Shown piece by piece: positions 1 through 64,000 of a DNA stretch of 64,000 bases. The DNA is taken from NCBI GenBank assembly GCA_964035575.1, contig OZ037845.1, positions 682,001 to 746,000 on the forward strand, in the 5' to 3' direction. The stretch's first letter is position 1. Each line of letters starts with the position of its first letter. The translations under genes were made by a program, and so were the position numbers. The notes beneath the pieces were generated by a model. The model searched no databases. It was not told where the DNA came from and saw nothing but the letters and a program-made list of their open reading frames with translations. Source of the stretch: Rhynchopus sp. YZ270_cl-10 (lineage: Eukaryota).

Positions 1-787
1 TAGGCTTAACAAACAGCTAGCAGGGATCGAATGGGTTACTTATGCTGGCAGGGGGGAGGCAGGAGGGGTTGCTTTAGGATACGAAAAGTATGTAAACTGA
101 TGTCACATTATACCTTAATTCAGATTGCGATGCACAGCTGGACAATATATTTTCAAAGATTTGTTGCACATGGTGTAAACGACCTCTGGGGGATTAAGAC
201 ACCATGCAATAAGTAAAATGTGAGGTCCAAAAACAAAGAAAAGCTTATAAGATGGACCTAAGCCTCTCGTGCTTAGTCACCTTATCATACAAATGAAAGA
301 GCCTCTCATGGGTGTCCACCTTAGCGCAACCTTCAAGGAAGGGCTAATGGCACAGATCTGCAATAACTCTGCTGTGAGACATGAGGGCAGGTTAGAACAC
401 AGTGGTATGGCAAAGAAAACTTGAGTGAATGTGCTGAGGGAACGATCCTGAAGAACCCACACCCTGACAGAACAGTAGTAGTAGCCTGTACAGACAGGAA
501 CTAACACTGAGGTAGTATAAAAGCAAATATATCCTTCGGCGTTCCGCTGTCTCGTAGTGTTCTTATTGGCCCGACAACGTTCGTTTTGGGTACGCACGCA
601 GAGCACCATATGGATCCAATATCGACATGAGCTTCACTTTGCGGCAACCACGTATGGACCAACGTCTGACTGTGGATAATTCTTCATGTACTCGACCATG
701 ACCTCGCTTCATTACACCCCGCTTGCGGCAACGTATGGACATGGCAGAGTACCTTCAGGTGTATCGTTGTGTCTGACTCCTTCAGCT

Positions 788-1618
788 TCACTCAACCATG
801 ACCTCGCCCAGAATGCACACCCTCCCCTCCCGACTCTTCTCCCATCGTGCAAGGTGCTCTGCACGTGAAATCACCACAGCACCGATCTCAGTCTTGTACC
901 GCATCTGTCCCCTGTGCGGTGGGTGGCCAAGGTTCACAAAGTGCACACCCTTCCCCTGCAAGTGCTTCACCATCGCACAGAGTTGTATCTTCCCCGAGGA
1001 GGGGTGCCCCTCTGTATCGCAGAAGCCCGTCAGTGATGTGTACACCATGCCCACTGCGTAGCCGATCTCACCGGCAACCAAGTTCCCAGTGGCTGTGTCC
1101 ACAAGCTCCACGGTGTAGGGCTGGAACCACGACTTGGCAGGTGTGTCGACGTCGACCAGTATACCGTCCCACACCTTTCGGAGCATCGCAAAGTAGCGTG
1201 GTCCCAGCCAGTTGTCAGTGTGGTGTTCGCAGATGCGTGACCACACTTCGTCACTCCGTGCGTTCACTGAAAGCTTATAGCGGTGCCGCCGCACCCGTTT
1301 GCGTACAGAACGACCCCAATGCAGGTTTTTGAAGTCAAGCACGCAATATTCTTTCTGCATTTCTGCAATCAGATACACGGGCTCTTGCGCTATGCTGACG
1401 AAGCCGTAGTAGCAGAAGAGGGCATAAAACTTTGGCAGCCAGCAGGTCGTGTAGTAGTACGTGGTTGCCAGGTCTGCTTCGATGCGGGCACGTGATGCAG
1501 GGTCCATCAGGGCACGTGCCCATCGACCTCCTTCACGCAACTGTTCATCCTCGACAGCATCCAACCGTATACGAGTACGTGTCAAGGTGCTCTGCTTCGA
1601 TGCCAAAGTGAAGCTCAT
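788..1618 (-). CDS. Leucyl/phenylalanyl-tRNA--protein transferase (L/F-transferase, Aat-fold) family protein
   Basis: 276-aa ORF. Contains LIAEMQKEYCVLDFKNLH and LVAGEIGYAVGMVYTSLTGF...SSGKIQLCAMVKHL, resembling the LVGGLYG...F.GESMF...ASKVAL core of aminoacyl-tRNA protein transferases. Start codon uncertain because it overlaps a repeat-tail motif. Confidence 0.75.
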   Translation of the reverse strand: MSFTLASKQSTLTRTRIRLDAVEDEQLREGGRWARALMDPASRARIEADLATTYYYTTCWLPKFYALFCYYGFVSIAQEPVYLIAEMQKEYCVLDFKNLHWGRSVRKRVRRHRYKLSVNARSDEVWSRICEHHTDNWLGPRYFAMLRKVWDGILVDVDTPAKSWFQPYTVELVDTATGNLVAGEIGYAVGMVYTSLTGFCDTEGHPSSGKIQLCAMVKHLQGKGVHFVNLGHPPHRGQMRYKTEIGAVVISRAEHLARWEKSREGRVCILGEVMVE

Positions 1619-2487
1619 CAGAGAAAAGTTGAAAGTGCAAACACCTCACCTCACCTCACCTCACCAGACACCAGGCAGACAACAAAGTGAAGGTATTAAT
1701 GCAGTCACCTCCGACTGACCCACCAGACAACAAATAAGGGGGCCCGTAATAAAATGTGTATCTGCGAAACTGCCCCTTTTGGTCCAGTTCTTTTCTCCCT
1801 GTCGGATGGTGGGTGGGTTTAGGGACGGAAAAATATGTACATAAAAAAGGTGGGAAAGGGGGGGGATCAATTTATCTACGTGTATTCTGCCTACCTCCCT
1901 GACGGAGGTTGTGGGTCGTGACCTCTCAACAGAGGCCAGAAGGGGGAGGGGGGTGGTGAAAGGTGGAAAGGTGGAAACCGGTAATTGGGAAGCGTGGGTG
2001 GGGGAAGGGAGGGTTGGCTTAACACGAGAGCAGAAAACGAGAACGAAAATTGTAGTTGAAAAACATACCCAACGCACGGGAAAAGGGGGAGGAAAGAAAG
2101 AGCGAAGGAAACCAAAAGATGGAACCCTCTTATAATAATCGTTTAAAGGCTCACATCAAAACATTTTTTTCAAGAAAAAAAAGAAAAAAAAGAAGAAGAA
2201 AAAACGCGCCAGGAATGCAAGCAGCGGATCTCCGTGGGTATTTTATAGAACCGGTTTTTTGTTTTCTTTTAATCTGCTGTTATCTGAAACGAAAAAAAAA
2301 ATCAGCTGCAATGCAAGTGGTCTGCACAGCAGTCGCCACCCCTTTTCTTTGTTACATCGACACACATCGCACATCGCCGACAAGAGGTGGGCTCTGACTC
2401 AATGCCACACGGAGTAGCTTTTTTTTTCTTCTTTTTTCGCCCCTTCTTTTCGGGGGCATACATTCGCACGTTTTTTTTTAAATAAGA

Positions 2488-2547
2488 GTTGAAGTAGTGT
2501 AGTTGCCTCGGTTGTGCTGCCACAGGTTGTGCAATCTCCACTTTCCA
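2488..2547 (-). repeat. Polar hairpin repeat family E
   Basis: + strand GTTGAAGTAGTGTAGTTGCC...GCAA(T/A)CTCCACT. Near-identical copy at 44629-44690. Shorter or variant copies at about 18351, 27561, 41491, 43394, 46190 and 52137. Confidence 0.8.
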
Positions 2548-2658
2548 TCAAGTATTGTTTTTTTGTTGTACAGATCTGTTCACAAAAAACTGTAAAATAA
2601 AAAATTTCCCCCCCCCGAAAAAAGTGCAAAATTTACTATTTTTTTTGTGTGTAAAAAA

Positions 2659-2807
2659 CATATAATGTAGCGAGGACGACCTGAAAATAGGCGTGTCTGG
2701 AAAATCTCTCTGAGGCGTGGATGAGGTTACTAATACTTACAACCACGCCTCAGCCACGCCTGTAGTCAGGCCTTAGCGAGGCTTGTTCGGCCTCGCTGCA
2801 TTGTATG
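2659..2807. mobile_element. 149-bp MITE with CATA...TATG ends
   Basis: 17-bp TIR CATA(T/C)AATG(T/C)AGCGAGG, internal AGGCGTG/CACGCCT inverted motifs, and flanks TAAAAAA and TAAAAAG. Confidence 0.6.
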
Positions 2808-3190
2808 TAAAAAGGTACAATTCAAAGAGAAAAAAAAAAATCGAAAAAGGTCCAGAATTTGTATTTTTACGTTTATTTGAGCAGATGAGTCAAAGCCTTT
2901 CATGCTTGGTCACCTTATAATTTATTTCTTTTTAGCGATGAGGCTTTGTGAAAACGGAAGCAATTGTAGTTTTCCATATTTCCCCCGAATTATCCCTGGT
3001 TTCATTCTCAGTAGTTTCGAAACAAAAAAATTCCCGTTTTTTTCTTTCTCCCATTTTACTAAAAAGCGTGGTTATATCAGCGTGATATGATAGTGTACAA
3101 AAAAGGAACCCCTGAAGACGAAAATGAGGCTACCACAGACTCACAAAAATCTTCACCAATTTTTTAAAAAAAAATTCCCCACCCTTTTTT

Positions 3191-5233
3191 TCAGTAATAT
3201 TTTGCCAGACGAGGCTGTTTGGTTGCAGTCTTTTTGGGTGCGATGGAGGAGCGGGCACCGTTGGAGGAACGGGGGGTGGGACTTGCGGTTCGAGATGTGG
3301 CACGCGTAGGTGCCGAAGAAGGGGATGCAGTACCACCTGCGTTCACCACTGCAGGCACACTTCCCACAACGTTGTGAGTAATGCCCATCAGGTTCGGCTC
3401 ATGAGTGTCCAGCAGCCCTGCCCCTGTTGTGTCCGTCAGGGAGATTCCGATCAGCTGCTTTTCTGACGGCGACAACAGCTGCTGCAGGAACCCAAGGAAG
3501 AGCTTGCATACGCTGGAGAGACCGCTGCTGAGCTCGAGAAACTCCTTTTCGGTGATGTTCCTTATAGCAGCCTGCCCCTTCACCCCTTTGCTGTAGTCGC
3601 GGATGTGGTGGAGCTCTTTGTTGATGAGTTGGCAGCTGTTTACGAGGCGGGAGCGGGCAGTACCGCGGGAGTTTTCAAGCTCGGTCTGTTCGTGCGTGCG
3701 GACGCGGTCTTTGAGTTGAGTGTTTTCGTTGCGGAGGCGTTTGAGAACGTCACCTTGTCTTCTGTTGTCGCGGGCGACGTCGGTGACGGCAATCATCCAG
3801 ACACTCATCTCAGCGAAGAACTCTTCCTTCATGTGTTCGATGCTGTGGTGCATTTTGGAGAGTGCGTCACGTTGCAATGCAGCGACGTACGACTTCTGCT
3901 CAGCCATTCCATTGTCTGGCATATCACTGTGCTGCGACAGCAAGGCACGTAGCTGCTTTGCATCCTGCTCTGCAGTGAACGAAGACGCCTGGTAGTTCTC
4001 CACCTCCTGCTTCAAACGCAGGTTCTCACGTTTAAGGCGGTTCAGACTCGATTCGGCAGTCTCCTTACTCCATGTGTTGGATTGGTTGGCAAGCTCCTGT
4101 TTGAGGCCATATAGGCTTGCCTCGCGTTCATGAAGAAGGCGGGTAAGGCGACGTACCTCCCGCTCCAGATTGATGGTATCCTCCTTCGATTTAACCAGGT
4201 CATTTCCAAGCTTGTCGCACCGCGCAGCGCGTCCCTTCCACCCATTCACCTCCTTCAGCTTGGAGGTAAGCTCCTTCTGCTGTTCACGTTGTTCCTTTTC
4301 GCGTTCGCCTAAGAGTTCGGCGTCTTTCTTTAGGTTGTCCTGCATCCATGCTGTGGTGGAGCTGTCGACCACTTTGTTGCCCATGGTTTCGACCTCTTTT
4401 TGCAGCATGATGTTCTCGATGGAGCGGGAGACCAGCTCCTCTTCACAGTTGAGGAGGTACATTATCGTTGTTTTGTATTCCGTGATTTTGGTTGTCTGGC
4501 CTTGGGTGTCTTCCACCAGCTTGTCAAGCCCTGCCTGCAGCTCTGCTTCTCTTGCTGCCGCCGCCTCTCTCTCTTCCCCAAGCTGCTGCAACAAACCTGC
4601 CCCCAAATCCACTGCCTGCAGAATCTGGTTTTCACGATCCTCCAACTCAGAACGGAGCAGATCTAATTCATGCACCTCACCTATATCTCCATCTGACGTA
4701 TCATCAGCCGCACTTCCAAAACTAAATGCATTAGTATAAGCACCAGGGGAAGCTTCATTTACCGCAGGTGGTAGTGCATCATACTGTGGCACCGTGGTGC
4801 TGCATTCTGCGATAGATGATGTAGCAGGGCTGAGTTCGGACATAGCTGGGGGGAGGGGTGGTGCGTGCTCTTCGGAGACGGGGCGGGATTCGGTTTGTTT
4901 CATACTTTCTGATGCGCGGCGTTCAAAAGAAAGACCCTGTAGTCTGTGTCGTGCATGCTGTTGTGTCATCTGCAGCGCCGCCGCAATATCCTTCTCAGAA
5001 TCAAACGCAGTCACCCCTTTCAAATCCTGCTGCTTCCCAAACGTTATAGATCCCCTCCGAATCAACGCCGGGACACTCTCACTGCGCTTGCAGTATCGCA
5101 TCGCGGAGTACTGACTCTGTTTCATCCATTCTGGGTCAGCGACCCTTGCTTCAGGAGAACCCAACGTAGACGTCAATAAAGGCGACATCGTCGCATGCTT
5201 TTTACTCGGAGGTCTTGGGGGGGAGGAATGCAT
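3191..5233 (-). CDS. Long coiled-coil protein with CC1-box-like motif (candidate motor adaptor)
   Basis: 680-aa single-exon ORF. Disordered S/P-rich N-terminus, then about 350 aa rich in E/K/Q/L heptads starting at ELEDRENQILQAVDLGAGLL. Confidence 0.8.
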   Translation of the reverse strand: MHSSPPRPPSKKHATMSPLLTSTLGSPEARVADPEWMKQSQYSAMRYCKRSESVPALIRRGSITFGKQQDLKGVTAFDSEKDIAAALQMTQQHARHRLQGLSFERRASESMKQTESRPVSEEHAPPLPPAMSELSPATSSIAECSTTVPQYDALPPAVNEASPGAYTNAFSFGSAADDTSDGDIGEVHELDLLRSELEDRENQILQAVDLGAGLLQQLGEEREAAAAREAELQAGLDKLVEDTQGQTTKITEYKTTIMYLLNCEEELVSRSIENIMLQKEVETMGNKVVDSSTTAWMQDNLKKDAELLGEREKEQREQQKELTSKLKEVNGWKGRAARCDKLGNDLVKSKEDTINLEREVRRLTRLLHEREASLYGLKQELANQSNTWSKETAESSLNRLKRENLRLKQEVENYQASSFTAEQDAKQLRALLSQHSDMPDNGMAEQKSYVAALQRDALSKMHHSIEHMKEEFFAEMSVWMIAVTDVARDNRRQGDVLKRLRNENTQLKDRVRTHEQTELENSRGTARSRLVNSCQLINKELHHIRDYSKGVKGQAAIRNITEKEFLELSSGLSSVCKLFLGFLQQLLSPSEKQLIGISLTDTTGAGLLDTHEPNLMGITHNVVGSVPAVVNAGGTASPSSAPTRATSRTASPTPRSSNGARSSIAPKKTATKQPRLAKYY

Positions 5234-6048
5234 TAAAAGAGAATGAGGTAAAAAAAGAGTGTCTTCTTTTATCTCATGTGCATGGGGGAAAGGGGGGGGA
5301 GAGGGGAGGCTTGTAAAGGTAGAAAAAGAAAGCCCTTGAGGTGTGTGTGTAGGGGGGGGGTTGGGGGAGGGGAGGCTATTTGAGTTGTAGATGAAGTGAA
5401 GTGAGGCGAAAAACTAAAAAAAAAACTGTGGGGGGGAAAGAAAGAAAACTGTAGTTGCTGATGCAGGCACCTCCGACTTACCCACGGATGAAAGCACAAA
5501 TACCCTGCGGATCAGTAGATGTAAAAAGGAAACCTAATGACCTCCGGAAAAAGGGAAGTGGTGTTGACCACCTGCTTTTGGCCGAAGCAACTTCCGCCAA
5601 ACACCGCAAAACTCAGGTCAAAATCAGTAGGTTGAGAGGAGGGGAGGGTTTATAAAGAAAATGGGAGGGGCGTTTCTTTTTGTTGGCAAAGAAGAACTTC
5701 AACACTTGTTAAAGTGAGGAGAAGAAATGAGAAGAAGAAATTTGAAATACAAAGCCCTCTCGTGAACAGTGTAGCTTTTTTTAAAAAGTGGTGTACAAAA
5801 AATTGCGCCCAAAGCACAGGGTTAGAAGTGCGACACATCAATCATGTCTGTACCCCCTAGACCACCAGAAAAGGAAAGTCGGAAGTGCCAACGTCTCTGT
5901 AGATAAAGACCCATAGCTCAACAGAAGGGAAAGCTCTCTGTGCACGGGCACACAGAGGAAACGTTTGCAAAGACGCGTCAATAGTGGTGTCACCTTGAAA
6001 CAGGGCCACAACGAAGTGTCCTTCACATGCCAGGAGACCACACTGTTA

Positions 6049-6721
6049 TTATATCACCATGGCAGCAGCCTCAGGGAAGTTCTGTGCGAAATAGTCTTCA
6101 AAGCGTTGGTTCGATATCAACTGTGGTGTTCAAATGTATGGGGAAAATGGGGGGAAACCTGAGCTCCACTTAAAACAATGGAGGTTAAGCTTTCTCCGCG
6201 AACACAGAGCCTTTAAAAAATTCTGAATTGAGTCATTTGACCTAAGCGTAGGTGTTACATACCCCTAACCCACCGAGATCTTGCTGATCGAGAGTGTCTA
6301 TCCAGTCGCGTCCTTTTTGTTCTTCTTCATCGAGGGTTAGGTCGGGGCAACGAGACTTTCGTCTTCCTCTGAGGCCAGCTAGGGCGTCGATGTGGACGTC
6401 GGTTTTGACCTTTTTGGGTTGCGCTTTTTGCTTCGCTACGTCCCGCACGGCATACGGCGACACATCCGATACAGTCAACCCACGCTTCACCTCCGAAGAC
6501 GTGGCAGCAGCCTGAGCACCTCTTCCACTTATCCTTGTCAACCCTCCAGTTGTATTCGCCACAATCCCCTCACTGCTTGCCACCTTCGCCGACCCCACAC
6601 GGTGCAAAGGCAGAGGGGTGACCACGTCACTCTGCTTGGTGGTAGTGGTGGCAGGCCTATTATGTTTCTTGCTAATCGGCGCTGCGACTGCCTTCTTCGG
6701 TTTAGGCAATCCCGCCGGCAT
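6049..6721 (-). CDS. Hypothetical basic protein, 2 exons (6721-6263, 6120-6049), 176 aa
   Basis: ATG at 6721 (MPAGLPKPKK). A GTATGT donor at 6262 and an AACACCACAG acceptor at 6121 join in frame, giving ...DLGGLG/LISNQRFEDYFAQNFPEAAAMVI*. Upstream extension of the ORF track lies in low-complexity UTR. Confidence 0.6.
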
Positions 6722-7485
6722 TTCGTGTATGTTGTGTATTCCTTCATGGTGCGTGGTGTTAATTAGTTTTGGTGTCCAAAGAAAGTGTGATTTTTGGAGA
6801 GTGTATGAAAAAGAAGGTATGGGGGGAAGTTTCGGTTGTTTCTGTTGGGCGTCAACAGCTTTTTTTTGGCAATTTTTTTTTCTTCTGTGGCTTTTTTTTT
6901 TTGGCGTGTGTGCTTGTGCATGTGTGCGCTGCGTGGTTTGCTTTTTAAATGCCATTTTTTGTCCGTTGAAAATCGTCTACAAAAAATACCACCCCCCCCG
7001 CGACACGCCCCCCCGCCCCCAGCTCACGCATTGCAATATACAACGATTGTGCAGATGCGTGTTTTTTTAAAATTTTTTTGCCCAGTTTCATTTCCTTCAT
7101 TGATTTTTTCGAGACAACCTGCCCCCATTTTTTCTTTTTGCTTCGTTCTAAACCTTTCCCCCAGTCTCTACGTAATTTTTTTTTGGACAATAAAAAGCCA
7201 TGTGATGTTTCTCTGTCTGTTTTCCGCCATTCGATCGGTGATTTGCTTTTTTTTTGGGCCATGTATGTGGTCGTATCTTTTTCTTTGACAATCTCTGAGA
7301 AAAACCCAGAGTCATCAAAAAAGCCAATAGCTTTTAGACGGGAAAAAGAGAAAAGAGAGAGAGAGAGAAGGGACACACACACCACCCACACAACACCACC
7401 ACAAAACAAAAAAAAATGAAGAATATCAAAAGTAAAACGGCTACCCCATGCACGGCGTTCTACCTATGGTTGGTCTGCCCAGCAC

Positions 7486-8052
7486 CTATTCCTCGTCGTC
7501 ACCTCCACCTCCGCCTCCAGACTTCCTGGAGCGCTTGACACGGCCAGGTCCTCCAGATCCGAGGGACGAGTTGGGTGCAAGGTCGATGTGCTTCTCGGAG
7601 TCGGTACGCACCCAGAAGGAGGGCACGGTGACCATCTGCTTGCCGACGCAGATGTGACGCTGGCGGATCAGGACACGTGCGTGGTGGATGGACTTGGCCA
7701 GACCGTGCTTGTACACGAGGGTCTGGAGGCGGCGCTCCAAGAAGTCCTGGAGGGTGAGTCCAAGCACGTAGTCAAGCTTCATGTGCTCGGTGTCCAGAAG
7801 GCCGTAACGGTTGCAGCGACGGAGAAGGGCACCTCCCTCGAGGACACGGCGCTCAGAGTCGGCGTCAAGGGTAAGCAGACCACGTGCACACTTGCGCATC
7901 TTCGCCAGGGTGAGGGCCACACGCCACACCTCACGCTTGCAACGAAGCCCGTAGTCTCCGACCAGCTTCAGCTCCTTGTCCAGCCTCTCCTTCTCGAACG
8001 GACGACGGGGGTTCTTGTAGACCTTCCCGAACTCACGGTATTTGCGGACCAT
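7486..8052 (-). CDS. RPS9: 40S ribosomal protein S9 (uS4)
   Basis: [31 protein letters not shown] and [31 protein letters not shown] are the conserved uS4 motifs; strong GC3 codon bias; no intron. Confidence 0.98.
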
Positions 8053-8317
8053 TTTTGATTAATTAATTCTGGAAGGTGGATGTAACATAAAGGGGGTGGG
8101 GACACAACATTAGAAATTAGAAAAGAGCTACTTTGTATGGTTTCTAAGTGCACATATAGATAAGAGACGGCGGGAAAGGGACGAGTAAGGGAAGGGTTAC
8201 ATCTTCCGTCCGATCTGCTCCCCTGGGTACAAATATTTTCCCCCCCGCCCACCCCCACCCCCACCCCTCCTGCCTCTCCCCCCACCCCAGTTCTATAGGC
8301 GTCTGCATCAGCCTGCA

Positions 8318-10621
8318 TCAGTCAGACGCCATCCCCAGTTTAAGATGGGCAATCTTTCGTGCGTACTCTTCATCGCTATCTGTGGTGGTATTTTTTTTTT
8401 TTGAAGTCGGTTCTTTTTCTTGAGTATATTTCTATGCGACACTCATATCAAAAAATCACACAGGCCCTGTGGCCACACCCTCCTTCTCTCCCCTTTCTCC
8501 CATATGCATACCTAACTCCTCTTCGCTTTCTGGCTCAGCGGGCTCTGCTGCAGTCTCTTCTTTCTTTGCCTCATGCGACACATCCTCTGTTGAAGTGTTC
8601 CCTGCTGGCGAGGCTGCCTCCAGGGGTGACAACGGTGTTTCGGCGATGACGGGTGACGAGGCACCTTGGGGAGCACTGTAGGCTTCGCTGCTGTCACGCC
8701 AGGTGCGTTTGGTGCTTGGTGCTGCTTCTGCAACACTACCACCACCGCCACCACCCACCGACACCTCACTCCTAGAACCATCCAGCTTCGCCCCCGCCTT
8801 CGCAGCAGCCTCCTTAGCAATGCTTCGGAACGCCTCTGCCGCACTGTCCCTCTCCTCTGCTGGTGGAGACTCTGACTGCAACGACGGCACCGTTCTCTTC
8901 ACCGGAAGGTCCTGCCTCTCCTGCTTCTCCTTCTCTGGTTTGGGTGGCGGCGGCGCAACGTTTCTTCCACTAGTATAACTCGGCGCGGCCTGGACCGTTC
9001 TCCGGGTAACCTTCGCCGGCGCATCCTCTTCGTTTGTGCCTAAGGTAAACGGCTTCGCGCTTTCACTGCTGCTGTCTGCTGGCGGGTCAAGCGTAACCTC
9101 TGCAGGAAGAATCGCCTTCCGTGCGACCCCATCCTCCATGCTCGCTACTACAGCCGCATCAGGAAGACGTCCTAAACGGAAGTAAATGCATTTGTACAAT
9201 GTAATGAGCTTGGCCCTGCTTTCTAAGGTGATTTCTACCATCTCCTCATGAGGCTGCTCCGTCGGCACAGCAGCTCGTGTAAGCGCTTCTGGTCTGCAAC
9301 GGAAAAAGATTATTTGGTTTGGAAGATCCAATTTTACTTCATTTATTGCGGAGTACGCGATTTCACAGAGTCGGGTTCGGTTAAAGAAATGCGCGAATGA
9401 GATGTGGGTAGGGTCTAGGGTGACAAAGGCGGAAGCGACACGAGACATTTTTTCGATGGTCGAGTCTACACGAATCCCCTTTCCAAAGGCAACCTCGCTG
9501 ATCTCTGGGAACTCCTCCACCATGATGTGCGCAGTCGTCGCATCCTCCTCACGCTGCCCCACCGGATGCGGCGCGCTCCCTGCCATCTCCCTCTGCACCT
9601 CTCCTTGCATGAGATGTGTATTGCGCAACCTTTCCTTCATCAGCTCTGCCTTCGCCTCTTGCAACATAATACGCAACTGCTGTGTATTATTCCCTTGATA
9701 CGTCTGCCTCATGGCAACCTGCTGCTTTGCATCCTCCTCTGGCTTCATAATACCTGCCACTGTCAACACACCTTCAGGGCTACGTGGTGTGGACGGTGCT
9801 GGAGATGGTGGTTGATCTGCCGAAGATGCATGCGAAATATGAGAAATATTTGACTGATGCGAAATATTCGCACCCCTCCTCGGCGAAGGCGACGGAGTCC
9901 CCCCATCTTCTCCTCTCAAATTCCCAAAGTACGCAGGCGACATACTCTCGGTTCTCTGCGACCTAGGCACCGACGCATCCATCATCGGCGTTCTTTGCAC
10001 ACTCTGTGTATACCCTGAATGTGTACTGTGCGACGCGGTTCTCCTCTGTTGCGGTTCTGGAAGGGGTGGCTGGCTTTGTGCTAATCCCAACGCCTCGCGG
10101 CTTTCCTGTGCAAGCTGCGCATACTCACTATAACTCCGTTTCTTCAAGTCAAGACGCCATCCACAAGAAACCGCATAACACGCAATATCAGGCAACTGCT
10201 TCGCAATACACCTTTCCGCATACGATACAGGCAGCTCATCTATCTTCTTCAAAGAAGGTCCGATCACAGCAAGCAACATAATACGGTGATGCTTCCACTC
10301 CGCAATAGGGTTATTAGCTACCCCTACAAACTCACATTTCGGCTGTTTTACAAGCCCCGCCAAACTCTTTATCCGATTCCTCTGTACATGAATTTCTCGT
10401 AAATTCGGCTGGCACCCAAGAAACTGAAAATCCCTCAACCAATTTCTCTGCAAATACATATACTCCAATTCCAGCTGCAGACCCAGCCCTTCGAATGAGG
10501 ACACCTCTACCATTTTGAGGGATAATGCTTTAAAACCGATGGTTATGCTCATATCCCCTAGACGGCGGTGTTCGGGTGCAGGGCTGCTTCCTTTGCGGCG
10601 TGCATGAGGTAGATCGTCCAT
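8318..10621 (-). CDS. Leucine-rich-repeat protein with central coiled coil and PH-like region, 2 exons (10621-8512, 8379-8318), 723 aa
   Basis: LRR units LEYMYLQRNWLRDF, LREIHVQRNRIKSL and VANNPIAE, followed by an LRRcap-like HRIMLLAVIGPSLKKID. A GTATGC...CACCACAG intron at 8380-8511 gives an in-frame C-terminus DSDEEYARKIAHLKLGMASD*. Confidence 0.8.
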
Positions 10622-11077
10622 TTTGTGTGTAGACGCCTGAGTTATGCTTGAAAAAAACGCAAAAAAAAAAAAAAGGTTGGCTTGAAATGCTTGAAATTGA
10701 AATACATCATCTCGGTGATAATGTATCTTGGATGACCAGAGGGGGGGTACCACGTTGGACCAACCATGCAGTGATATATCCAATAAAGTGAAGTTGAGTG
10801 GTGCAAAAGATTAAGATATAATTTTTCAATCGAAAGATGGAGTTTTTATCCACCAGCGTCGTCTGGGTGCAAAAGAAATGCCTCTGGGAAGTAGGTACTG
10901 ATTCTGTGGGTTATTGAAGACCGAGAGGGGGGAAAGGAAAAAAAAAAAACTACAGAGGGGATTCGATTCTACTTTGAGAAAATAAAAAAAATCACATTTT
11001 TGGGGAAAGATATTTTGACAAAAGGTTGAGGATATGGAAAAACCGTATCCTCCGTACAAAAATAATACAACAATAAT

Positions 11078-12951
11078 TCATAGGTCGTCATAGTAGCGCC
11101 CAGAGTGGGAGTGGCTGGCCGAAACACCACGGGCAGGAGAGCTGACGAATTCTAATGGGGGCGGCTCGTCTCTGAGGATGGAGGGGGTGCGTGCGGGGTG
11201 GACGCTGTGCGGACCTTGGAAGGGCTGTGGAGGATGCTTTCTGCTAAGCGGACTGCTGGGTGGCTGGATGGGCATTCTCATTAGACCATGCGAAGTGTGT
11301 GGCGACTGCGTCTTCACTGGCGACCCCGGCTTATGTCTTGCCCAAAAATCCTCTGAATTGACAAAACCCCATTTCCCATCCTCCCATACACTCACACAGT
11401 GCGGATCAGAGTTCGCCCAATTCGAAGCAAAATACGCAAAATACGCTTCATTAACAAGCAAAGGATAGTCGTCTCCCTTCGCAACAGAGCAGAGTGGATG
11501 ATCACTAAACCCCGCCACCGTTTCAATTTGCGCAGTAAGGTCTGCCCAGAACGTTTCTGTAACCGGAAATGAGAAGGATCCGGTGCTATCCTGGACCTTT
11601 ACTGAGATGCGGTTGCCTGCATGGGAAGGGGAGCGAGAAGGGGAAGGGGAGGGACGTCCCTGAGGAAGATGTGAGATGTGCAGCTGTGTGTTGTAGCCGT
11701 CACTGTCAGATCCACTGTCAGAGCCTTCGTCCTCCTCAGGCATGAGTTGCGACATGAGCTGTCCCCAGACCCGCTCGTTCTGTTCGTTTGTCATCTCCTG
11801 ATGCGCAAGCCTCTGCTCGCTGGCCTGTCTATTCTGTTGGTACAACGCCTGGAGGTATTCCTGATACTGCTGCTGGGAAGACTTCAGGTATTCGTTGAAC
11901 TGCGTCTGGTGGTCGTTCGCAAGCTGCTGCTGTTGTTGCAGCTGGTCTTGCCATTGCTTTGCGGTTTCCGTCACTGCTTCTAATTCACGCCGTCTGGTTT
12001 CAAGCTGCAGCTCGGCGAGCTCTCTTTCTGCTTGAAGCTGCTCTATGTTGGCACGCAGTGTGGATGCAGCCTCTTCATCACGTATGGACAAAGGGCGTGC
12101 CTTAGCGGGCGACGCAGGGGACGATGCGAGAGACTCTTCATAGCCACTCCCCTGTGTGGGCACACCGGATAGCCTGTTGTTGCGTGGCGGTGGTGGCGGC
12201 GGCTTTGCACCATTAGGGAAGTCTTGCTGCCCCGGAAGCGGAAAGGTGGTAGGGCTCTGCCCGCGTGTCGCCTCTGCGTTCTTTGCCTGTGCACGGGAGT
12301 ATTGCTGTGCCTGCTGTGCGTCGTCCTCCGCCTTGCTCACCTCAAGGTGCATCCTCTCGCGTACGCTTGGGGCATTGGGCTTTCTGATGGGGAAAGAATG
12401 TAAAAAGTTGGGGGGATGGGGGTGGCATACTTTTTCCGTTCATCCTTTGGGGACTTCTGTGCCACCTCAATAGGTGTTGCAAGCGTTGTCACCTCCAACG
12501 GTGCACACCCTGTAGCCTCACGCACCTTTTTGATAATGGTGAGAAGGTGCGGGAAGTACTGAGCTGGCGCTGCTGACGTATTGCGTTCGTCGATCTTTTC
12601 GTGAAGGAGAAGGTCCTCTTGGCCTGCAATCTTGAGCAGTACGCGTTTCTCACTCTTGCAGGTGTATGCTTCCGTGATGTCTGCTATCGAGAACAACCTC
12701 TTCGCATCACCCTCCACTGTACACAGGTGTACCATCAGCGACGTTACAATGCACACCCTAGTCACTTTCCCCTCCTTTGCTGTGATGCGGTTGCAGATAA
12801 TACAAAACCTCACCTCATGTTCATCCCCACGCACAAAGTGTGCAGCAGCCGTCCGCACCTTGGCAGGAAGCTTCTTTTCTTGAAAGGCCCCCCGTTTGTT
12901 CGGCGATGTAGGTGTCCCTACAGTGCCTTGTGTAGTTGGGGAGCCAGGCAT
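11078..12951 (-). CDS. PH/TH1-like domain plus coiled-coil protein, 2 exons (12951-12431, 12383-11078), 608 aa
   Basis: Two overlapping ORFs are fused exactly by a 47-nt GTATGC...CATCAG intron at 12384-12430. The N-terminal RVCIVTSLMVHLC...KRLFSIADI...VLLKIAGQEDLLL segment has a beta-rich PH-like pattern, followed by a Q/E-rich coil. Confidence 0.8.
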
Positions 12952-14741
12952 TTGTATGCTTTTTTATGCTCCAAAAAAAAAAAAATGCCTCCTATTTTGT
13001 AGGTATTGAGTGGTAATGGAGGGGAGTTTTTGTTTTACAATAGCGCAGTATGGTATGCCCAATATAGGGAGGGGGTAGGACAGTGGGGACGCCCACATGA
13101 AATATCTCTTCCCTGGCCAGCCGGAAAAATAACAAGTAGTATTTTCTTACAGGCAACACTACTTATGGACGGTGCTAATATAGCTGGCCTTATGTCGGGC
13201 TTGCCTTTAAGAGGAGGAGAGAGAAGGGGACAGAGAGAGGAGTCGGGGTTACGTATATTTACTTTTTCTTGAATTTGTGTGTGTGGGGGAAGAAATAGAG
13301 GAAAAACACCCCTTGCAGAAACCGCTAAGGGGGGACAAAAAAAAAAAAAAAAAAAAAAAAAAAAACAGATACTCAGGGACGCAGGTACTGCTCCAGGAAG
13401 GTGGGGGTGGTCTCGAACACCCCCCCTGGAGTGTTGCGCTAGGGAGTTTGCTTGGAAAAGGGGAGAGACGAGGGGGGAAAAGTAAAATAAAATAGTGAGG
13501 GGCAAGTGTGTATGCGAACGGTCTGTCGTCGCTCTCGGGGGGGTGTGTGTTATGGATACTGTGTGCTTTTGACTGGAGGTCTCTATCCCTTTGCTGGTGG
13601 TTCACATCTTATTAATGTGCCCCAATAGGGGGGTACTGCAGAAACCCGTTCTATGTAAATTTCCCCCCAAAATATGGTAGAGCTGTTGCCCCGAGTGACC
13701 CACGATTCGATGCAAGTCCCGGATAAAAGCAAGCCAGGTCTTGCATAAAAAAACACTACACCGCAAAAGGCTAGATTTGTTGGGTGGGAAAAGAAGTTCG
13801 TCTATCCATTGTTGTATATCACAAAAGGGGGAAAGAAAAATAATTTTGAAAGATGAATGCACCTCTCTGTGTACGCACACCTCTCAAAAATAGGAAAAGA
13901 GGAGAACCGGTACTTCGAAAAAAGCAAGGCAAGACGCAAAACCAAAAAAAAAAAACCCCCCCCGGGGGGGGTTGAATACCGATTGGAAGAGAACAACTTT
14001 AATAGCTGCCGCTGGCCCATATTTTTTTTGAGATAGGTTTTTGTGTTCCAAATAACACAAATAATTGGAACCTGGACACAATGAGGACTAAAAAAGGACA
14101 TTATATCACTTACACATTAACACAGATACCGTGCACCCACCTAACCCAATGAGATAAAAAAGGAACAAAAAAATGTATGTCACAAAAAAAGTTGAAAATG
14201 TGAACGCCTCACCAGACATCGGCGGACGCAAACAAAATAATCTGAAAGTGCAAAAGACTCAAAAATTCCTGGGTTTTTAGAGAAGAACCAACGACAAAAA
14301 AAGAAAAAATATTTATGGGATGAACCTCAGCCTCTCGTGCTTAGACATCTTTAAAAAAAAAAAAATTGAGAGATGAACAATGCATCAGTTCAGCTGCCTT
14401 CTGAAAGGCAGGTGTGGGATCTTAATGAAAACTGATTTCCCGGAGGGAAAACAAAAAAAATATCAGAAAATACAAAAAATGGGGGAAAACTGAAAAAAAA
14501 GGAAAATAGACAGTTGTTGGAGGTATAGGAATGTGTTGGGAATACATACTGCAAGGTCGCATAATCTGGCAACTCTACACAAAAAAAAAAAAATCGTATT
14601 CTTGAAACACTTCTTTTTCTTTCCAAAGAACCTAAACGAAGAGAAAAAATTGAAACGACAGCAAGGTTATAAGATGAGCCCTAAGCCTCTCACTATCACA
14701 TTCGCTACAAAAAAATGATTTTACCCACATCTATATGGGTA

Positions 14742-14847
14742 CAGTTTGCCGCAATATTAGGGAATATGTCCATTGGGTGGACCCAATATCTCCCCATGAA
14801 TAAGTCACCCTACAATAAAACACACCCGCAATATTGCGACTAAACTA
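14742..14847. mobile_element. Degenerate TA-flanked MITE (Tc1/mariner-like ends)
   Basis: TA-CAGTTTGCCGCAATATT ... AATATTGCGACTAAACTA-TA imperfect inverted repeat. Confidence 0.45.
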
Positions 14848-14901
14848 TAAAACAAAAAATATCATTTTCGTGATCTCTCTTTTTTTTTTGTCCCCCCCCT
14901 T

Positions 14902-15897
14902 TTATTGCACAACCATCCTCTCCTCTATATCGTCCACTTCCTTCAGGTCGTCTCCATCGTCATGATCCCCTTCGGTACTGGTATCCTCTTTGTCCACAAG
15001 GAGGAACCCTAGGTCGTCGTCTTCCTCTTCTTCCTCCTCCTCCTCTTCTTCTTTCCCCTCTTTCTGCGTACGGAGTGTTTCTTGCGCCTTAATGATGGAT
15101 TCCGCTTCAGCTTCGGGAAGTCCTTGGCATTCTATGGTTAGAGTTGTTGTTTCGCCTTCTACTTTGTTGGAGACAAGGAGTTCAACATATCCTGTACTTA
15201 TATCAGTTTCTGGAGTGGAAAGTGAGTCTAGGACTGCATCTGCCATGGCACCTCCCGCGAAAGATCCTGCAAAGGAGCCAAGACCGGTTCCGACTCCTGG
15301 CATGAGCATTGTTCCTACAGCGGTGCCTGCAGCACCTCCACTAAAGGTTCCGACAGCGCGGGTTGCATGGCAAGCAGAGAGTTTAACGAAGCCGACTACA
15401 CTGCCATTCCCCTTTGCGATCATCCACGCAAAGTCGGACACTTCTTGCGCAAGAATCTGCGACATAATGACAAGAATCTGCCCTCTCACTCCAATGCTTC
15501 CTACTGTGGAGGCCAGCGATTTTGATGATATTGCGTCGATTTCGCAGGACCCTACTCCACCGAAGAGGTGCTTTGCGCAGGTGGGCCCGACGTAGGGTAT
15601 GCGGATGAGAAGCTTCTCTGTTGCCTGCGCCTGCACAGTGGAGGAGAGGACAGCGCACTGTGCTACGCCATTGAGCACCTCAGAGCAGGAGGCACGGCTT
15701 AAGAACATCATAAGGGTCTGAGACACCCTGTTCATGTACATCCGGGTGACCATCATAGCAACGCGGGTGCACAACTGAAAGCCGTATCCGGTTACATTCG
15801 TAACAGAAGGCACGTTGCCCACCAAGCAATACTCCGTCCCATTAACGACAACGTTCATGTCGGTTTCATTTTCGTTTTCGGTTTCGTCGGTTGACAT
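14902..15897 (-). CDS. Hypothetical protein with glycine-zipper helices and acidic tail, 331 aa
   Basis: ATG at 15897 (MSTDETENE). GGAAGTAVGTMLMPGVGTGLGSFAGSFAGG glycine zipper and poly-E/D C-terminus. The longer ORF-track start runs into a transposon. Confidence 0.75.
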   Translation of the reverse strand: MSTDETENENETDMNVVVNGTEYCLVGNVPSVTNVTGYGFQLCTRVAMMVTRMYMNRVSQTLMMFLSRASCSEVLNGVAQCAVLSSTVQAQATEKLLIRIPYVGPTCAKHLFGGVGSCEIDAISSKSLASTVGSIGVRGQILVIMSQILAQEVSDFAWMIAKGNGSVVGFVKLSACHATRAVGTFSGGAAGTAVGTMLMPGVGTGLGSFAGSFAGGAMADAVLDSLSTPETDISTGYVELLVSNKVEGETTTLTIECQGLPEAEAESIIKAQETLRTQKEGKEEEEEEEEEEDDDLGFLLVDKEDTSTEGDHDDGDDLKEVDDIEERMVVQ

Positions 15898-15999
15898 CTT
15901 TGTGTAGAACTTTCTGAAGAATGTTGAAAATAGATAAAAAATGTAGAATGAACCGAAATAATCACAGTGAAATCGAAGCTGAAAAAAAAAAAGAAATGA

Positions 16000-16917
16000 T
16001 GGTGTGGCCCGATTTGTGGTTTTGCGTGTCCCAAGAATGGCCCAAAAGTGGGTTAAATCGAGGGGGGGTCCCTTTTTTAATTTGTTACCCGGTGTTTTTT
16101 TTGGGGTGGTTTTCACGCTAGGTCTGACCCGGAGGCACCTCTGCATAGTGACTGGAGGGGAAATTTGGGGTGGTCCGAACCTTTCGGTTAGGAATAATTC
16201 ACAACACGGTGGCTAAAATCGGGGTTTTCTGGGAAGGGATACCCTAAGGGGGAAACCGATTGACCTTGAGTCCTCCTTGGCTTCAAGGAGCCAGACAGGG
16301 GGCACATGGCGTGCCCTGGCAGAATAATCGGGTTGAGCCTGTTAACTGCTGTGCCACAGTTGGTCCAGCTGGTCACTTTATTCCCGATATTCGGGAAGCC
16401 AAAAACCGTGAGGGACCGATAATGACTTTTTTCCTTTGTTACTGTACTGTACTGTACTGTACTGTACTGTACTGTACTGTACTGTACTGTACTGTACTGT
16501 ACTGTACTGTACTGTACTGTACTGTACTGTACTGTACTGTACTGTACTGTACTGTACTGTACTGTACTGTACTGTACTGTACTGTACTCCCAATCCCCCG
16601 TGTATACTGTGTATACTGTGTATACTGTGTATACTGTGTATACTGTGTATACTGTGTATACTGTGTATACTGTGTATACTGTGTATACTGTGTATACTGT
16701 GTATACTGTGTATACTGTGTATACTGTGTATACTGTGTATACTGTGTATACTGTGTATACTGTGTATACTGTGTATACTGTGTATACTGTGTATACTGTG
16801 TATACTGTGTATACTGTGTATACTGTGTAAAGGGCAAAAAAATTAAAAAATACACCTAAAAAAACACGGCCCAAGAATGGCCCAAAAGTGGGTTAAATCG
16901 AGGGGCGGGCCACACCA
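16000..16917. mobile_element. Non-autonomous TIR element, TGGTG...CACCA family, 918 bp
   Basis: 12-bp TIR TGGTGTGGCCCG. 5-bp TSD AATGA at 15995-15999 and 16918-16922. About 36-bp internal direct repeat CCCAAGAATGGCCCAAAAGTGGGTTAAATCGAGGGG near both ends. Confidence 0.88.
16441..16828. repeat. Compound microsatellite (ACTGT)n then (GTGTATACT)n
   Basis: Perfect 5-mer array about 16441-16588 and perfect 9-mer array about 16600-16828, inside the 16000-16917 element. Confidence 0.98.
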
Positions 16918-17034
16918 AATGAGGGGATAAAAAAATATCTTTTTAGAGCGAAACCCTTTATTTTTGTTTGTGAAAACAAAAAGAAAATTCTCCTTTTTTG
17001 TTGTACTCGAAACGAATAAGATAGATTTTGTTTT

Positions 17035-17730
17035 TTACGCTGCAGAAGGTTTTCTTGACCCGGCAGTTTCCCCTGCTGCACCTTCCTCCTGCGGGGGAGG
17101 TGGTGGCGGTGGCGGTTTCTGCCCTTCTTGGACTGTTTTCGCGAAGGCTTCAAAATCAATTTCAACTGAATCATCTGCTGGCACGTCGGGATTGGTGAAC
17201 AGCCGTTTGAGTTCTTCTATCTCCAATGGTCCAAGAACATCGTCACCAAGACTGGTCATGATGTGCACCAGATTCCGTACTGATATACGGGGACCCGGTT
17301 CGAAGACCTTAAGACAAGATACAATTTCATCGACACACCGTCTATGGTTCTTGTACCCCAACTCTATAGCTTCGATGAGGGTCAGCCAGGAGTATTTCGG
17401 GATGTCTTCTGGAAGCTGCATGATCTTCGCCTTTTCGTCGTCTTCGTCCTTCTTCTTCTTTTTGTCTTCCTCTTCTTTGTTTTTCTTCTTTTTGCGGTCA
17501 TCACGCTTTTCATCCGCATCATATATGCTCATAAACGACACGACCTCCTCCAAATCAGGCTGCGTAGGGTTCATCCCTATACCACGAAGAATGAACAACA
17601 GGTCGTTCTGCGATGCAAGTGGCTCGTACCCTTCCCTCTTAAAAGAACGCTGCTGGAACAACGCCTGCGCCTCATTGATGATATCACTCGTTAACACCGC
17701 AGGATTCTTGTTAGAATTATTTTGGAACAT
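17035..17730 (-). CDS. Calmodulin/light-chain-like EF-hand protein (degenerate EF-hands)
   Basis: ILRGIGMNPTQPDLEEVV, EIVSCLKVFE...ISVRNLVHIMTSLGDDVL..EIEEL and EIDFEAF match the calmodulin-superfamily scaffold; charged K/D/E insertion present. Confidence 0.85.
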   Translation of the reverse strand: MFQNNSNKNPAVLTSDIINEAQALFQQRSFKREGYEPLASQNDLLFILRGIGMNPTQPDLEEVVSFMSIYDADEKRDDRKKKKNKEEEDKKKKKDEDDEKAKIMQLPEDIPKYSWLTLIEAIELGYKNHRRCVDEIVSCLKVFEPGPRISVRNLVHIMTSLGDDVLGPLEIEELKRLFTNPDVPADDSVEIDFEAFAKTVQEGQKPPPPPPPPQEEGAAGETAGSRKPSAA

Positions 17731-17823
17731 TTTGAGAATTTAAAAAAAGTGTGTAAAGGATGGTGTAAAGGTAGGGTGGATGGTGGAGGGGGGAGAAGTC
17801 TGTGATGTTTTGTGGTGAAGCAA

Positions 17824-17910
17824 AAAGTGAAGTTGATAGTGCAAACGCAGGGACGCAGAGCACTGACACTCCGCGTGTTATCGAACCCCCGGAGTGTGGG
17901 TTTACATCTG
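17824..17910 (-). repeat. Polar hairpin repeat family B (longest copy)
   Basis: + strand consensus AAAGTGAAGTTGATAGTGCAAACGCCTCTGGGACGCAGGCACTGACACTCC. Copies at about 1626, 14190, 25785, 26546, 28426, 31970, 32753, 35304, 51571 and 57344. Confidence 0.88.
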
Positions 17911-19683
17911 ATAGAGAGAGAGTGGGGTAATTGGGATACTTTTTTTTTTCGTTTTCATTCAATAACTTTTTGCAACGACAATGGTTTTCACCGCTTTTGT
18001 GTCGTAGGAAGTGCTTGTCTTGGGAACAGGAGCACACGAGTGAAATAGGTCAACCGCAAGAAGGGGGGGGAAAGGAGGGGGTCTTTCTGCGTGCTCGTTT
18101 GAGAACAGATGCACGTAAAAAGAGAGAAAATGTTTTGATTTCTTGAAATCATACAGGCAGTGGAGGTTTTTTTATTTCCCCAATAGCGTCGCAGCAAAAA
18201 AACAAAGAAACGACGTGGAAAATAATGGACCTGAATCATGGGGGACAGGGAGTGCATTTTACTGGAGGAGAAAATGAAACCCTGAAGGGGCGAGATCCCA
18301 AAGTGTAACAACTTTTTTTTTTTTTTTTGGTTGAAAAATTGTAGGAATAATAGCAGTTGCCACCTTGCAAACTCCACTATACTTTTTTGGTAAGATGATC
18401 CTAAGCCTCATAACACTAAAACCACCTTGAAGAAAGGACAATTTTTTTTGTTTATTTTTTTGGTTGTAGACTACCATCACAGGATAGTAGTCACAATTTT
18501 TCTTCACAGGATCCATAAAATTAAATAAAAGAGCGACAAGAAAAAGAAAAGAAAAGAACAGAACAACGATAATCGGTATCAACGGAAATCAAACTGAACT
18601 TTTGTTTAATTTGAATCAAAAGAAGAAAAGAAAAAAAACCCCAAAAAAAAGAAAGCCGTAAAAACGCAATGTATGCGCAAGCTGGTATGCAAAAAAGAAA
18701 GTAAAAAATAAAAATAAGAGTAAATAAATGTGTCAGATAAACACAAAAAAGAGAAAAGTTGGACAATAGCAAGCCTCCTACGCACTTTTTTTAATTGTGT
18801 TACTCGCCAATCGTTTTGCATTGTTTGATTCAAAAAGTTTTTTTTTTGCGTAGTATTCTGCTTACTACAAGTCTATGGTTCGGTCCTAGTGTAGACATTT
18901 GTAACTATCAAAGGGGGGGACTGGCGGACTTGTGTTGCTTTAAAAAAAACACCCAAAAATGAGCGTTTATTTGCTTCGTTGGCACGAATATCACGTTTTT
19001 GTTTTGTTTTGTTTTGTTTTGTGCGACGCTATCACCCAGTAGGCAGATAACATTCTGTACGTTATGTGTTTTTTAAAATAAAATCAATCCGAAAGGGATC
19101 AAACAAAATAGGTCAAGGTGTGACCTTTTTGGGGCATACCCTAGAAGGACCCTTTTTTTAAACCTATTTTGGGAAAATCACACCAAGGTCGAAAAAAAAA
19201 TTGTGCGGCAAAGCAAAAAGGGTTTTTTTTGCCACATCATCGAAAGGAAAAAAATGAAACATCAATAAAGTAGTTCGAAAACAGTGTTACCACCCAACCC
19301 AGCATCCCAATAGTATCCAGAATAGAACAAGGGTGAGAGAGAGAGAAAGGGATTCGAAAAGAAGGTGAAAAAGGAAGAATAAAAAAAAAGGGAAAAACTG
19401 TCCTCCCCCCCTGCCGCACCCAGCAGATGTAGCACAACAACAAGACAAAAGCAAGAGACGGTACTATGCAGGCGGCGCGGCTTTCCGAGAATCAAATCTA
19501 AGTTGACGGATGAATATGCATCAGTGCACAATCAAATTTTTTTTTCGTATACTATCTATTCTACTGAATAGAAGGTATAATAGGGTGCACTAAATGTACC
19601 CAATAATATCAAAAAAGTAGAGTTGAAATACACAGCCCTCTTGACAGTGTACCTAAAAAAAAAATAGTATGCCGGGTGAGCGT

Positions 19684-20559
19684 CAGAGCTCGCGCTAAAG
19701 TCCATCCCTCATCCCGGGATTTTTGGGGGTTTTGGTAGGAACGTTTTTTTTTTGCAGTACGGGGATTTCATTAAGAAACCAGAAGTTCTAATATTGTTGA
19801 GTAAGACCACCACATAGTGGACTTGCATGTACATGTGACCCCGCCGTGGAACGCAATTGGCTCGGAAAGTCAAAAGAAAGAGGAGAAAAAAGAAAAGGGG
19901 GAAAAAAAAAAGTTGGTTACCGTGCGCCTGCGGCGCTGCCTGTTCCCTTCCAGTTTCTACAGGCAAACACTTTACCCCCTTTACCTTACACTGACGGGTT
20001 TTGACCAAAACCAAGAACTTGTCCATTTCGGCAAATTGACCCCACCACAGAACGGACGAATTCCGGAAATGCAAATGCCAGTGTTTTCGCGCATTTTCAT
20101 GTTGCAAGACGTTCAGGATCAGGGAGAGAAAATCTGGCTGTGGGATTTACATTGGCCCTCTTTACCCTACATGGATTTTGACCAAAACCAAAAAATTGGC
20201 CATTTCGGCAAAGTGACCCCACCACAGCGCGGACGGATTCCGGAAATTCCAATCGCGGTATGTTTTGGGGCTGAAAACCCACTGATTTTCAGGAGAAAAA
20301 TTGCTTCCAAATCTCGGAATTTTCCGAATTTTCCTGAAAATGACCCTTGTTTACGAGTATGGGTTCATATTTTGCGAAAATTTAAGTCACTAAAATTTTG
20401 TCCATTTTTCCGTATATACCCCACCACAAGCCGGGATTGGCCCGGAAATGCCACAAAACGGGGTTTCCGGGCCTCCCCAGCTAACCTTTTCAAGGAACGT
20501 TTTTCCGTACCCGAAATCCATTTTTTCCCCATTTTTTCCCATAATTAGCGCGATCACTG
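19684..20559. mobile_element. Non-autonomous hAT-like element, 876 bp
   Basis: 15-bp TIR CAG(A/T)G(C/A)TCGCGCTAA. Perfect 8-bp TSD GTGAGCGT at 19676-19683 and 20560-20567. Internal duplicated block at about 19975-20075 and 20155-20250. Confidence 0.85.
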
Positions 20560-21609
20560 GTGAGCGTGTCGTCCTACATAGTAGGTTACAGATAAAAAGA
20601 AATGTACGATTTTGTCTTTTTTTGTGTTATTGTTGTGTTTGGTGAGAAACAGAGAGGGAATGAGGGGAGACAAAAAACAAAGTTTATGGTAAGACAACCC
20701 TGAGAAGGTCATCTATCTGTTGTATGGAATCTACCCGCCTATACAAGAACCATTTTTTTAAAAAAAGAGAGAAGTTTTCTGGGGGGGAAAAGATTACAGA
20801 ATAGTGCAGTATTTCACAAGTTGTGCGTGGTGAACAAAATCAAAAAAAGAAAATTGAAGAACCAAGGAGGTACAGTTTATTTGCCCATGGTAATGCCTCC
20901 TCTCACAAGCTCTCACAGCCTGTTAACGTGTCTCACGGAGACGATCATAGATCACCCAACAATTGTACAAAAGGGATCAGTTTTTTTCCCCCAAAAAATA
21001 AAAATAAAAAAAAATGTAGAAAACGAACCAATCGCGAGACGGGAAAGATATTTTCGTACACCAAATCACAATTTTAAAAATGATTTCCCCCCCTCAAAAA
21101 ACTTAGCTTTAGCAGAAAGCCATCTGAAGATAGTCTTTTAACTATTACCTCGTTTTCTTCTTGCGTTTTGTTTCATTGTGGTGTGTTCCGGGGTATCGAA
21201 AAATACAAATTTTCATTTCAATTCACAACTCTTCACAACTATTCACAACTATTCACAACTCTTCACAAATTTTCACAAAAACGTGTATGTGAAGAGTTGT
21301 GAAGAGTTGTGAAAAGTTGTGAAGAGTTGTGAAGAGTTGTGAAGAGTTGTGAAGAGTTGTGAAGAGTTGTGAAGTTGGCGAAGTCTGGGTGGTGCCTGGG
21401 CACCCAGGTACCCAGGTAGGTACAGGACACCTTTTGGAGGACGTTGGTTGGCAACACAGGAGGTTCTATGTGCAAAAAGTGCCTAAAATGGTGCGGCTGA
21501 CGGGACGATTTGGACCCTTTTGGGCCATTCTTGGGCCATGTGTTTTTAGGTGTGTTTTTTTTTCAACTTTTTGACTTGGATTGCATTTTTGGGATCCCCG
21601 TGCAGTGGT

Positions 21610-22296
21610 CATACTTGGACCGCCCGAAAAAAATTTCGGGCGAATTCGGGCGGATTTTTCGGGCGCGGGTCCCGAGCGCCCGAAATGTGCCCGAAATATA
21701 TTTCGGGCGTTTTAAAGGGAATTTATACGTAATTCGGGCGAATTCGGGCGCACAATCGGTGCACTGGAGTATCTTATGTGTGCTGGGAAGCATGCCACCA
21801 GTGTAAAAATTTTACGCTTTATTTGAAAGATTGGCACAAAATTTGTTCAAAGAAAAAAAAATTGAGCAAAAAGTCCGAAACACCCCGAGAATGGGTCAGA
21901 ACCACCCTGTGACCCGACAATTCACAAAAATTCACCTTGAAATACGAAAAAATGGTGAAACCCCGGTTCATAGTGTGTTTTGGGTGGGAATAAGCACATG
22001 ATAGTCAGAAAACCCGTGTTTGGTGGTGATTCCCAAAGTGCACTCAGGTGTACAAAAGTTTTCGATTCTTGCTTATTTTGACAGATTTGACATCAAATAT
22101 TTCCAAATATAAAAAGTTTTTTGCAAAAATGAATAGAAACCTACCTAGTCGGTTTTCACTAAGGAAAAAGCGCCCGAATCCGCCCGAAATCTGCATTTCG
22201 GGCGTTTTCGGGCAAATTCGGGCGCACAAAATCGCCCGAAATCCGCCCCTAATCCGCCCGAAATGCCCGAAATATATTTCGGGCGGTCCAAGTATG
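21610..22296. mobile_element. Nested TIR element with CATAC...GTATG ends, 687 bp
   Basis: 20-bp TIR CATACTTGGACCGCCCGAAA. Flanked by AGTGGT at 21604-21609 and 22297-22302. Many CGCCCGAA/TTCGGGCG subterminal repeats. Confidence 0.85.
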
Positions 22297-22740
22297 AGTG
22301 GTGGGGCCGACGTTGAAAATTGGACAATTTTATGACCTCTTAAATTTCGGAAAATATGAGCCCGGTCACTAATAGGCGGCCCATTTCGGTCAAAAATTGT
22401 CCCCAAAATCCGGAGTGTATTATTGACCTTTGTGGGCGACGAGACTGTCCTGTGTGAGGTTAACCTACAGGTTAATTCCATTATGGCGGTGGTTGTTTTG
22501 CATCTCTCACACATTATGGATCGACGCACTGGTGAGTCCTTGGCGGTTACTTCGTCTCCTTTCGTCTTATCCGCCTTTTTGGTGGGGATTATTAACACCG
22601 TTTTTAGAAATTTTGTGCGAGTTAGGAAAAAATATGAGAGTACCACAGATACTCCAAAGTTAAAAATTCTTGCTTTAATGGAATTTTTGGGCCTCAAACT
22701 CGGACATCGGAAATCCATAGGGTCCCCCCTATGGTTTTTA

Positions 22741-23372
22741 CACAGTACACAGTACACAGTACACAGTACACAGTACACAGTACACAGTACACAGTACACA
22801 GTACACAGTACACAGTACACAGTACACAGTACACAGTACACAGTACACAGTACACAGTACACAGTACACAGTACACAGTACACAGTACACAGTACACAGT
22901 ACACAGTACACAGTACACAGTACACAGTACACAGTACACAGTACACAGTACACAGTACACAGTACACAGTACACAGTACACAGTACACAGTACACAGTAC
23001 ACAGTACACAGTACACAGTACACAGTACAGAGTACAGAGTACAGAGTACAGAGTACAGAGTACAGAGTACAGAGTACAGAGTACAGAGTACAGAGTACAG
23101 AGTACAGTACAGTACAGTACAGTACAGTACAGTACAGTACAGTACAGTACAGTACAGTACAGTACAGTACAGTACAGTACAGTACAGTACAGTACAGTAC
23201 AGTACAGTACAGTACAGTACAGTACAGTACAGTACAGTACAGTACAGTACAGTACAGTACAGTACAGTACAGTACAGTACAGTACAGTACAGTACAGTAC
23301 AGTACAGTACAGTACAGTACAGTACAGTACAGTACAGTACAGTACAGTACAGTACAGTACAGTACAGTACAG
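22741..23372. repeat. Compound microsatellite (CACAGTA)n-(CAGAGTA)n-(CAGTA)n
   Basis: Three abutting perfect arrays with transitions near 23027 and 23101, inside the 21179-24195 element. Confidence 0.98.
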
Positions 23373-26300
23373 TGCAGTAGTCCTGTCGGGTGGTGTACCA
23401 TTTTTTCCCCAGAGCAACTTAGGTGTAATTGTGGTTAATTGTGTGTACGTGTGTTTGATAACTAGTGGGGGTAATTCTTGCTCAGAATATGGCCCCGACG
23501 TGTACGTGTGTGTACTTGTGCTGAAAGTGTGCTGAAATTGTGCCTAATATAGGCACAGTTCAGGTGAGTATGGTGCTAGTTGCGCCCAGCTGTGTTTTGA
23601 GTAAAACGGTACAAAAAACAGGGAAACAAGTGGTAGTGCCACTGGTACAAAACTTTTCTAGCGAAGCCACGGTACGCAACATTTTGGGTAGAGCTGTGGG
23701 CTACCGCTAGTAATTTTTAGCTGCGTCGCAGGCGCACGGTACGCTACTTTCTTGAGAGTTGTGAACATGTTGAAAAAAAAAAAGGCAACAAACGAACACG
23801 CCGCGGACTTCCGTCGTCCTCCTCCGCACAGGGGGTGGGGTGGTACGGCCAGCTTGACTCACAGACCCACGCTAGCTAGCCCTCTGCACAGCACACTTTA
23901 CCTGACCAGTCCTGCAAAAACCCTGGAAAAAAACACCCCCCTTTTTTTCCCTCCAATTCACAACTCTTCACAACTGTTCACAACTCTTCACAAATCTTCA
24001 CAACATCTGTGTTTTTTTCATCCAAATTTTCATTTCAATTCACAACTCTTCACAACTATTCACAACTATTCACAACTCTTCACAATTCTTCACAAAAAAA
24101 TGGCCAAAAATTATGTTGTGAAAACTTGTGAAAACTTGTGAAGATTGGTGAAGATTGGTGAAAATTTGTATTTTCCGATACCCCGGAACACACCACATTG
24201 AGAATATACGAGAAAGGGTGAGAGGGAGAAAAAATGCTGTATACTCTGGCTGTCATTCCATGGGAGAAAAGGTGGTCAGATAGCCCTAAAGCACCTCGCT
24301 ACCTTTTCTTTTACAGAGGTTTTCAGGGGTTCCCTTGCCACCTGATTTTGTCTGAAATTTGGAGGATTTGGAGGTGTTTTAAACCACCCCTAAACTCCCA
24401 CCAAATTCTACCAAAATTTCAAGGAAAAATCAGGTAGTCTTTTTGTCTCCCCCTCTTCCTGTGTAACCTTCTCTCAGCTTCTGAAACGCAGCACAAAATA
24501 ACAAAAAAAAAAGCATCGTCCCTGTGAGATAAAAAAAAAACCGAATCTTGGAAATCAACGTTTTTTTTGTTATCGACAATCATCAACAATCACCCAAAAA
24601 GAGGTGTGTTCTGACTATCCAAAACTACAGGGCACATCTCATTTCCCATCAGTGCCAAAAAAAAAACTAAACGTTTTCTGTCCTTCAGGGTTGTGTATAT
24701 TTGTTCCGCTTTTGCTCAAGGCAAAAAAAAAACCCCCCAAAAAAAATTTCAAATTTGAAATAGAGTAAGCCATCAAGACCCACAAAAAGGAAAGGAGGGA
24801 AGAGGATGGCCTATATTAGGCCAGGGGGGGATATAACAACGGGAAGGGGTATTTGACTTGAGAAAAGGAGGGGAAGGGTTTATTTTTCTTTCGCGCGAGG
24901 TCCGCTCTCTCTTACTTTTTTCTTTCTTTCGAACCAACTAAAAAACAAAAACAAAAACAAAAACAAAAAAACCTGAAGAGGGATGTGCGCTTCACTGTGC
25001 ACACACTCCCAGCTTCCCTTTAAACTAGAGTGGAAGGGTGGAATGGGATGAGAAACAGGGGGCATAGCAGGGGGGGGGGGCAAAAAAAGGAAGAAAAATT
25101 GATGAATCTAAGCCTTTCTGAACTTTGTCACCTTTTAAAAAGAAAAAAAAACTAAAAACAGTGGGGAAAACGTTCAAAAGGGGAAAACACTAATCCCTTC
25201 ACTGTCCACTGGGTTATCGGGGGGGAAAATGGACCTTTCGGGGCCATAAACCATTCAACCTTGTGGATAAAATTTCTTCGCAAAAATATGACTAAATAAA
25301 TGAGGGGGCCCATTCCTTGGCCAACCATCCCTCCTCCTCCTCCTCCCAAATTTTCTGTGTAAAGTGCATTTCTTTTTGTGTATCAACTAATGACCTGTCC
25401 GAGGACGGGTTCTGCAAAAAAGTGACGTACATTGTGTGTTTTTTTTGTTTCTGTTGTGAAGAACATCACTTTTTTGCACCTTGAAATGAAATTCTACGTT
25501 ACCGTTTTACCCTGACTGCACGGTGGTGTGTGGTACAGGCGACGGACACTGTCTTGCTTGCATCTGTGTTTGTCTTTGGGCGTACCTCAGGCAAGAGGGA
25601 TATACCCCCTACCTGGTTGGTATAAACGACAATAAACCCGGGGGCTAAAATATACATTACGCAGACGAGTTCCATCAGTTGTGTTGTTAAAACTTGAGTT
25701 TTTTTTTCTTGTGTTTTGTTTTCATGTCAAAGAAAGCTGAACATAAGCCTTGCTTGGACATCTCGAAACAAAAAAAAAAGGGGGGTAGAGTTAGTAGCGC
25801 AAACGCCTCTGGGACGCAAAGCACTGATGCTTCGTGGGGTATATCGAACCCATGGAGTGTTTAAAAAAAAAGAAAATGGGTAAGACTTACAGTGGTCTTT
25901 TGTTTTTGTTTAGTTTCCTTGAATATTATCACATTTTCTTTGGGGATTCCCTTAGGAAACGGAGATTAGCATTTTATGGTTTTTTTTTTATGCAAAATAA
26001 AAGAAAAAAGTGGGTAAGATGAATCTGAGACTCTGCTCAGTCACCTCAAGGGTTTTGCTTTTTTTTTGTTTGTAACAAATTACAAATAGAAAAATGCACT
26101 TAAAAGCGACATTGAATACAAAAAGGGAGTGGGGAAGATTCTCCCAAAAAAGAAAACTGTTCCTTTTATTGACACCATTGTGCCTTTTTGTTTTGAATTA
26201 AAAAGAACAGGGCCTGTACCATTTCGGGCAAAAAAAACAATCGCATTGTGGGGTGAGGGGGGGAGAGACAAATTAACAACAATCCACAACCACGTTTTTT

Positions 26301-29184
26301 TTTTGTTTTTTTTAAACGATCCATTTGATTTTTGCGTTGTTACCGACAAACCACCCACCAAGGGTGGTATTGTACAGCAATGCACCCCAAAGGGCTAGGA
26401 TACTTACAGACATAATTTTTTTTTTCTTCCCTTCATTTTGGGGCAGCAGACGGAGCTACGGGAGAGCAAAAACACAGGATTTTGAGATAGTGCACACCAT
26501 CAGCAATGCTACGGTGCACAGCAATCGTACTCTCAAAGGGGAAAAAAAGTGAAGTTGATAGTGCAAACGCCTCTGGGACGCAGGCACTGACACTCCACAG
26601 GAAAAAAAAAAATGGGGTGTGTATGTGTGGTGTTTGCCACACATCAACCCGAACTAAAAGGAAAAAAAATAGAGTTTTGCAACAAATTTGAAGAGAGGGG
26701 GTACTGGGGGGCTCATATGTGCTCGCAAAAACAAAGAAAACACGAAAGGTGTTGGATGTTCTCACGAACAACACATCTTTTTCACAAAACCTTTTAACGC
26801 ATGATGCGACAAGAAAAAAAGGTCCTGGGTTTCCCTTGGGTTGAAAAGAAAAAAGGAAAAGGGTTATAAAAGGATCCTAAACCTCTGCTGTCTTGAAAAA
26901 AGTTGATTTTTGAAATAAACAAAAAGCCTTTTCGTGAATTATACTACAGTGCATGACAAGTATACAACTGTGGATCCATTTTTGAGAAAAGAAAAAGAAA
27001 AAAGAGTTGAGATGATATGCTCAGCCGTTTTTAATTTGCGGCTTTCACCTTGAAAAAAAAGGGTGTCTCATTTTGCAAGGGGTGTACATAAAAGTAGAGT
27101 TGAAATACAAAGCCTCTCGTGAACAGTGTACCGGGGGGGTGGACACCCAACCATGCAGTCCTACAATCCATTTCGTTTACATCTAATAAATAAAAACACC
27201 GTGTGAATTGACACTCCCCATCTTTTCTTTTATTTGGGGCAGAGGTGACCAAAATAACGACAACTTTTTGAGCAAACATGCTTTGGTTTCATTTTTGTTT
27301 TCTGTGTAGTGACATTCGAGGATGTACTCACTTTTTCGTTTTTTTTCCTTCTTTGTCCCGTTGGGACCGTATTTCTTGGGGAATTTGAAAGGGGGGTTTT
27401 TTTTGTGTTTTTTTGTGTTATTTTTTTGCTTCAGGGGGAAGCCAACATACCCACGCACTCAGATCAAGCACAAAAAAAAGAGGGAGAACAACAAAATCGA
27501 TAGACGCTATCCTATATCTTCTCACCACAGCATTTTTTTTTTTTTTTGTTTTTTTGTTTTTTGAAAACTTGGTTGTATTAGTGTAGCCACCCTAGAGTGT
27601 GCTCCACTATGTTTTTTTTTGTTTTTGGATTACCTAGGCGAGTAGGCGGGTTGTACGTCACTGGCACAGTGTGCCTGAAACGCCTTCCCTGTTGCTGCTG
27701 TGTACTGCATTTTTTTTTCTACCCAGGGTTGTCATCTCTTCTTTGAAAACCCTAATTCACGAAATACCCAAAAAAAATATTCGAAAATCCTCACATTATG
27801 TTACAAAAGAGGGCGAAATATTGAGACGTTCCTATTCCGGTAACAGACGGGGGTGATCTGTAAGGGAGTTGAATAAATACTCAATAAACGAAGAACAACA
27901 GCAAACGACAACACATCAACACCCCCACCTAAAAATACGGAATCTACCCCCAATAGTACCAAATAAAGATGATGGGAGGGTGTGTTAAGGTAGCCCTGCA
28001 AAAAAGAGAATTGAACCGTAGTCCAAAACATCTTTTATTTATTTCGGTGCGAACCTGAATGGGGTTTTGGGGAGAAGAAACCTGAAACCAAATTATATCA
28101 AGGCGCGAAAGAAAAAAAGTATGCCTCCATCAAATTTTTTTTTTTGTTTGGCCTTAGACAATCACAAGATCATTTTTTCTTTCACAGAATCCTTAAAAAA
28201 GAGAGCAAATAGAAAGGACATCTCTCTTGCATTACCTCAGAAAATCGCTATTCTTCCATAAGGACTGATCGGTAAAAAAAATAACCCCAAGCAAAAAAAA
28301 AAAAAACCCCCCCTTCTGGTACTAGATCCGATCCAACCGTATCTAGTACCCTCAGAGCAAAGAGTTGTTATAAACCAGACAACCCCCTTATCCTACCCCA
28401 CATCCCCAATCGAGTCTCGGAAAATAAAGTGAAGCTGAGTGACTGCAAACGCTTCTGGGACGCAAGGCACTGACACTTTTTCATATTGTACAACTATTCT
28501 GAGAGACACAAAAGAGCAGTTGAAATGTGCTAAAACGCATCTTTGTCGGATGCACAAAAGGCACCGAGGCTCCGTGGAACAGATGCATTTTTTTTTTTGT
28601 AGCATTGGCAAATCTCACTTTACACCTATTGGCAAAAAGATCTGTACCCAATGTCGGTCGAAGCCTTTATTTAAAATTTTGAGACGATCTGTGTGCCCGA
28701 CAACATCCATTTTTTTCAGATCCCTCTCGCTCTTTATATTTTCCCCCTAAGTGTCTATAGGGTACTATCGTTTTGTTGTCACTCTGCATTGTAGGGAAAA
28801 CAACACTTCACAGAATATTGTTCAAAAATTATTTCAAAAAAAAAAAAAAAGACGGAAAAAAAAAATGCGGAAAAATGCGAAATATCATTCGGATAAATTC
28901 ATTTGCCTTACCCCTTTGTTTGTTTATTTGAAATACCGTCAGAAGAGCGGTGGGTATGTCGTACACATAAGCATTTGGTGGTGGGATGGGGGAACAAGGA
29001 AAACAAAAACAAAAACAAAAAAAAAACAGAATAAGACATCACGAAAACCACCCTTCCCCTCCCAGGCAATCGCCCTGAGCGCCCACCTCGGGGTGGGTGC
29101 TCAGGTTACGTCCTCAAGTTGCCCGGAGCCTCCTAAATAAATCATTGAAAGATGAACACGCCTCTGGTGCATGCACATCTTAAG

Positions 29185-29370
29185 GTACCGTATTTGGTGT
29201 GGCCGACGACCCCAAAATAGCAGAAAATAGCAGAAAGTAGCACAACAATAGCACCCCCTTTCAGCCACACCAGTATTCGTACAAAAGTATCAACCGTAAA
29301 AAATGGTCAAACTTCCAGAAGAATTCTGAAAAGATCGAACATATTTACGGTCGATAATTTGTACGAATAC
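29185..29370. mobile_element. About 108-bp MITE (GTACCGTATTCGTACAAAA TIR), interrupted by the 78-bp element
   Basis: After removing 29195-29277 it aligns with the reverse complement of 33747-33854. Confidence 0.75.
29195..29272. mobile_element. 78-bp miniature TGGTG...CACCA element
   Basis: TIR TGGTGTGGC/GCCACACCA. 5-bp TSD GTATT at 29190-29194 and 29273-29277. Internal AAAATAGCAG repeats. Confidence 0.85.
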
Positions 29371-31460
29371 GATAATCACCTATGTTCGGTATAAAAAAAA
29401 GACATTCGCTTTTTTTTCACCAACAAAAAAAAAAGAAGAAAAAAAATATTGAACAAACGACGTTGGTGTTCTGGTTGGGAAATAGTGTCGTTGTCACGGT
29501 ACAAATTTCGTATTTTTTTTTCACCCACTGAATTCAAAAAATCACAAAAAAAAAAAAACAAAAGACGAAATAAATTTCATATACTTTCCATTCAAAGAAG
29601 AGAAAGCACACAAAGGAGGAAAATAAATAAAACAAAAAAAAATGAACCACAACAAAAGAATCATAAGAACACCGCAAATATTCACTTTGGTCCCTTTTTT
29701 TACTCTTTGTGGATTACTGGTGAATGTTTGTGGTATTCTTACCCCACCCCCCACCCCACCGCAACCCCAGCAAAGCAAAAAATGGCAATTTAAAAAAAAA
29801 AAAGTACATACCCACCTAAAAAAGGCGGGAACGCTGACAGAACAACAAAATCAGTCTCGAAGAAAACAAAAAGAAAATGGTTGGTCTGACCTCTTGCAAA
29901 TAAAAAAGGGAATAATTATTGATTGCAATTGCAGCCAGCTCCGACTGACCCACGTACAATGTCAACAGGGGGGGAAAAACAAATTCTGCTGACATTTAAA
30001 GAAAAGAAAAGAAGGGAGGAGTGGATAGGGGGGGGAGAAGGAGGGGAGAAAAAAGACAATGAGAAAAAAAACGACATATCACCTTTGCATCCGTATTTCC
30101 ATTTTTTGTTTTTTTTGTCGGAAATCTAAAAAAAATTATGTTGGTGTAGACAAGAAGTAGTCGGTATGAATACAACTTCGAGCCAAGTTTTTTTGTAACA
30201 GTTTTTTTTTGAAAGCTCGTCGGAATCGAAGAAAAAAAAAACCAAAAAAAAAACAAAACAAAAGACAAAAAAAAAAATGGTAAGGGGGTTGCCAAAATAA
30301 TAATAAAAAAATGATCCAAAGGAGGGGTATGGGGAAATGAACATGAAATCTCTTTGTTGCGAACGCTTTTTTTAAATTTTCTTCTTTTTTTGCTATTTTG
30401 TTGTGAACCAAAAAAAAAGGGGGTAAAGTTTGCCAGCGCAAACATCTGTGGGATGCAGGCGCTTTAAAAAGAGAAGGAATTTTTTTGTCAGATAAGCCTA
30501 ATAAGCTCCCTCTCCTGCTATTGCCACTTTTGAAAAAAAAAATTTTTTTGAAGATGAAAATGGGGGGGTACCCTTCACAACGGTCTAGTCGGGGGACTAC
30601 TAGTATCTCCTCTAGTCAAGGTTGTTACTACTGGGTACTGTGGTTATTACCTCTATTCACACTAATAGCACTACCCAACTATTATTGTGACGAATCGTAC
30701 TACCAAAAAACCACTATAGTCGTAACACACACTTATTTGAGACTTAGGAGCACCACTAGTCGTCCTGACAGACGGCTGTGTTCATCTTCCTTTTTTAAAG
30801 GCGCATCTTCAGAATACTGTATGTGAAGAACAAGAAGAACCATAGAAAGCATAACAGGAACTCTCATGGTTCAAGGATGGAGTATCTGAAGCCCTTTCCT
30901 AAAGGGGTTTGCAAGAAGAACTTAGTACACTAAAATGGGAAGTTTTGATGAGAACCTAACGTTAGATTCTAAAGAAGAAGGGTGGAGTCAAGATGCACAA
31001 TACGAAAACACCCCACTGTGCAAAGAATGGGCGGGGACATTATCTCTCCCAATTTCTTTCGTTTCGAGATTTTTTTTTATTTGTCAATAAAAAGGCGAAA
31101 GAGTTGAGTGCAAACGGGATGACACTGAAACTGAAAATAAATAGGAGGTTGGTGTTGTTTACAAAACGCTTCTGAAGTGCAGACACTGAAGCCCCGTAAG
31201 ATAATATTGAATTTCTTCAGGAGCTTCACGTTATAACAGAAGAAAAACACAGACAACCTGAAATCAGCAAAAATGACAAATTTTCTTTCAAAAAAATAAA
31301 TGTTTCGAGCAAAATATTGTAAAAAAAAAAAGTTGATAGATCAGAATAGACAAAAAATGCATACACTTTACGCTTTTTTTTTGGACAGTATTGGTTGGGT
31401 ATTTCGCCCCTTCCGGTATGTTTTCGATGGTTTTCTTTTGTGTGTCCAAAAAAAGAACCT

Positions 31461-31497
31461 TTTAAGATAGATGTGCCTCTCGTGCACACATATCTTA
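31461..31497 (-). repeat. Polar hairpin repeat family D (best copy)
   Basis: + strand AAGATAGATGTGCCTCTCGTGCACACATATCTT. Copies at about 13846, 29145, 32438, 33536, 50509, 51356 and 57488. Confidence 0.8.
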
Positions 31498-33181
31498 AAA
31501 AGAAAAAGGGAGGCATGCACATTCACAAGGCTAGTTTGAGAAGGAAAATAAAAAAGGTTGTGGGAGGTGCCAATTTTGTCGGCATTTTAACCTAATTTTT
31601 TTTTTTTCCCTTCTGTTCTCACAAAGAATGATACCACGCTCTCCCTTTTGACACAAAAAAAACCAAATTTTCTGAAAAAATACAGCACACTTTTGTATCC
31701 AAAAAAAAACAAAACAAAACAAAAACAAACAGAGACAACTTGAACGAATGTGCCTCAGGTGTACACATACATAACAATAATAAACCTTGAACATGATAAT
31801 GGACACATATTCTATATCCATACACAGCGTGGTGTGCGGATAGGTTTGAAAGGAGTGAAGAAGACTAACCCATGCCAGGGAGGAGCGAAAAAAAAAGAGC
31901 CAATAGGAAATAACAAAAGAATCTGATCTCCCGCTTTTCCAGGAAGCTATTTAAAAAAAAAGGGGGGAGTTTGAAGGAAGTTGCAAAAACGCCTCACCGT
32001 ACGGCGGATGCAGGCCTCTGATTCTCCACAGGGTTTATCGAACCCTAGAAATCACTTCATTGGCATGCAGACGGATACCATGAGGGAGGTTGTAAGCAAC
32101 AACAATGCGTGACTCATTTTTTTGAAAAAAAAACGAGAAATCAAAAATTCTTGTGATCCAAGCAAAAAAAAAGAAAGATTGCAGATTATGCCATTACTTC
32201 AGGTATACACTCTGAAGAAGGCTTCAATGCGTAAGGATGCTCTTATGAGCAATTTTTTTTTTCTCATTTTCCTATTTTTTCTTTTCTCTCCGAGGCATGT
32301 GGGCAAAAAAAAAAGACAAAATTGTAAAAACAAAAACCAATTTTTTTTGGAGTGAATAATATTTGGTCAACCCTTGATATAAGGGTACATCAGATATCCA
32401 TATCCTCCAAGAACACGGCAGTCAAAAATAAGAATATTTGAAAAGATGATTGTGCCTCTCGTGCACACACACACATCAAATAACAAAAAATGAAAGTTTG
32501 AAGTGCAAACCTTTGCCTGTGGACGCAACAAATATTTATAAGATGACACCAAAAACCTTGAGTCACCTTGTATGCCAACAAAATGGGAGGTACTGATTGC
32601 AGACACCCCCCCGACTGACCTACAGGATGAAAGCACAACAAAAAAAGACAAATATTTTGTGAGATGAACCTAAGCCTCGCTGAGCTAAGTCACCTATATG
32701 ACAGGGAAAGCTAAACGATGGGTTATTGTGCTTGGTCCACCAAACAAAAGAGAAGTTGAAGGTGCAAAAACGCCTCACCGTACACTGGACGCAGGGCGCT
32801 AAAATAAATACCTCCCCCTTCCCCACCCCCTTCGGTGGCAAATTTGAAGTTGCATTGTACTAATTTCATATACTTTCTAAAGAGAAAGCACAACGACACG
32901 CAGTTTGCATTTTTTTTTTTTTAAATTGGGTTTGGGAGGAATGTAATTTGTAATAAAGGCTGGGTGCGTGGTTTTGGGAAAGCTGTGGGTAACGCTAATA
33001 ATACTTTGTGACAAAATACACAACTTGAAAATATTTAAAAAAGAAATCCTTTTGAAGTATGGATAGGGAGAAATGGGGCAAACAATAGAATCATCACTCT
33101 TTGTTATGGATGAATCACCAATCCAACAATCCTCCCACCGAAAGAGGTGGGATGTGACCGCTCAAATGTCACCCCCAATAA

Positions 33182-33300
33182 AAAGTTGACTTGAAATACA
33201 AAGCCCTCTCGTGAACAGTGTACCTGGATTACAATGACCGGCTGTACCGGGGAGACCCCAAACCATGCAGTCCTACAATCCATTTTGTGGTTTACATCTG
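33182..33300 (-). repeat. Polar hairpin repeat family A (longest copy)
   Basis: + strand core TTGAAATACAAAGCCCTCTCGTGAACAGTGTACC. Other copies at about 5742, 19615, 27091, 44773, 45041, 50244, 57168, 57301 and 61615, all in the same orientation. Confidence 0.9.
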
Positions 33301-33746
33301 AAAAAAGACCAGGGTATGTACACAGGCACACCTCATCCACAAAGAGTTGTGCCAGAGAGGAGACAAATAGGACAGTAAATGATCATTTTTTTTCGGTTTT
33401 GTCATTTTCTTTTTTTTCGTTTGATAATTAGGTTTAGGGAATGGGTGTTTGAAAAATACACAAACTGACACACAAAAAATAACACTGAAATAAGATGATA
33501 AAAATAGGGTAAGGGAACCAAAAAAAATGAATATTTGAAAAAGATGTGCATCAGTAAAGCACGTCTTTAAAAAAGAAGTTTTTAAAAAAATGGGGAAGTG
33601 AACACAATGTCTCTCATGCGAACTCCTTCACAAAAGAGCAACTATGCCATAACCCCTTAACTCTGTTTGCACGACGGTGAAGTGAATGACATGTCTTGTG
33701 GCTTTGTTTCGGCTTACAACGGCAAAACCACAAAAGAATAACCACT

Positions 33747-33854
33747 GTACCGTATTCGTACAAAATTATCGACCGAAATAATGTTCGACCATAGGGTTTT
33801 TCTGGAAGTTTCGACCATTTTTACGGTCGATAATTTTTGTACGAAATACAGTAC
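33747..33854. mobile_element. About 108-bp MITE, uninterrupted copy
   Basis: Imperfect TIR GTACCGTATTCGTACAAAATTATCGACCG / CGGTCGATAATTTTTGTACGAAATACAGTAC. Confidence 0.75.
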
Positions 33855-34363
33855 TTCAATGTATCGTGTAGGCAATGGCTTTTTCCCCCAAGCCAACCAC
33901 CCTTTTTTTGTCCCCCCCTTTTTTTCCGTTTTCCCTCACCTCACAAGAAAGGCGAATAACAGGATTCGACATGGAAAGAATTGAGGTAAGTTCAAAGGAA
34001 AAGGGCGGAACAAAAATAAGGCGGAAAGGGCTATTTAGGGGTAGGAAAAAAAACCTCCCAAAACAGGAAGGTGTAAGTATTTTGTGGAAAGACGGTTTTT
34101 TTGTTTACGTTGGGGCTGGGGCCATCTTGTTTTCATGAAAAACGAAATAAAAAAAAACAAAGATAAATATGAGCAAAAAGTCGTTCCCTCAAAGAGCAAA
34201 GCCATAATCCGCTTTGCCCTTTCGTTTTTTTCCTTCAAAAAAAAAAAACTCAAATTTCAAAAAGGTTCGCAACAAAAAAAAATCAATATTCTTACATCCT
34301 CCCTCCCCTCCCCTCTTCCCCCCCACTTCACATTTTTTTTTACTTTGACAAAAAAAAAAAAAA

Positions 34364-35125
34364 TCATTTTCTCCTTTGTCCGAGGAGTTCAACCATATTC
34401 GTGCCCATTGCTTTTCTCTGCTCATGACAGGTCGAGCTTTCGATGGTGCGGAAGGTGTGGAGGTGGACGTCTGCGGCACGGCGGAGCTCGTCGTCTACGT
34501 CGCCGTCTGCGTGGAGGTCTTCGAGTAGGCGGGCTAGGCTGCGGGAGGCAAGCAAGACAACGTTGCTGTCGGTTGTGTCCTGCAGGATGCGCTCCTGCAG
34601 ACGCTTCGCTGTGAGGTGCGAGATCTGCGAGATAACAACCTCATTCCTGACATTCAGCAGGGACGCGGAGTGGAGCAGCTCCCGGCACGTTGCCTTGCAG
34701 TCTGTCGACACTCCGCACCGAGCGGGGAGGATCAACGACGCAGCCATCTCCCTCCTCACCTTGCACCTATGCTCTGGAACGACCTTCTGATAGATCAACC
34801 TCGTCTGCACAACACCAATCAACTCAAGCCCCACCAAAATCCTCTCAACCAACTGCTGTTCCTTCAAAGAAGGACTATTTGCGTCAGTCGAATAATGTGC
34901 AAGAGAAGAAATACAGTGCTCTCCAGAAGGCGAAGGGGGTGGCTGGGAGTGTCCCGAGCCGCGTCCTCCGCTAGTGTTCTGCAGGTATAAAGATTCTTGG
35001 GAGGACCCCGTAGTGCTCACACTGCATACACTCAGGGTGTCTTCGCTTTGTTCAGCCATACGCCGTTTCACCTCGCGCGCGCCGAACACCGAGCTGTAGT
35101 ATCTGAGTCGTCTGTGGTCTACCAT
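34364..35125 (-). CDS. Hypothetical protein, 253 aa
   Basis: ATG-initiated ORF filling a GC-rich island between A/T-tract flanks, on the same strand as the cluster. No family recognised. Confidence 0.7.
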   Translation of the reverse strand: MVDHRRLRYYSSVFGAREVKRRMAEQSEDTLSVCSVSTTGSSQESLYLQNTSGGRGSGHSQPPPSPSGEHCISSLAHYSTDANSPSLKEQQLVERILVGLELIGVVQTRLIYQKVVPEHRCKVRREMAASLILPARCGVSTDCKATCRELLHSASLLNVRNEVVISQISHLTAKRLQERILQDTTDSNVVLLASRSLARLLEDLHADGDVDDELRRAADVHLHTFRTIESSTCHEQRKAMGTNMVELLGQRRK

Positions 35126-35489
35126 TTTAGCCTGTGACGATATTTTTGCTTAAAAGGGGAAAGAAAAACGGGAGATAGGGGAAAAGGAAGGACGGAAGAG
35201 AGGAGAGAATAAAACAGAGAGGGGGAGAAAAACAAACAGAAAAAAATAAATAAAATAAAATTAAGTGTGCTGTGAGGTGGTGGAGTTTCATTTCCCCGCA
35301 GAGGTTGAAAGTGCAAAAACCCTTAGACACAGACACAAGGCGGAGCAGAACGCAATATCTCCGGGGAACTAACAACCGACAGCTTCAAAGATCACTTCAG
35401 AAATACCCTATACAAAACTCCCCCCCACTTTTTTTTCTTCTAACGGTACAACACTGAAAATATGCTAAAATAATCTAATTTTTTTTTTT

Positions 35490-38400
35490 TCACCACCTAC
35501 GGGAGGGGCTCACTGCCGCAGATTCGAACGGACTGCGGAGGCTTGTGGTCTCGAGGAGGGGCGACGTGGGGACGGACAGCAGCTCCGTCGGCATCCGGTG
35601 CGCGACCTGCGCCTCTGAGAGCACCACCACCATCTCCCTGCGGAGACATTCGTTCTCCTCCTCCGACGAGAGGAGACGTTCCGCATGGCTGGCGAGACGC
35701 TCCTCCATGGTGCTTCGTATCAACTCCTTCGACTTTACGCTCTTATCAAGACGCACCTCAAGCTGTCGAATCTTTTGATACAACTCATCGCGCTCTGCAT
35801 CACCCATGACACCAGATTTAATGTCTTCGTGAACTTCGGGCTGTGGGTAGAGTGGAGTGTGGTAGGTGGGTGTGGGGGATGTAGGGGGGGTGTGTGTACC
35901 CTAGCCTCGCCGATGATGGCCTCTTCCAAAGCCTTCTGCCTGTCGCGTGCCGTTTTGTGTAGTTTTTTGAGTTCGATCGTCTCCGCGGAGTATTCGTCGC
36001 AGCGCTGTACGAGGCGTGCCTTCTCCTCGCGGAGTGTCTCGTTTGCGTCCTGTGCCTCTGATAGGGTGCGGGTCAGTTCGCGTTTCGTGGCGTTCTGTGG
36101 TGTGGTGTGTTGATAACAGAGGTGGGTAACGCCTGGAGTAGAGTATAGCCCATAGTGCGGTTAATGCCTGAGGGTAATTCTTGTACAGAATATGGCCCTT
36201 TGATGTGATGTGGCGTGTGGTGTTTTTTGATTACTACTGGGGCATTCCTTATAGCGAATGATGGACCAATGTGTGGTTGTGATATCAGAAGATATGCCCC
36301 CAGATTTCCCAGATTTTGGATCAAGGTGCTTGACCGGCCCGGCGAAGTTCGTCGTGCTGTCGCTTATGGCGAAGCTGGACAAGGACGACAGCAAGAAGTA
36401 CAGCACCCCCAAGGACAGGAACATGACTCTGCGTAGAGACCTGAAGACAGCTCTCGCTGCTGCCCCGTTCCTGTGGGAGACAAGCCGCAGTGACTTCGCG
36501 GACGGACTGTGGCGTGCGCTGAAGGATCGCACAAGGTGTGGCGCAACGATGCACAAGGACGGGGCCTTTCGCCTTCTCGAGCACCCCTTTCCCATCCCTT
36601 CCGCCCAGTGTGCTGACGCGAGGTTCGCGAAAGAGTTCGTTCGTGCGTTGTATCGCTACGACGAGGTGTTGAAGTCTGTGCCGGCGAATAACTTTTGGAC
36701 TTTTCTGCAGAGGGACTTGCTTTTTGGGTGTGCAGATTCGCTCTCTGGTTGTGTGGCGTATCACACAAATAAGTTACGGAAAAGCGATCAGGCAACGGCC
36801 ATGCCGCTCACCCCCATGCAGCAACGCGAGACTGCGGCTTCGTCGACTCCCACATGCTCGTTCTGGGACTCCTGCTTCGTCGACTGCCTCACCGCACCCT
36901 CCGCAAATTTTGGAAGCGCTGGGAACACTGAATGAGTACATGAATACACCAACCCCCGCAACCATCACCGGCATCCAGCAACGCGACACTCCTGCTTCGT
37001 GGACTACCCCGCAGCCCGAGCTTCCCACTCAGCAGAGGGATTCTCCCATGCGACGACCGCCTGTCGGAGTACCGCTTCCCTGCCCTATGCCTGCGCCTTC
37101 TCCTTCCGTCATGCCTGCGTCTTCTCCTTCCTCCAGCGGCAAGCAGTTGGGCTCCGACTTGGTGGCGAATCTCAAGAAGTCGACGGAGAAGCCTGTTCTC
37201 AGGGTTTCGGAAGCACACGGCATCCGCCGCGCTCTCTTCGAGGGTTGGTACGATTCCTTCTTCGCGGCCTTCATCTGCGACCTCCCTGAGTGGACGGGTT
37301 TCCCGGAGCTCCTGACGACGTACTTCCCCCGCATTCCTTTCGCCTCCAAAGACCACAGAGTCAGGGAGTTATTCGTAAAGGAATGGCGTAAGAGCCAGGC
37401 GATGTTCGCCAGAGCGACGGAGTTTACGGACTTGTCGTGCATCCGTCGCCACCTCCAGGAGAACCGCATGCCCTTGGGGAGTACGCAGGCGTTGTCTGTT
37501 GGGAAAGGGCACAGCATCCCCTCGTTGGAAGCCGCCCGGACGAAGCGAGTGTGCGCCTCCTTGCGCAGGGCCCTCGACCAGTGCATCGAGCATATGATCC
37601 AAAATGATAGTTAAATGCTGGTCCCGCATAATTGTTACATATCTCATTCATATGAGCGAAAAATGCAAAAGCAAAGAGAGCAATATTGGTACATGAACAC
37701 AAAATAAATGTGTCATTTCCCCCCCTGGACGATCCAACAACATACCAGATCCTCAATGGTCTCATGACACTTCGTCAGATCCAACGCCATCGCCTCTGCA
37801 GTTTCATTCGCCTTTTGGAGGTCTTTCTGTTTCATATTTTTTGATAATTTTTTTTCTCCTTTTTTCCACATACCTTCAACCCATCACGCTCCTCTTCGTT
37901 GTGCTGCAGATCTTTCATTAACCCAGTATTTTTGTCTACTAGATTTTGCTTTGTTGCCTGCAGATCTGCTATTGTGGATTCCGCGACCTTCAGCGCATCG
38001 TCACCACGGAAGATCGCTTGGCGGAGAGAGTCCGCCTCTGAGCGCAGCTCGGTATTGACTGCGTGCGCGGCTGATAGCTCGAGGAGGGTGGTTTTGAGGC
38101 GGGAGGATGATTCTGCCAACTCTTCGGCGAGACGTGCTTTTTCATCTAAAGCTTCTTGCAAGGCGATGCGCAGCCCTTCTACAGTCTCCGTCAACCGCGC
38201 AACCTGGTTTGCCAACTCATCTCTCTCCTTCGTGAGCTCCCAGATCTGCTCTCTTGCCTCTCTCAACTCACCACGCAAGACTTCAATTGTGTTCTCAGCC
38301 TCCTCAAGGGCAGCTTTCAAACGCATTTTCTCCTTCGTTAACGATTCGATAACGTCATCACGCTCTTCGATCGTCCTCTGGAGAGAGCGGATCTCACGTT

Positions 38401-41191
38401 GCAGGGTGTCACGTTCTGTTTCCCATATTGCTTCTTTTTCGGCGTGTTCGCGAAGAATATCGCGTTTTTCTTGTATAAGGCGGGTCATTGCTTGGTTCTG
38501 TTCTTCTCCTGTTTGGCGGGTAACAGAGAGCTCTTCTTGCGCGGTTTCGAGAAGGGAGGAAAGGGTGGTGGTGCGTTCTTCTAAGGCCCCGCATCGTTCG
38601 GTGAGGGAGGTGTTGATGGAGGCAAGCTCTTCGTGGGCGGCAAACATTTGTTTTTGTTCGCATGCGCGTCGGTCGGTGAGTTCGTCGCGTTCTTCGGTGA
38701 GAAGCGCGATTTTTCCTAGAAGAATCGGCTTCTCATCTGCAAACTCTGCCAGCGCTGCCGCTGTGCCTTCATAACGCAGAGACAGCTCCTCCAAAGCACT
38801 CTGCAAAACACTGCGGTCCTGCTCTAAACTCTCCACAGACGTCGCATTGCGTGCCATCTCCTTCACATTGAGCGCAATAAGACCTTGCTTCTCCTCTTCA
38901 CGCTGTCTCTCGAGAAGCATCGCATCTTCTTGACAGCGTGCAAGCTTTTGTTGATAATCATTCGCCAATGCAGTGAACATTCTGTCATTCTGTGGTTCAA
39001 TGTGAACCAAATCCGGTAAAGTTGTTGGTGTGTTCGGGTACAAAACCTGTTGGTCCATCTGCAAACGAAGCTGGACCATTTCCCCTTCCCTTCGTGTGGC
39101 CAAAGCCTTAGCTTCAGCAGCTTCCTCTCGGAATAACTGTGCCTCACTCTCCGCAGAAACTAAAGCAGCATCGCGGATCCGAACAATTTCCTCTTTTTCT
39201 GCAATCTTCGCGTCTGTCTGAACCCTGAGGGTTTGAGCCTCCTGGAGTTCTGCCCGTAGTGCGGTTATTGTGTTGTCTTTGGTAAGAGATGCGGCGAGTT
39301 GTTCAGGTGCTTGGAGAGCGTTGTGCTGAAGCAGTCGCTGCAGCTCTGATTCGAGGGCAGCAATTTGCTGTTCGTTGTGGGAGTTGTGTGTGGCATTGTG
39401 TTGCGCGGTTTGCAGATTGGTTGCTTCGTGTACGTTGAGCTCTGCAGTTAAAATCTTTATAGTATCGCGGGCCTGGAGGAGATCTGCCTCAAGGGTAGCT
39501 GCAGTGCGAAGTGCAGCTTTGTTGTTCGCATTCTCTTCGGAGAGCGCGGTAACAGTACGTTCCAATTCGTGAAGAAGCTCTGTGTGCGCCGGAGGGAAAT
39601 TCACTTGATTTGCTATTGTTGCTGCGTTTGCGGTTCGCAAATCGTGTTCTAGACGTTGCACCTCGCTTCTTTGCATTTCTATCTCACGGACGTAACGTTG
39701 TTCACACTCTGATTCACGTCGTGCACTGTCCTCCCTCAGACGCGCCAGATTCAACTCAAACCCTGCCTCCTGCGACGCAAGCCTTCTCTCCAACCCTTCT
39801 ATCCTCGCACTCTGCCTCTGCACCAAACCACTATAATCCGGTGTCACACCAGCCCCTTCTGGTACCCAACGTCTGCCTAGAGCGGATAGCACGTCGTCCT
39901 GCAGATGATACGCCGTCATCGCTGCGTTCTCCTCCTGCAAACGCGCCATGGTGTCTTGGAGGATGCGCACCCTCTCGGCACCCCCTGCACCGCCCTTTAA
40001 TGCTTCCATATGAATATGTGTCATAGCATCGACCTCGCGTTGAAGCTGCACCACACGGCGTGATGGAGACTGTGTAGGAACAGCATCGGTCCACAGAGGT
40101 GTCGCAGACCCGCTTCGATATGCTGGAACCGTTTCTGCTATGGTGCCTGGAGACGATGTGCGTGTCATATGCATGGTGGAAAGGTCTACTGGACATCTCG
40201 GGCGTGTCACATAAGTTCCGGTAGCAGAATCCGTCACAACACACCAAGACTCAAAGACAATATGAAGCTGCTCCACAGAAACCCACTGCGCATCGATGGC
40301 ACGAAGCCCTACCTCTGCTGGGAACGGTGCTGTCATATGCTTTTCGACAATCGGGGTGTACACGAGGACCCTTCTGTTTGCTACGGCTGCGACAGTGTAT
40401 AACGCCTTGGGCTGCTGCAGGGTCCCTGAGGGGAGGCAGAGGGGGCGAAGAAGAACTAATGCTTGGGAGGATGCGATGGACTCAAATTGGGATGGTTCTG
40501 TGGAAAACGGCGTTTCTTCCAAACCACGTCTGTTGTCTGAGAGTGCAAGCGCCGCTGCCGCTAGCGTTGGTGTTACAGAAGACACCCTCGCATACCCTCC
40601 CAAACACTTCGCCAAAGCCTTCTCCGCAAGAGGCACCCACAACCCCGCCTCAGGTTCCGGTGTGCACAACGCATGCATCGGCATCCCTTTCCTCCACGGA
40701 ACCAAATCGTCCACAATAATAGCGTCGGGAAGATTCACCAATACATGCCCACCACCAGGTCCTAGTACACATGCCTCAGATGGGACCAAATCTGCTGAAG
40801 AGATTAAAGTAAGAAGACAAAGCCAGCGCTTGCTGGAGCAGATGCCCGGCACAACCAGGGGGTGGCAATCGGTGTGGATAGAGCTAGGTGAAGGAGGGTC
40901 TGGTGATAAACGTGACGCAGCTTCGCGGATGCGAAGCCACTGCACGGCATCACTCCCAGGGGTGACGTCGGGTGGGAAGGAAAGGTCTACGAAGGTCAGA
41001 CGCATCTGCTTTGCAACGTGCAGGACAGACGCGGTGTCCAGAGGATCCACCTTCGCTAGGGCAGCTGCAGACGTCATGGCTGCAAGCTGTGCACTCACCA
41101 CAGTCGACCCTGTTCGTTCCATTAACACAGGAAACGCTCTGTAATGTGCATGTGCATGTGCATGCGCATGTGAATTTACATTATGCGCCAT
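35490..41191 (-). CDS. Catalytically inactive calpain-like (CysPc) domain fused to very long coiled coil, 4 exons (41191-37874, 37826-37746, 36094-35900, 35840-35490), about 1314 aa
   Basis: FVDLSFPP, WLRIRE, IIVDDLVP and LWVPLAEKALAKCLGGY are calpain motifs. The catalytic QGxxGDCW is replaced by PGICSSKRW. Three phase-0 GT-AG introns (37827-37873, 36095-37745, 35841-35899) keep the coiled coil open. Confidence 0.8.
36258..37614 (+). pseudogene. Nested opposite-strand gene of unknown function with one apparent frameshift near 36850-36870
   Basis: Two overlapping GC-rich + strand ORFs (36258-36935 and 36724-37614) share a QQR(E/D)T/SP repeat across the frame change. The region lies wholly inside intron 36095-37745. 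Confidence 0.55.
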
Positions 41192-41215
41192 GTTCGAAGA
41201 AAAAAGGAAAGACAA

Positions 41216-41274
41216 TCCACCTGATTTTAGTGTTTGTTTGGCAGAAGAATGCTATCAGGTCAAAATCAGGTGGA
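41216..41274. repeat. Short palindromic element (CCACCTGATTTT family); related copies at 24340-24435 and about 5568-5630
   Basis: Perfect 13-bp IR TCCACCTGATTTT / AAAATCAGGTGGA. The same terminal motif bounds a longer fold-back at 24340-24435. Confidence 0.55.
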
Positions 41275-42259
41275 AAAAAAAAAAAGAGAGAAAAAGAGAG
41301 AGATAAATCTAAGCTAATCTGTGTGCTTAGGAGGGCAGGAAAGCAGGAGATGGTGTAATTTTTTTTTCCCGTCTCTCTTATAACGTTTTGAGAGGGACAG
41401 AATGAGGGTATTCACCCTGCATTCTCCTGGTGTGGTGGAGTGTGGAAGGAGGGAGGGGTGTTGGGGAAACAAAAAAAAAGGATCTTTTTTTTGAAAACTA
41501 TTGTAGTGTAGACAGCCAAGGGTGAGCTCCACTAGTTTTTTGTTTTTTTTTTTTTTCTTTTGCGAACTCAAAAACCATAATCAGATAGACGTACCGTACA
41601 AAAAGGGTGGTGGTGGTGGGGGGCGGGTTTTGTGTGGGAATGGGTCGTGGGGTATAAAAAAAAACCGCAAGCTGCAGAGCGAATCACCGCGCAGAAGAGA
41701 GAAGTACACATAATAAAGAAAATAGTAGGATCGGGGTAGGTAAGTAAAGTTGTCTGCATTGATTGCACAACCCTCCTGTTTGAGGGATGATTTGGCGACC
41801 GTACCCGGTCATACTATTTCTCCTTTTATAGCTAGCTTCGTAGGAATAAAAAAATGTGGCGGGTAATGGTATATGTTAGCAAAACAAAATCACCCATACC
41901 CACCCTACATACACCTCTCCACAGGTGGGCAACATATTGCAGGTGTTAGCCTCAAAACCTGTTTTTTTTTATTTCTCTTTTTCATAACATCACACACGTT
42001 GTTGTTCATTGTTGTTTTTTGTTTTTGGTTCAGTGTAGCTACGCGCAGAACGGCCTTCACATGAGAGTTACACTGTACAATTCTTAGCAGTGCATATTTT
42101 TAAATGAGTTGTGCCCTTTGCAGGCAGGAAAATTGAAAAAAAAAAAATAGTTCTGTTCAGCAAAAAAGACGCCTGGGAAGAAAGATAGAAAACTTTATTT
42201 TTGGAAGATGATATACGCTTTTACCCGGGCACGAGAAAGATCTTTTAAGTTAGACTGAG

Positions 42260-43261
42260 TGGTGTGGCCCGCCCCAAAATAAAGTCAAAAAAATGTACTT
42301 CTAATGTACTTCTAATGTATGGTAAAAAAAGGGGGGTAAAAATTTTTTCCCCACCCATACTGACGTAGTCAGTGTGCATAATAAAAGGGTCCCGAGCTTT
42401 CCCCCCGCAAAAAGCGGTCGCTGCGCGCGCTTCGCGCGCTTCGCGCGCGCGACTCCCTGCTAGTACAAGAAGGTGAGGCTCTTTCTCACCTCTGATGCAC
42501 AAAATCGTGAAAGGCGGGTGGGGACGGTGAACCACAAGCCGTAGTGGGTGTCAGCCTTCTTATCAGCAACCTCAGTGCCTCTATAAAAGAAGAGGCGGTC
42601 ATGGCATCCAAAGGTTCCAGGCGAAGCCACGGTACGCAACATTTCTGAAAAATGTTGCCATAAAATGGCGCTGTCGTTCGTAATTAACGTCACTTTCCGT
42701 AAATTTTACTTACGTATTTCGCTAAAAACGAAAGCTTCTGGCGAAGCCACGGTACGCAACATTTCAAAAAAAATGCGCTTACAATTGAACATTTTACAGC
42801 CAAACTACGACATGGGAAGAGTGCAAGCTTGCGCCGCAGGCGCACGGTACGCTACTTTTCTTCTTTCGCTATGCCGCATGCTTCCTTTTACAGTAAAAGA
42901 AAATTGTCATCTGAAAATACGGTTCTGTGGGGGGTAAGGTGAAGGGTGGGGCTCCGCACCAAACCTGAAAATAGCCTGTAAAACTGATACATGCATTTTA
43001 GGTACAAAATACTCATTTCTCAGCGCAAAATGACCCCACCACAACACGCACGGACTCCGGAGAATCGGGAAAGAAATTTTTTTTTTCGATTTTTTGTGGG
43101 AAAAAATTGGCCGAAAAATTTTTTCGCCCCCCCGGACCCCCCAAAAAAAGTCACCTATAAAAAAAAGTTTTTTCCCTTAATCACGCCTAAAATAAAGTCA
43201 AAAAAATGTACTTCTAATGTACTTCTAATGTACCCCAAAAACCGGGTTTCGGGCCACACCA
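42260..43261. mobile_element. TGGTG...CACCA family element, 1002 bp, TSD not preserved
   Basis: Same 12-bp TIR TGGTGTGGCCCG as 16000-16917. 44-bp internal direct repeat AAAATAAAGTCAAAAAAATGTACTTCTAATGTACTTCTAATGTA near both ends. Flanks CTGAG and AATTA do not match. Confidence 0.7.
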
Positions 43262-45280
43262 AATTAGACAAAAAAAAATACAAAACTTTTGAAAAGACAA
43301 CAATGTGCCCCATGGTAGAGCGAAGCATCATATAATACGAGGAAGAAGGGATTTTGCCTTTTTTTTTTTTTTTTTTTTTTGAAATATTTTAGGAAGTGTA
43401 GCTGCCACCTGTGCAAACTCCACTGTACCTCACGTCACTCACGTAATAGCCTCGGATCGCGGGCCGTTCTCGTCGGCATGCCTTTATTGTCGTCTACAGT
43501 ACATCCAGGATAGATCCGCTTTTCCTTTACTGCAGAGTCTCGACCAGGCACTCCGCTAGGTACTAAAGTTCTGTTGATTGTCAACAGAACTTTTTGAAAA
43601 TGGGGAAAAAAAGAAAAAAAAAAAAAGTTCTGCTGAGTGGTTCAGACCCGTTCTACCTGTCAAAAAAGCTCAGGAGAAGAAGATATGGAGAGGTGAGTGC
43701 TCAAACGTCCCAAAAAAGTCAAAATCGGGCGTTGGTAAAAAAAAAAGTTGCGTACCGTGCGCCTGCGGCGCAAGCATGTACCCCACCAACGTGGACCATC
43801 AACAGAATATTTTCAAAATCGGAAATCCTAGCGGAGAGCCTGGTCTCGACACAAAAAAAAAAAAAAAATTCACCTCACAAAAAAGAGGTGGGGTTCTACT
43901 TAAAATACCACCGTTGAAAAGGCTAGGATGCTTTGCTGATGGCAAAAGAGTTAATTTTTTTTGGTTCCTCCGAAGGTGCTCCGCAAATCTTAATATAGCT
44001 CGAAACAGTTCTCCGTGGTTCCCCCAGGGGTTGTCCGTACCCCCTGAATCACACCAAAAAATATTGAGATAAATGTACACTCATCTTCAAAAAAACGCAT
44101 ACAAAAAAATTCACACAAAACGCGCAGCGAAGGAGTTATTACAAAAAATGAAAAAGACAAAAAAAAAAAAAAACGGTGAAATAAACCACAATCCGTTTTC
44201 TCGGAGTGCTCTCTCTCTCTTAGGCAAATATACCACTCTTACAAAAACCCCCCAATGCTTTCAAACACACAACACACACACCTCAAATACTAGGTGAATA
44301 CCCTCTTCATACACACGGTAATAGGGGGGGAAGGGGATGCGGGGAAGAACGTCACTATAAGCTCGCAGTGAAGGAGGTGTTTCTGGGGATGGGGGGAGTA
44401 TAAGGGTAAGATCTTAGGACCCAAATGTTGGTCCCTTTCTTATGCGCTTATTGTGTTGGAGTGCAGCTGCCAGACAGGCTTCACTACGCCTCACATTTTT
44501 ATTTTTTTGTTGTATCGACAATCGCCGAGTAATCCCACCAGATGGGAGAATCCGGCTCTGTGCTCAATGTTGGCCGAAGCCTTTGTACTACGGAAGGTAT
44601 AGACCGTCGTCCTTTTTTTTGATAAATTGTTTGGAGTAGTGTAGTTGCCTCGGTTGTGTTGCCACAGTTGTGCAATCTTCCACTTTTCCACTCCACTTTT
44701 TGGTTTAGTTGACGAATGTGTAGGAGTGAAATACATTACATTTACCCTCATACACATCACCACAATTCAATAAAAGCTGACTTGAAATACAAAGCCCTCG
44801 AGACACAGTGCACCTTGGTACATGACCGGCTGTACCGGGGGTGGACACCCAATAAAAACCCCCCCCCTACGCACAAAAATAAAACAAACATAAAACTCGC
44901 TTGAGAAGAAAAAATAGAAACCATAAAATACGTAAGAAAAACTGTCAACGGGACATAGTTAACTGCGGGGAGGTGGGGGGTGGAGTGGGGGACCACTTCG
45001 AGGAGATGATTATTGAAAGCCTTGATAGCGACAAAAAAAGAAAGTTGACTTGAAATACAAAGCCCTCTCGTGACAGTGTACCTTAGAAAAGGTTTATTGT
45101 GGATGATATTTGGTCTTTTATTTACAAAATCATGGAAAGACAAAAATATGGTATTCACAGAAATTCACAAGATGGGGTATCGTTCACACCTCACCCCTGT
45201 CGCTGCATTAACACATCTGTTTCGATTCCGTTTTTCCACTTCCCATTATTTTGTATAAAAAAAAGACCAAACATCACCCA

Positions 45281-45319
45281 TTATAAGATGAACCTAAGCC
45301 TCTCGTGCTTAGTCATCTT
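45281..45319 (-). repeat. Polar hairpin repeat family C (best copy)
   Basis: + strand TTATAAGATGAACCTAAGCCTCTCGTGCTTAGTCATCTT. Copies at about 245, 14313, 14667, 18391, 26015, 32661, 51421 and 52279. Confidence 0.9.
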
Positions 45320-46354
45320 GCAAAAACCTTAGGGGAAAAAAATCTGCCTTTTTAGTCAGCTTGGCCCTTATCTTTTTGTCGAACAAATTATACGAGAACG
45401 TTCAGATTATGTTCTCTTTTTATCATGAGAAAATGGACCGGCTTTTTTCAATATATTTTTTTTAATATAACATCTGCGCACATTAGGAAGTGGGGGGGGA
45501 AATGAAATTGCATTTTTTTTCTCATTGTCTTTGTAGTTTCGACCAAACGCACGATATCAAAAATAAAAGGGCAAGAAGTCAGTACAAGACACACCTGATA
45601 GGGTCTGCGATCCTGCCACTGCGCTTCATTGCTACGTTGTGTTTCTCTCCCTCCCTCTTCCCTCTCGCTTCATTGTCTTGGCATTGATATAAATTTATTG
45701 TGATTTTGAAAAATTTGGCAACGTGCAGACATCACCTTGTATCAAACCCCACGCTTTTTACAAATATTATCTTCAGTGCGAACTGATTTTTTGCATTGTG
45801 TTGAATAATGTGACAAACACGGTACAAAACCCCAAGACAAAAAAAAATTTTGTGAACATCCTACACGAAATGTACCGGCTTCCACAAAAATCAGGAATTT
45901 TGGTTGAAGCCAATCTAACACTGCAGGCCAACCAATGGACTACAGGAGACAGCTCTGGATACCCCACTCAGAACAGTTTAAAAGCAAAACGATACGCTTG
46001 GGATATATTTCCACTTCTTGAGAAAATCCCAACAAAAAAAAAAAATCAAATTTAAATAGGAAAGATCAGAGACGACTCAGGACCCCAAAGGTAGAATCGC
46101 GCAACTCTTTTCCTCCCCCTTTGCTTTGAAGAATCTGAAAATGGTCAGCCACAGCGGCCTGCCCATTTTTTTTTTTCTTTGCTGATAATTTGAAAGTGTA
46201 GTTGCTTGTACAAACTCCACTCGTTTATTAAATTGCGCGACCCATCCATGCATACAAAATCAGCACGTTGTTACGAACATATTTTGAAGGGAAAAAAAAG
46301 CTTCTGCAGTGTTTTGAGGAAAAAACGTGAACCCTCCCTCCCATCCCCCCAAAA

Positions 46355-46815
46355 TGGTGCTTCCCGGGGGGTATGCATTTCACAAATTTTCACAAAATGT
46401 GACAAGTTTTCACAACACGAAACCCGCTATTAAATTGTGAAGGCTGGTGAAAAATGGTGAAAAATTGTGAAAAGTTGTGAAAAGTGCGAAAAGTTGTGAA
46501 AAGTTGTGAAAAGTTGTGAATTGATTTTTTTTTTTTTGGGGGGGTTTTTTTTGGGTTGGGTGGTGGCCCACCCATTGAGGGGTATGCTGGGATTCACAAG
46601 ATAGAACGTGATGTGGTGTACCTGTGTACCTGTGTACTGTGCGGAAATGACGAGAACTTGTCCATTTCGGCAAATTGACCCCACCACTGGCCGGACGGAT
46701 TCCGGAAATGCAAATGCCGGCATTTAAAGGCTTCACCAACGAAGAAAAAAAGGGTGGTGAAAAGTTGTGAATTGAATTGAAAATTTGTGAAATGCATACC
46801 CCCCGGGAAGCACCA
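46355..46815. mobile_element. TGGTG...CACCA family MITE, 461 bp
   Basis: Perfect 38-bp TIR TGGTGCTTCCCGGGGGGTATGCATTTCACAAATTTTCA. 5-bp TSD CAAAA at 46350-46354 and 46816-46820. GAAAAGTTGT 10-mer arrays. Confidence 0.92.
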
Positions 46816-47103
46816 CAAAAGAAAGAAAAAATAGGAAACTGAAGTACCGCCCCCCCCCCCCCCCACACACACTCGCCCTAGCTCTCATTTTCTCAGCAGC
46901 ATTTGAAGCAAGGCAGGTGTGTCTTCCATCCAACCATCCCAGAAGGCTTTCTGACAATGTACAGGGGGTGCTTGTTGAACAGCTGTTCTGGTGTGCAGCC
47001 TTCTTTGCCTGTTTTTGGAAGGATTTTTTTTAAATGAGATCCATAAAAAAAAAAACGCCCTTTTGCTGGAGTGCAACATTCTGTAGATGCTGGCAGATAT
47101 AAA

Positions 47104-47218
47104 AAGGTGATGTTATTAACGTAGGCACCTCCCGCTGACCCACGCACGATGCCAGCTGGACGAAAGTAGTACCCTGCGTGCGGCCAACAGAAGATGGAAA
47201 AGGAAACCTAAGTAGACC
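47104..47218 (-). repeat. Polar hairpin repeat family F (longest copy)
   Basis: + strand consensus AAGTGAAGTTATTAATGCAGGCACCTCCGACTGACCCAC...GATGAAAGCACAA. Copies at about 1684, 5451, 29921, 32591 and 49631. Confidence 0.8.
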
Positions 47219-47326
47219 TACCCGCACCGTAAGAGAACGAGGGCGGTACACAACCGCTCGTCAAGCCGGTAACATGCTACATTCTAAAGTTTTGCAGTCA
47301 TCTTGAAAATAACTGAATAGGTTTGC

Positions 47327-48629
47327 TTAGTACATACTCAACGCTTCGACAAGATTCTGCCTTTGCCCCCTGATGACAGCCATCTGCCCCTGGAACAGCG
47401 ACTCCGTCATGATCTGTAAACAAAAGAACATTGCGTTAAAGGGTGCGTACTAACACATACATCGTCGCCAAACATGATCTCGCGCATCTTCTTCTCTGTC
47501 TTCGCCATCCAGGAGGTGGAGTTCAGCTTCTCGAGGATGTGCTCTCTGATGACGCGGGTGAAGGCCTGCTTCCCCAGGGGGTGCGAGGACCAGCTGGGGG
47601 GGTATGTTCTCCAGTTGTCCGGATGCTGTAAAAGATGGCATTTTTTTTTTGTGTTTTTTAAAAAAATCATACTTTGTAAGGAAAGGCGAGACCGTTATCG
47701 ATAGCATGGATCTTCACTTTGGACCCTGAGGCTGGGGTGTGTGTCAGCCAGTTGTCAAGCCCGCGGTCGGTGTTGCGGGTCATGTAGTCGAGGCAGACGA
47801 GGCGTTGGAACTGGTCGAGGAGCGTTGCCTTTTGCTCTGGGGTCATGTTGTCGGAGTTGACGTTGCGGCCGTCGCCGTTGCATTCCACAAGGAGTTGCAG
47901 CGAGCCTGTCTTTTGCGGTAGACGCGGCAGACGCCTCTCAATGGCGTTGTAGTTAAACGCCTTTGCAGAGAACTTCACGATGCTTGTTGGGGGCACTACC
48001 CGCAAATCAAGCAACACATCCATCACAAACGCCGCCGCCTCCGACAGATACCCTGTATTCGGCAGCAAGCACGACCGCCCAAAGCAGCACGGACACATCA
48101 CACGATGCAGCCACTTCCCCCACTTTGGGTTTGCCGGGCCATATGGCTCCTCCGACTTTGGCTTGAAAATACCTACTCGGGTACCATGCTTATCAAACAC
48201 CCAGTAGCTTCCTGATGACCCTGCGACGACAAGCTCTGGGGGATGCTTGCCGGCCTCGATTGCGGCGCGGATTGACTCGACAATTGCGTCGTAGCGAGAC
48301 GCAGCGTCGTAGTACACGGAGTTGTGGTTGGGGAGGTCGATGGAAGGTGGCGGGCCGCTCCGTGTTGAAAGGAACGACAGACGGTTTGACAGAGACAGAC
48401 GACTGCGGTTCGGCAACCCCCCATCACGCGGAGTAGAATTGGTTGTCCCATCCCCATTCCCCAACAACGGTACATGATCCCCCAATCTCGGGTCATCAGA
48501 CGCACCCCCCGGCGAACGTCCCACCTGTGTATCCATATCCAACAGCGGCTCTGCAAGAGTCGTAACCTCACGCCCAACGCTCCTATTCAAACTGTGTCTC
48601 TGTGTAGACCCCCCTTCGCAATCTGACAT
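47327..48629 (-). CDS. PI4K2: Phosphatidylinositol 4-kinase type II, at least 3 exons (48629-47673, 47625-47461, 47413-47327)
   Basis: GSSGSYW, IFKPKSEEPYG, CPCCFGRSCL (palmitoylation motif), LDYMTRNTDRGLDNWL and AIDNGLAFP. Two 47-nt introns restore KHPDNWRTYP and QMAVIRGQRQNLVEAL. Extreme 3' end uncertain (another GTATGT at 47337). Confidence 0.93.
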
Positions 48630-49387
48630 GTACGACCCAACTGTGCAAGACCCCAACAAGCCCTCCGGTGTGGGCTTGTGGTGAGACACGATATGGGGGG
48701 GGAGAGGTGGAGGTGGAGGAGGAGGGAGGAGGTGAACAGAGTTCTACCGTGTTCTTCTGTGAGGTGGGAGAAGAAGTGTAAGAAGTGTAAGAAGTGAGAA
48801 GAGGTGGTTATTTTTGAGAATCGAAACTCGGCTCTTACAGTCGCCAACTAATCTTGATTATTCGACTAGAAAAGGGGGAAGATTATTTTCGTTGAACGCA
48901 GCCAAAAACAGTGTATGAGATCTGAATTTTTGGCGCAAGTGATTTTTAAAGGGAGGGAGAAAATAGTCGGTATCAGGCGATTAAACGTTGGCTTTATTAT
49001 TCGAGTTTCTAATAACACTACGTGTAAGGGAGAAAAAAAATGTTGCATTTTTTTTTGTTTCAGTTGGTACACGGTTGTGGGAGGTACTGTGTGGGGGGAA
49101 GGGGGGGGAAACTCACACCCAGTCAGAGGGATAGGTTTGTTGCCGAAGGGGGGGATGTGCGGCTTTTGTTTCTTGTGCAAACGTTCAAAGAAAATTTGAA
49201 TGCATATCTCTGTGTACACACATCTGAAAAGAATAAAAAAAAGGATGCAAGGCGAAATCTTTTAAAAAAGGGTAAAGATTGCATGAGCAGACGCAATATA
49301 GGTGTATGAGGAGATGGGGTGTGTTATTTGAGTAAGTGAAATGTGAAACCGCATATTTATGCGGACATGAATGGTGCTACCCACCAT

Positions 49388-49549
49388 GAATCGTCGCTTC
49401 ATGTGGTGCTATACGGGCGGGGTTTCACAGCTTTACACACATTTTCACAGCTCGCAACAACTTTCCACTATGGGGCATGGTGTATGAAAAGTTGTGAAAA
49501 GCGGTAAATCCCCGCCGCCCCCGTTTTGCACCACATGAAAGCGACATTC
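49388..49549. mobile_element. Degenerate palindromic element with TGGTG...CACCA core (49404-49533)
   Basis: Imperfect IR GAATCGTCGCTTCATGTGGTGC / GCACCACATGAAAGCGACATTC, with TTTCACA/TGTGAAA internal motifs. Boundaries ambiguous. Confidence 0.55.
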
Positions 49550-52500
49550 TTCCAGGACAATTTGATTGCTGAGCAGCCTATCTTCTTACATTCTCACATA
49601 AGATGGGGTAAGACGTCCCAAATCAGACAGAAGTGAAGTTATTTATGCAGACACCGACTGACCCACATACGATACCAGCCATCCAAATGAAAGCACAAGA
49701 AACACAGAATAAATGTCGGAACCTTTCTTTTTACCTCTTAACTCAAAGAGATCTATTGGCTGATCTATGATCGTCTCCGTGAGACCCGCAACAGGCTGTG
49801 AGAGCTTAGTATGAGAGTCTGTGAGAGCTTACTGAGAGCTAGTGAAAAAAAAAATCTCTCCCCGTTCATAGATCGCCCAATTATCAGACGTGTTATAAAG
49901 AACGACAATAAGATGTGTTTCTAAACTCTCCCCACATAATTGAAGAAGGGAGGAGAGGGTGGGATTTCCGCTATCGAGGTGACCAACGAACAAAACAAAG
50001 AGTCAAATAATGTTTTTGACCAGGAAAAAAAAAAAACAGACGAAAATTTTAGAGGAACAAAAAAACAAAAAACATAGCGGAAAAAAATGACAAACCCATT
50101 GGCGCAATAAAATAGAATCTGACTCCAGGATATGGCAACTGAATACAAAGAAAGGAAAATAAAAAAAACCAACTTTTTTCGTTTTTCGCTCTGCAAAATG
50201 TGTTGAGTTTTTCATTGTATGAGTGTGTGAGGTGTGGTAAAACAAAGTTGACTTGAAATACAAAGCCCTCTCGTGAACAGTGTACCTTGGTACAAATACT
50301 AGATGAAAAACAATTTTGCAGGCACGAATCGTCCGTCGATTATATTTCCTCTTGCCAAGGCTTGGAATAAAAAAAAACTTGAAATGAACCCTTAAAAGGC
50401 ACTTTTTTTTTTTGAAAAAGGGTGGGAATGTGAGGGAAATGAGTAACAAAACGGATTTTCAGAACTGAGCTATAACTGTGTGTTTTCTAAAACAAAAGCA
50501 AAGAAAACTTGATAGATGATGTGCTTCTTGAGCACACACATCTAAAAATGAAGTACGGGACAAAAAAAAACACCTGAAAAAGTTGTAAACGGGGTGTAGA
50601 CACATAGCCCATTGGCCCTCAATTGGCTCTGTGGCAAGGGTAAAAAAATACTTGAAAGATGAACTCTGTGCACATCAGAGGGGAAAAAATGGCACCGAAT
50701 ATCACCATTATTTGTTTGACTTTTTTTCTTCTTCTTTTTTTCAAGTGCGCTTTGAAATATTGATTTTGTTGCATCAGTCATTATTCTTGAAATTGGAGCC
50801 AACCAAATTCATTGATAACAACGATCCACAAAAAAAAATCATCACTTTCCAAAATAAGCGTATTTTTAATTTAACGAACGGGCCCTCAGTTTCTCTGCAC
50901 AAAGACTCTATCAGGGGATGTATGGAGAACAGTATAGCATTTACGATTTCACTAAATCCCAAAAAAACCCCCACCTGCATTATCACATTTTTTGCAACCC
51001 ACTTCAATCATGTACTCGCGACAACAGCGAGTTTGTAAAAAAATGTACTTTATTTTCAAAAAAAAAAAACAAATGTGTAGTTGAGAAACGTATGCACAGA
51101 CGCCTCTAGGGCGAGGCACTTTGTGGTGGGAACGGAAAATGAGCACATCAACAAACCCTGTAGTTTGACTTCTAGGGCGGCATAGGTTGGTTTGTGATGT
51201 AATCGAGATGCGAAAAAAGGGGGGAATTTTTTGTCAAAAAATTTGACAACGTGTAGACACTACCTTTGTGTGAATTCCACGCTTTTTTTTTTGCCAAGAC
51301 AAATTGCTAAGCCATCTCGGTGTTTAGCCATCCAGGTCGGGAGGAAAAAAAAAACTTGAAAGATGATCTCTTCAGCGGCGCACATATCTGAAAAAAAAAT
51401 AGGAAAAGAGAATTGTTGGAAAGATGACCCTAAGGACTAGAGTTCTTGGCCATCTTAAAAGACAGAAAGGAAACAACTAATATGAAAACGTACGAAGGTG
51501 GTAAGATTAAAAAAAAAAAAGTTCTACTCGGCCAAGTCTCCAAATAAAAATGAGAAAAAAAGGAAAATGCATAGTGCAAAACGCCTCCGGGACGCAGGCA
51601 CTGTTAAAAAAGAAGAAAAAAAATGGGGTGGTTTCTTTGTCTTTCAAAAAAGGCTCTAAAATATGAACCCCAAGAAAGAGAAAGAAAAATTCAAAGAAAA
51701 GAAGAAAAGAAGAAAAACAAGAAGAGACTGGCTGGCGTTTCTTTCCCTGTCATTTTTTTTAACGGAAGCACACAACAAGACATTTTTTGAGCAATATTCC
51801 AAGACATTTTACTCCAAAAAAATGCATGTCATGGAAGGAAAAAGAGAAGAAGAAAAAAAAAAAAAAAAAAAAAAAACACCAGATCACTCTCTCTGCGAAT
51901 TTGTTCAGAGCTATTCTGTGGTTTTTCGCTGAGGAGATAATACAGGTGTAGGGAGAGTCCTGATAAACAGGTAAGCGGCATTACCCGCCTTGCAAAAAAC
52001 GGTACACGTGTCTCTTTTTTTTTAATTTATTCACCCCTTCACCAGAGGTGAGTTCCGACTACTCAAATGACCCTTCAAAAAGGGGTTAGGATACTTCCTT
52101 TGCATGTCCCTCTATATTTATTTTTGCAGTTTTTTTTTGAAAACTTGGTTGTATTAGTGTAGCCACCCGAGGATGCACTCCTCCTATAATTTAATTTTTC
52201 TTTTTTTGCAGTGAATTTCCCACTCACAAAGACTATACTACACACTACTCTTGACAAAAAAAAGAGAACAGGTTTTGGTAAGACGACCCTAAGCCTCGTG
52301 TGGTTCACCTTGGTAAAAAAAAAAGGCACTGTCACTTTCTTTCAAATGAGACGAGGGTGGAATAACTGGGGGAGGGATGAAAGAGAACGGGGGAAAAGGA
52401 TGCCTTTGCGTGAACGGCAGAACCCATATCGTATGTTTGACAGATGAAAACAAATGAAGAAAAAAAAATGCAGATTTTTTATTTTTTTGTTTGGGAAAAC

Positions 52501-52768
52501 GAACGGTACCTAATAGGTGCACACAACATCCTTCCCTTCAGGGTACTACCACTCACATCGTTACAGGAAGACAGTCCATCAGCGTCAAAAAAAAAAGGGG
52601 GGGGATTGTACTACGCTTCTCATGCACATCCAAATCCAGAAAAAAACCCCCCAAAACCCCGAAAAAAAAATCCTCCCCTATAGATCATCATTGTACAGTG
52701 CTCCCAAAAATACCCAAAAATTTCTTCTTTCTCAGTGTTTTTACTCAAAGAAACACTATAAAAAAATA

Positions 52769-55700
52769 TCATTTTATCATTGCAACAGCACCGCGGTTGA
52801 AGCTAAAGACGGTTTGATCGTCTGTTCTAAGGTCTGTTCTGGATGGGTCGTAAGAATGCTGGTGGCAGAAGCGTTGTGCGGCGTCTCCTGCGGAACGGTC
52901 GCCCCAGTGGAGGACGTCGACGTGCTTGCCGAGCCATCTGTAGCGGAGGTTGAGGAACTCCTGGTCCCACTCTGGCACTCCGTACTGGATGCTTTCTTCG
53001 ATGAGCAGGTCGTGGTGTTCGTCCCTCTTTCCGTCGTGGCGTCTCTCCGAGCCCAGCTTCTTCATGCGCTTCCAACACTCCACACCCGTACCTTGGCTTG
53101 CGTACTGTGATACAAATATGTCGACCGTAATTTCACAGCTAATTTCGCTTTCTTGCTTGAGAAGGTGGAGAAGCGCTTCGATGAAACGGCGGTGGCCTTC
53201 CAAGGCTTTGACGACTGCGATGATGTGGATTTCGAGTTTGGCGTTTTCGCGTCCTGCGAAGGATTCGACGTAGCGGTGGAGCTTGGAGACGTTGCGACGG
53301 ACGGCGTCGTCGGGGCGGGTCAGAGAGAGGTTGAGGTCGTTCATGACTGCGGTGACGTTGTGCACCCCTTCGTACTCTCCGATGAGGAGGATACGCCCTG
53401 CACCGCCTTCGTCTAGAGGGACAATAGCCTCGGAGGCCTTCAAGCCGTATGGCCCTTTGACGCAGATCTTCTTGATGGACTCAGAGCTCATGAGAACCAT
53501 CTCGTCGGCGTTCTTCGTCCATTCGTTGCCAACCTTGCTGCAAGTGACCTGAATTCTGACTGTCTCGTCTTCAATTTCGGGTGCCGTCAATACTGCTCCA
53601 GGTTGCCAAGTGCCGTCAATAGAAGGCACCTTGACTTCAACATATTGTCCCGCCTGCTGACGCGCCATCTTCCCGCCTTCAGGTCTGCGTACCCGGAATT
53701 CCACTCCGCATGCATTTCCTCGGTGGGATTTGACAGTGTGGACCTCATCTGCGATGAATGTGGTGCTTGCCTTATAGCGTAGCGCGAACTCAGCAAACAC
53801 AACCAAGATAAACGGCGCGAGAAACACAATCGTCAGATATTCCCACTCAAACCAACCCTCCAATCCGTGGACCATGAACAGAGCGAGCAGAGGCACGTAC
53901 ATGAAGTGGCCCACCTTGAAGAGCAGGGAGTGCTGTGTGAGCAGGGTTGTGAACATGATGACCAGGAGCAGGAAGAACATGATACACCCGGTGATCACCG
54001 GGTATGTCTTGAGGATCTCTGTCTTCGAGATCTTCTCTTCGCCTGCTGTACCGAGCGACGTTCCAAGCACTGCATTGATCTCAGCGGCTGACCGGTCTGT
54101 CATAGTCTTCAACACATCTGCAGACGCAACAATATGCGCAATAGTCGTCAACAGCACCAAAACACCTAACGCAAGATGCCAATAAGACCTGCTGGTCTGC
54201 CCCCCATAAGTCTCCTGCAGCCTGAACGGGATGCGCGACAGCACGTTGTGGCACCCCGCCACCATCGCCAGCCCGAAAAACCAATTAATGTACATCCCGC
54301 TTGTGATGCAAACCCCAAGAGACCCACCAAAGGTGTTGCGTATAGCAGTACGCTCGATGAAGCGGAGGAAGAAGACCAAACCACCAAGCAGGATCACGGA
54401 CATAATAAAGAGAAGCACAACAAAGTAGCGTTTTGCCCAGCCGAGGAGCTGTTTTTTTGGGGGATGTTTTTGTGTGTTCTGCCAAAAAGAAAAAGACAAC
54501 AAAGGACATACCAACCGGATCCCAAACTCAGGCACCTCCGCAGGGTCGGTCTCGATCTTGGGGCGGATGTTCAGACACAGGTTGGCGTACATGCCCCATG
54601 CTTCTTCGGAGACATCGCCCTCTTGCTCCACGCCCTGTGGGTGGTTGGGGGGTGATGGGTGTAGGTGATGGGGAAGGGAGGATGCCAAGTGGTGTCTGTG
54701 TGCAGAAAGACATACCGGTGCAGTACGCAGTGACGTCCGCTTGAGATGCTTCTCCCCCAAGGGCTCCGGGAAGCGCACGATCATGTACCCTCTGTGCGGT
54801 GTGGGGTGTGTGTTGTGATGTTTGATTGCTTGACCTAAACGTAGAACATAAGACGATACTAACACATTGTTTAATGAAATGGATGACAATACAGGTTACA
54901 AAACATACCGTTGCCTAGGGTCTCTTTTCACTACAACACCCTTTTGGTCTCGGATTTCTTTGTTTTTGACGTCCTGGCAGATGACTTCGTGGCCGGGCTT
55001 GAAGTGGACACGGCCACCACGCTCTGTGGAGAGAAGCACTTGCGTCAGGACAAAACGGTGCAGGCCTTGACGCTTCATCTCTGCGAGGAGCACCTCGTCT
55101 GGGTGGTCTTCTGCTTCGGGCGACCACGTGTCCTCACGGAGGGCACGCTTGTAGTCACGCAGGAGACGCTGGTACATGACGTCCACCGTGTCCTGGTTGG
55201 CATACGCACTGTAGTCTGCCTCCTTCCGCAGCCACCCAAGCATGCGGTGTGTGTCGTCCATGCTCACATACTCAGCGTCTTTATCCCCAGAGCTGAACAT
55301 ATCAATCAACAAATCCACCTTGTCATCCGCGCAGGTCACTGGAGAAAAGATCAACAGATGCTCCAACAGCATTTCAAAGGTGACGACGGGTTTGTTGCAG
55401 CTCCCTGTCATCATCGCATCGATCTGTTCTGTGCCGACACGCACCGCATTCCCCATGACGCGTGCACCATCTGATGCGCGGGTGGTGAGAAGCAGTTCGG
55501 ATGTTTCCCCCTTCAAACCAAGAAGCTGCGAGGTGGTGGTCACCGCCTCGGAGAAGCAGTCGCCTTTGTGCTCGTCGTCTCCGTCGGCTATTGCGGATTC
55601 GATTGAATCCATCATTTTGTTGAGACCTTTGAGCACTGCGGGGGGGTATCCGAGACGGAGAAGGGCACGCACACGCGCTTCCGTACGTTCACTGTATGCA

Positions 55701-56347
55701 GTACGCGAAACTGCTGCCCAACGGCGGAATTTTTCAACATCCAGGTCGCCCCCTAATGTGTCCCGAATACACTGATCACGCGCCGCCTGCATCATACTCC
55801 TGATCTTCATGTTCTTCCATGCAGGCAAGGCCTCCAACACCTTCTCATGCGGCTTGAACATATCCCCAGCACCTCTGTCGAAGTACGGTGCCTCCTCCAT
55901 GCCCCCATCCCCTAACCCACCGTACTGGAAGCGCGACACACCACTCATGCTGGTCTTCGCTCCGACGGTCGGGCTGTACTGTGGGTTGTACAGTGGTCCA
56001 TCAAGGTCGGGGGCCTGCGGGGGGAGTCCTATACCGGGTGGACCTCCGTCGACAGTACGTTTGTTGGAAGAGCCTCCGAGGTTGAGGCCAAGGGGAGGGG
56101 GTTTATTGCTGAGGGGTGGTGTGGTGGGTTCCATAGCGCCAGGCCCGCTTTCGTGTCTATCTAAGTCGTCTCCGGATTTGATTGAGGTCGCCTTCGTCCA
56201 CGGTACACCAGGGGACGGCTGTTCCGCTGGTATGTCCATCGTGAATGCATCCATCTGCTCGGCCTCAAGTTCCATGTCAGCAGTCGCCCCTTCCTTCCCG
56301 ACACGCATATAGCCACTGCTCGAGTGGCGGCTGAGGTTGAAACTCAT
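52769..56347 (-). CDS. NOX/RBOH-like ferric reductase-family protein with degenerate EF-hand region, 4 exons (56347-54909, 54791-54716, 54634-54512, 54448-52769), 1105 aa
   Basis: EF-like VTFEMLL...DDKVDLLIDMFSSGDKDAEYVSMDD. Bis-His helices YWHLALG...IAHIV and VGHFMY...MVHGLE, then GQYVEVKVP and KGPYG. Three GTATGT...CAG introns give an intact frame. Confidence 0.85.
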
Positions 56348-58049
56348 AGTGTTAGTAGAGGGCTTTGTTTAAAAAAAAAGCTCGAAAGCCCCCTGGAGAA
56401 AAGGTTGAAGAGGAGAGGAGGGGAGGAGGGAGAGGGGGAGGGTTTATTAGATGATGGAGAGCAGTAATCAGTGTGTTATGAAGTGAAGTGGTTGTGTTCA
56501 AAAGAGGAGAGCAGCAACAATCAGACCTGTTGAGTTTGACATAATTTTTCAAGCCCCACCGAGGGTGCCGTGACTTTGTTGGCCACCTCTGGCCGAATGG
56601 TTGTGTTTTGTGCATCATGTTGTTGTGTGGAGACGGAAGTGTGCTCAGCAAGATATGTTAAGGTAGAAAGGTTTTGGTTTCAACAGCCGAGGCTTCAATC
56701 CAAATGCCAAGTTTATCATCATCGGGTGGAGAAAGGAGTGTGCTGTGCTGTGCTGTGCACAACAGCATGTGGTGGAGAGAGGAGCATCTGCGCCCACCTA
56801 GACTAGGGATAGAGCGCACATTACAGCACCTTCCCTGTGCGGGCGGCGGTTCAACTTCGCAAGAGACAGCAAGCAGAACGAACACACTAGGGAGTTCAAG
56901 AAAAAGAAGGGAAATCAAATAGCCACCAACTGATCTCTTTTATAAGACAAATGTGTGCATTATTTTTTCGTGGAACGCAACATTGCATGTAAAGGGGGGA
57001 ATGGGGAAAAGGGGGAGATGAGACGATGCAGGTTCTTCGTGGCGTTGGTAAAAGAGAGCATTTTCATCATATGCAATCAATAAATTGATAGTATATGAGG
57101 AGGGATCAACAAAAATGTTCCCAAGAGAGGAGGGTGTTTTATTGTCGAGTTTAGTGTGGAAAAAAAGGTTGAAATACAAAGCCTCTTGTGGCTGTGTATG
57201 GAAGAAAAAGAAAACTCGGAAAAAATACACCCAACGTCATAATATGCAAGAGAAGGCAGGAAATGGATCCTTGAGAACACATATTTAACGAAGAAAAAAA
57301 AGTTGGCTTGGAATAAGCCCTCTCGTGACAGTGTACCCAAAAAAAAGTGAAGTTGGTGCAATACAAACGCCTCTGAGGCTAGCAGGCACCGACACTCTGT
57401 GGGTTAAAAAAGGGGGTGATAAAGTAAGCAATAACATGCTTTGGTCACCTAGAGAAAAATCAGGCCACGTCAGAAAACGAAGAAAACTTGAAAAGGATGG
57501 ATGTTACTTGCAGCGCACACGCATCTTTAAACAATACTATTTTTTATACAAAGATTCAAGGTGTATGTGCGAATATAATTGTGGGGAAACGTGAAAGACG
57601 CAAACTTCTCGCAGTTTTGGGTAGAATTGAAAACCGGGGAAGGCACTTCATTGGTATTCGTAAAGAATGAAAAAGACAACATCTGCACGTCAAGTGCACG
57701 AGAAAGAACGGAAAATTAGATTCATATACTTTCAGTTCACAGAATTGAGTAATATGAATCTGGGGGAAAGTTGAAAAAGACGGGCCTGCGGGGGCGCACC
57801 CTCGCTATGTGGAGAAACTAAAGAATGCCCCCTTTTTTGGCAAATCTGGGGTGGCTGGCAGTCCTTTCAAAAAAAAAATAGTCACAAACGTATAACCACA
57901 CAAACCTCCACCTCCAACCCTCGAACTCGGCACTCGTTGTTCGCGGTTTGTTCAGATCCTCTAAGGGAAATCAAAATTTCTGTTTTTCATTTCATTTTTT
58001 TCGCATTTTTTTTGAAATTATTTGGGGGTAATAAACGCCGTTTGACCTA

Positions 58050-61000
58050 TCATGACCTAGAGGCAATCCACCACAACATATTCGTAACTGTATTCCCATC
58101 AGCAACACCATCAATTTGCAGTGCCAACTCAAAGCACGTCTTCACATAGTCACCCCCTAATGCTGCTAGGGACTGCAGTGCGTACGCCATCCAACCTTGC
58201 GCACAGCGTTTTCCAAGATTTTGTGTAGTTCCATTACAACGTGTATACGACGAAGGGAGATCCGTCCAAATGAGCGCTGGATCATAACCATGTGACACCG
58301 ACCCATTGCGTGCAGTATAATTCAATCTCTCTGTGAACATAGCCTGTTCCAGCCAAGGGTTTTCCACAAGCCCTTCTGTGATAGGTGAATACGGAAGCAT
58401 CTGGATCTGCATAATAAAAACCCGGTTAAACCAATGAATCTGTTCTAATGTCAAATCCTTTGGACAGTCCGCACCACTTCCTTTCTCCCATTGGCATATC
58501 CCATACGCAAAGAAGACTTGGTAATTCAATGCAGCGGTCCAAAGATTCCCGATCACACCCAACGTTGCAAAGCTCTCAGGTACCACATCAAGGCGGGTTG
58601 CAGGAAACCCTTTCTCCTCTGGCCCTACCATATGCCAGTAGTACTTAATGGAAACTGATTCGGAGAGGAGAGTCACCGCGCCTGCAGTTTGCAGGGATTT
58701 TGCTTCGTATGATAGGTCCGTTAGGCCTGCCTTCTGCATGGCATACCCCAAGAGGAAGAGACTGTAGTAGGCTTGCATGGCTTCAGAGGAGCTTTCTATA
58801 TTGGATGAAGTTAGCCCCGATGGAAACAAACCACGTGCCCAGGAATGCCCTGCGTACCAGTCAGAGTGATAGCGGAATTGTGTGAAATGGGGGTCATTGT
58901 TTTCATCAGGGTTTGCAATGTCACGTCCCCAGGCGAGGACGCGTTTGCTGACTAGGGTGAACCAATCTGAATCGGAGGAGTTCATTCCGCGGCAGGTGTC
59001 GTCGTCAAACCACATCCCTGCTTGCCCTGGTTTGGGTCCACTCTCTACCGCACCCCTCAACACGACGCTCACAGAGTAGAGGTAGTAACCATAGTGGAAA
59101 AGGTGGTCGTTATATCCACCAGAGCCGAAGTCAGGTTGGGTGCCGTTTCCTACCCAGGCTGGGCCAGGGTTGTGCAGGCCGTTGGTGGTGGGGAGGCCGC
59201 CCCAGGTTGTGTCGTAGGTTTGGATGCCGTTTCGGAGAGCCGAAGGGATGGGGAAGGTTTTGCCAACATAGGGGAAGTAGGGTGAAGTGGAGTGGCGTGG
59301 GTCCAGCCATTGGTTCAGCCTGCAGCGAACAAAATCGCGTCCAACCCGAGCAGTGTCCTCCTCTCCCAGCTCGTCTGCAATGAGAATGAGGCGTGCCACG
59401 ACAGCAACAAACTTCCCAAACGCATAGCAATCTGCGTTCAAATAAAGGAACGCGGGGGACCGCATGACCTCAGCGTTGTGCACCCCTGTCCAGTACGCCA
59501 TATCCGCCTTCAAGGAGGCGCGCACCACCTCAGAGTACTCTTCCTTCATAGGGTTGTCTGCGAAGAACGGATCGCTTTGTGCATCTCCCAAGGATGGGTT
59601 GAAGAATTCCTGTAGGGTGTGGGATTCATAGCGTTGAACATAGAAAGGTTGGTGAGACGAAGGTGGGGTGGGGTGAGGAGAAAGGGGAGAAGAGAAAGAA
59701 ACATACCCCCAAAGCACGTCCCATAACAGGGGATACACTGGCAAATGTGTAGAAGAGCTCCCAGATGTTGCCGAGGGCTCCGACTGCGACCCCGTTGGTG
59801 ACAGCGTATTTGATGGTCGGTAGGAGAGTCTGTGGGTGGTGGTTTTTGTTTTGACCAAAAAAAAACTTTCACTGTGTTTATTTTTCTGGGGGACTTTCCT
59901 CGCTTCTCAGTGCTCTGGTAGCTCCATGAGGAAAGCCAGATATACCGTGATATCGGTAGTGAACAAAAACAAAATGACATACGACATTCGTAAAGAGCTC
60001 CTGGTGGTGTGGCAAGGCAAGCATGAGAAGCGCCTCTCCAGAACAGCCTGGCACCATGCAGGCAGTGCCCCATTCGAAACGCATCGTCACCCCGGTCGCT
60101 GCTTTGAAGTACCTGTTTCGTAGGGTGGGATGTGAGGTTCGCTGGCTTACCAGAGAAGGCAGCTTTCTTTTTCGTTTTCTTTACAACATTTGAAAGACAT
60201 ACCTGACAGAGGACCCAGAAACGGTTGGATACACATTCGCAGCGTTGTCCAACCCTGTGGTGCTGACAATGGTTTTGCCTTCAGGCGGGATGGAGGTCCA
60301 GCGCTTTGAGAACTCACTAACGCCTTTGATGATGGGGAAACGCAGCACCTCGCTGACTGCCACCCGCAACACACACTCCGTACCACATGCAGAGGCAGCA
60401 GCCTCAGCAACCCAAGTCCCATTGTTATTTTCCACCGAAAACTCCATTTCCTTGCTCGCATACACGAGATACGTATACCACACCTCCTCGCCATTCGCAA
60501 TCGCAAAGACATATTTAAACACCCCGCTTGCCAGCTTCACACCTAATACCTTGGTACATTGTGTCGGGTTTGCTGTGCAATCCTTTCCGTTGACTTCTTT
60601 GATGGACGTTGTCGCAAAGACAAGCGAAGGTACTACCTCCCCCGCTGACCCATTCTGTGCAAACAACGCTGTCACGTAAGGCGATCCACGGGAAAGAATG
60701 AAGTCAACCCCACCACCCCCAGCCAGGGTGTATTGCAGCTGGACGGCAAAGCTGTTTTTGTCATAGTTCACAATCCGTTTTTGAGGAGGCGCAAAATGAG
60801 GTGACCCCTTCGTCGTCACAACACAGATCCGCTCTGTCGCTGCAGCAATGAGTTGCGGTGCGATCGAATCCGCTGTTTCCGACGGAATGTCACCTGCAAT
60901 ACCAGGATTTCCTCCATTAGCCGCTGTCAGATAAAGGGGTAGGGTCACTGATAGACCGTCATTTGCGGCAAAAATTGCGTACGGCGAAGTGTATACTGGC

Positions 61001-61398
61001 CAGGAAAAGACTATGGGGTTGATTGTGATTGGTGGGTTTGAAAATATATCTGTAAACCAGGAATTCGTTGGCAGGCTTTTCTGCCCTTCGTACGCTCCCC
61101 ACCACTCCGATTTGCTTTGAACGGAATATTCAAAACAAGGATTTGGGTATTGCGTTTGGTTGCATTCAGTTCCGTTCTTCAAGGGCCACCCATCCACCAT
61201 AGCATGTGGCCAGAGGCCTACTCCATCAGGGGTCGATCGGTTAATCAACGAAGCAGACCCATCGAAGTTCATGAAGGATTCGTTTCCGGAGTACATTTCC
61301 GTTGGCGCAAGACATGGATTGCACAGAGGTGTCAACACAAACTCATCTGATGCGGCAACTCCTGCAATGAGTGGGGCAACTGCGATCCAGACCAACAT
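58050..61398 (-). CDS. Secreted glycoside hydrolase family 81 endo-beta-1,3-glucanase, 4 exons (61398-60203, 60112-59983, 59829-59707, 59609-58050), 1002 aa
   Basis: Signal peptide MLVWIAVAPLIAGVAA. Motifs LPTNSWF, RGSPYVT, LLMLALPHH, DFGSGGYNDHLFHYGYY, DWYAGHSWARG and ESSSEAMQAYY. Three GTATGT...CAG introns join the ORFs in frame. Confidence 0.92.
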
Positions 61399-61972
61399 TG
61401 TGTTGAGGAGATAGGGGAAGGGGGGTTTGGGGGGGTTGCAGGTTGTTCGATTATAGCATAATCGTGTGTAGGTTTTGTGTCTGTTAGGGGGTTTGATGCA
61501 GTGTAAAGATGTGAATGAATCTCGTCTTCAGACAAATATATCGTACGTTAGCAAAACAGTACATATAAATTGTCAGGATAAATTGGGTGTAAAAAAATGT
61601 ACCGAATGAAAAAAAAGTTGGTTTGAAATAAGCCCGTGATAGTGTACCTTGGTGCATCGACTGTAACGGGGGGTGGACACCCAACCATGTAATCCTACAT
61701 CCATTTCGTGATTTACAAAGAAAAATGTCCCTTTATTTTTTTGAATAATTTGAAGGCCGGTTCATTGCTTTGTGGCTTTTTATTAACGCTTGTTTTGAAG
61801 AGAAAAAATAAAATGTAGAACAGTAGTGCAAAACACCATATTCCAATCCCACCTTGAAAAAGCTAGATTTTTTTTTGTGGGAGAACTTTCTTCTTTTCTT
61901 CTTCTGATGGTACGGCCCTAATTTTCGCCAAAATTTTATCATGCAGCCTCTTCGTTTGTTCCTTCATTTTTT

Positions 61973-63250
61973 TTAACTAAACTCATCATCATCTGCGTCT
62001 AGTGTTATCTTTGTATCGGATACGTTGTCCGGGAAGTTTGCTTGCAAGACGTCGTCATCTGTTAGAAGAAATTCTTCGACTTTTGCTTTAACTCCATTCG
62101 TCTTGTCTTCTTCTCCTGTTTCACCGTTTATGGGATTCTCCTGGGTGGCGCGCTGTGCAGCTTCTTCGATGACTCCGTGATCAATCTCGTCTTCGTCGTC
62201 AAAATCCATTCCTAGGTGCTGCATTGGAGATGAGTCAGCTTTTAGACAATCCAGATCGTCTTCGTTTGCGGGTTCTAATGGGACGTTCTTCCCTTTGGCA
62301 AAGCTCTTTGGTGCTACATGATACACCACATCCCCCTTCTTCAACAAATCATGCACAAACGACGGCTTATTCTCATTCATCTCCACGATATCCTCCTCCA
62401 GAAGCACCTCCTTGAAGCCTTCCACCACCTCTGCGGGGCCTTCTGTGTTTGCTTTGAAAAATTCATCGACCTGTTCGTTGTATTCAGGCGATCCTGTACC
62501 GAGGTATGGTTTGAGAAGGGGCAACACCCTTTCCATCGCCATTTGCCCCATATGCTGGCTTCGGAGACCTAAAACATTGATTTTTCCATTAACAAAAATG
62601 TGAACTCCGCATTTGGGATTGAGCATGCGAAGTCTCAACGCAGGGAACGTTTCTGGTTCATACGTACACCACTCTGGATGCGCCTTATGAAACTCATCCA
62701 ACCGTACAGGCAACGACAGATCCGTAATACCAAGCATATTGGTCACCCGAAAGTTCAACACCCTCGCATTCCTTTCCCCCACCTTTCGAAACAATTTGCA
62801 AATCTTCTTTGCAATATAGATTGCAGAATCCACAGTTTTCAACCCCGTCACCGAAACGTGCCCTTTCGCTGTAAGCCTAGCCCTTGCCTTGAGAGGAGGG
62901 GAATGCTGTGGACAGTTAAGGAAGAGTGTTGCTGATCCGAATCGGGATGGGGTAAATTCGAGGACACGAATACGGGGTACAAGATCTTCGAAGATGAGGG
63001 TCGTACCTAGCTCGAAGCTGACGCAGACTGATTGGATGATAGGGGTGAGGCGGTCGTCTTTGAGGCGGACACAGTATTTTGCGTAGTTTGTGGTTTTCGA
63101 CTCAGCGGTAGGGTTGATGGCGGAGTCGCCGTACTGCATGTCTAGAAGCATTTGGTTGTGAACATCCACAGCAGAACCAACGAAGCCAGTGTCCTCCCCT
63201 TCATGGTGCATATCCTCAAGCATGTCATCCCCATCCCATTCATCCCCCAT
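61973..63250 (-). CDS. Divergent TATA-binding protein (TBP/TRF-like) with acidic extensions
   Basis: Two TBP repeats: EFTPSRFGSA...TAKGHVSVTGLKT and NFRVTNMLG...LPVRLDE...YEPETFPALRLRMLNPKCGVHIFVNGKINVLG. Start at 63250 (MGDEW) or 63295. Confidence 0.88.
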   Translation of the reverse strand: MGDEWDGDDMLEDMHHEGEDTGFVGSAVDVHNQMLLDMQYGDSAINPTAESKTTNYAKYCVRLKDDRLTPIIQSVCVSFELGTTLIFEDLVPRIRVLEFTPSRFGSATLFLNCPQHSPPLKARARLTAKGHVSVTGLKTVDSAIYIAKKICKLFRKVGERNARVLNFRVTNMLGITDLSLPVRLDEFHKAHPEWCTYEPETFPALRLRMLNPKCGVHIFVNGKINVLGLRSQHMGQMAMERVLPLLKPYLGTGSPEYNEQVDEFFKANTEGPAEVVEGFKEVLLEEDIVEMNENKPSFVHDLLKKGDVVYHVAPKSFAKGKNVPLEPANEDDLDCLKADSSPMQHLGMDFDDEDEIDHGVIEEAAQRATQENPINGETGEEDKTNGVKAKVEEFLLTDDDVLQANFPDNVSDTKITLDADDDEFS

Positions 63251-64000
63251 TGTGAATATGAGGACTTCTGTGAAGCATTTAACTGAATGTAGCATGAGGG
63301 TGTGGGGGTAAGGTAGTGAGAAAGATGGGAGGAGGGGGGGTGATACTTTGGTTTTACTTTGTTTTCTTCTGCTGAGGATGTGGTCCTGATCAAAAACCTA
63401 TGGGTTTTATGTTATTTTCAGGCCCGCCTTTCCCTCTTTTTGCAAAGTGCAAACAAGGGAAAAGGAGAGAGTACACACAAAAAAAAGAACCCCTCAAGAC
63501 AGAGAGAAGGTCGTGCAGAACATCACACACACACAGAGCAACGGCAAACTTGGTGCGCATCGTCGGTGCGTGTGTGTTTGCACGTGGGGGCGGGGGAGGA
63601 AAGGGAAAAGGAAAATGAAAAGCAATAAACACGATTGTTTATAGAGCGGAGAGAAAAAGTAAACAAAAAAAAAATTGAAATTGAAATTGAAAAAAAAAAC
63701 AGCAGTGTGACACTGCGCCCAAAACACACATTCCGCACCGTACAGGCACAGCTTCCCCTCTCTGTCTCTGTCCCCCGCACGATCAAGTCAACGTTCCAGT
63801 CCACACCTTGCAGGTGTGGTAGTGAAGTTGCGCACAGGGGATGATAGTTTTAAGGATGGAAGCACCGCAGACGAGGTGGTGTCTGCAGGGAAAGGGTCCT
63901 GGAAAAACATGACAAAAGAAGGACACAAAAAGGGGACACAACAATGCGAACATGGAAAATAGAAAAAGTGACATAACCGAAAAATGTGCGTTTCAAAACA

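Follow-up and report, generated by a model that had tools for sequence, protein, structure and literature searches.

The window, by which we mean the whole 64-kb stretch of DNA analysed here, is diplonemid nuclear DNA. Every recognised gene is located on the minus strand; the window contains no strand switch, and the polarity counts given below cover a single gene orientation. In diplonemids, which rank among the most numerous eukaryotes of the sea, gene control is thought to be post-transcriptional, as in trypanosomes, and to act by way of long 3′ UTRs (PMC10161547). A putative trans-splice acceptor lies at position 41428, where it is preceded by a C/A-rich tract.

The window carries six families (A–F) of repeats, which are 35–125 nt in size (Table 1). 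Using iterated nhmmer at E<0.05, we identified 57 copies (A 11, B 11, C 12, D 9, E 8 and F 6). All 57 are on the minus strand, none is on the plus strand, and all of them are in non-coding DNA. The sequence-only reading had proposed a co-oriented system of more than 50 hairpin-plus-tail modules in six families, which these counts confirm.

Table 1. Repeat copies in the window. Family copies are the 57 nhmmer matches unless marked as by-eye or below the cut-off; in the text, copies are named by family and first position.
Feature	Position	Strand	Remarks
C	245..283	-	nhmmer
B partial	1623..1650	-	nhmmer; 4 nt upstream of ATG at 1618
F	1685..1723	-	flanked by direct repeats of 11 bp (TTTGTTGTCTG, not a homopolymer); clearest case of a target-site duplication
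E long	2488..2542	-	nhmmer; A9 downstream
C	2876..2916	-	nhmmer
F long	5450..5499	-	self-BLAST, nhmmer
A short, hairpin-only	5740..5779	-	nhmmer
A long, diverged	10677..10781	-	compensated stem, TTTCAA x3, T14; 56 nt upstream of ATG 10621
B-related, T-arm-like hairpin, 3′-truncated, then T29	13367..13432	-	by eye, outside the 57
D	13846..13882	-	nhmmer
C	14313..14351	-	nhmmer
C partial	14667..14697	-	nhmmer
B full-length	17827..17909	-	AGATGTAAAC leader, T-arm/B-box-like hairpin, 3′ hairpin, tail
E, A-tailed	18329..18379	-	nhmmer
C	18388..18428	-	nhmmer; head-to-tail with E18329
A short	19617..19654	-	nhmmer; within T-run
D weak	24982..25006	-	nhmmer
C	25098..25134	-	nhmmer
C	25733..25763	-	nhmmer
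B long, T-arm-like hairpin	25785..25862	-	nhmmer
C	26013..26046	-	nhmmer
B short	26549..26599	-	9-bp flanking repeat; high summed DNA depth at 26564
A long, begins AGATGTAAAC	27095..27184	-	nhmmer
E	27560..27609	-	nhmmer; A-rich site
B	28429..28477	-	nhmmer
D	29145..29181	-	nhmmer
F	29918..29953	-	nhmmer
B	30420..30463	-	nhmmer
B diverged	31145..31192	-	nhmmer
D	31460..31496	-	nhmmer; 8-bp flanking repeat
D	31740..31776	-	nhmmer
B-related long, T-arm-like hairpin	31972..32052	-	by eye, outside the 57
D	32437..32476	-	nhmmer
B-like (32490-32530) and C-like (32534-32570), adjoining	32490..32570	-	below nhmmer cut-off
F long	32588..32638	-	nhmmer
C	32656..32695	-	nhmmer
B	32750..32800	-	nhmmer
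A full-length exemplar	33186..33300	-	nhmmer; contigs of other loci break at its ends and hairpin foot
B weak	35301..35336	-	nhmmer; intergenic, though flagged inside a gene span
E	41491..41534	-	nhmmer; 63 nt upstream of inferred trans-splice acceptor 41428
E, A22 tail	43379..43425	-	nhmmer; sole copy of the 57 within two-orientation repeat islands
E long	44621..44684	-	nhmmer
A long, 5′-truncated	44776..44852	-	8-bp flanking repeat TTTTATTG
A short	45044..45083	-	nhmmer
C exemplar	45281..45319	-	nhmmer, covariance model
E short	46190..46221	-	nhmmer
F	47107..47143	-	nhmmer
D	49196..49225	-	nhmmer
F	49633..49679	-	nhmmer
A short	50247..50295	-	nhmmer
D exemplar	50509..50543	-	nhmmer
D	51356..51389	-	nhmmer; 10-bp T-rich flanking repeat
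C	51416..51456	-	nhmmer
B	51562..51605	-	nhmmer
E	52137..52186	-	nhmmer
C	52276..52311	-	nhmmer
A short, diverged	57167..57199	-	nhmmer
A short	57302..57338	-	nhmmer; in T-run behind B57347
B	57347..57397	-	nhmmer
A long	61617..61717	-	nhmmer; between TBP-like and GH81 genes
By-eye candidates, 1	10790, 14192, 18458, 26898, 27000, 28515, 31096, 33532	-	individually not significant
By-eye candidates, 2	42022, 44452, 45706, 50650, 51078, 51236, 57425, 57766	-	individually not significant

The reversed-sequence control of the nhmmer search gave no match at E<0.05. At E<2, 13 further minus matches appeared, all non-coding, together with four plus matches, all within ORFs (E 0.17–1.4); the control gave one. 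Self-BLAST of the window recovered the six families solely as direct repeats. Other repeats in the window exist in both orientations, with 29 of 104 HSPs inverted and none of these joining two family copies. With a covariance model of C and D, all 19 matches at E below 0.03 are on the minus strand, and all are training copies; the nine weaker matches comprise five minus and four plus, and three of the four plus matches are palindromic shadows of minus copies. At other loci, none of 30 joints between neighbouring repeats (from 15 of 1137 and 15 of 129 rows) shows a strand change. The 16 further candidates (10790..57806) were chosen by eye on the minus strand and are thus no test of polarity.

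Two simple explanations of the polarity were rejected. T-runs number 391 on the sense and 226 on the antisense strand of the window, and family E, which sits in A-runs and is poly(A)-ended, has the same orientation as the others; therefore, T-tract targeting cannot account for it, and neither does A-tract bias alone, which the sequence-only reading had named as a possible cause. A TIR/MITE reading explains neither the polarity nor the tails.

The six families share one predicted fold, in which an AG(R)U-led lower stem, a small internal loop and an upper stem are followed by a UCAA-type tail. The sense strand gives the better RNA fold in 46 copies and the antisense strand in 10, with one tie (p 7e-7), compared to 269 versus 300 in the background; with DNA folding parameters the asymmetry is just 29 versus 20. 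Among the non-Watson-Crick stem cells on the sense strand, G.U exceeds A.C by 31 to 1 in family A and by 16 to 3 in the C/D lower stem. In the C+D alignment, one pair switches between G.U (11) and A-U (8) in 19 of 20 rows, 81% of cells are paired versus 70% in shuffles, and 10 of 12 pairs have changed on both sides, although the copies share ancestry and the structures were drawn on the sense strand. The covariation called for earlier is thus present in C+D; in family A alone it is slight (2 of 11 pairs). A gene-sense hairpin, as first claimed, holds for the shared fold and its preference for RNA, but the hairpin energies are modest and the long whole copies fold no better than shuffles (six sense folds, z -1.7 to +1.9). 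A loose hairpin-plus-tail scan was barely discriminating (91/516 sense, 62/499 antisense); a tighter descriptor gave 22 sense and 10 antisense matches, with ∼7 in shuffles, and recovered just 14 of the 57 copies. Run on the window, the covariance model of C and D missed families A, B, E and F; the case for a fold common to all six is therefore built from folds made separately and from counts of motifs.

Rfam, which had been suggested as a check, matched no known ncRNA or cis-element family: no match in the 64 kb exceeded the gathering threshold, and two sub-regions gave chance-level matches only, none near threshold. ARAGORN found no tRNA in the window. The long B copies alone contain a T-arm-like hairpin with a B-box/T-loop-like motif; it lies ∼18 nt from the 5′ end, which leaves too little room for an A box.

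As judged from contigs of public runs, the 3′ end of the modules is fixed, whereas the 5′ end has two preferred positions, the hairpin foot or AGATGTAAAC. The tail end was thus correctly described as fixed, but the other end is not simply variable. Random 5′ truncation would not typically favour an end right at the foot of the hairpin, which counts against the retroposon reading given below. In run X2, 186 contigs exit at the 3′ end into homopolymer, 76 and 135 exit at the hairpin foot, and 55 exit at the 5′ end, where their flanks are unrelated to one another (agreement 0.42). On A33186, contigs of other loci break at 33180/33182 for the 3′ end, at 33214/33225 for the hairpin foot and at 33301 for the 5′ end. 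The AGATGTAAAC start shared by the longest A and B copies, which had already been noticed, was found in A27095, A33186 and B17827 (three sense, none antisense).

Behind the tail, a T-run of at least 5 nt follows 30 of 49 copies outside family E (background 24%), and all eight E copies are followed by an A-run of 8–22 nt (background 7%). The proposed U-tract therefore stands for most non-E copies but not for E. In composition, the flanks are T-rich for A–D and F and A-rich for E. TCAA occurs within the last 34 nt of 33/57 copies (background 16%), and the tail often runs on past it. With machine-set ends and 8-nt slack, flank repeats sum to 302, compared to 260.9 ± 9.1 in mismatched pairs and 250 ± 13 in pseudo-elements; nine of 57 copies have repeats of at least 8 nt, versus 4.05 and 2.6, respectively. 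With 4-nt slack the excess was not significant (p 0.066). A first test with hand-set ends gave p 0.019; its 57 copies lacked B35301 and D24982 and included B31972 and B13367, and it was later repeated with machine-set ends. The matches are mostly homopolymeric, and insertion within a run without duplication would look alike; one flank duplication, at F1685, is complex. We saw no empty site.

Summed DNA contig depth is 1.69e6 at 33199 (A) and 1.39e6 at 26564 (B), versus ∼95–100 for single-copy DNA. This suggests that A and B each have ∼10^4 copies, with a total in the tens of thousands genome-wide. The ratio is an order of magnitude only; depth summed over contigs does not equal copy number and is blind to copy location. 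Within the window the density is ∼2 copies per kb of non-coding DNA, and no copy was found in the introns. Ordinary non-coding DNA (28.4 kb) holds 55 copies and the two-orientation repeat islands (8.3 kb), which were delimited after the data had been seen, hold one, with similar T-run density. One public run, X5, appears to be RNA-derived, as judged from a single contig that extends from an AG, with 21 loose letters there, to a GT donor.

No partner enzyme was identified in the window: the 91 non-coding frames gave no Pfam match above cut-off, whether reverse transcriptase, HUH, Y1 or TnpB/Fanzor, and no IS200/IS605- or Replitron-type transposase was found. The antisense intronic ORFs at 36255–37614 were considered for this role, which is not evident; they have no Pfam or Atlas match and one unnamed homolog. 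No longer parent element was seen in contigs of the public runs, and flanks past the 5′ end disagree. Exact-pattern searches of metagenome contigs, viral contigs and prokaryotic genomes returned nothing. We found no published description of these repeats in the literature searched; additional file 1 of PMC10161547, which has sections on repeats and UTRs, may list them.

On balance, we favour the view that the modules are minimal SINE-like retroposons, consisting mostly of a 3′ recognition stem-loop and copied from polycistronic read-through RNA. Among the options raised by the sequence-only reading, a SINE-like element is the best supported, by the homopolymer tails, duplication-like flanks, very high copy number and RNA-strand folding. 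Like SINEs, the modules are short, non-coding, interspersed and of high copy number, and they end in a 3′ homopolymer or short-repeat tail. There is no Pol III head with A and B boxes (no hit by ARAGORN or Rfam, and a B-box-like motif in long B only); they are therefore SINE-like, not classical SINEs. A borrowed non-LTR reverse transcriptase would recognise the 3′ stem-loop and UCAA-type tail and copy the module RNA into new sites. Sense copies would be transcribed for free within polycistronic precursors, so no promoter would be needed and many copies could serve as sources, which would account for several sequence families sharing a single fold. If its 3′ end is rich in U or A, a module RNA may pair with an A- or T-run at a nicked site and prime there; this would produce the short T-/A-rich duplications and the family-specific targets, A-runs for E and T-runs for the others. 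The hairpin-only form may arise where copying or RNA processing stops at the stem foot.

As for the one-way orientation, we infer either insertion bias or removal of antisense copies. Insertion could depend on the template strand where DNA is transcribed; alternatively, antisense copies could be removed, since the lineage has RNAi genes and the transcripts of such copies would find thousands of sense partners to pair with. Insertion bias is slightly favoured, since copies avoid the apparently untranscribed islands. An extended form of the retroposon reading is offered as speculative and unlikely: the modules would be promoter-less minimal RNA replicons, cut as stem-loops from polycistronic transcripts, A-/U-tailed and written onto the template strand of transcribed DNA only, lying one-way in 3′ UTRs by the tens of thousands and doubling as a genome-wide RNA regulatory or 3′-processing signal.

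Leishmania SIDERs act as 3′-UTR control elements, and the modules could be domesticated cis-acting RNA elements, in which a protein-bound stem-loop in long 3′ UTRs controls decay, translation or 3′-end formation. One fold is retained across divergent sequences; structure conservation, however, is equally expected under selection on source elements. Copies occur with unique flanks in apparently RNA-derived contigs and, different from island repeats, are not depleted in run X5; contigs of that run read through the modules, which are thus not obligatory ends. The poly(A) 10–20 nt behind the E stem resembles a cleavage/polyadenylation product, and 3′ UTRs are long in D. papillatum (median ∼800 nt, PMC10161547). 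Against this, 4 of 14 intergenic intervals, including one upstream of RPS9, hold no copy, and copies per interval track interval length, which makes a constitutive processing signal, as had been suggested, unlikely; copies are also nested and head-to-tail, as insertions are. We regard the cis-element reading as a whole as unlikely. Transposition as single-stranded DNA, with the modules as non-autonomous HUH elements (Helentron/HINE-, Replitron- or IS200/IS605-like), is in our view unlikely as well. Transcription bubbles, or the lagging-strand template, expose the coding strand, which would directly yield the polarity, and the imperfect subterminal hairpin, the TCAA motif, T-runs on both sides and two defined ends are consistent with such elements, as are HINE targeting of T-rich sites with variable T number (PMC4067079) and Helitron-like ORFs reported in D. 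papillatum (PMC10161547). Flank duplications are compatible with HUH transposition, since Replitron-1 yields variable duplications and fuzzy ends (PMC10288648). However, one strand folds markedly better only with RNA parameters, the preference being weak with those for DNA; family E carries A-tails and targets A-rich sites, and flank repeats are in excess, one of them complex at 11 bp. Moreover, the family alignments have no conserved columns 5′ of the stem; in the long copies, alignment and inverted self-BLAST matches revealed neither a pair of 11–13-bp subterminal inverted repeats nor direct terminal repeats, and no HUH frame was found in the window. The IS200/IS605 lead keeps its TCAA and imperfect hairpin, but is weakened by the lack of a conserved 5′ guide, the weak DNA-parameter asymmetry and the duplication-like flanks.

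The tail and U-tract could also represent a branch point and polypyrimidine tract for trans-splicing, presented by the hairpin, which seems very improbable. CAAC followed by a U-run may resemble a branch site, and a few copies precede an acceptor or a start codon by 4–96 nt; but for most the nearest start is hundreds or even thousands of bases away, E has an A-run, no copy was found in the introns and the inferred acceptor follows a C/A-rich tract. It is scarcely credible that the depth derives from mitochondrial constant-region fragments or other high-copy non-nuclear DNA, with the nuclear copies as NUMT-like debris. NUMTs are abundant in diplonemids (PMC10161547) and summed depth cannot place copies; however, hundreds of contigs carry full-length A with unrelated flanks at about single-copy depth, and NUMTs would show neither fixed ends nor a single orientation.

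A structured element at such density, and always sense in this window, is a direct candidate for a diplonemid 3′-UTR control signal, and if the retroposon reading is true, the modules would be among the smallest mobile units described. They are far more strand-polarised than SIDERs, and insertion bias and selection against double-stranded RNA can be tested against each other in one genome.

Among known systems, the right end of IS200/IS605 and Replitrons share with the modules a strand-specific imperfect hairpin and TCAA near the 3′ end. In IS200/IS605, TCAA lies at the right end and guide bases 5′ of the hairpin pair with the cleavage site; the modules have no conserved 5′ guide or direct terminal repeats, and their tail often extends past TCAA. 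SIRE of T. cruzi, a short VIPER derivative, is likewise a short interspersed euglenozoan element, and it inserts in pyrimidine tracts. SIDER1/2 of Leishmania (ingi clade) resemble the modules in their euglenozoan polycistronic clusters, intergenic/3′-UTR location and sense bias; SIDERs are several hundred bases long. According to PMC2689281, a genome holds ∼1,850–1,990 of them, with a sense bias of only ∼4:1 and an enrichment of antisense copies in spacers, whereas the modules are all sense. Ingi-clade elements are marked by poly(A) and by a 5′ signature of 77 nt (PMC12278014); as described, this 77–79-nt signature with poly(A) sets them apart from the modules, most of which are shorter and T-tailed. 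VIPER/TATE have no duplications and have split direct repeats (PMC12278014), neither of which is seen here. Helentron-derived HINE/DINE-1 are also short and very abundant, with a 3′ stem-loop and T-rich sites of variable T number (PMC4067079); different from them, the modules have no subterminal inverted repeat pair and show A-tailed E copies, a flank-duplication excess and RNA-type G.U stems. Mammalian L1 and Alu lean to the template orientation, opposite to the modules (PMC10030826). In stringent SINE/LINE pairs, the 3′ stem-loop shows compensatory changes and the tail consists of short repeats, and some of the SINEs end in poly(T); the modules are like stringent-type SINEs (RTE, CR1 and L2 partners) and the poly(T)-ended plant SINEs Au and p-SINE in 3′ stem-loop, tail, duplication-like flanks and copy number (PMC3747384). 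Compared to stringent SINEs, most modules are the stem-loop alone (35–55 nt); they have no known partner LINE, lack a complete tRNA head and are all gene-sense.

Iterated nhmmer searches of the window identified 57 copies of the hairpin-plus-tail repeats, belonging to six families (A, 11; B, 11; C, 12; D, 9; E, 8; F, 6). All 57 are non-coding and lie on the minus strand, referred to here as sense; neither the plus strand nor the reversed control gave any copy, which confirms the claim of the sequence-only reading that all copies point one way. When the search was relaxed to E<2, 13 further minus-strand matches appeared in non-coding DNA, together with four plus-strand matches within ORFs. With two tandem arrays excluded, self-BLAST gave 104 HSPs (75 direct and 29 inverted), and the pairs formed by the hairpin-tail families were direct only. 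Base composition cannot yield the polarity, because T-runs of at least 5 are distributed merely 391:226 between sense and antisense strands, and family E, whose flanks are A-rich (69% A after and 53% A before the copies), has polarity identical to the other families. A-tract target bias alone, which had been raised as a possible cause, therefore does not explain the orientation.

The RPS9 protein (7486-8052, minus strand) shares 91% identity with Diplonema papillatum RPS9 in protein comparison and 89-93% with four further matches (unnamed or from transcriptomes), compared to ∼65-72% for other eukaryotes. The minus strand carries all Pfam-matched genes (L/F transferase, RPS9, calpain-like, PI3/4-kinase, GH81 and TBP), and the introns are of the GTATG...CAG pattern, known from Diplonemidae in the available text of PMC12621601. 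Taken together, these observations indicated that the window is a portion of a unidirectional diplonemid gene cluster. According to the accessible part of PMC10161547, D. papillatum genes are grouped in clusters with as many as 120 members, the transcripts are SL trans-spliced and have long 3′ UTRs, and genes for RNAi are present. The antisense ORFs of the intronic ∼1.4-kb repeat have no match in Pfam or Atlas and one unnamed homolog (99% identity across 44% of the query).

Coordinates of genes and repeat features in the window
Feature	Position	Strand	Remark
Leucyl/phenylalanyl-tRNA protein transferase-like gene	788-1618	-	
GH81 glucanase gene	58050-61398	-	intron-split
TBP-like gene	61973-63295	-	long acidic extensions
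Two-orientation repeat islands	19720-24900; 41560-44600; 46230-47100		
Interstitial pure tandem arrays	16440-16829; 22739-23379		opposite strands; units of 5, 7, 9 nt (TACTG, GTGTATACT; TACACAG, AGTAC)
MITE-like palindromic 95-bp pair	29273-29374; 33748-33854		opposite orientations
Second opposite-orientation pair	20907-20959; 49756-49807		
∼1.4-kb repeat	36255-37614	+	in calpain-like gene intron; antisense ORFs (226 + 313 aa frames)

The families share one sense-strand grammar. AG(A/G)U forms the start of the lower stem and YAUYU or CACU its end; above it lie a small pyrimidine internal loop and an upper stem (4-6 pairs, in many cases GC-closed) whose loop frequently ends in GAG, and then TCAA, CAAC or ATAA follows. 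The 5′ motif occurs in 50/57 copies against a background of 34%; the figures are 31/57 against 8% for G(A/T)G(R)GC and 33/57 against 16% for TCAA within the last 34 nt. RNA folding favours the sense strand in 46 copies versus 10 (background windows, 269 versus 300); DNA parameters give 29 versus 20. Among the 20 C/D copies, 81% of stem cells pair, compared to 70% after shuffling, and both sides change in 10 of the 12 pairs; family A by itself, too uniform to show much covariation, gives 2 of 11. On the sense strand, G.U wobbles outnumber A.C by 31 to 1 in family A and by 16 to 3 in the lower stem of C/D. Neither the pairing nor the wobble counts represent independent events, and the sense strand was used to draw the structures. 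One sequence-light descriptor finds copies from five families (sense 22, antisense 10, shuffled ∼7), recovering only 14/57 copies, and the C+D covariance model does not cross to the remaining families. Long A and B copies are extended by a leader, AGATGTAAAC, and by another hairpin; in long B this hairpin carries the T-loop/B-box-like sequence GGTTCGA. Whole long copies fold no better than shuffles. At the 5′ ends of A, C and D, a T-run precedes the element's own AG, like a splice acceptor; being paired in the predicted lower stem, this AG might be masked as an acceptor.

Five public runs contain the stretch, none of them recorded as RNA. In X2, a run of DNA contigs, single-copy depth is ∼100, compared to summed depths of up to 1.39e6 for B and 1.69e6 for A, which we read as about 10^4 copies each, summed depth itself not being a copy number. 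For the full-length A copy (33186..33300), among 12 of 727 loose-end rows, 186 and 94 contigs depart at the 3′ end into a plus-strand A-run; at the hairpin foot the numbers are 76 and 135, and at position 33301, where flank agreement is only 0.42, the number is 55. Among the matches listed, six other-locus X2 contigs span the whole A unit at about single-copy depth. Thus, family A terminates at one position on its 3′ side and has two preferred positions on its 5′ side. No longer parent continuing past these ends was seen in the run contigs listed, and joints of neighbouring repeats at other loci showed no strand change among 15 of 1137 and 15 of 129 rows.

The U-tract said to follow the tail holds for 30 of the 49 non-E copies (T-run of at least 5), whereas all eight E copies are followed by A8-A22, even when the 5′ flank is not A-rich. 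With 8-nt slack around machine-set ends, the repeats shared by matched flanks are longer (sum 302) than those of same-family mismatched flanks (260.9 +/- 9.1) and of equally spaced pseudo-elements (250 +/- 13; maximum 278, 40 sets); 4-nt slack leaves no significant excess (p 0.066). The clearest duplication is an 11-bp complex repeat about F1685, a family F copy; the others are mostly homopolymeric, and insertion within a run would fit them equally. No empty sites were seen, and the 91 frames in the window include no reverse transcriptase, HUH or TnpB frame.

One contig of X5, another of the runs, extends from CAG/G (41427), where 21 loose letters are attached, to G/GTATGT (37874), which makes it very likely that X5 represents a transcriptome. 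Uniquely flanked X5 contigs traverse modules, for example at 31361-31789 and 32020-32472. The X5/X2 depth ratio is 0.2-0.7 for modules, ∼0.15-0.2 for single-copy sequence near the calpain-like gene and 0.006-0.03 for repeats at 42-44 kb. The modules are present in RNA; X5 contigs, which carry no strand, ends or level, show presence only. A stretch of ∼10 kb without convincing ORF (24200-34360), covered piecewise by X5 and holding 20/57 copies, would be either an exceptionally long 3′ UTR or a transcript without coding function.

The islands contain 10-nt TTCACAAC-type arrays, CGCCCGAA palindromes and GGTACGC motifs. Ordinary non-coding DNA has 55 copies in 28.4 kb and the islands, defined after the data were seen, 1 in 8.3 kb, with equal T-run density; one of the 57 copies lies outside both sets. 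At 42-44 kb, the island repeats reach very high depth in DNA and are nearly absent from the RNA-like run. The islands are possibly transcription start/stop sites or silent chromatin inside the unidirectional cluster.

On balance, the copies probably represent a minimal unit spread by target-primed retroposition. Stringent LINE enzymes recognise a 3′ stem-loop with compensatory changes and a short-repeat or poly(T) tail, as described in the available portion of PMC3747384. We infer that in a polycistronic genome each sense copy would be transcribed, making a promoter dispensable and many copies possible sources, and that multiple sources would give rise to numerous sequence families around one fold. 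Pairing of the RNA 3′ end with the nicked target would explain why tail type and target type match within each family. Mobilisation by HUH enzymes would account well for the polarity and is compatible with duplications (PMC10288648); however, it fits poorly with an A-tailed family, RNA-type folding and the absence of subterminal repeats (PMC4067079), and we consider it improbable. A putative regulatory role would fit either origin, retroposition or HUH, and is unlikely as the main explanation. The copies are also unlikely to be a constitutive processing signal, since 4 of 14 intervals have none.

Under retroposition, template-strand insertion in transcribed DNA is only slightly favoured as the source of polarity over loss of antisense copies, because copies avoid the islands. 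On the side of loss, human transcripts contain fewer SINE pairs in inverted orientation than expected (PMC5080714, available part), and genes for Dicer, Argonaute and RdRP are present in D. papillatum (PMC10161547, likewise).

The suggested Rfam query gave no match to the elements. No description of them was found in the diplonemid repeat literature, as far as the titles and abstracts covered extend, and the large repeat/UTR supplement of PMC10161547 may bear on this point. For trypanosomatids, the accessible text of PMC12278014 gives only INGI, CRE, VIPER and TATE. The elements resemble SINEs in their workings, but fail the Pol III head test. The nearest euglenozoan case is that of SIDERs, which are ∼4:1 sense with <2,000 per genome according to the available part of PMC2689281, compared to 57/57 sense here. 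The present elements are unusually small, and specialists would wish to see their degree of one-wayness accounted for.

Follow-up and report, generated by a model that had tools for sequence, protein, structure and literature searches.

The small hairpins of families A and B in this DNA are probably the 3′-ends of SINE-like retroposons, whose terminal hairpin would be read by the non-LTR reverse transcriptase of a putative partner element, and the hairpin was most likely shaped for copying at the RNA level and not for a task at the individual insertion sites. The preliminary description had treated A and B as two hairpins of different primary sequence with one fold on the gene-sense strand. 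The hairpins themselves were correct, but they make up only the last third of longer high-copy repeats, both being the 3′-ends of non-coding elements of about 85–120 nt (full-length size approximately 117 nt for A and 85 nt for B) with a common 5′ head. The SINE-like reading is suggested by the high copy number, the fixed 3′-end, the 5′ truncation, the T-run sites, the RNA-type fold and the neutral-looking decay of the copies. It refers to the manner of working, and membership in respect of target site duplications (TSDs), Pol III head and partner is putative.

Few marine protists are as abundant as the diplonemids, whose genes are probably regulated post-transcriptionally, as in trypanosomes. 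As judged from its sequence, the window, that is, the whole 64-kb stretch analysed, comes from the nuclear DNA of a diplonemid, and all its genes are on the minus strand. The RPS9 gene (7486–8052, minus strand) showed 91% identity to RPS9 of Diplonema papillatum and 80% and 77% to two further named transcriptome sets, and its best PDB match was 6zj3, the Euglena ribosome. Pfam-matching ORFs (6 of the 26 scanned) were without exception on the minus strand. The accessible part of the D. papillatum genome paper reports directional gene clusters, a spliced leader and RNAi genes (PMC10161547), with which the minus-only genes of the window agree.

Re-reading of the sequence and RNA folding located both hairpins at the positions and with the letters given earlier. 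In the B copy the stem extends from 26588 to 26560 on the minus strand and is followed by a tail to 26549 and a T-run at 26548–26542, and in the A copy at 27091 the stem occupies 27132–27104 and is one G shorter than in the copies at 33182 and 50244. The lower stem, the 2×2 CU/UU internal loop, the upper stem and the loop ending in AGA were all predicted on the minus strand, while the tail, described as the same in both families, has only UCAA and the T-run in common. Folded as RNA, B reached −21.7 kcal/mol on the minus versus −15.6 kcal/mol on the plus strand (z −3.4 vs. −1.4), and on the minus strand it was more stable than all 200 of its shuffles. The corresponding energies were −7.3 and −3.2 kcal/mol for the A consensus, and −4.2 and −1.3 kcal/mol for the A copy at 27091. 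Family A was no more stable than its own shuffles (z −0.54), 57 of 200 of which folded equally well. With DNA parameters, A was practically unfolded (−0.4 kcal/mol vs. −7.3 as RNA) and the strand gap of B narrowed to −8.5 (minus) versus −6.6 kcal/mol (plus). That A folds with RNA but not with DNA parameters points to RNA, and this result, together with the G–U pairs of the consensus and the location of 56 of 56 profile matches on the minus strand, supports the earlier proposal of a single-stranded fold of the transcribed strand instead of a dsDNA palindrome.

The same structure paired 92% of the alignment cells in A (11 copies), 91% in B (9 copies) and 86% in the further family C (9 copies), compared with 14–58% in controls where the structure was slid along the alignment. 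Loop and internal loop are not constant across the copies: an 11-nt loop was seen at 32748 and 31966, the terminal loop is deleted in the B copy at 17827–17911, and an additional U in the B internal loop accounts for approximately 9% of the summed depth of public-run contigs. The covariance model of B reached A copies only at E-values of 1.8–3.6, and that of A found a single partial B-like tail (E 2.3). As the two models barely cross-detect, the shared fold is real by inspection and weak as a detector. The copies referred to in the text, found by profile search unless stated otherwise, are as follows:

26549–26598, minus strand: 5′-truncated B copy with the end of the hairpin 1 3′-arm, the terminal hairpin (26588–26560) and an 11-nt tail (sequence, folding)
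27094–27186, minus strand: A copy that has the 5′ head but lacks an internal part of hairpin 1; terminal hairpin at 27132–27104 (profile, folding)
33185–33301, minus strand: full-length A copy with head, hairpin 1, terminal hairpin and tail (profile, folding)
17827–17911, minus strand: full-length B copy with A-type head, B-box-like hairpin 1 and deleted terminal loop (profile, folding)
25786–25862, minus strand: long B copy with B-box-like motif
31966–32050, minus strand: long B copy with B-box-like motif
50247–50294, minus strand: A copy with its truncation point in the 3′-arm of hairpin 1
5742, 10678, 19617, 44776, 45044, 57168, 57302 and 61617, minus strand: further A copies
57302–57397, minus strand: B copy followed directly by an A copy inside its T-run, in the same orientation (self-comparison)
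45284–45322, minus strand: family C hairpin with a 7-bp stem, a 2-nt 3′ bulge, a 6-bp stem and an A-like loop
31462–31500, minus strand: family D hairpin with a pyrimidine internal loop and an A-like loop
27562–27612, minus strand: family E hairpin with a 20-nt tail, flanked by A-runs on the minus strand
24978–33301, minus strand: ORF-free stretch (8.3 kb) downstream of the ORF at 34364–35125, with 21 of the 62 listed copies (ORF scan, copy list)

The complete elements consist of a 13-nt 5′ head common to A and B, hairpin 1, the terminal hairpin and a tail of 9–11 nt; the tails of both families are short and of (T)CAA type, and the elements sit in T-runs. Hairpin 1 is highly variable between the long copies. 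In the A copy at 33185–33301 it spans 33282–33225 and folded with −23.9 on the minus versus −15.1 on the plus strand, and in three long B copies only it carries a GGTTCGA loop, absent from A, which resembles the B box. No A box was recognized by eye and no tRNA match was obtained in the window. The full-length B copy at 17827–17911 lies 97 nt upstream of an ORF start. Whereas the 3′-end is constant, the position of the 5′-end differs between copies: 8 of the 11 A copies of the window lack the head, and six of these eight begin in a 14-nt zone at the base of hairpin 1, where it adjoins hairpin 2 (p = 6 × 10^-4, post hoc). Genome-wide contigs showed a sharp 3′ edge at 26542–26546 followed by T-runs, and 5′ edges of B at 26588–26597. 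The 5′ edge of A, beyond 27176, coincides with the shared head, and the diverse T-rich flank found further out indicates that A is not the stub of a LINE. As A and B are the ends of longer repeats with a common head, their similar fold probably reflects common descent or a common copying enzyme rather than convergence of two unrelated UTR motifs. For families C, D and E no long form was found within the window.

Profile searches of the 64-kb window yielded 11 matches of A, 14 of B, 12 of C, 10 of D and 9 of E at E < 0.1, after three cross-matches of D on C copies had been dropped. All 56, including 18 non-seed matches, were on the minus strand, the best plus-strand match having an E-value of 1.2, and the covariance models of A and B were in agreement. 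The heptamer from the A loop was counted 11 times on the minus strand, in each case as part of such a hairpin and not within an ORF, and twice on the plus strand. The palindromic TIR-type repeats of the same window occur in both orientations, and this difference led to rejection of MITEs or dsDNA palindromes as an explanation. The T-runs away from the elements were also skewed, with 62–74% on the minus strand. Even at the strongest skew, however, the 47 of 47 A–D matches on one strand had a probability of 7 × 10^-7, and the T-run skew alone was rejected as the cause of the polarity. Target composition predicted an antisense share of 26–38% and none was observed, so the polarity needs an additional step beyond target composition.

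Family E has a 3′ flank with 71% A on the minus strand, 10 of its 12 cores fold better on the minus strand and its tail is 3′ on that strand, but it was weakly matched on the plus strand by the B model (E 0.45 and 3.1). The family can be read as A-tailed and sense or as T-tailed and fixed antisense, and in both cases target composition does not set the polarity. These observations refer to one window with all genes on the minus strand, where transcription and replication direction are not separable. The absolute polarity forms the interesting part of the results.

The asymmetry of G–U pairs, from which selection on the fold had been proposed, was confirmed at the level of the consensus: the commonest non-Watson–Crick pairs are G–U on the minus strand (three in A, two in B and one in C), and none is A–C. 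The unequal stability of the two strands likewise held across copies, as 47 of 55 cores (the 62 listed copies minus seven partial or degenerate ones) folded better on the minus strand, compared with 242 minus-better, 236 plus-better and 16 tied cases among 494 control inverted repeats obtained from 1,510 windows tested. In a strand-blind alignment allowing Watson–Crick pairs only, the ratio of G–U to A–C was 35:8 in A–D, 3:8 in E and 197:161 in the controls; pooling of all five families gave 38:16 (Fisher p = 0.04). As the copies have a common ancestry, these counts are not independent and mostly represent the consensus counted repeatedly.

The changes that distinguish single copies from the consensus gave a different result. 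Among 29 aligned copies 51 distinct changes were recorded, a small number taken from imperfect alignments, and Watson–Crick pairs had become G–U 10 times and A–C nine times. The pair was kept on the minus strand in 20 of the 51 changes and on the plus strand also in 20, while chance alone would give 19.8 with transitions as frequent as observed (p = 0.53; p = 0.01 was reached only under the assumption of no transition bias). Selection on the fold at each genomic copy is not supported by these figures. Five double, compensatory changes speak against a neutral picture, as does the covariation score of B, which, with three double changes, was equalled by 9 of 500 shuffles; no covariation signal was detected in A (417 of 500 shuffles as high) or in C (209 of 500). 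Four of the 10 rows of a genome-wide variant table fall on paired positions of the A stem, three keeping the pair on the minus strand and one breaking it, which is too few to use. Broken copies persist at 61617, 57302 and 17827. The even split of the changes between G–U and A–C indicates that the asymmetry was inherited from the source elements and is not visibly kept copy by copy; it is a founder property, to which some selection among sub-lineages may have been added. This calls for caution in general, since strand-specific wobble pairs in the consensus of a repeat can record selection on the RNA being copied, and not on the copies.

Summed contig depth relative to single copy was 9,618× for the B core and 3,285× for A, values that fall to lower bounds of 310 and 106, respectively, if overlap inflates the depth 31-fold, so that the copies number hundreds to thousands. 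Non-coding DNA holds about 1–1.5 copies per kb. The density in the window would correspond to approximately 24,500 B copies and 98,000 copies of all families when scaled to 112 Mb, both being upper guesses. The flanks of families A–D contain 50–62% T (the 5′ flanks approximately 50%), and copies nest in each other's T-tails. Candidate TSDs of 7–11 nt, starting with T, were noted at 44776, 26549, 57168, 27094 and 61617. Two tests on 19 copies, the second designed after the null result of the first, showed no excess of TSDs over mismatched or permuted flank pairs (p = 0.34, 0.20, 0.15 and 0.59). The B copy at 26549–26598 has T-runs on both sides and a 9-nt TSD-like direct repeat, which is not significant over T-rich flanks. 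No RT/LINE partner was detected in the window, as none of the 60 non-coding ORFs scanned (73 listed, of at least 95 aa) reached the Pfam cut-off. Rfam gave no match at gathering score in the 64 kb, and its 14 weak sub-threshold matches in 25700–33400 neither fell on A or B hairpin copies nor recurred on the elements. Exact-pattern scans of metagenome contigs, viral contigs and prokaryote genomes gave no matches. Resemblances to H/ACA or AGA-box snoRNAs, SECIS elements, the sarcin-ricin loop and domain V of group II introns were dropped, as the required boxes, quartet or triad were absent and Rfam lent no support.

Five public sequencing runs were available with their kind unrecorded, and one of them (X5) was taken to be RNA on the basis of a splice-like contig of 4,246 nt, which begins with 21 unaligned letters at the AG at 41427 and ends exactly at the GT donor at 37874, with 671 further letters. 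Unique X5 contigs on either side of the B copy, extending as far as the A copy, had depths of 13.7 and 12.9, intron and exon depths being 1.4–2.5 and 18–20, respectively. The depth ratio of X5 to a second run (X1) was 0.44 for B, 0.21 for A and 0.3–0.7 in other bins with hairpins, compared with 0.008–0.10 in TIR-dominated bins. Contig depth is a poor and strandless measure of expression, so these values give only a hint that the elements are mostly in mature transcripts. The contigs of run X4, which have a gap at 27035–27059, were not used in the interpretation. The ORF-free stretch at 24978–33301 is a probable long 3′-UTR or another transcribed spacer. Non-canonical intron ends were rejected as an explanation of the hairpins, since the contig depth hardly changes across the copies and the joints listed include no GT-AG joint at them.

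If the elements are retroposons, their RNA would be copied by target-primed reverse transcription, with the U-rich end pairing at a T-run. Copying would often break off at the base of hairpin 1; alternatively, short sub-lineages would spread, and either process could produce the copies that consist of the terminal hairpin only; stalling of reverse transcriptase at stems finds no support in the available part of PMC10830416. Selection on the fold would act on the RNAs being copied, and the inserted copies would decay without strand preference. The polarity would be set during or after insertion by polycistronic transcription, either through removal of opposite-strand copies, which would give rise to double-stranded RNA where the whole cluster is transcribed, or through a coupling of insertion to transcription. 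A bolder version appears unlikely: a clan of minimal one-hairpin retroelements with approximately 10^4–10^5 copies in transcribed non-coding DNA, the polarity of each family being locked by transcription through coupled insertion or RNAi purging, and a host protein reading the common fold as a post-transcriptional code across the genome. In that version, family E may be an element of the same kind that became fixed in the opposite polarity.

Several observations could also be accommodated if the hairpins were working mRNA elements, acting in 3′-UTRs on stability, localisation or translation under site-by-site selection, and mobility had only spread them. The strict polarity (56 of 56), the clustering downstream of ORFs (21 copies in 8.3 kb), the lack of copies in the mostly intronic 2.0 kb at 35840–37874, where about three were expected, and the similar geometry kept in five families all agree with such a role, as does the hint from X5 depths and X5:X1 ratios, which are higher in hairpin bins than in intron or TIR bins. 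The weak covariation of B (9 of 500 shuffles) would also fit selection on copies, and in Leishmania, where exapted SIDERs offer a parallel, the SIDERs of predicted 3′-UTRs are mostly sense according to the part of PMC2689281 available. However, the copies decay strand-neutrally, the stability of family A does not exceed that of its shuffles, several copies have lost or enlarged their loop, and approximately 1.5 copies per kb of non-coding DNA are too common for a gene-specific role. As an account of the families as a whole we regard this reading as rather unlikely, but such a role is compatible with a retroposon origin and can coexist with it in a subset of copies.

The discrete 5′ head common to A and B, the two hairpins, the U-run end and the B-box-like loop could belong to retrocopies of small, Pol III-like non-coding RNAs, two-hairpin and U-tailed, with their own cellular role. 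The lack of Rfam gathering-score matches and of a tRNA in the window, and the high variability of hairpin 1 between long copies, make this origin improbable. Elements moving as single-stranded DNA (Helitron/Helentron- or REP-like), whose G–T hairpins would be read by an HUH enzyme on the displaced non-template strand, have the attraction that insertion into that strand would account for the polarity. Two of the three full heads start with TC, the hairpin ends 9–11 nt before the 3′-end, the flanks are T-rich with TSDs unproven, and Helitron-like ORFs are present in D. papillatum according to the accessible part of PMC10161547. We consider this explanation very improbable, since A has no fold as DNA (−0.4 kcal/mol), the strand gap of B shrinks to −8.5 versus −6.6, the ends are CAAC, CTAC, CAGC and TCAC instead of CTRR, no convincing subterminal inverted repeats are present, and the 5′-end is missing from the majority of copies (8 of 11 A copies are headless). 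Helitrons are recognized by a CTRR end or subterminal inverted repeats, and their transposition needs an intact 5′-end. The non-autonomous Helentron/HINE (DINE-1) elements have a 3′ hairpin near the end, T-rich insertion sites and no obvious TSD; the elements described here differ from Helentrons and Helitrons in that A is unfolded as DNA, CTRR and clear subterminal inverted repeats are missing, and the copies are mostly 5′-truncated.

No description of these hairpins was found in the accessible literature. In the D. papillatum genome paper (PMC10161547), neither hairpin nor stem-loop occurs as a word in the main text, and seven supplements yielded no matches; its repeat supplement may list related motifs. 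Pairing of intron ends is the subject of PMC12621601, and in the part available of the preprint 10.64898/2026.07.29.740908 the pervasiveness of repeats is the sole relevant remark. The comparisons that follow likewise refer to the accessible parts of the papers cited. The elements resemble the RTE-related T-tailed SINEs (plant Au-like SINEs, Sauria SINE and AfroSINEs), which are short and non-coding and have a 3′ hairpin, a tail of T-runs or short repeats and T-rich targets (PMC6007223). In those SINEs, T-runs follow a 3′ hairpin with compensatory changes and the TSDs start with T approximately 10 nt after a stretch of T; T-type and A-type SINEs are found together in the genome of the elephant (PMC6007223), much as A–D stand beside E here. 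In comparison with the RTE-related SINEs, the present elements are shorter (85–120 nt, with most copies of 35–50 nt), have no full pair of A and B boxes and show strict polarity to host transcription. A terminal stem-loop just before a short tail is also known from the eel UnaL2/UnaSINE1 and zebrafish ZfL2 elements (PMC4176376, PMC3747384). The protein of LINEs of the stringent type recognizes stem and loop separately (PMC4176376), and reading of the stem in general and of the loop specifically would make several families with one fold possible. In contrast to UnaL2/UnaSINE1 and ZfL2, the LINE-matching 3′-end is putative here and the elements are known from sequence alone.

The nearest analogues in setting are SIDER1 and SIDER2 of Leishmania, another euglenozoan, which are likewise high-copy repeats between the genes of directional clusters, mostly sense, with a T-rich upstream flank and located mainly in 3′-UTRs (PMC2323293, PMC2689281, PMC2424063). 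SIDERs are approximately 550 nt long, GC-rich and ingi-derived, with a 5′ signature of 79 bp and an A-rich 3′-end (PMC2323293, PMC2689281, PMC2424063). They differ from the elements described here in length, signature and tail, and the length and T-run 3′-end led to rejection of SIDER membership in a comparison made without the 79-bp signature sequence itself. SIDERs are about 4:1 sense overall, with sense copies prevailing in 3′-UTRs and antisense copies enriched in spacers (PMC2689281, PMC2424063, PMC2323293), whereas the present elements have a conserved 3′ hairpin, a T tail and a size of 85–120 nt, and no copy of opposite polarity was found in the window. Hairpin repeats of one polarity, apparently present in mature RNA, are candidate raw material for post-transcriptional regulation and constitute a free-living parallel to the SIDERs of Leishmania, and with them the factors that fix the orientation of transposons can be tested cleanly in a genome that is transcribed throughout.

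Three copies of the hairpin elements were located close to the starts of ORFs:

1621-1660, element copy ending 3 nt ahead of an ORF start
10678-10772, element copy ending 57 nt ahead of an ORF start
17827-17911, element copy ending 97 nt ahead of an ORF start

These copies may serve as a source of pyrimidine tracts or form part of the 5' UTRs. TTTCAA-type units similar to the tail of the hairpin elements were also seen in tandem on the minus strand at 63646-63700, and in non-coding DNA the TTTCAA-type hexamer occurred 75 times on the minus strand versus 24 on the other.

All copies of family E, a further group of short hairpin repeats, were found in one polarity:

27562-27612, family E copy
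2479, 18332, 41497, 42026, 43383, 44452, 44620, 45709, 46180, 51238 and 52138, 11 further family E copies

The DNA flanking these copies is A-rich on the gene-sense strand, and their G-U excess is carried by the opposite strand, not by the gene-sense one. Family E is either an A-tailed sense family or a relative of family B fixed in antisense. The inferred trans-splice site at 41427, which is 70 nt downstream of one of these copies, belongs to the first of the following protein-coding loci:

35490-41427, calpain-like coiled-coil gene, spliced-leader (SL) acceptor inferred at 41427
58050-61398, GH81 endo-1,3-beta-glucanase, two ORFs (N-terminal and C-terminal domain)

The calpain-like gene contains a large GT-AG intron (37873 to approximately 36094) and a small second one. 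An ORF-like GC-rich sequence on the plus strand of the large intron (36255-37611) gave no Pfam match. The two GH81 ORFs are probably a single gene with an intron.

Other repeats were palindromic:

21166-21350, 23943-24201 and 46355-46829, palindromic elements, both orientations
29273-29374 and 33747-33854; 21609-21709 and 22206-22297, palindromes resembling MITEs, each about 100 nt long

The inverted arms of the former are made of 10-nt TTGTGAA-type tandem units. The MITE-like palindromes, used solely as a control, are of high copy as indicated by contig depth, and the depth ratio of X5 (the RNA-like run) to X1 (the run compared) was low at them. Repeats of very high copy at 42428-44400, where bins reach 1,400 times the single-copy depth, were almost missing in X5. 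At 16380-16900 and 22640-23420, units of the GTACT/CAGTA type, 9, 10 and 14 nt in length, are repeated in long tandem arrays.

The segment at 19899-23753 (about 3.85 kb) contains no hairpin-family copies; its interior includes tandem arrays and nested palindromic repeats, and a repeat of 30-40 nt marks both borders, in opposite orientations. This segment is likely a non-autonomous DNA transposon.
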